From: a virus
Lineage: Duplodnaviria; Heunggongvirae; Uroviricota; Caudoviricetes
Reading direction: 5' to 3' (one strand)
Length of the DNA: 20,745 bases
Virus record (IMG/VR): IMGVR_UViG_3300043438_001962
A program made the translations under genes and the position numbers. The notes beneath the pieces were generated by a model that saw only the letters and a list, made by a program, of their open reading frames with translations, made no database searches and was not told the DNA's origin. This document shows, piece after piece, positions 1 to 20,745 of this stretch. Within the stretch, counting starts at the first letter, position 1. Every line of letters starts with the position of its first letter.

Positions 1-1
1 A

Positions 2-679
2 TTAGCCGGAGTACCGGATGGTAGTTTCAACTATACTAACATGATTGAGTATGTGGATGGTATGGGTGATTATTGGGTGAGATTAGTTGAACAAATGGTT
101 CCAGCAAGTACAATATGGAATACGGGGGTTAAATACGAAAACTCTATTTTTCATAGACAAAAATTTGTTTGGAGAAGACAAGAGGGTTGTCAATTAATAC
201 CTGTTCCTTGTAACCCATGTTCAATGGTTAGTAACCTTTACACTTATGACTGTGATGTTCAGTCAGTACAATGTTCTATCTATCCATGGCAAACTAATCC
301 TCTATTGACAGAATTTAGTGCGGTGTTAGGATATCTGTTAACTAATTATTTGGAGCCACAAGGTTATGAGTTAGATGATTGTAAACTGAATACTTTAAAA
401 AGTACTTGGTATGTGGTGTTAAGTTTAGATGATGTTGTGGTTGTCCAATATCAATTCTTTACGGGTATAGGATATACAAACACTGGTTTGAGTTCACCAA
501 CAACAGCTCAATGGGATGCTGCGTTAATACCTGCTTTAAATGGTTTAGATTTGTATGGTTTTGAGTATATTTTAAATGATACCGATGTGGTTATTTATAG
601 TTCAATTTGTTCGGTAAATGATTCGGGAATCAATTTTAAATTGAATGTTGGAATAAATTTTGAAATTTTATGTAATTAA
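2..679 (+). CDS. C-terminal part of a probable baseplate wedge / tail structural protein (5'-truncated; begins upstream of the window)
   Basis: The frame is open from base 2 ([17 protein letters not shown]...), so the ATG at 41 is probably internal. The segment [12 protein letters not shown]...[10 protein letters not shown] resembles the end of P2 gpI-like baseplate domains as I recall them. The stop overlaps the next start (TAATG at 677-681). Confidence 0.45.
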
Positions 680-3600
680 TGGCTTGTAGTTTATCATATG
701 TATTAACGAGTTTATCGGGAGATTGTACTAATTCTAATTTAGGTGGTTTTAGTATTGATATAACTGGAACCGCACCGGATTATAGTATTCAGTGGGTTAA
801 TCCTGCTTTAGGGACTATTGTATTAGGTGTCGGAGTTACAGGTTATACCGCGACTACATTGTCCGCGGGAACATATTCATTTAACATTCTTGATTCATGT
901 TCACCCACTATGAGTTCATTGCCGGTGAATATTAACATATCTAGTGGTACATGTGCAAGTATTGTTGGAATATCTAACACGACGTGTAATGACAATAATG
1001 GGTCAATAACAGGACAAACGTCTAATCTTTATGGTATAAGTACGTTTAGTTTGTATAATACCTTAACAGGTTTTATTACTTCAGGCGCATCATTTACCAA
1101 TAATTATATTTTTAATAATTTATCTCCGGGTATATACTATGTTAATGCTGACGATGGTGGTGGATGTAGTGGTCAGAGTGAAACAACTATTATTCAACCT
1201 TCGACAAATATTACGTGGGGATTTTATACTGTAATGGATTCCGGATGTGCTAATGTTGATTCGGGGAAAATATATGTAACAGGTCTTACCGGAACACCAC
1301 CATTTACTTATTTATGGTCTAATGGAGGGACAGACGATTTTATTACAGGATTGACTGCGGGTAGTTATTCTGTTCTTATTACTGATAGTTTAGGGTGTAC
1401 CCTATCTCAAACAGCAACAGTTACTGAAGTTGAACCATTAGGTTTTGGGTCGTTTACCGCCATACCACCAACATGTTTTAATAATGATGGTCAAGTGACT
1501 CTTGTAATTACAGGAGGGACTGGACCATATTATTATTCAGCATCGACAGGTGTTATAGAGGTTTCTTTTAGTTCATCTCAAACATTTTATAATATTGGTG
1601 GTGGACCATTTGCTGTTGAAGTTACTGACGCAGCTTTATGTAAAATAACTCCAACAACAACAATTATTCCACCAAACGGGTTTAATATCGTAAGTGTAAC
1701 GACAACTAATTCAAATTGTGGTAATAGTGATGGTAAAATAGATATTCAGGTAAGTGGTGGTGCAGTTCCTTTTACTTATACTTTAACAGATTCTTTAGGT
1801 AATAGTATTATTGAACCTACTGATTTTAGAAGTTGGATTTTTTCTAATTTAGCGACGGGGACATATACTTTAACTATTTCTGATAATGGAGGTTGTACTT
1901 ATGTTAGTCCACCTATCACCATAAATAATATTCCTTTATTTACGTTTACTGCAGATACTACAGATACAATATGTAATTTAAATAATGGTTATGTAATGAT
2001 TACAGTATCAGGTGGTACACCGCCTTACACATATACTGTTGGGGGTGAATTTTCTTATGACTCTATCCAAACACCATTAAGTGCATATACTTTTATTGAT
2101 TTATATTCCGGAGATTATTCGTTAGAAATAACAGAATCAACTCCTGGTATTATTTGTAAACAAACAAGTAGTTTTATGATTAACCCATCAAACAACGTTG
2201 ATTTTATGTTATCAGGTACTGATGCTAACAATGGTAATGATGGTACAGTTTCAGCATATATTACAAGTGGAACACCTCCATTCACATTATTATGGAGTAA
2301 TAACGTAAATGGTCAAACAGGGTATTATTTAAGTAATTTAAGTGCCGGAACATACAGTTTACAAATCACGGATAGTGAAGCGTGTGTTAAAATTAGAGAG
2401 GTAACAATAGATGGGTTTGACTCTATCTCATCATTTCAAACATTTAATATTTGTGATAGTGAATTTGAAAACATTGGGGAATTAGTTAAAAAAGGTCCTA
2501 AAGAAATGTTGAATGAAGGTTATTATGATTTAACATCAGGATATACAAATTGTTTACTTAATCAAGCAATTTTTAATATAGTTGCAACTATTGGTGATGT
2601 AACAGAAACTTCAGAGTTTTATACAAGTTATGCTTTAAATGATTTTCCAACAGATAATGAATATTTTGACGCTTTAGTCGCGTTATTAGAAACTTTTGAC
2701 CAAGTCGCTCAAGTTAACATTGACCCATTAAACAACGGAATTCAAATAATTGCTAAATGTCAAGAACAATATTTAGTGACAACTGATGTTACTGTTGATA
2801 TGTTTATTGAATATAATATTTCATGTCAATATTGTAGTTTACCGCCAACACAAACTCCAACACAAACTCCAACACAAACTCCAACACCAACTCAAACATT
2901 AACTCAAACTCCAACACCAACTCAAACTCTTACATCAACTGCTGGATTAACACCAACTCCGACTCCTACTCAAACATTAACACAAACATTAACACCAACA
3001 CCAACTCAAACACCAACATTAACGCCAACTCAAACTCAAACATTAACACCAACTCAAACACCTACATCAACTATGACACCAACTCCTAGTTCAAAACAAT
3101 TATGGTATTTATATACATCATGTGAAGTTGATGTTAATACTGAGGGACCGGCCTACTTAATTTTACAACCTATATTAGTAAATCCTTTATTAGGTGTTGG
3201 TGACGGATTTACTTTTACTGATGAAAATGGTAAGGTAACGTGTTGGATATTAAGAGAAATTTATAATGGACAACCAACAAACTTACCACCACAATTTAAT
3301 GTTCAAATTTGGAACACTAATTATTTTACAACAATTGGTAATGGTATTTACGATTCACAAAATGGTGCTGTTGATGCTTGTGGATTATGCGAGAAAGATA
3401 TTGAATTAATTTTAGAACCAACAAATAATTTCCTTATTAGTGTTACAAAAGATGATTCGCAAATCATAGATGTACAACCACCGTTCTACCTATATGATAA
3501 TACATATAATTTCCCTGTAGGGGTCTTAAATCCTATGTATGGTACACATAACGGTATTAACAATGAAACTATATTTATTACGATTCAATCAATTAATGAA

Positions 3601-3768
3601 TCAAATACAAATATTTGTATTTCATTAATCGTTAATGGTTCTGTAGCAGCGTCACAAATAGGGACATTCTCAAGTGGGGTTTTATTTATAGATGTTTCAT
3701 TTACGGGTGTAACAATTTTACCAACAGATACTTTAGAAATTTTTGTGACTGCAGGTGATTGTCAATAA
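679..3768 (+). CDS. 1029-aa putative virion surface/fibre protein: about 7 SprB-like Ig repeats, a ~140-aa Cys-flanked domain, a Pro/Thr linker and C-terminal domains
   Basis: Repeats of about 80 aa carry C-x-x-x-x-G-x-I and G-G-T-x-P-(Y/F)-x-Y-x-W motifs ([61 protein letters not shown]), typical of SprB repeats. A TPTQ/TPTP tract lies at 2842-3090. Translation is coupled to the upstream gene. Confidence 0.7.
2842..3090 (+). repeat. Pro/Thr/Gln low-complexity tract (TPTQ/TPTP repeats)
   Basis: Three perfect copies of CCAACACAAACT at 2845-2880 are followed by degenerate CCAAC-rich units, encoding about 80 aa of mostly P/T/Q/L. Confidence 0.95.
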
Positions 3769-3804
3769 TAAAAAACCCCCTCGTTAAAAGGGGGTTATTT
3801 TTTT
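3769..3804. terminator. Bidirectional rho-independent terminator
   Basis: A perfect 8-bp stem AACCCCCT (3774-3781) / AGGGGGTT (3789-3796) with a 7-nt loop has an A-tract on the left and a T7 tract (3798-3804) on the right. It lies between the stop codons of two convergent genes. Confidence 0.9.
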
Positions 3805-4402
3805 ACCATATTTTTTCTTGTTTCATATGACCTATAACACAACAGTAAGCGTCTGTTTGGTCAAAATTTTCTTTTTTCAGAGTATTGTTTCTTGTGTATA
3901 ACCAAGTGATTTGAGGTTCTCTTTTGGCAATTAAATCCCATATAATCATTTTCTTGTCAATGTCTTTAGGAAGTCCTCCGAATAGTACGTATTTACCTTT
4001 ATCGTTTAATTGAGTTAATTCCGGAAAGGCAAACTTACGAGAATTGTATGTTGATATAAAGTTAGGTACAACACCTAATACGTCATATATTTCTTTTGTG
4101 ACTAAAGTATTGAATCTTAATAAAGTTTGAACAGTGTAAACATTATTTGAGTTTAATAAAGGTTCTTCAATAATCACTTTAGTAATCCCCATATCTTTAT
4201 ATTCTAAAAGTTTAGTTCTAAAGATTTGACCCTTTAAAAGTAATTCTTTTATTTTATTTTCTTCTTTCGGTTTTGGTATGGGTGATATATGAGTTAATTC
4301 AAGTAGTTGTTGACTTTGTATATCAAATAACGCCCAACCAATTGTTTTTGTACTCACATCTAATCCTAAAACTTTAGGACTTTCTTTAAGTGTTTTTTTC
4401 AT
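3803..4402 (-). CDS. ruvC: RuvC-like (RNase H fold) Holliday junction resolvase
   Basis: It has the N-terminal VLGLDVSTKTIGWALFD motif (catalytic D), IIEEP (catalytic E) and C-terminal DQTDAY (D-x-x-D-A), and is 199 aa long. Confidence 0.8.
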   Translation of the reverse strand: MKKTLKESPKVLGLDVSTKTIGWALFDIQSQQLLELTHISPIPKPKEENKIKELLLKGQIFRTKLLEYKDMGITKVIIEEPLLNSNNVYTVQTLLRFNTLVTKEIYDVLGVVPNFISTYNSRKFAFPELTQLNDKGKYVLFGGLPKDIDKKMIIWDLIAKREPQITWLYTRNNTLKKENFDQTDAYCCVIGHMKQEKIW

Positions 4403-4408
4403 AATTTA

Positions 4409-6898
4409 TTAGAAATCAAATTTAACCAAAAACTGTTGAATCCCTTGTCTTAACACAGGAGATTGTAGCTTTGATACAATCATAAGATTCATTTCGTTAT
4501 CGTAAAGCCCAATTTCAGTAATATATGAACTTGTTCCTTTAGTCCATGTAGGATTTGAGGTCGATTGAAACTCCGCTTGACCAAGATTTATCTTATATTT
4601 CATTTCATAGATAGTTGCTTCAATATCAGTTTCTAATGAACCATAGAAATAATATTCATCACCAAAATTTAATGAAGGTGTGGTTGTATTACCTGACACT
4701 AATGGAATATAATCATTTAAATTGTAATCATCAGCAGCTGCGTAATTTTCTTCAGTAATGGTAAATGTTGTACCTGTTAAACTATCTACGGTTAAATATC
4801 CATTGATAGTAGTTGCACTTATTTGTGAAGTAAAATCAATGATTTTCCAATCATCCGGGTTAGGTCTACCTGTACCAATTACTTTTTGACAAATAACTTG
4901 GAATGTGTCCGCATAAAACCCTGTAATTAAGTCACAGGAAGGACACAGAGTCGTTGTTGTTGTTGTTGTGGTAGTTGTGGTTGGAATTAACGTTGGTTGG
5001 TTTAAACAAGGGAATTCAGCTCCAAATCTAATTGAAACGTTTTGTTCGGTTAAATTACCACAAGAAATGTTTGGCCCTTGAATTTTAGTATAATAATTAC
5101 AATGTAATGAATTAGTGAAAATATCGGTATTACTAAATCTATAAGTTACATACATATATTCAGTGTCCGCAGTTAATATACCATTAACTGTTGGTTGATT
5201 ATTTTCAACAACACAAGTGTTTGGTGTAGTTAACCCAACTTTAGGTGCCGGTAATGTCCAGTTACGGTTTGACTTGTAAGACATTGCGGCAATAATCTCT
5301 TCATCATCAATAATGATAATTTGTGAATCAGGGAATACTTTACCAACTCTATTTGGTAGACCAGTACTCTCGTTAACATTAGTGTCCCATAAATTATAAT
5401 ATCTAATACCCGGGTCATTCATACCTAAATTTTTAGTTGATAGAATATATTGGTCTTTAAATATTTGAGGAAATGTGTCTGAGTCAAATCCTGGAGGGTC
5501 AACCCAAAAAGTTTGACCTTTACAACATTCAGGATTTTTATGCCACATTAACCACGGCAAATGTAATCTAAAGTTACGAGCTTCACCTGTAGTATCTGAA
5601 GGGTTATTAGAGTCGTAAGGTTCAAAGGCAAATTTCTCACCATAGAAGAAATCAATTGATTGATTAGTATAGTGAATAATAGCAATAGCTTTTTGCTCAC
5701 TTGGTTGAACAACAACTTGTTCATCAAATGAATTATAATAATAAACAACACTTGTATCGGTTTGTCCACTATCTGACATATATCCAAAATATTCTTTACT
5801 ACCTAAATAAGACGCTGAACCAAAATATTGATAACCTTTATAAAATGAATCATACAATCCAGCAGGATTTTCCGACCAAGGAATATTCATATTCCAAATC
5901 TTAACATCTGATTCATCCGTACTACATAAAGATTCAAAATTAATAACATTTTGATTCCAATGTGAGTTAGGTGTAATACTATCGTATAATGTTGTCATAT
6001 TTGGTGGGTATACTAATACTCTAGCGAAACATCCACTTGAAAAGTTTGAAAAGTCAGGTGTTGGTCTGTCTAATGTATATAAACCATTACAGATATCTAT
6101 AATTTTATAAGTTAATATTGGGTAACAACTACTCATTGACATCTCACAATCAGGTGGTGTCGGAGTTGGAGGTAAAGGTGTAGTACAACAAGTTGAAGAA
6201 GGTGTTGGTGTTGGACCTTGGTCACATATGTTAGCACTCTTAGTTATTGTTGGTGTAGGTGTTGGAGTTGGATTGGCCTCGTAAGTTGGTGTAGGTGTAG
6301 GTGTTGAAGTTGGTGTAGGTGTTGGGTTAGGGTCACAATAACAATTGTATTCACCTTGACCGTCGTAATATATTGTAACAAAATCACCAATCATTGGTAA
6401 TCTTACAATATTTGAATTACACCCTGAATACACTAATTGAATAACACTACCACCTGTTAATGTAGACATATCTACAAGATAGTTAGAGTTAATTGTGTAT
6501 TGGCTATTTGTTAACGCACTCCAATTAATTGTAGTTGCTGTTGTATTACCTGTAAAAAATCCTCTCATAGCGGCTCTATTATAAACCGCTTGAGGTACTG
6601 ATGCCATATAAGGAATTCCGTATGTGTTACCGGTTATTCCATCAACATAATACGGGTATTTAACATTTTGTTTGTTTGTTTCAGGTGCAGCAGTTGAATT
6701 CTGAGCATTAAATGCGGGTTCAAGAATATTTGTTGTGAATTGATTATAAGGTGTTCCTGTTAATGTATTGTAAGAAACCTCACTATCACCTACTTGAAAA
6801 TAAGAGATATTAAAACTACCTTGTGATAGTTTTAACCTTGCGGTATCGGTTAACCTTGTGCTAAGTAAACCTTGTGTATTTTTTAATATGTATCCCAT
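4409..6898 (-). CDS. 829-aa baseplate/tail-collar-like structural protein with large internal Cys- and Pro/Thr-rich region
   Basis: The N-terminal LTDTARLKLSQGSFNISYFQVGDSE and C-terminal YITEIGLYDNEMNLMIVSKLQSPVLR resemble the two ends of the phage tail-collar (DUF3751 / P2 gpH N-terminal) domain. There are internal PT tracts and a poly-Thr run. Confidence 0.55.
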   Translation of the reverse strand: MGYILKNTQGLLSTRLTDTARLKLSQGSFNISYFQVGDSEVSYNTLTGTPYNQFTTNILEPAFNAQNSTAAPETNKQNVKYPYYVDGITGNTYGIPYMASVPQAVYNRAAMRGFFTGNTTATTINWSALTNSQYTINSNYLVDMSTLTGGSVIQLVYSGCNSNIVRLPMIGDFVTIYYDGQGEYNCYCDPNPTPTPTSTPTPTPTYEANPTPTPTPTITKSANICDQGPTPTPSSTCCTTPLPPTPTPPDCEMSMSSCYPILTYKIIDICNGLYTLDRPTPDFSNFSSGCFARVLVYPPNMTTLYDSITPNSHWNQNVINFESLCSTDESDVKIWNMNIPWSENPAGLYDSFYKGYQYFGSASYLGSKEYFGYMSDSGQTDTSVVYYYNSFDEQVVVQPSEQKAIAIIHYTNQSIDFFYGEKFAFEPYDSNNPSDTTGEARNFRLHLPWLMWHKNPECCKGQTFWVDPPGFDSDTFPQIFKDQYILSTKNLGMNDPGIRYYNLWDTNVNESTGLPNRVGKVFPDSQIIIIDDEEIIAAMSYKSNRNWTLPAPKVGLTTPNTCVVENNQPTVNGILTADTEYMYVTYRFSNTDIFTNSLHCNYYTKIQGPNISCGNLTEQNVSIRFGAEFPCLNQPTLIPTTTTTTTTTTTLCPSCDLITGFYADTFQVICQKVIGTGRPNPDDWKIIDFTSQISATTINGYLTVDSLTGTTFTITEENYAAADDYNLNDYIPLVSGNTTTPSLNFGDEYYFYGSLETDIEATIYEMKYKINLGQAEFQSTSNPTWTKGTSSYITEIGLYDNEMNLMIVSKLQSPVLRQGIQQFLVKFDF
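4951..4983 (-). repeat. Poly-Thr trinucleotide run (PTTTTTTTTT-LCPSC)
   Basis: (GTT)5 at 4953-4967 on the + strand is extended by degenerate Thr codons. Confidence 0.9.
6160..6332 (-). repeat. Pro/Thr tract flanked by Cys residues
   Basis: It encodes CYCDPNPTPTPTSTPTPTPTYEANPTPTPTPT...PTPTPSSTCCTTPLPPTPTPPDC. Confidence 0.9.
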
Positions 6899-6902
6899 GT
6901 GA

Positions 6903-6910
6903 TATAAATA
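6903..6910 (-). promoter_or_regulatory. TATTTATA motif, candidate phage late promoter / initiation element
   Basis: On the - strand the sequence reads TATTTATA-TCAC-ATG, 4 nt before the start at 6898. Confidence 0.5.
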
Positions 6911-6928
6911 TTCTTATTTTTTTTATTT

Positions 6929-7954
6929 TTAATTGACACTTATTATTTCTACTCTACAACATCCACAACCACTAATACTTGCGTTACCAATTGAGAATGA
7001 ATCCTGACTTGATGTGTAAGTACAAGGGGTTAATGGGTCGTTTTGTGTTATTGTCGTTGTAGTATTTAATATGATACTATCTGAAGATGTAAAACTTAAA
7101 GAATTCCAACTTTCAGTATAATAATCTAAATAATTTGTTAAATTCTGACATCCTTGTAATGGATTATAATCAGTGTTAGTTGTTGTTAAACCACTTGTTG
7201 TTAGTGGAATAGAAACATTATTTTTAGATAACACAGTATTAGTAGTTAAAGTTGCTGTGGTAGCGCTTGGAGAATAGTAAAAAGTATTATAATGTAATAT
7301 GTTAAAATTAACTATTACTCCACTTGGTAATTCAGGAATAACACTAAAAGTTGTTGTGTATTGTTTAGTTAGTGTTGTATTTGTATTAACCGGATTTGTT
7401 ATTGTTGTATTTAATTTTAATTGATATAATGTCGGAGGTGCCGGTTCATTTAATTTTACATTATTACTATTTGTGTTACCACTTGAATCAATCACCTTAA
7501 CACTATACATACCCGAACATAAATTATTAAAAATTGGTGAATTAAAATAAGTGACACCATTATCTATTGAATATTGGTATGGAGGATAACCTCCCGAAAG
7601 ATTAATCATTAAATTACCATCACAAGTACATATTGGTTGATTAACACTAAAAGTTAATGAGTTAATTCCTAATGGATTACAAACACCTTCGTTAGCATAA
7701 ACAGTTCCGTTAGCTCCTAATATATACCAAGAGTTAAGTGGGGGTACAGAAGATGGTAAGGAAGAAAATACTGAATAAGTTAGATTACCACCATTCAATT
7801 TCCATCTACTTAATGAAACGTCCCAATTAATTGAATAAGTGTAATCATCAGACACCCATTGATTATATCCATTATCATCTAATCCATTTGGATTAAAATG
7901 AATTTGTAAGTTATTAATACTTATATTTAGACAAAAATTATATTCTATTTCCAT
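6929..7954 (-). CDS. 341-aa putative virion protein with one SprB-like Ig repeat
   Basis: The segment CDGNLMINLSGGYPPYQYSIDNG...FNNLCSGMYSVKVIDS is a typical SprB-type repeat. The protein is Thr/Asn-rich and ends in CGCC. The start is 1 nt after the upstream stop. Confidence 0.65.
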   Translation of the reverse strand: MEIEYNFCLNISINNLQIHFNPNGLDDNGYNQWVSDDYTYSINWDVSLSRWKLNGGNLTYSVFSSLPSSVPPLNSWYILGANGTVYANEGVCNPLGINSLTFSVNQPICTCDGNLMINLSGGYPPYQYSIDNGVTYFNSPIFNNLCSGMYSVKVIDSSGNTNSNNVKLNEPAPPTLYQLKLNTTITNPVNTNTTLTKQYTTTFSVIPELPSGVIVNFNILHYNTFYYSPSATTATLTTNTVLSKNNVSIPLTTSGLTTTNTDYNPLQGCQNLTNYLDYYTESWNSLSFTSSDSIILNTTTTITQNDPLTPCTYTSSQDSFSIGNASISGCGCCRVEIISVN

Positions 7955-7955
7955 G

Positions 7956-10208
7956 TTATGATATTGATATTGTTACACCTTTTGTTGTTTGAAGAGTGCT
8001 ATAGGATGTATAGTTAGTGTATGGTGGTGATGAAGTTCCATTAAGTGCTAATAGTTTAATACCCGACCAAGTTGATGATGCGTAACTCGTTAATAAATTA
8101 TTAATGTTAGTACTATTAAGTCCACTACCAAGTATTTCAATTTGATTTAAATCAGTAAAAATTCTTGAACTATTTGAGAATGTTGATATTGTGTTATTAC
8201 CGCTAATGACTAAAAATCTAATATTTAAATGAACTAATGATAAATCACCAGATATTGTGTTATTACCTAGTATAGTAACATTACGATTGTTAGATGGTAA
8301 ATCTTGAATATTTCCTGAAATTGTATTATTACCATTAATATATAATTGTTGATTAATGTAAGAATTACCTAAACCACTAATATTTCCTGTAACAGTGTTA
8401 TTACCATCTAATCTTAAACTTGCATTAGTTTTTAAATTAACACCACTAATATTTCCTGAAATAGTGTTATTCCCCAGAATAATTATTGTAGATAACGTTG
8501 TATAATTTAATGTTCCAATATTACCATAGAGAGTGTTACTACCTGCAACCTCTAAGAATGTTAGATTTGGTGGTAATGTTGATATATCACCTGTTACAGA
8601 ATTTTGCCCATATAATTGTATAACAGTTACAGAATTAGATAAACCTCCTAAATCACCTGAAACAGTATTAAGTCCTCTTAATTGTATTCTAAATAAATTA
8701 GGTGTTGACATTAAAGAAATGTCATTAGTGATAGTGTTTTGACCTGTAATCTGTAAATCCTCCATTAATGGTGGGCAATTACCAATATTACCAGTTATAG
8801 TATTATTACCACCAACAAAAAAGTTTTTTAATGTTGTCGGTAAATTAGATATATTACCTGATATATTATTTGATTGGTTTGGGAGACTCTGGAATAAATC
8901 TACACCAAATGTTTCTAAACTGCTTGGTAAATTTGCAACATTTCCGGAACAACTAGTTAAGTTTGACGCAAAAGAAATTAACGTTGATGGTAATAAACTT
9001 ATATTACCTGATGTGAAAAAACCAGAACCATAATTACCAAATGTTGTTAATCCATCTAAAATATTTATTTGAGAAGTTTCGACTTCTAAATATCTAACAC
9101 TATTTGAAGTTATTTGAGGAGACACACCTCCAGGTGATAATTGGGTTATAGATGTTAAATCTGCTGTCTGAATTAATATGTTTCCTGTGTAAGGTGTTGA
9201 ATACGTATGTGTAATGTTAATTGACCCTGCCGGATAATTTGTTGTATTACCATCTCCCCAAACAACTCTAAACGGTAAAGATGTAATTACTATAAATGAT
9301 TGTAATGAAGGGCTTACTGTGATACTATTCAAACTTCTCGCAATCATCGTGAAAGTTTGACCGTATGGTGGTAATATTGGTGTTGATGATGTAGGTGTTA
9401 ATGTTTGAGTTGGTGTAGGTGTTAATGTTTTAGTTGGGGTAGGTGTCTGAGTCAATGTCTGAGTCAGTGTTTGAGTTGGAGTATTAGTAGGGACAGCCCC
9501 TGATGTTTGAGTTAAAGTTTGGGTAGGTGTTTGTGTAGGTGTATTAGTTGGGGTTGTGGTTAATGTTTGTGTAGGTGTTTGTGTAGGTGATGCCGTTTGA
9601 GATAAAGTAGGTGTTTGAGTTGGTGTAGGTGTTAACGTAGGTGTTTGAGTAGGTGTAGGTGTTGGACCTGACAATACGCATACGGTATTTGCCGTAAAAT
9701 CACCATATGAATCCACAATAGTCGCAGGATATGACCCCGATTCTAAATCCATAATTGCTGGTGATATACTACCATCGGACCAAGTAATGGTGTAAGGTGG
9801 TGTACCTCCTGTAATAGAAATAGAGGCTCTACCATCACGACCACCAACAGTTGACGGGTTTATTACCTCACATTCAACGGTCATTGGAAATATTGTAATT
9901 ACATCACATTCATTTGATTGAATATAAGTAATTGCTGGCTGAGGTGGAGGAGGTGGAAAACAACTATATGCGTTTTCTATACAATCAGAACGATTAGGAT
10001 ATAATACAACACTTCCATTTCCAGCATCATAAATTAATGACCCTGATGGTATCGGACCTTGTATTAGTGTCGCACATCCACTAAATGATGGTATTGTGAT
10101 TGCATAAACATTCCCTAAAATAGGAGTTGTTAATGTAAGGTCATTTACTCCGAAATAATTATCGGATTCATTTAATTTGACGCAACATGTTTGAAAATAA
10201 TATATCAT
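7956..10208 (-). CDS. 750-aa putative virion surface protein: Cys module, SprB repeat, Pro/Thr linker, PKD-like domain and ~13 leucine-rich repeats
   Basis: It contains GGTPPYTITWSDG (SprB-like), a PT tract at about 9380-9665 and VVWGDGNTT...THTY (PKD-like). It then has 22-24-aa repeats with consensus (I/V)(S/T)G(N/D)I-x-x-L-P-x-x-L-x-x-L-x-(I/L)-x-G-x-N-T, followed by a cap (LNSTNINNLL). Confidence 0.7.
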   Translation of the reverse strand: MIYYFQTCCVKLNESDNYFGVNDLTLTTPILGNVYAITIPSFSGCATLIQGPIPSGSLIYDAGNGSVVLYPNRSDCIENAYSCFPPPPPQPAITYIQSNECDVITIFPMTVECEVINPSTVGGRDGRASISITGGTPPYTITWSDGSISPAIMDLESGSYPATIVDSYGDFTANTVCVLSGPTPTPTQTPTLTPTPTQTPTLSQTASPTQTPTQTLTTTPTNTPTQTPTQTLTQTSGAVPTNTPTQTLTQTLTQTPTPTKTLTPTPTQTLTPTSSTPILPPYGQTFTMIARSLNSITVSPSLQSFIVITSLPFRVVWGDGNTTNYPAGSINITHTYSTPYTGNILIQTADLTSITQLSPGGVSPQITSNSVRYLEVETSQINILDGLTTFGNYGSGFFTSGNISLLPSTLISFASNLTSCSGNVANLPSSLETFGVDLFQSLPNQSNNISGNISNLPTTLKNFFVGGNNTITGNIGNCPPLMEDLQITGQNTITNDISLMSTPNLFRIQLRGLNTVSGDLGGLSNSVTVIQLYGQNSVTGDISTLPPNLTFLEVAGSNTLYGNIGTLNYTTLSTIIILGNNTISGNISGVNLKTNASLRLDGNNTVTGNISGLGNSYINQQLYINGNNTISGNIQDLPSNNRNVTILGNNTISGDLSLVHLNIRFLVISGNNTISTFSNSSRIFTDLNQIEILGSGLNSTNINNLLTSYASSTWSGIKLLALNGTSSPPYTNYTSYSTLQTTKGVTISIS
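9380..9665 (-). repeat. Pro/Thr/Gln low-complexity tract
   Basis: It encodes about 95 aa of [14 protein letters not shown]-type repeats. Confidence 0.95.
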
Positions 10209-10228
10209 TATAATTTGTTTCTGTTATA

Positions 10229-11209
10229 CTATAAATAATCCTTTATTTGTTTTTTTACCAAAGATTTCATAACTTCTACATATTTTTTTGTTGAACTTTG
10301 AGAACTAACATAATCAAAAAAGTTAATATCCTCTTTTAATTTATCTAATGGGTTAATATTAATAAAATCTCCTTTATAAAATTTATCTTGTTTTTGATTA
10401 CCGGTCACACCCGCCATATGAAGAATTGGTTTATCTTCATATATTTTTATTGAGTCGGTTGCCCATGAAAATTCAAACTCGGGTGTAATTCTTGTCTCAA
10501 TTCCGTGTAACCATAAGTTCCATAATAATGACCACATTTCTGCGGTCCAAAATTGAATTTCACCGGGACTTATTGGGAATCTTCTTTGATAATCTAACAT
10601 TTGGTCATATAGTGGAACACAATCTGCATAAATTTTTTCCCATAATAACCAATCCGTATTTTTAATTAGGTATTGACCACCACCTGAATTTTCTTGATTA
10701 CATTCGATACATTCGACTGACACACCAATAACGTCGGCCATTTCGTTAAGTAATTGACCTTTACCGGATGTAGGGTGAGCACTTTCATAACGATTACAAC
10801 AATCCATAATATAGTTATATCCGATATAACCTATGGTATCGGATAAGTAAGTAATATCGTCATTAATTAAACTATCAAAATTTGGTAATTTTCTGAATAT
10901 AATATCAGAATCGTGTAAGAAGAAACATTTACCATGTTCAGGAAAATCTTTTAACCATTTTGAAATTAAAAAAGGTTTAACTGTCGGTATATAATGTTTT
11001 TGAGGTCTATCGTCGATATAATGATGTACGTTAACTCCGGTATCTTTTAATTTTAAAGATTCTTTAGTTGGTTTACCATCTTTACTTATTATTCCAAGTA
11101 ATACGTGTATTTGATTAGGGGGAACACCATGTTCAATAAAGTTATGTATATACACCATTATTTGCCAATGGAAATAAGGTACATCAGGTTGTGCTGTAAC
11201 AAAAATCAT
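10229..11209 (-). CDS. GT-A fold glycosyltransferase resembling plant peptidyl-serine galactosyltransferase / hydroxyproline O-arabinosyltransferase (SERGT1/HPAT; GT96/GT95-like)
   Basis: Motifs occur in the family order: PYFHWQ (aa 11-16), YIPTVKPFLISKWL, FFLHDSDIIFR (DxD at aa 100-102) and FWTAEMWSL (W221). They parallel the SERGT1 motifs YFDWQ / YPAINKP / ILDADMI / WISEMY as I recall them. There is no signal peptide or TM anchor. Confidence 0.7.
   Translation of the reverse strand: MIFVTAQPDVPYFHWQIMVYIHNFIEHGVPPNQIHVLLGIISKDGKPTKESLKLKDTGVNVHHYIDDRPQKHYIPTVKPFLISKWLKDFPEHGKCFFLHDSDIIFRKLPNFDSLINDDITYLSDTIGYIGYNYIMDCCNRYESAHPTSGKGQLLNEMADVIGVSVECIECNQENSGGGQYLIKNTDWLLWEKIYADCVPLYDQMLDYQRRFPISPGEIQFWTAEMWSLLWNLWLHGIETRITPEFEFSWATDSIKIYEDKPILHMAGVTGNQKQDKFYKGDFININPLDKLKEDINFFDYVSSQSSTKKYVEVMKSLVKKQIKDYL
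10230..10237 (-). promoter_or_regulatory. TATTTATA motif, candidate late promoter
   Basis: It overlaps the last codons of the glycosyltransferase gene (TAT TTA TAG) and lies 21 nt before the start at 10208. Confidence 0.4.
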
Positions 11210-11247
11210 ATTATATAAAACGTTTTTAATTAAATATAAATGACAAT

Positions 11248-11255
11248 CAAATGTA
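11248..11255 (-). promoter_or_regulatory. Possible Bacteroidota-type -7 element (TACATTTG) for the glycosyltransferase gene
   Basis: It matches TAnnTTTG on the - strand, 38 nt upstream of the ATG at 11209. No TTG -33 element is present at the expected spacing. Confidence 0.3.
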
Positions 11256-11275
11256 ATAAATGGTAAAGATGATGA

Positions 11276-11283
11276 TATTTATA
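11276..11283 (+). promoter_or_regulatory. TATTTATA motif, candidate late promoter
   Basis: The sequence reads TATTTATA-TAAT-ATG, the same 4-nt spacing as at 6898. Confidence 0.5.
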
Positions 11284-11287
11284 TAAT

Positions 11288-11467
11288 ATGAAACTGATTA
11301 GAACAATATCGAATTTGGTAACTGAATCTAAAAAAATTTACGAAGAAGCCTGTGAAAAAGGTGTCAACGAAAAAGAATTAGATAGATTAGAAAAAAACTA
11401 CAACGAATCCTTAAAACTTTTAAGGATTTATGAGGGTTTGAATAAAACCAAACAAGAAAATATTTAA
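11288..11467 (+). CDS. 59-aa charged, probably helical/coiled-coil hypothetical protein (not in the ORF track)
   Basis: My translation is MKLIRTISNLVTESKKIYEEACEKGVNEKELDRLEKNYNESLKLLRIYEGLNKTKQENI*. It fills the gap between 11209 and 11464, has the TATTTATA motif upstream, and its stop overlaps the stop of the convergent gene (TTAA at 11464-11467). Confidence 0.7.
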   Translation: MKLIRTISNLVTESKKIYEEACEKGVNEKELDRLEKNYNESLKLLRIYEGLNKTKQENI

Positions 11468-14400
11468 GTCCAAGAATATTTTATTTCAACTCCACTAATA
11501 TGGACTGTCCATCTCATAGTATCTCCAACAGCACCGGTTACTTGTATATCTAAAGCATCATTTGTATCATCCGCAGATATTGTAACGTCATACAAAGCGT
11601 TATCTTCAACATCTGTCCCTATGGTTGATACCGGACTCGCACCAATTAATGAAGTTGTTCCACCTACATTTTTAATGGCAACTTTTCTTATATAGTGAGC
11701 TGCTGATGTACCACCACTAGTAATTCCTGCAATATTAATAGTAACAAACATTGCGGTTTCGTTTAAAACTGATATTCTTTGTGATGAACCATCTAAAAAA
11801 ATGTTAACAGTTGTTACACCTGTTGTTGTATTTCTACCTAATAAATCTATTTGTTGTGTCTCACCTGTACCGGTAAATGGTGTCCAAGTTCCATTTGCAA
11901 ACGACCTTTGTCCAAAACGAGGAGCACAAGCTCTATTACCGCCAATAATAGATGAATTTTCTCCATACGCTCTATTAAGAAAACCTCCCGTTACTGTTGA
12001 AGATGCTCCAGATGCGACATTTAGTTGACCACCACCAATTGTTGAATTTGCCCCCGATGCGGTATTTTCTCTACCACCCCCAACAGTTGAATAATTATCA
12101 CTTGCTGAATTACAAAAACCTCCGGCAATCGTTGCACGATTTCCATTTACAGTATTATCCCATCCACCACCTATTGTTGAAAAAAATCCTGAAACGATAT
12201 TACTTATACCACCACCAATAACTGAGGTACACCCTGATGCGGTGTTACAAAACCCACCACCTATTGTTGAATCAACACCTGAGGCGATATTACTTCTACC
12301 ACCACCAATAAATGAGTTAGTACCTTGTGTTGTGTTAAAACCACCACCGGCAATTGTTGAACGATAACCGTTAGCACAATTACCTCGTCCACCACCAATA
12401 GAAGAATCTCTACATACTGAATTATTCTCTCGACCTCCACCAATAAATGAATATTCTCCTAATAACGTATTACATCTACCACCACCTATTGTTGAATCTA
12501 TTCCACCTGATGTATTACATCTACCACCGGCAATTGTTGAAGTAGAACCTGATGATGTATTATTTGAACCACCACCAATAAATGAATAAACTCCTGATGC
12601 CGTATTACAATTACCACCACCAACAACAGTTGAAGTTGATGATGATATGTTACCACCACCACTACCTACAAAAGAACGTAAACCTGATGCCGTATTACCA
12701 TTACCACCACCTATTGTTGAAAAACAACATGATGCCGTGTTTTTAAAACCACCACCAACAGTTGACCAACAACCTGAAGATAAATTACAACTACCACCAC
12801 CAATAAATGAAGTACATCCTGATGCGGTGTTACAATATCCACCACCCACAAATGAAAAACAATTACTTGAAGTGTTTCCTGTACCTCCACCTACAAATGA
12901 AAAATATTCGGAAGAGGTGTTTTTACAACCACCACCAACAAATGATGACTTACATGAGAGATGACAGACACCTGTACCAACAAATGAACCACTTCGTGCA
13001 CAATTACAAAATCCATTTGATATGATTGAATAACTACCACATGCGGTGTTTTTACGGCCTCCTATGATAGCGGAACTAGTACCATAAACTATGTTACAAC
13101 AACCACCACCAATAAATGACTGATAACCGTATCCAACACAATTAGATTGTCCCCCAACTATAGATGAATATTTAGTATAATATGAAGATATATAATTAGA
13201 TTTACCACCACCAATTGTTGAAAACACACTTGATACTGTATTTCCTGAACCACCAACAATTGACGAACAATTACCGATAGCACAATTAGTAGTACCACCA
13301 CCGACAAATGATAATGCTGATGTCACATTTTTACAACCTCCGGCAATTGTTGAGGTATTACCTGATGCTATATTACAACATCCAGCGCCAATAAATGAAT
13401 AAGCTCCTGAAGATGTGTTACTTAGTCCACCGGCAATTGTTGACCTAAAACATGAAGATGTGTTAGATTGTCCACCACCAACTGTTGAATACTGAGACGA
13501 TGCTATGTTCTTACACCCACCTCCAACAAATGAACAATTTCCTGACGCGGTATTATTTCTACCACCGGATATTGTTGAATCTATTCCTCCTGATGTATTA
13601 TTTCTACCTCCGGCAATTGTTGAAGTTTGCCCTGTGGCGACATTTAAACTTCCACCACCAATGAATGAAAAATTACCTGAAACTGTGTTTTGATTACCAC
13701 CACCAATTGTTGATGAGGTACCAGATACTATATTACCAACACCACCACCAATTGTTGTACAATAGTCTAAAGCGTTATTATTTATACCTCCCCCAATAAA
13801 TGTATAATTACAAGAGACTGTATTATTTCTACCACCGGCTATTGTTGAATAATTACCATTAGATTCGTTACTAAAACCCCCACCAATTGTTGAATGAGGA
13901 CCTGAAGCAATATTACTACTACCACCACCAATAAATGAACATGCCCCCGATGCTGTGTTTTTATAACCACCACCAATTGTTGAAGTACTACCAGAAACAG
14001 TATTACCACAACCACCACCAATAAATGAATGAGTTCCTCCACTAATAATGTTTTGATTTCCCCCAACTACAACTGAAAAATCTGTTGTTCCCGAGTTTGA
14101 TGACCCACCTAATACTGCACTACAATTTCCCGATGCAAGATTACTAACACCACATCTAACAGATGAGTTAACACCTGTTCCGGTTATAATTACGGCTGAT
14201 GAACCACCACCTCCACCACCGGCAATAGGTACTAAAAGTCCATTTGTGCTAACTCCAACATAACAACCACTACAAGTACTCATAGAGTCAATAATCATGT
14301 CGTTAACAAATGTTGTACAATTTCTATTTGCAGTTATATTACTACCAACAATCATAGCACATGTGCAACCACTAGTATTATTAGACGAACCACCTAATAT

Positions 14401-16638
14401 TGATGAATAATTACCGGATGATATATTACCTCTACCACCACCAATAAATGAATGGGTACTTGTTATAGTATTTTGACTACCACCAACAATACTTGAAGTG
14501 GCACCTGATACGGTATTACCAATACCTCCCCCAATAAATCCTTGACAAAATCCACCTGAACTTGTTGTAAAATTTCGTAAAAGTGGTTGTGACGAAGGGA
14601 ACGCTCCCATTGCGGCAGTTGCTCCAGTAACATATAAGTTTGTATATGGTGATGAATATGTTTGACCTGTAATAACTACGTTTCTACTACATCCAAAATT
14701 GTCATATGTTAATAAAAGGTCGTTTACACTAAATGATGATAATTGATTCCCGTACAATTGTATTGTACAAGTGTTTGCCGAATATGATGATATTACTTGA
14801 GAATTACCTATAAAGTTTAATGCTCCACCACCAATCATTGAATGACTAGCAAATGTTACATTAACGCTTCCGCCTCCAATAACACCAAAGTCTTCTACGA
14901 CTCTATTATTATTACCACTTACAATACCACCACCATAAGAACATTGACCTAAACAGTTTCCACATCCACCTAAAATTGCTGCTCTAACTCCATATGTTTT
15001 ATTATTTAATCCTCCACCAATAACACCATCTTCACCAACGCCTGTTGTACCCGATATCATATTACTTCTACCACCACCAATAAATCCAAATTCGTTACAT
15101 ATTGTATTACTAATACCACCGGCAATTACTGAATTTGATGGGTTCAGTGTATTACTAGTAATACGATTGTTAAACCCACCACCTATTGAAGAAGATGTTC
15201 CACAAATAAAATTAAATCTACCACCGGCAATTGTTGAGTAATTACAACATGAGGTATTAAAACAACCTCCCCCAACTGTTGAACAACCACCTACTGAACA
15301 GTTAAGATAACCACCACCAATTGTTGAACAATTTCCTGATGCGGTATTTCGACGACCACCACCAATAAATGATGTAGCTCCTGATGAGATATTACAACAA
15401 CCACCACCAATCGTACCATATACTGTATACACAATATTTGATTTTCCACCACCAATGAATGAATAAGGACTACAGGTAATATTACATCTACCTCCAGTAA
15501 TTGTTGATTTATCTCCACAAACAGTATTTTGCATTCCACCACCAATGGTTGAACTGTCACAATAAGATTTGTTATTCGCTCCACCACCAACAGTTGAGTT
15601 ATTCGCTAAGGCATAGTTGCAATAACCACCGGCAATAGTTGCATCACCACTATTTGCTCCTGGACCAATAACACATGCTAAATTATATCCACCACCACCA
15701 ATTGTATTTCTTGGCCCAATAACAACATTACAACAACCACCGATTATTGTTGAAGTATTTCCTGATATTCTGTTATAATCACCCCCACCAATGAATGATG
15801 TTGTCCCACCACTAATTATGTTTTTAGACCCCCCAACTACAACTGAAGAATCTGTTGTTGCTGAGTTTGAAATACCACCACCAATAAATGAATTGTTTCC
15901 TGATGCGGTATTTTGTTGACCACCAACTATTGTTGAGGTTATATTTGTTGATGAGTTTAATATACCACCACCAATAAATGAATTGTCTCCTAATGCTTGA
16001 TTTTCTTGACCACCACCTACGGTTGAACCACCGCATGAGGTATTACAAAGTCCCCCACCAATAAAAGAATAATTATCTGATAAGGTATTCTTACTACCAC
16101 CACCAATTGTACTTCCTATTGAATTATTGCAAATAATATTACAATAACCTCCAGCAATTGTAGAACTTCGTGTTACATTTTTACCAACACCCACAAAAAT
16201 ACTATTATAAAGACCACCACCAATTGTTGATGTACCACCTGAAACACTATTACAAAAACCACCACTTATAGTTGAATCATTATTTGATACCGTATTACAA
16301 CGACCACCTCCAATAAACGAATGTGTTCCTCCACTAACTACATTTTGTCGTCCACCAACAACCATTGAATAGTTTGTAGTTGCTGAGTTTGAATATCCAC
16401 CTAAAGCACCGGAATTATCTCCTGATGCAAGATTATTAACATCTCTTCTAATTGATGAGTTAACACCTGTACCACTTACAATTACAACAAATGGTGAACC
16501 ACTAATTGCTTCATCGATTGTTGATTTATATGATGAACCTGCAGGATTTTGAGTCGGGTTATTAGTATCAACAATGTGAATTAATGTTTGACTTGTTGTA
16601 AACCCTGATGGTGAATATGTTCTTTGAGTTAAAATCAT
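11464..16638 (-). CDS. 1724-aa long tail fibre / adhesin-like protein with 15-residue Gly-rich repeats and a C-terminal globular domain
   Basis: Dozens of (S/F)-x-I-G-G-G-x-x-N-x-A-S-G units occur with a 15-aa period. The N-terminus is short and anchor-like (LIHIVD...GSSYKSTI), and the last ~150 aa are non-repetitive and beta-rich. Confidence 0.7.
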   Translation of the reverse strand: MILTQRTYSPSGFTTSQTLIHIVDTNNPTQNPAGSSYKSTIDEAISGSPFVVIVSGTGVNSSIRRDVNNLASGDNSGALGGYSNSATTNYSMVVGGRQNVVSGGTHSFIGGGRCNTVSNNDSTISGGFCNSVSGGTSTIGGGLYNSIFVGVGKNVTRSSTIAGGYCNIICNNSIGSTIGGGSKNTLSDNYSFIGGGLCNTSCGGSTVGGGQENQALGDNSFIGGGILNSSTNITSTIVGGQQNTASGNNSFIGGGISNSATTDSSVVVGGSKNIISGGTTSFIGGGDYNRISGNTSTIIGGCCNVVIGPRNTIGGGGYNLACVIGPGANSGDATIAGGYCNYALANNSTVGGGANNKSYCDSSTIGGGMQNTVCGDKSTITGGRCNITCSPYSFIGGGKSNIVYTVYGTIGGGCCNISSGATSFIGGGRRNTASGNCSTIGGGYLNCSVGGCSTVGGGCFNTSCCNYSTIAGGRFNFICGTSSSIGGGFNNRITSNTLNPSNSVIAGGISNTICNEFGFIGGGRSNMISGTTGVGEDGVIGGGLNNKTYGVRAAILGGCGNCLGQCSYGGGIVSGNNNRVVEDFGVIGGGSVNVTFASHSMIGGGALNFIGNSQVISSYSANTCTIQLYGNQLSSFSVNDLLLTYDNFGCSRNVVITGQTYSSPYTNLYVTGATAAMGAFPSSQPLLRNFTTSSGGFCQGFIGGGIGNTVSGATSSIVGGSQNTITSTHSFIGGGRGNISSGNYSSILGGSSNNTSGCTCAMIVGSNITANRNCTTFVNDMIIDSMSTCSGCYVGVSTNGLLVPIAGGGGGGSSAVIITGTGVNSSVRCGVSNLASGNCSAVLGGSSNSGTTDFSVVVGGNQNIISGGTHSFIGGGCGNTVSGSTSTIGGGYKNTASGACSFIGGGSSNIASGPHSTIGGGFSNESNGNYSTIAGGRNNTVSCNYTFIGGGINNNALDYCTTIGGGVGNIVSGTSSTIGGGNQNTVSGNFSFIGGGSLNVATGQTSTIAGGRNNTSGGIDSTISGGRNNTASGNCSFVGGGCKNIASSQYSTVGGGQSNTSSCFRSTIAGGLSNTSSGAYSFIGAGCCNIASGNTSTIAGGCKNVTSALSFVGGGTTNCAIGNCSSIVGGSGNTVSSVFSTIGGGKSNYISSYYTKYSSIVGGQSNCVGYGYQSFIGGGCCNIVYGTSSAIIGGRKNTACGSYSIISNGFCNCARSGSFVGTGVCHLSCKSSFVGGGCKNTSSEYFSFVGGGTGNTSSNCFSFVGGGYCNTASGCTSFIGGGSCNLSSGCWSTVGGGFKNTASCCFSTIGGGNGNTASGLRSFVGSGGGNISSSTSTVVGGGNCNTASGVYSFIGGGSNNTSSGSTSTIAGGRCNTSGGIDSTIGGGRCNTLLGEYSFIGGGRENNSVCRDSSIGGGRGNCANGYRSTIAGGGFNTTQGTNSFIGGGRSNIASGVDSTIGGGFCNTASGCTSVIGGGISNIVSGFFSTIGGGWDNTVNGNRATIAGGFCNSASDNYSTVGGGRENTASGANSTIGGGQLNVASGASSTVTGGFLNRAYGENSSIIGGNRACAPRFGQRSFANGTWTPFTGTGETQQIDLLGRNTTTGVTTVNIFLDGSSQRISVLNETAMFVTINIAGITSGGTSAAHYIRKVAIKNVGGTTSLIGASPVSTIGTDVEDNALYDVTISADDTNDALDIQVTGAVGDTMRWTVHISGVEIKYSWT
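11930..16440 (-). repeat. Two arrays of degenerate 45-nt coding repeats
   Basis: CCACCACCAATTGTTGA / CCACCACCAATAAATGA recur on the + strand at roughly 45-nt intervals. They are interrupted by an insert at about 14545-14810 and a neck/linker at about 14190-14400. Confidence 0.9.
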
Positions 16639-16655
16639 TGGTTTTTGTTTTATAT

Positions 16656-16663
16656 TATAAATA
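16656..16663 (-). promoter_or_regulatory. TATTTATA motif, candidate late promoter
   Basis: It sits in the 30-nt intergenic gap, 17 nt before the start at 16638. Confidence 0.5.
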
Positions 16664-16668
16664 GTTCG

Positions 16669-16974
16669 TTATTGGAAATCGAATATCTCAAAGTCCATAA
16701 ATTCAAAATATTCGTAATCTTGGAATTGTTTTGGAACTGGTGGTAATAAGTTACAATATACCACTTCAAATCTTTCACAACCATCCCCATAAATGACTTT
16801 AATACCTACTGCGGCAACATTATTAAATTGTGAAGGTAACACAATAATATTATCCGGAGGTACTGAAGTAACTATTGTTGCAATTAACGCACAATGATTA
16901 CCATAAACATCACACGCATAAATTGTATACGGGAAGTTTGAACCTGTAATTGCTTGTATGTTAATTGCTGTCAT
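16669..16974 (-). CDS. 101-aa small beta-rich (Ig-like) hypothetical virion protein with acidic/aromatic tail
   Basis: It is paralogous to 20115-20330 (ITG..P(Y/F).(I/V)Y.CD and IKVI...(G/N)CE) and has a C-terminal KQFQDYEYFEFMDFEIFDFQ. It is tightly packed in the operon. Confidence 0.7.
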   Translation of the reverse strand: MTAINIQAITGSNFPYTIYACDVYGNHCALIATIVTSVPPDNIIVLPSQFNNVAAVGIKVIYGDGCERFEVVYCNLLPPVPKQFQDYEYFEFMDFEIFDFQ

Positions 16975-16977
16975 ATA

Positions 16978-19197
16978 TTAAAAAGTATATAATGGGTTTG
17001 TTGGTAATTGAAGAACACCATTTATTACTGTTGCAACGACATCACTAAATACACTATTAGAAACACCATTAACAATAGGTGATGCTAAAATTCTAAAAGA
17101 TTTAACATTATTTGGGTCTGTTAATTCAACTCTATAATGATAGACGGAAACAAATTGTTGAATACCTCCACCGCTCGATGTTCCGATTGATGTAAAATTA
17201 TTACAAGTTAATGCGGATAACGAAGGTATTTGTGTATAAGGTGAACTACTACCTGAAAAAGGTACTGTTGAGTTAAGATAATTATTTAGCCAATAAAACC
17301 CATGGAGAGTTGATGCACTAACAACGGTTGGTGGATTTTCTACAAAATATAAAGATGCCCCAAAAGGTCTAACATATTTAGAACCAGTATTGGTTGTGAA
17401 ATCTTCAATATTTGTTACTCCGGTTGAACTAACATTAACATTTCTAATTATATCGTTAATGATGGTTTGACAACTAATATCACAAGGGTCAAACGGTGGT
17501 AAACCGTCAGATATTGTTGGCATTGTGATGTTTAAAGTATAAACCCCTCCTGTATCTCCGGTTGTTACTATACTAGAATAATGTATATCATATTTTACAA
17601 CAGTTGTTCCATCTCCACAAGGATTAGATTGGGGTTGTTTTGGTATATATAACTCAAAATATCTATAATAATTTGGGTCGGCAGGATTTGATGGTGTTCC
17701 ATAATAAGGTGACAACAAATCATAAGATGATTTATAATGTATTAAATCACTTAAACTACTAAATTCCATTTTAATTACTCCTTGTCCTGATGGACCAGTG
17801 TTTTCTTTTTTAAATTTAATTGTATTTGTGTTAGGGGGTGAACAAGTTGGTGTTGTAGTAAAGTTATAATTTGCAGAACAGGTTGTAGAGTCCCAATCTA
17901 ATGTGTTAGGGAAGTTCCTATTAAGTAGTCCTGTACTATTATTGGTGCTTACCTCAGAGAACTGTGTCGTATTGATAGCTGTTATAGTTGTTACTTGATA
18001 TTTGTAAATATCGTTATCAGTTATAGCACTTGAGGTACAACCTGATAAATTAAGATTAACTATAATTGATGAACAAGAACCTGTAAAACCAGTAATAGAT
18101 GATGATTGTATTTTATATGGTGTATTTAAATAATCGTATAAACATAAATCACAGTCAAAGGTGTCCATACAAGTAAAATAAAAATCCCATTCCGTTTGTG
18201 GGTTAATTTGATTTGGAATTACTTCTAAAATTAAATAATCTCCGGGACTTCTTGTTAATGATGTTAATGATGTTACTTTTGAAAAATAATTTGAAGTATC
18301 GGCTGATTTTGGAAAAGTTAATAAATTAATAAATGAAGTTCCAAGGTCACCTCCAACTACCCAATACTCTAAAATAATTGGGTCTGTATATGCTGAACCA
18401 TAAAACGTAATTTTAAGTGAGTCCGGTATATTAAACCCTCGAAATTTCCAAGAAAAATAATCGGTTGTTAAATCTAATTCAAATGTTGATTGTAAAGTTA
18501 ATGGAGTTACACCTGCGGCTGCTCCAGCAAAATTAACCCTATGAGTATAATTGTTCGGTAACGGTACTGTTCCATTGTCACAAGTAAAAGGTTGAACATT
18601 AACTGTTGTTGCGTTAAAACATTCTAACTCGGCTTGAATATAACCAGTTCCACCTGTTTGAGAATAATTAAGTCCATTTAGTTTAACTTTATCAATTACA
18701 GGTATATAAGTTCCTGCTGGCTGCATTGGAGAATTAATACCTACTAATGGATGTGTAAAATCTCTTGGTAAAAAATTTATATCTTGACCAAAACCTGATG
18801 TGAAGGCAATATTTGTTGAAGAATTTGGTCCGTACCAAATTATTCTATAATCTGTAATGTCATTTTCACAACTACCGGTTAATTCTCCTGCGACAATTAA
18901 ACCAATAGTATTAGTTTGATATGAATCAAAGGATAACTCACAAGTTGTACATAAATCGTTAGATAATAAATCAAGTGTTGCACAACATTTTGATAATATG
19001 TCTATTATTCTAATTGTGGTAGTTAAATCGGGTACATTACCCATAACATACGGACATAACGGACCAAATAAACTATCATAACTTACGTTAGTTTGAAAAG
19101 GTGATGTATAATTATCAACGTTTGAATATATGTTAAATGTTCCACCTAAAAGGGTAGTTCCTAAATCGGTTAAACAAGTTGAAGCTGAAAACGGCAT
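16978..19197 (-). CDS. 739-aa beta-rich, Cys-containing hypothetical protein, probably a virion component
   Basis: It is a long ORF tightly packed in the structural operon, rich in Thr/Ser/Asn/Cys. I recognise no catalytic motif. Confidence 0.65.
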   Translation of the reverse strand: MPFSASTCLTDLGTTLLGGTFNIYSNVDNYTSPFQTNVSYDSLFGPLCPYVMGNVPDLTTTIRIIDILSKCCATLDLLSNDLCTTCELSFDSYQTNTIGLIVAGELTGSCENDITDYRIIWYGPNSSTNIAFTSGFGQDINFLPRDFTHPLVGINSPMQPAGTYIPVIDKVKLNGLNYSQTGGTGYIQAELECFNATTVNVQPFTCDNGTVPLPNNYTHRVNFAGAAAGVTPLTLQSTFELDLTTDYFSWKFRGFNIPDSLKITFYGSAYTDPIILEYWVVGGDLGTSFINLLTFPKSADTSNYFSKVTSLTSLTRSPGDYLILEVIPNQINPQTEWDFYFTCMDTFDCDLCLYDYLNTPYKIQSSSITGFTGSCSSIIVNLNLSGCTSSAITDNDIYKYQVTTITAINTTQFSEVSTNNSTGLLNRNFPNTLDWDSTTCSANYNFTTTPTCSPPNTNTIKFKKENTGPSGQGVIKMEFSSLSDLIHYKSSYDLLSPYYGTPSNPADPNYYRYFELYIPKQPQSNPCGDGTTVVKYDIHYSSIVTTGDTGGVYTLNITMPTISDGLPPFDPCDISCQTIINDIIRNVNVSSTGVTNIEDFTTNTGSKYVRPFGASLYFVENPPTVVSASTLHGFYWLNNYLNSTVPFSGSSSPYTQIPSLSALTCNNFTSIGTSSGGGIQQFVSVYHYRVELTDPNNVKSFRILASPIVNGVSNSVFSDVVATVINGVLQLPTNPLYTF

Positions 19198-19207
19198 ATT
19201 TTAATTT

Positions 19208-20113
19208 TTAAGTTTTATTATATAAGTAACCCTCTAATCCACAATCAATACACGGAGATGGAATTCCTGAAGATGTTGGTGTAGGAGTTGGAGTTGGTGT
19301 AGGTATAATTGATTCTGAACATAAAATACAATCCGCACCTATTTGACTTCCATAAGGACCAATTAGTAATGTAATATCATCAATACCGATTGTGTTATTA
19401 TTAACCCCAATATATCCAACACATATTACTGTCCCATTAACGTTAGCTTGATAAACTTGAAAATTTTCAATTGGGATATTTCCTGGTGTAACTAATTGAT
19501 TTGTGGTATAATACATCGTACCGTCATAACAATTTTGGAATTGATAACTATAAGGACATACAATACTATCATCAATTGTATTGAAAGTTACCCCTTGTTC
19601 AAAAGTACAAGTACGAGCAATTTGTGCCGATGGTGTCGGGGTCATTGTAGGTGTTGGTGTTGGAGTGGAAGTAACACTTTGAATTGTTGCACTTATAACT
19701 ACATTACAAAATTTAGTTGGTGTAGGTGTTGGTGTAGGTGTTAATGTAGTTGTACTAGTTACAGTTGGTGTTGGAGTTGTTTCAAAATCACAATCAAATA
19801 TTGCTGAGAAATTTAAATTTGCACAATTTAATGTTGGTGTGGGAGTTGGTGTTGGACACGCTCCAATAGAAAAATAAACATCATCTAAATCCGGACACGG
19901 GTTGAAACAAGGTGATTGACCCGATAAAAGACAAGACCCGTCTAAAACTGTTGATAAACACCATTGAGTTGACCCTGTGTTATAATAAATGGATAATCCA
20001 TTTGTTTGACCGGTCCAATATAGTTGAGAATTCCATGTCCCTGCACTAAAGTATAGGTCGTTAAATGTTGGGTAACCAGTGTTTGAAAGGCAATATGTAG
20101 AACTACACGGCAT
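19208..20113 (-). CDS. 301-aa Cys-rich modular protein with four Pro/Thr tracts (putative virion surface protein)
   Basis: Small Cys-flanked modules alternate with PTPTPT linkers. The start is 1 nt after the upstream stop. Confidence 0.7.
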   Translation of the reverse strand: MPCSSTYCLSNTGYPTFNDLYFSAGTWNSQLYWTGQTNGLSIYYNTGSTQWCLSTVLDGSCLLSGQSPCFNPCPDLDDVYFSIGACPTPTPTPTLNCANLNFSAIFDCDFETTPTPTVTSTTTLTPTPTPTPTKFCNVVISATIQSVTSTPTPTPTMTPTPSAQIARTCTFEQGVTFNTIDDSIVCPYSYQFQNCYDGTMYYTTNQLVTPGNIPIENFQVYQANVNGTVICVGYIGVNNNTIGIDDITLLIGPYGSQIGADCILCSESIIPTPTPTPTPTSSGIPSPCIDCGLEGYLYNKT

Positions 20114-20114
20114 A

Positions 20115-20330
20115 TTATAATGTTAGATTTAAAATTGATTCACAATTATTATTATCAATAACTTTTATATTAAAAGATGTTAACGAACTCCAAATAGGTG
20201 GTATTGTCACATTATATGGGAATGTTGAAATTGTGTCTATATATATTGATAAAGTAATAGGGTTATCACATAGATACACTTTAAAAGGAGATACTCCGGT
20301 AATATTACTTATAGTTATTTGTGTGCTCAT
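20115..20330 (-). CDS. 71-aa small beta-rich hypothetical protein, first gene of the leftward cluster
   Basis: It is a paralog of 16669-16974, has TATTTATT upstream, and its stop is 1 nt from the next ATG. Confidence 0.7.
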   Translation of the reverse strand: MSTQITISNITGVSPFKVYLCDNPITLSIYIDTISTFPYNVTIPPIWSSLTSFNIKVIDNNNCESILNLTL

Positions 20331-20346
20331 TTCTTTAGGTTATCTC

Positions 20347-20354
20347 AATAAATA
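20347..20354 (-). promoter_or_regulatory. TATTTATT variant of the candidate late promoter at the head of the leftward cluster
   Basis: It lies 16 nt before the start at 20330 and has one mismatch to TATTTATA. Confidence 0.4.
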
Positions 20355-20380
20355 TAATGGGAATGAAAAACTTGTGAAGA

Positions 20381-20411
20381 TTGACAGTTATATTATTTTT
20401 TCTTATCTTTG
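20381..20411 (+). promoter_or_regulatory. Host sigma-type promoter, Bacteroidota consensus TTG-N20-TAnnTTTG
   Basis: TTG(ACA) is at 20381 and TATCTTTG at 20404-20411, with a 20-nt spacer. The ATG follows 4 nt later. It can also be read as a canonical TTGACA-N17-TATCTT. Confidence 0.65.
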
Positions 20412-20415
20412 CTGT

Positions 20416-20745
20416 ATGTCAGATGATGCGGAAATTTTATTAGAAATACTACACGATATTCTTGGAGATGAAAAACTCCACTATGAATCAAAAGGTCAAA
20501 TATCTTTTGATTGTCCGATATGCGATGAAGACCAACATAAAGGAAACCTTGAGGTAAATTACTTTGAACACGTATATAAGTGTTGGAGTTGTGGTGACGA
20601 GAATAACACAAAAGGTCCTCTTGGTAAACTTATTGATAACTTTGGTGATAAGAAACAAAAGAAAATATATAACTTACTTCAACCTGAAAATCATAAACCA
20701 AAAGAGAAACGTAAAGATTATTTAAAGTTACCGACAGGTTTTACA
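20416..20745 (+). CDS. Probable DNA primase, N-terminal zinc-binding domain (3'-truncated; not in the ORF track)
   Basis: My translation is MSDDAEILLEILHDILG...SFDCPICDEDQHKGNLEVNYFEHVYKCWSCGD...LKLPTGFT, open to the window end. The CPxC...CWSC pair is typical of phage primase Zn domains. Confidence 0.7.
   Translation, partial: MSDDAEILLEILHDILGDEKLHYESKGQISFDCPICDEDQHKGNLEVNYFEHVYKCWSCGDENNTKGPLGKLIDNFGDKKQKKIYNLLQPENHKPKEKRKDYLKLPTGFT

What the first reader, a model, noticed from the sequence alone, without database searches (positions are those of the whole stretch)
2842..20113. Candidate phage-encoded virion O-glycosylation system (enzyme plus Pro/Thr-rich substrates in one locus)
Seen in the sequence: a putative protein O-glycosyltransferase sits inside a structural cluster, directly upstream of a PT-stalk protein, with three more PT-tract genes and a Ser/Gly-rich fibre nearby. 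Established: the closest recognisable families modify Pro-rich repetitive peptides, and host Bacteroidota O-glycosylation acts outside the cytoplasm, so it would not normally reach assembling virions. Inference: the phage glycosylates its own stalks, giving a mucin- or extensin-like coat. Such a coat could add rigidity, protease resistance, adhesion or shielding. If the acceptor is hydroxyproline, a prolyl 4-hydroxylase (2OG-Fe(II)) should be encoded elsewhere in the genome.
Basis: inference. Interest (0 to 1): 0.9.

Follow-up and report, generated by a model that had tools for sequence, protein, structure and literature searches.

The report
Phage sugar-transferase among Pro-Thr fibre genes
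An uncultured giant T4-like phage encodes, among its tail-fibre genes, a soluble sugar-adding enzyme of an unnamed family; in unrelated phages that family occurs only where capsid or tail proteins carry threonine-rich tracts, so the phage probably sugar-coats its own Pro/Thr stalks, though no experiment has shown it.

Summary
ORF 10229-11209(-) is a confident GT-A glycosyltransferase: AF2 pLDDT 97.8, invariant D100-x-D102 and H264, no membrane segment, no Pfam family, PHROG 4417. It lies 20 nt upstream of a protein with a Pro/Thr (PT) stalk. Three more PT-tract genes and a Gly/Ser beta-roll fibre are nearby.

The nearest folds are plant and algal peptidyl-Ser galactosyltransferase and hydroxyproline arabinosyltransferases, then glycogenin and Skp1 Gat1 (GT8-like).

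The main evidence is comparative. All 8 cultured phages examined that carry a homolog have poly-Thr runs in capsid, tail-tube, protease or neighbouring (in MA9V-3 unannotated) genes, and the enzyme gene often lies directly next to them. None of 8 relatives without the enzyme has such runs, and three of these comparisons are matched within a clade. In 67 aquatic relatives, PT genes cluster around the enzyme gene, including in rearranged contexts.

The hydroxyproline idea is not supported: no prolyl hydroxylase in three near-complete relatives. A Bacteroidota host is unproven.

A 318-kb relative has a second cluster: PT protein, GT60-like transferase, GT25-like transferase.

The scan has already reached this reading on other DNA (Firmicutes phages and freshwater giant phages). 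I found no paper on this family. There is no biochemical proof, and no enzyme-less contrast exists inside the aquatic clade.

The parts
10229..11209 (-). Soluble GT-A glycosyltransferase, PHROG 4417, no Pfam family. Predicted metal/nucleotide-sugar site: D100-S-D102 plus H264.
   Evidence: phrog_4417 E 1.7e-68. AF2 pLDDT 97.8. Folds: glycogenin Z 15.1, Skp1 Gat1 Z 14.7; SGT1/HPAT TM 0.55-0.63. D100, D102 and H264 invariant in 54 sequences. Highest Kyte-Doolittle 19-mer 0.83, so no TM segment.
7956..10208 (-). Protein D: N-terminal domain with an SprB repeat, a ~100-aa PT stalk (nt 9378-9674), then LRR-like repeats. Starts 20 nt after the GT stop. Predicted substrate.
6929..7954 (-). Protein C: SprB-repeat protein in the same co-directional gene string. 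No PT tract.
4409..6898 (-). Protein B (829 aa): PT tract nt 6149-6334 and a Thr11 run nt 4949-4981. Its ~830-aa orthologs in the aquatic clade nearly always carry PT. Predicted substrate.
3803..4402 (-). RuvC-like resolvase gene. It is the last gene of the GT-D-C-B string and is conserved at this position in relatives. Not part of the glycosylation idea, but it shows the block is not purely structural.
   Evidence: phrog_159 E 1e-4; a ~200-aa ORF at this position in most loci.
679..3768 (+). Protein A (1029 aa): five SprB repeats, then a PT stalk nt 2833-3096, then a C-terminal domain. Convergent with the GT string. Predicted substrate.
   Evidence: PF13573 E 4e-25.
19208..20113 (-). Protein F (301 aa): three PT tracts (nt 19253-19312, 19622-19684, 19712-19759), Cys-rich. 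Predicted substrate.
11464..16638 (-). Gly/Ser-rich beta-roll fibre (1724 aa, 15-residue repeat). No PT tract. A neighbour of the GT, not a predicted substrate.
16978..19197 (-). Protein E (739 aa): no family hit and no PT tract by my criterion. Conserved ~730-aa neighbour in the clade.
11276..11283 (-). TATAAATA (the T4 late-promoter word) 67 nt upstream of the GT start. Suggestive only.
   Evidence: 8 matches in the window against 5.7 expected, so not enriched.

Best explanation
ORF 10229-11209 encodes a cytoplasmic, metal-dependent GT-A glycosyltransferase. I propose that it transfers a sugar from a nucleotide-sugar onto Thr (perhaps Ser) hydroxyls in extended Thr/Pro-rich tracts of the phage's own late proteins. 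Here those are the PT stalks of proteins D, B, A and F. The transfer would happen before or during assembly, so that fibre-like appendages carry mucin-like glycosylated stalks.

Shown: the fold, the conserved DxD...H site, the lack of a membrane anchor, the gene order, and the family-wide co-variation with Thr-rich virion tracts.

Inferred: that the acceptor is protein; that it is Thr rather than Hyp; that this enzyme starts the glycan; that the window's PT proteins are virion parts; and any benefit (rigidity, protease resistance, adhesion, shielding).

In this phage lineage other transferases (GT60-like, GT25-like, GT2) may extend the glycan or start glycans of their own.
For: 1. Enzyme. AF2 pLDDT 97.8. 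GT-A fold matches: glycogenin Z 15.1, Skp1 alpha-GalT Gat1 Z 14.7, LgtC Z 14.2, the PBCV-1 capsid-glycosylating A64R Z 11.2. The best matches to predicted folds are peptide-directed GTs, SGT1 and HPAT. D100, D102 and H264 are invariant. There is no TM segment.

2. Independent lineages. In phiFL1A, phiCTP1, TPWB06 and RQ1 the homolog directly follows the major tail (tube) gene. In iLp84, R3.3 and 9183 it follows head genes. In MA9V-3 it follows three poly-Thr/Ser genes.

3. Co-variation. 8 of 8 enzyme-positive phages have [TS]6+ runs in the genes around the enzyme gene (annotated structural genes in 7; unannotated neighbours in MA9V-3), against 0 of 8 enzyme-negative relatives. Absence and presence were checked on whole records with positive controls. 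One-sided hypergeometric p is about 8e-5, uncorrected for phylogeny. Three contrasts are matched: R3.3 against phiJL-1 and ATCC8014 (same genus); phiFL1A against streptococcal prophages; RQ1 against 6ec and CF9 (tail protein 88% identical).

4. Likely the initiating enzyme. Those small phages have no GT60 or GT2 gene. In two-domain homologs this domain is the constant N-terminal part, joined to variable second GT domains: GT2, GT6 and GT7C, and GT60 in P0150 and P0168. P0171, with O-FucT and GT60 domains, carries it last.

5. This clade. Of 67 distinct aquatic loci, 63 have PT genes within 10 kb, concentrated at gene positions -1 to +5. In the non-syntenic loci L065 and L077 the GT is again followed directly by a PT-rich gene. 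GT, D, C and B form a tight co-directional string with gaps of 30 nt or less.

6. Second cluster. In relative G001 a second PT protein is followed directly by GT60-like (E 9e-72) and GT25-like genes.
Against: - There is no biochemical or glycoproteomic evidence for any member of the family.
- The family also occurs in what looks like a cellular glycan-biosynthesis cluster, with an epimerase, a sulfotransferase and a nucleotidyl-sugar transferase. The acceptor could therefore be a sugar rather than a peptide.
- In the aquatic clade the link to PT tracts may simply reflect location in the hypervariable fibre region, which collects accessory genes (PMC7029224). I found no enzyme-less relative there to serve as a contrast.
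- The window's tracts are Pro-interrupted internal linkers, not the nearly pure poly-Thr C-terminal tails of the Gram-positive phages.
- PT linkers are common in bacterial proteins and are not always glycosylated (my own knowledge).
- None of the PT proteins is shown to be a virion component.
- The late-promoter word upstream of the GT is not enriched.
Confidence: 0.6

Rival explanations
1. The enzyme does glycosylate virion proteins, but as an extending transferase. It adds a sugar to a glycan that another enzyme starts: the GT60-like polypeptide GlcNAc-transferase found in every relative, or a host enzyme. This would resemble the way Gat1 caps the Skp1 glycan.
For: Skp1 Gat1 (6mw8) is the second-best solved-structure match, Z 14.7. 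PF11397 is present in 5 of 5 aquatic relatives and 0 of 14 control genomes. It is fused to this family in P0150, P0168 and P0171.
Against: The small Gram-positive phages and MA9V-3 carry this GT with poly-Thr tracts but have no GT60 or GT2 gene. The best predicted-fold matches are initiating peptide GTs. In G001 the GT60 gene lies about 73 kb from this GT, next to its own PT protein.
Confidence: 0.15
2. The enzyme modifies a host envelope glycan (LPS O-chain, capsule or teichoic acid) during infection, for example to block superinfection. The PT tracts are ordinary unglycosylated linkers. This is how glycosyltransferases in the fibre region of pelagimyophages were interpreted.
For: PMC7029224 reports GT8-type transferases in the tail-fibre hypervariable region and proposes O-chain modification. 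The fold resembles the LPS enzymes LgtC and WbbM. A family member lies in a cellular glycan cluster.
Against: This does not predict the 8-of-8 against 0-of-8 co-variation with poly-Thr tails on capsid and tail-tube proteins. It does not predict insertion inside late structural operons, directly after the tail-tube gene. The enzyme is soluble with no membrane segment, which is weak evidence by itself because cytoplasmic LPS and teichoic-acid transferases are often soluble too.
Confidence: 0.12
3. The enzyme glycosylates phage DNA (hydroxymethylated bases), as T-even glucosyltransferases and TET-associated GT-A enzymes do.
For: The phage is T4-like. GT-A enzymes that modify DNA exist in phages (bioRxiv 10.1101/2023.12.21.572611 and PMC13326640, seen only as titles and abstracts).
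Against: Homologs sit in the head and tail operons of 36-40-kb siphophages, next to Thr-tailed proteins. No DNA-modifying GT appears among the top fold matches. I made no targeted search of those genomes for base-hypermodification genes.
Confidence: 0.03

Closest known systems
Mycobacteriophage virion glycosylation (Che8, Corndog, Myrna; Freeman et al. 2023, Cell Host Microbe; known to me through PMC12363180, original not held)
   Same: Phage-encoded cytoplasmic glycosyltransferases modify the phage's own capsid and tail-tube proteins. The Gram-positive homolog-bearing phages likewise have tails on both capsid and tail-tube proteins.
   Different: A different enzyme family: no mycobacteriophage among the 77 tblastn hits. 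Here the presumed acceptors are internal Pro/Thr stalks of fibre-like proteins in a T4-like jumbo phage. Nothing has been shown experimentally.
Plant/algal peptidyl-Ser alpha-galactosyltransferase SGT1/SERGT1 (CAZy GT96) and hydroxyproline O-arabinosyltransferases HPAT/RDN/PLENTY (GT95)
   Same: These are the best predicted-fold matches (TM 0.55-0.63, E down to 5e-11). They are GT-A enzymes that start O-glycans on Pro-rich repetitive proteins (extensins).
   Different: Only 14-16% identity and no shared Pfam model. The plant enzymes are Golgi membrane-anchored, while this one is soluble. No P4H accompanies it, so Thr rather than Hyp or Ser-Hyp4 is the likely acceptor.
GT8-type retaining GT-A enzymes: glycogenin, Skp1 Gat1 (6mw8), LgtC, the UGGT catalytic domain
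   Same: The best solved-structure matches (Z 14-15, rmsd 3.3-4.1 A over 214-244 residues). A DxD plus a downstream His is conserved. Glycogenin, Gat1 and UGGT act on proteins or protein-bound glycans in a soluble form.
   Different: No match to PF01501 or any other Pfam GT model for any of 54 members. The motif spacing after the His differs.
Chlorovirus PBCV-1 A64R and other giant-virus capsid glycosylation enzymes
   Same: A virus-encoded, cytoplasmic GT-A that glycosylates a virion protein independently of host machinery. Fold match Z 11.2.
   Different: A eukaryotic virus; the PBCV-1 Vp54 glycans are atypical N-linked (my own knowledge). This is only a generic GT-A resemblance.
Xanthomonas jumbo phage XacN1 (Yoshikawa et al. 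2018, PMC5852040)
   Same: A jumbo myophage of a Gram-negative host, with two encoded glycosyltransferases and at least two glycoproteins detected in virions.
   Different: No PHROG 4417 homolog was detected in Xanthomonas phages. The link between enzyme and substrate was not established there either.

Membership tests
GT-A fold nucleotide-sugar glycosyltransferases | Rossmann-like alpha/beta/alpha GT-A fold | tested here: met
   AF2 pLDDT 97.8. 333 PDB matches with E<=1e-3; every listed match is a GT-A-type enzyme, nearly all glycosyltransferases (a few nucleotidyltransferases low). Z up to 15.1.
GT-A fold nucleotide-sugar glycosyltransferases | DxD metal/nucleotide-sugar motif after the fourth strand, plus a C-terminal His ligand | tested here: met
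   D100, D102 and H264 are invariant in 54 sequences of 30-71% identity. Their spatial equivalence to the glycogenin ligands is inferred, not superposed.
PHROG 4417 (unknown function) | Full-length match to the profile | tested here: met
   E 1.7e-68, residues 1-317 on profile positions 1-291 of 293.
CAZy GT8 (Pfam PF01501) | Sequence match to the family model | tested here: not met
   No Pfam GT hit for the query or for any of 54 homologs at E<=0.05. The resemblance is in fold only.
CAZy GT95/GT96 (HPAT, SGT1) | Sequence-level homology to plant/algal members | tested here: inconclusive
   Fold TM 0.55-0.63 with 14-16% identity.
CAZy GT95/GT96 (HPAT, SGT1) | Type II membrane anchor / Golgi location | tested here: not met
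   Residues 2-8 form the first core strand. Highest Kyte-Doolittle 19-mer is 0.83.
CAZy GT95 (HPAT) | Hydroxyproline acceptor, which requires a prolyl 4-hydroxylase | tested here: not met
   PF13640 is absent from the three relatives that are 93-100% complete, and present in 1 of 5 overall. A host P4H cannot be excluded.
Phage virion O-glycosylation systems (mycobacteriophage type) | Phage-encoded GT together with Ser/Thr-rich acceptor tracts on virion proteins | tested here: met
   Window: the GT plus four PT-tract genes. Family: 8 of 8 against 0 of 8.
Phage virion O-glycosylation systems (mycobacteriophage type) | Glycan demonstrated on virion proteins and dependent on the GT | not testable with these tools
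   Needs glycoproteomics or a glycostain on virions, and a GT knockout.

The most novel reading that the evidence does not exclude
PHROG 4417 is a widespread, uncharacterised family of peptide-directed Thr O-glycosyltransferases (814 clusters at 50% identity), structurally nearest to the plant extensin-glycosylating enzymes. In freshwater jumbo T4-like phages it would work alongside GT60-like and GT25-like transferases as a cytoplasmic, virus-encoded mucin-type O-glycosylation pathway that turns Pro/Thr linkers of fibre proteins into glycosylated stalks. In Gram-positive siphophages the same enzyme would decorate poly-Thr tails of capsid and tail tube, some of them added by programmed frameshifting.
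Probability: 0.45. Interest if true: 0.85.

Novelty: new variant of a known kind. Interest (0 to 1): 0.7.

Why it matters
Virion glycosylation by phage-encoded enzymes has been demonstrated only for mycobacteriophages. XacN1 shows glycoproteins, but they are not tied to an enzyme.

If this unnamed family does the same job, glycosylated virions would be common. Homologs occur in phages of lactic acid bacteria, enterococci, staphylococci, clostridia and Bacteroidota, and in abundant freshwater jumbo phages.

That would bear on:
- phage therapy, through antibody recognition and clearance;
- dairy phage biology;
- adhesion of phages to mucus or particles;
- the annotation of thousands of 'hypothetical' genes.

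It would also give glyco-engineering a soluble bacterial-system enzyme with a simple poly-Thr or PT tag. The hypothesis is directly testable in cultured pairs that differ by the enzyme, such as RQ1 against 6ec, or R3.3 against phiJL-1.

Tried and rejected
- Sequence-family searches of the GT were all empty or noise: Pfam, NCBIfam, PADLOC, and PDB by sequence and by profile. The only PDB 'hit' was a TALE repeat at E 0.012, which I rejected as low-complexity chance.
- Protein B has no homolog in cultured phages, so no cultured contrast exists for the aquatic clade.
- P4H search: absent from near-complete relatives, so the Hyp branch was dropped.
- Thr6-coding words in G001 are not enriched over the reversed control. 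Only the TPTPTP words are.
- TATAAATA upstream of the GT is not enriched in the window, so I kept it only as a hint.
- GT homologs themselves are not Thr-rich: 1 of 150. Self-glycosylation of a built-in tract is therefore unlikely.
- Eight literature searches found no paper on this family or on poly-Thr tails paired with a GT. Freeman et al. 2023 is not held. The Jabs preprint is held only as an abstract.
- I did not run complex prediction. An enzyme-substrate pair with a disordered tract is a poor case for that test.
- Host assignment was not attempted beyond noting the SprB repeats.
Full report
**Setting.** The window is the minus strand of positions 4013-24757 of a single 40.6-kb viral contig. 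The rest of the contig carries:
- a ribonucleotide reductase C-terminus, a gp25-like and a gp6-like baseplate wedge gene, and several very large proteins without family on one side;
- a primase, an exonuclease and an SbcD-like gene on the other.

This is a fragment of a T4-like myophage. IMG/VR holds relatives of up to 318 kb. One of them, G001, is judged 100% complete and has a GT that is 94% identical.

**Observation.** A co-directional string with gaps of 30 nt or less runs on the minus strand:
- GT, 10229-11209;
- D, 7956-10208;
- C, 6929-7954;
- B, 4409-6898;
- a RuvC-like gene, 3803-4402.

Upstream on the same strand lie F (19208-20113), E (16978-19197), a 101-aa ORF, and the 1724-aa Gly/Ser fibre (11464-16638). 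A (679-3768) converges from the plus strand.

PT tracts of 60-100 residues occur in A, B, D and F. B also has a Thr11 run. The tracts are tandem arrays at the DNA level. The fibre is a 15-residue-repeat beta-roll (PF21300, E 2.6e-11) and has no PT tract.

**What the enzyme is.** No sequence library names it: Pfam, NCBIfam, PADLOC and PDB sequence searches are empty. None of 54 homologs hits a Pfam GT model. It matches PHROG 4417 ('unknown function') end to end, E 1.7e-68.

The family is large: 1374 clusters at 90% identity among the candidates scored, and 814 representatives at 50% identity with E<=1e-3.

An AlphaFold2 model built on 54 homologs has mean pLDDT 97.8.
- Against solved structures it is a GT-A transferase closest to GT8-like enzymes: glycogenin Z 15.1, Skp1 alpha-galactosyltransferase Gat1 Z 14.7, LgtC Z 14.2, UGGT catalytic domain Z 14.1. 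The chlorovirus capsid-glycosylating A64R scores Z 11.2.
- Against predicted structures, the best matches outside its own family are the plant and algal peptide O-glycosyltransferases: SGT1 (E 5e-11, TM 0.60) and HPAT/RDN1/PLENTY (TM 0.55-0.63). Several 'HPAT-like domain' clusters also match.

D100, D102 and H264 are invariant, as expected for the DxD...His metal site of such enzymes. Their spatial equivalence is inferred. Residues 2-8 are the first core strand, and no stretch is hydrophobic enough for a membrane segment. The enzyme should therefore act in the cytoplasm, where virions assemble.

**What it acts on: evidence from unrelated phages.** tblastn finds 77 cultured-phage records with a homolog of 33-37% identity. 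Most are siphophages of Lactobacillus, Enterococcus, Staphylococcus, Lactococcus and Clostridium, plus one Chryseobacterium phage. I examined eight.

| Phage | Where the GT gene sits | Thr-rich tracts seen |
|---|---|---|
| Enterococcus phiFL1A | Abuts the stop of the major tail gene | Tail protein ends in about 25 residues of nearly pure Thr/Ser; capsid protein also ends in Thr runs |
| Lactobacillus iLp84 | After a small protein that is about half Thr | Capsid and tail proteins both end in a Thr7 tag |
| Lacticaseibacillus R3.3 | After the capsid gene | Capsid and tail proteins carry Thr tags |
| Clostridium phiCTP1 | After the tail-tube gene | Tail tube and a small head protein have Thr tails |
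| Arcanobacterium TPWB06 | After the tail gene | Tail protein ends in Thr runs; an overlapping out-of-frame ORF encodes more |
| Staphylococcus RQ1 | After the tail gene | As TPWB06; the prohead protease linker also holds four Thr7 runs |
| Enterococcus 9183 | After the capsid gene | A Thr/Ser tract lies in another frame just past the capsid stop |
| Chryseobacterium MA9V-3 | After a run of three unannotated genes | Two of those three genes carry long Thr/Ser tracts |

Eight relatives lack the enzyme anywhere in their records: streptococcal prophages GBSInt4 and Javan505, Lactobacillus phiJL-1 and ATCC8014, SPP1, Staphylococcus 6ec and CF9, and Listeria LP-101 (with positive controls). None has a single [TS]6+ run in any frame of the corresponding loci.

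Three comparisons are matched within a clade:
- R3.3 against phiJL-1 and ATCC8014, all classed as Coetzeevirus.
- phiFL1A against streptococcal prophages. The tail-protein match is 57-60% identical, and the shared capsid C-terminal motif is followed by Thr runs only in phiFL1A.
- RQ1 against 6ec and CF9. The tail protein is 88% identical; the Thr tail and the Thr-rich protease linker are replaced by Ser/Asp/Glu-rich sequence; and the GT gene is missing from the same slot.

Eight of eight against none of eight gives a one-sided hypergeometric p of about 8e-5. This is not corrected for shared ancestry, so the three matched contrasts carry the weight.

A host-glycan or DNA-modifying enzyme would not be expected to appear and vanish together with Thr tails on capsid and tail-tube proteins. 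I reached this result before consulting the scan's notes. Those notes report the same pairing on several Firmicutes phages and on other freshwater giant phages.

**Initiator or extender?** The four small or medium cultured phages tested carry no GT60 or GT2 gene. In them this enzyme is probably the one that touches the peptide.

In two-domain homologs the PHROG 4417 domain is usually the N-terminal constant part, joined to a variable second GT. The second domain is GT2, GT6 or GT7C, and GT60 in P0150 and P0168; an F5/8 lectin-like domain also occurs. P0171, which has O-FucT and GT60 domains, carries the PHROG 4417 domain last. This fits 'constant initiator plus variable extender', but it is not proof.

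One such fusion (P0168) lies in what looks like a cellular glycan cluster. The family is therefore not restricted to phages, and a sugar acceptor cannot be excluded.

**This clade.**
- Eighty IMG/VR loci with 56-99% identical GTs share a conserved order: conserved baseplate-side genes, variable fibre genes, GT, a variable gene, an ~830-aa B ortholog, the ~200-aa RuvC-like gene, a convergent A-like gene, then primase and exonuclease.
- Among 67 distinct loci, 63 have at least one PT gene within 10 kb (mean 2.4). These genes sit at positions -1 to +5 relative to the GT and almost never further out.
- In two loci with different surroundings (L065, L077) the GT is again followed directly by a PT-rich gene, one with about 500 PT-tract residues.

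This is consistent with the hypothesis. It is weaker than the siphophage evidence, because the region is also the hypervariable fibre module. That module is known in pelagimyophages to collect glycosyltransferases, which were there read as host O-chain modifiers (PMC7029224). I found no clade member without the GT.

**Wider glycosylation capacity in the lineage.** In G001, TPTPTP-coding words (30 against 0 in the control) fall in six clusters:
- three around the GT;
- one in a 227-aa protein beside the large terminase;
- one at 7.6-10.4 kb;
- one in a 657-aa protein with a 91-residue PT tract.

The 657-aa PT protein is followed on the same strand by a GT60-like gene (PF11397, E 9e-72), a GT25-like gene (PF01755, E 4e-17) and two further ORFs.

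PF11397 is present in 5 of 5 relatives and in none of 14 control prokaryote genomes. By my own knowledge, GT60 holds the protist polypeptide alpha-GlcNAc transferases and the Skp1 hydroxyproline GlcNAc transferase. GT2 genes (several) and an epimerase/dehydratase (3 of 5) also occur. An earlier scan note reports an RmlB/RmlC cassette in this genome; I did not test that.

**Hydroxyproline.** PF13640 is absent from the three relatives that are 93-100% complete and present in only one of five. Together with the nearly Pro-free poly-Thr tails of the Gram-positive phages, this points to Thr as the acceptor.

**Verdict.**

| Claim | My odds |
|---|---|
| The gene is a real, soluble GT-A glycosyltransferase | about 0.95 |
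| Its family glycosylates Thr-rich tracts of phage structural proteins | about 0.75 |
| The PT stalks of A, B, D and F are its substrates in this phage | about 0.6 |

Relative to published work, this is a new variant of a known kind: virion glycosylation is known from mycobacteriophages, glycoproteins were seen in XacN1, and giant viruses glycosylate their capsids. What differs here is the enzyme family, the acceptor architecture and the host range. The scan itself has already reached this reading on other DNA. Nothing here is experimental.

Noticed in passing
L096:8700-9000 (Enterococcus phage 9183): The capsid gene stops at 8800. Another reading frame continues, without any ATG, through about 25 codons of Thr/Ser before its own stop. 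This suggests a programmed frameshift that gives some capsid subunits a poly-Thr tail, directly upstream of the GT homolog.
   Followed up: partly
L098:8620-8931 (Staph phage RQ1) and L097:8720-8926 (Arcanobacterium phage TPWB06): An ORF overlapping the 3' end of the major tail gene in another frame encodes 60-100 residues of Thr7-9 runs. It resembles the SPP1 gp17.1* frameshift extension, but with a mucin-like tract in place of an FN3 domain.
   Followed up: partly
L099 (G001:297000-307000): A second glycosylation cluster in the 318-kb relative: a 657-aa protein with a 91-residue PT tract, then GT60-like (PF11397), GT25-like (PF01755) and two unnamed ORFs on one strand.
   Followed up: partly
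L101:3248-3931 (G001:47247-47930): A 227-aa protein with a 36-residue PT tract lies directly beside the T4-type large terminase gene, far from the fibre module.
   Followed up: no
window 3803-4402 (-): A RuvC-like resolvase gene is the last gene of the GT-D-C-B string. It is conserved at that position across the aquatic clade, which is an odd place for a DNA enzyme.
   Followed up: no
window 11291-11467 (+): A 58-codon ORF on the opposite strand fills most of the 254-nt gap between the fibre gene and the GT. It is helical and charged in composition. No evidence that it is a gene.
   Followed up: no
window 12647-12964 (+): The 105-aa 'PPP' repeat ORF is the antisense reading of the fibre's GGG repeat. 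It is almost certainly not a gene.
   Followed up: partly
window 7956-9300 (-): The C-terminal 430 residues of D are LRR-like repeats of about 22 residues (SGNI..L motif) displayed beyond the PT stalk. This is an unusual candidate receptor-binding module for a phage.
   Followed up: no
L093 (JGI 3300020054 contig): A 1019-aa fusion of the PHROG 4417 domain with a GT60 domain sits beside an epimerase/dehydratase, a sulfotransferase and a nucleotidyl-sugar transferase, with amino-acid metabolism genes nearby. It looks cellular rather than phage.
   Followed up: no

Follow-up and report, generated by a model that had tools for sequence, protein, structure and literature searches.

The 326-aa protein encoded at positions 10229-11209 of a phage genome fragment is, in our assessment, likely to be a cytoplasmic initiating O-glycosyltransferase for virion proteins that carry threonine (Thr) tags, with donor, activity and benefit to the phage predicted at most. 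The fold, the conserved catalytic-site motifs, the homology to HPAT/SERGT proteins, the absence of a membrane anchor, the position in structural gene modules and the co-variation with Thr runs are all computed results. Since the enzyme is present or absent together with Thr runs in four unrelated groups of phages, these phages probably sugar-coat their own particles, a reading drawn from comparative sequence analysis. With rather less confidence, we lean towards a widespread module, so far undescribed, in which one soluble HPAT/SERGT-related enzyme is paired with a portable poly-Thr tag on a chosen virion protein, in both Bacillota siphophages and aquatic jumbo phages, the same enzyme family also serving peptide clusters of Bacteroidota. 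If so, the family would be a prokaryotic and viral sister of a glycosyltransferase group that is regarded as plant-specific.

The enzyme gene lies in a fragment of a jumbo phage

The window, meaning the whole stretch of 20,745 nucleotides analysed here, comes from a 40.6 kb virus record, among whose genes are those for baseplate wedge subunits and a ribonucleotide reductase. The closest complete relative that we found measures 318 kb and has an enzyme copy 94% identical to ours, from which we infer that the window is one piece of a jumbo tailed phage genome. Its DNA is present in lake-water runs, and positions 9882-11500 are identical to a contig of a public freshwater run, possibly the run from which the window DNA originates. 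In RNA runs, contigs of close relatives span the enzyme gene, which as contigs cannot demonstrate transcription, and a promoter scan returned fewer sites than shuffled sequences did.

10229-11209, minus strand: putative gene for a 326-aa GT-A glycosyltransferase of the PHROG 4417 family, remotely homologous to HPAT/SERGT proteins (PF23452), assigned from the open reading frame, the model and profile and structure comparison

The slot upstream of the enzyme gene, whose length differs greatly among relatives, is occupied here by a gene for a 1724-aa protein (11464-16638, minus strand) that consists mostly of 15-residue GGGxxN repeats. Between this repeat gene and the enzyme gene, a 59-aa open reading frame without a Pfam match lies on the opposite strand (11288-11467, plus strand).

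Conserved motifs and absence of a membrane anchor

The first-pass annotation had likened the protein to the plant families on the basis of four motifs. Together with a C-terminal His, they map as follows.

11162-11176, minus strand: YFHWQ motif, aa 12-16, aligning with YFDWQ of SERGT-type proteins; W15 invariant
10973-10993, minus strand: YIPTVKP motif, aa 73-79, aligning with Y-x-x-x-N-K-P of SERGT-type proteins; Y73 invariant
10904-10912, minus strand: DxD motif, D100 and D102, both invariant; putative site of Mn2+/diphosphate binding
10532-10549, minus strand: WTAEMW motif, aa 221-226, aligning with WISEMY; position 224 variable
10409-10420, minus strand: HMAG motif, with H264 in 148 of 149 homologs; putative GT-A C-terminal metal-binding His position, aligning with the HYG of SERGT-type proteins

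The open reading frame and the order of the four motifs were confirmed, with the WL pair (aa 85-86) following YIPTVKP. W15, Y73, D100, D102, G177, M225, F247, F277 and K279 are invariant in 149 homologs, and W221, W226 and H264 are each found in 147 or 148 of them, a level of conservation indicating that the motifs are more than a chance resemblance. The third motif had been described as DSDII preceded by hydrophobic residues: DSDII is indeed present (aa 100-104), but the residue right before its first Asp is a His. At residue 224, the acidic position of WxxEM, 81 of the 149 homologs have Asp, 45 have Glu and 20 have Gly, a split that possibly marks subfamilies with different acceptors.

No membrane anchor was detected in the enzyme, whose highest 19-residue hydropathy is 0.83 and whose domain begins at residue 1; a hydrophobic segment occurs in 3 of 293 homologs. 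As the annotation had proposed, the lack of an anchor points to a cytoplasmic location.

The enzyme is a putative sister of the plant HPAT and SERGT families

The family is large (at least 1374 homologs at 90% clustering, 814 clusters at 50%). The enzyme matches PHROG 4417 (E 1.7e-68), also known as 'prophage pi2 protein 34' or Orf49 of Lactobacillus phage LP65, which is annotated as of unknown function, and none of the libraries searched gives it one. Single-sequence searches of Pfam, NCBIfam and the PDB gave no significant match, and a profile search of the PDB gave no glycosyltransferase at E 10, only a spurious repeat match to TAL effectors. The AlphaFold2 model has a pLDDT of 97.9, and its best PDB matches are GT-A enzymes of the GT8, GT24 and GT6 types (TM 0.37-0.46, Z 13-15). 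The predicted model and the conservation together give a GT-A fold with a DxD motif and a C-terminal His.

Outside its own family, the best predicted-structure match in the Atlas is a chlorophyte cluster (TM 0.73 over 292 residues) in which 99% of the members carry PF23452, the HPAT domain. HPAT is thus the closest structural neighbour among named families, with a TM of 0.73, from a comparison of model with model, against at most 0.46 in the PDB. For profile comparison, a eukaryotic set was fetched with a short SERGT-type motif, 30 domains were aligned, and a Pfam check followed, in which all eight of the 30 sequences that were checked scored above the curated PF23452 cut-off of 23.9 bits. HHalign aligned the phage profile with the 30 eukaryotic sequences over 247 columns (probability 90.2, E 1.6e-6, about 19% identity), with the four motifs and the C-terminal His and Lys all in register, and the single enzyme sequence also matched the eukaryotic profile (86%, E 5.1e-6). 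In the reciprocal fold search, the top viral match of a SERGT-type model was the protein that tops the list of the phage model.

The annotation had held that best structural matches of GT8 type would speak against the plant relationship. Such matches do head the list in the PDB, but they are uninformative, since a genuine SERGT-type model gives a similar spread of GT6, GT8 and GT24 enzymes at the same Z level; in our searches of the PDB, nothing solved came close to the HPAT/SERGT group. These comparisons support the enzyme as a remote homolog of the plant and algal HPAT/SERGT proteins, so that this part of the original assignment stands, while formal membership in GT95 or GT96 does not. PF23452 did not match the enzyme, nor the whole contig or the controls, and reached at best E 0.09 in 2 of 149 homologs; in the Atlas it occurs on 10% of the members of two related viral clusters. 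A score below the Pfam HPAT cut-off and the missing anchor place the family, on sequence grounds, best as a sister of GT95/GT96 and not as a formal member. This placement makes no choice between GT95 and GT96, the eukaryotic sequences having been gathered by a SERGT-type motif. Among longer homologs, the search yielded 28 fused prokaryotic or viral forms but not a single eukaryotic SERGT1; the fusion partners in the family include PF11397, GT2/GT7C, GT6, GT25, O-FucT, methyltransferase and radical SAM domains.

A Thr run co-varies with the enzyme in the jumbo phage lineage

The best candidate acceptor in the window is encoded close to the enzyme gene.

4409-6898, minus strand: 829-aa conserved phage protein without a family match, presumed virion component
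4949-4981, minus strand: 11 consecutive Thr (aa 640-650) within the 829-aa protein, in which runs of at least five Thr co-vary with the enzyme

This is the only run of at least five Thr among the open reading frames of 80 aa or more on the contig. A tail-collar domain had been suggested for the 829-aa protein, and domain searches did not confirm it. In all relatives inspected, the 829-aa gene adjoins a gene for a 199-aa RuvC-like resolvase (3803-4402 in the window, minus strand; PHROG 159, E 1e-4).

We used the 829-aa neighbour as an anchor to collect 46 enzyme-positive and 7 enzyme-negative distinct sequences. A run of at least five Thr was found in the anchor protein of 43 of the 46 positives and in none of the 7 negatives, which derive mostly from fragments, only two of the records being complete. 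Absence of the enzyme was confirmed by whole-record searches, including those two genomes rated complete, and the negatives sit at four places on the tree. In the 9-kb neighbourhood of three enzyme-positive jumbo relatives whose motifs are intact, no run of five Thr occurs. Genome-wide, a pattern of six Thr codons matched 12 and 9 times in two positive records, compared with 0, 2 and 1 times in three negative ones, and those matches away from the anchor that were inspected in positive genomes are in-frame Thr runs. Two enzyme-positive jumbo genomes have, far from the enzyme, a gene with multiple Thr runs beside open reading frames that look like glycosyltransferases (L499, 4654-9000; L500, 3974-7854), a possible glycan-extension cluster.

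Thr tags accompany the enzyme in cultured phages and siphophages

Homologs of the enzyme occur in 77 cultured phage records, mostly from phages of Lactobacillus, Enterococcus, Staphylococcus, Lactococcus and Clostridium; among the 50,697 phage records searched, none was from a Mycobacterium phage. In the four siphophage records that we read, the enzyme gene is part of the morphogenesis operon and immediately follows a head or tail gene, and capsid, decoration or tail-tube proteins at the siphophage loci, whose families were confirmed, end in Thr runs. A run of at least six Thr was found within 5 kb of the enzyme in 5 of 5 cultured phages and at 15 of 16 Bacillota loci. One prophage (L141) has the enzyme and only a weak Thr tail.

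For a test of presence and absence, loci were fetched by their major tail proteins with the tag cut from the query, and enzyme and tag were then scored. Across three siphophage groups, the major tail protein has a C-terminal Thr tag at 29 of 31 enzyme-positive loci, whereas none of the 26 enzyme-negative loci has one. Counted as distinct tail sequences per group, the tag is found in 16/18, 5/5 and 8/8 positives against 0/2, 0/4 and 0/20 negatives, the Enterococcus positives being near-copies that carry little weight. The tree of the Bacillaceae group shows four gains or losses of the enzyme, each accompanied by the same change in the tail tag. Independent contrasts on supported branches are few, numbering 3, 1 and 3 in the sets compared, with none in the opposite direction; pooled, the seven give a two-sided sign-test p near 0.02, slightly weaker when a tagless positive is drawn, and no set is significant alone.

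A prophage nested among the positives (L266, 7489-9600) has neither the enzyme nor the tail-tube tag and keeps a Thr tag on one other protein, so that it looks like an intermediate of decay. At five loci counted as positive (L166, L205, L234, L264 and L294), the enzyme gene is spread over two or three frames and the tags are retained; the split may be due to sequencing error or to recent inactivation.

Chromosomal homologs of Bacteroidota lie in peptide clusters

The chromosomal homologs of Bacteroidota are mostly 450-590 aa long, often with a second domain of GT2/GT7C type, and sit without Thr tags among peptidase-containing ABC exporters, LanC-like genes and short leader-peptide precursors. 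Ten such loci (L094, L099, L104, L113, L114, L117, L121, L130, L137 and L152, around position 6000) resemble RiPP clusters. This setting points to acceptors that are again peptides, of another kind, and makes the clusters candidates for an undescribed glycopeptide pathway.

Proposed function

We propose that the enzyme is a soluble, metal-dependent GT-A glycosyltransferase of a phage and bacterial sister family to plant GT95/GT96. Late in infection it would draw a nucleotide sugar from the host pool, the host presumably supplying the donor, and would transfer the first sugar onto Thr hydroxyls in poly-Thr tags, both the Thr acceptor and the initiating role being predicted. In this phage, the acceptor would be the T640-650 run of the 829-aa neighbour, a putative virion protein, and in siphophages the C-terminal tags on capsid, decoration and tail-tube proteins. 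Transfer is predicted to depend on Mn2+ and to take place in the cytoplasm, before or during assembly. The families nearest to the enzyme are retaining, which makes a retaining mechanism probable. The benefit might lie in protection from proteases, in stiffening of linkers or in altered surface recognition.

Alternative acceptors and activities

The plant analogy in the first-pass annotation had implied Pro-rich, extensin-like acceptors, and three proteins encoded in the window have Pro-Thr tracts.

7956-10208, minus strand: 750-aa gene that follows the enzyme gene after 20 nt and encodes an SprB repeat and a Pro-Thr stalk (9378-9665); possible secondary acceptor, with stalks that persist without the enzyme
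679-3768, plus strand: 1029-aa protein with SprB repeats and a Pro-Thr stalk (2854-3072); context, a role as acceptor unsupported by co-variation
19208-20113, minus strand: 301-aa protein with Pro-Thr tracts; context, acceptor status unsupported by co-variation

It is quite unlikely that the main acceptors are the Pro-Thr stalks of such neighbouring fibre-like proteins. The immediate proximity of the enzyme gene to a stalk gene speaks for it, as do a Thr/Pro tract within 10 kb of the enzyme in 77 of 80 jumbo relatives and Pro-Thr repeat counts in the anchor protein that are slightly higher with the enzyme (p 0.048, ignoring kinship). That the 750-aa gene directly downstream has Pro-Thr repeats and no Thr run also counts against the poly-Thr reading. 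Yet enzyme-less relatives, two complete genomes among them, keep the stalks in full, for which reason we rejected them as diagnostic acceptors, while the siphophage tags are almost pure Thr. A search for prolyl hydroxylases of the PF13640 type, limited to that family, found none in five records, and none of the PF01370 epimerases was found in two enzyme-positive relatives; in the closest complete relative, neither an epimerase nor a PF13640 prolyl hydroxylase was detected, which argues against arabinosylation of hydroxyproline (Hyp). The analogy with Pro or Hyp acceptors is therefore probably misleading, since it is poly-Thr runs and not Pro-rich repeats that track the enzyme gene. Three PF01370 epimerase genes, along with several GT2/GT1-like genes, occur in an enzyme-less complete genome (G011, the record of L350), so that epimerases give no clue to the donor sugar; this phage may use a different glycan system. 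In two loci whose enzyme is 99% identical to ours (L001 and L002), only a 186-aa open reading frame occupies the slot of the 750-aa gene (directly downstream of position 10978 of these loci), which is split or truncated there.

Co-variation with the tags would look identical if the enzyme elongated a glycan on virion proteins whose first sugar is set on Thr by the host or by another phage enzyme. The best solved-structure matches include glycan-extending GT8, GT24 and GT6 enzymes, and at least six GT2-like and two GT1-like genes are present in the closest complete relative. We nevertheless regard elongation as unlikely: the nearest named relatives, HPAT and SGT1, are initiating peptide O-glycosyltransferases, the pairing of enzyme and tag holds in Bacillota and aquatic phages with very different hosts, the siphophage modules that we read carry no second annotated glycosyltransferase, and the fusions to GT2/GT7C, GT6, GT25 and PF11397 domains fit a primer-plus-extender design. 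Recognition of Thr tags in a non-glycosyl role, whether the attachment of some other nucleotide-activated group or service as an assembly factor, appears very unlikely, even if nucleotidyl- and phosphotransferases are also found among the lower-ranked GT-A-like matches and residue 224 varies, as the top fold matches are all glycosyltransferases, the DxD and the His hardly vary and fusions to other glycosyltransferase domains recur in the family. Viral glycosyltransferases that act on DNA or on the host serotype are well known, and phage VPE25 has both a homolog and glycosylated DNA, but the paper on VPE25 assigns its DNA glycosylation to a separate T4-like beta-glucosyltransferase; a gene in virion modules, an enzyme without an anchor and a Thr-tag co-variation that neither target explains make modification of phage DNA or host surface highly improbable. 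Initiating glycosylation of Thr-tagged virion proteins is thus the reading that we prefer.

If this reading is true, virion glycosylation would reach, through a different enzyme family, the jumbo phages of lakes as well as siphophages of dairy, gut and soil, and a recognisable acceptor tag would make glycosylated virions predictable from sequence. With 77 cultured records, including Lactobacillus and Lactococcus phages, it is directly testable. A small soluble homolog would also be a practical model for the mechanism and origin of the HPAT group, and one enzyme with a short peptide tag could serve cytoplasmic glyco-engineering.

Comparison with known systems

The DNA glucosyltransferases AGT and BGT of T-even phages have a GT-B fold. 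This fold is not shared by the phage enzyme, whose model is GT-A throughout its length, bearing out the original view that the two are unlike. Retaining GT-A enzymes of GT8, GT24 and GT6 (glycogenin, Skp1 galactosyltransferase, UGGT, LgtC and WbbM) are the best solved matches, with an rmsd of 3.2-4.2 over 209-245 residues, but with 6-13% identity and a TM of at most 0.46.

Closer likeness is seen with plant and algal SGT1/SERGT1 (GT96, peptidyl-serine alpha-galactosyltransferase) and HPAT1-3 (GT95, hydroxyproline O-arabinosyltransferases), which have in common with the phage enzyme the GT-A fold, the motifs in register and, presumably, the transfer of a first sugar to a hydroxyl of a peptide. 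The families GT95 and GT96 are related to each other, and HPATs are type II membrane proteins of the Golgi (PMC8012813) that have been described as plant-specific (PMC4738400). The phage enzyme differs in its low profile identity, in having no type II anchor and a predicted cytoplasmic location, and in its likely acceptor, Thr runs in place of Hyp or Ser-Hyp.

We found no literature on the function of the PHROG 4417 family or on poly-Thr tags in a search outside which most subscription journals lay. Phage-encoded virion glycosylation as such is already known from mycobacteriophages, whose glycosyltransferases, according to two papers (PMC12619734 and PMC10877033) that cite the original work (Freeman et al. 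2023), modify capsid and tail-tube subunits at their C-termini. Those are the sites at which the siphophages studied here have their Thr tags, and in both cases a phage-encoded glycosyltransferase is linked to virion proteins with accessible Ser/Thr termini, here by operon position and co-variation. The enzymes differ, since no mycobacteriophage among the 50,697 phage records searched matches the PHROG 4417 family; in the phages studied here, a single enzyme is paired with a dedicated poly-Thr tag.
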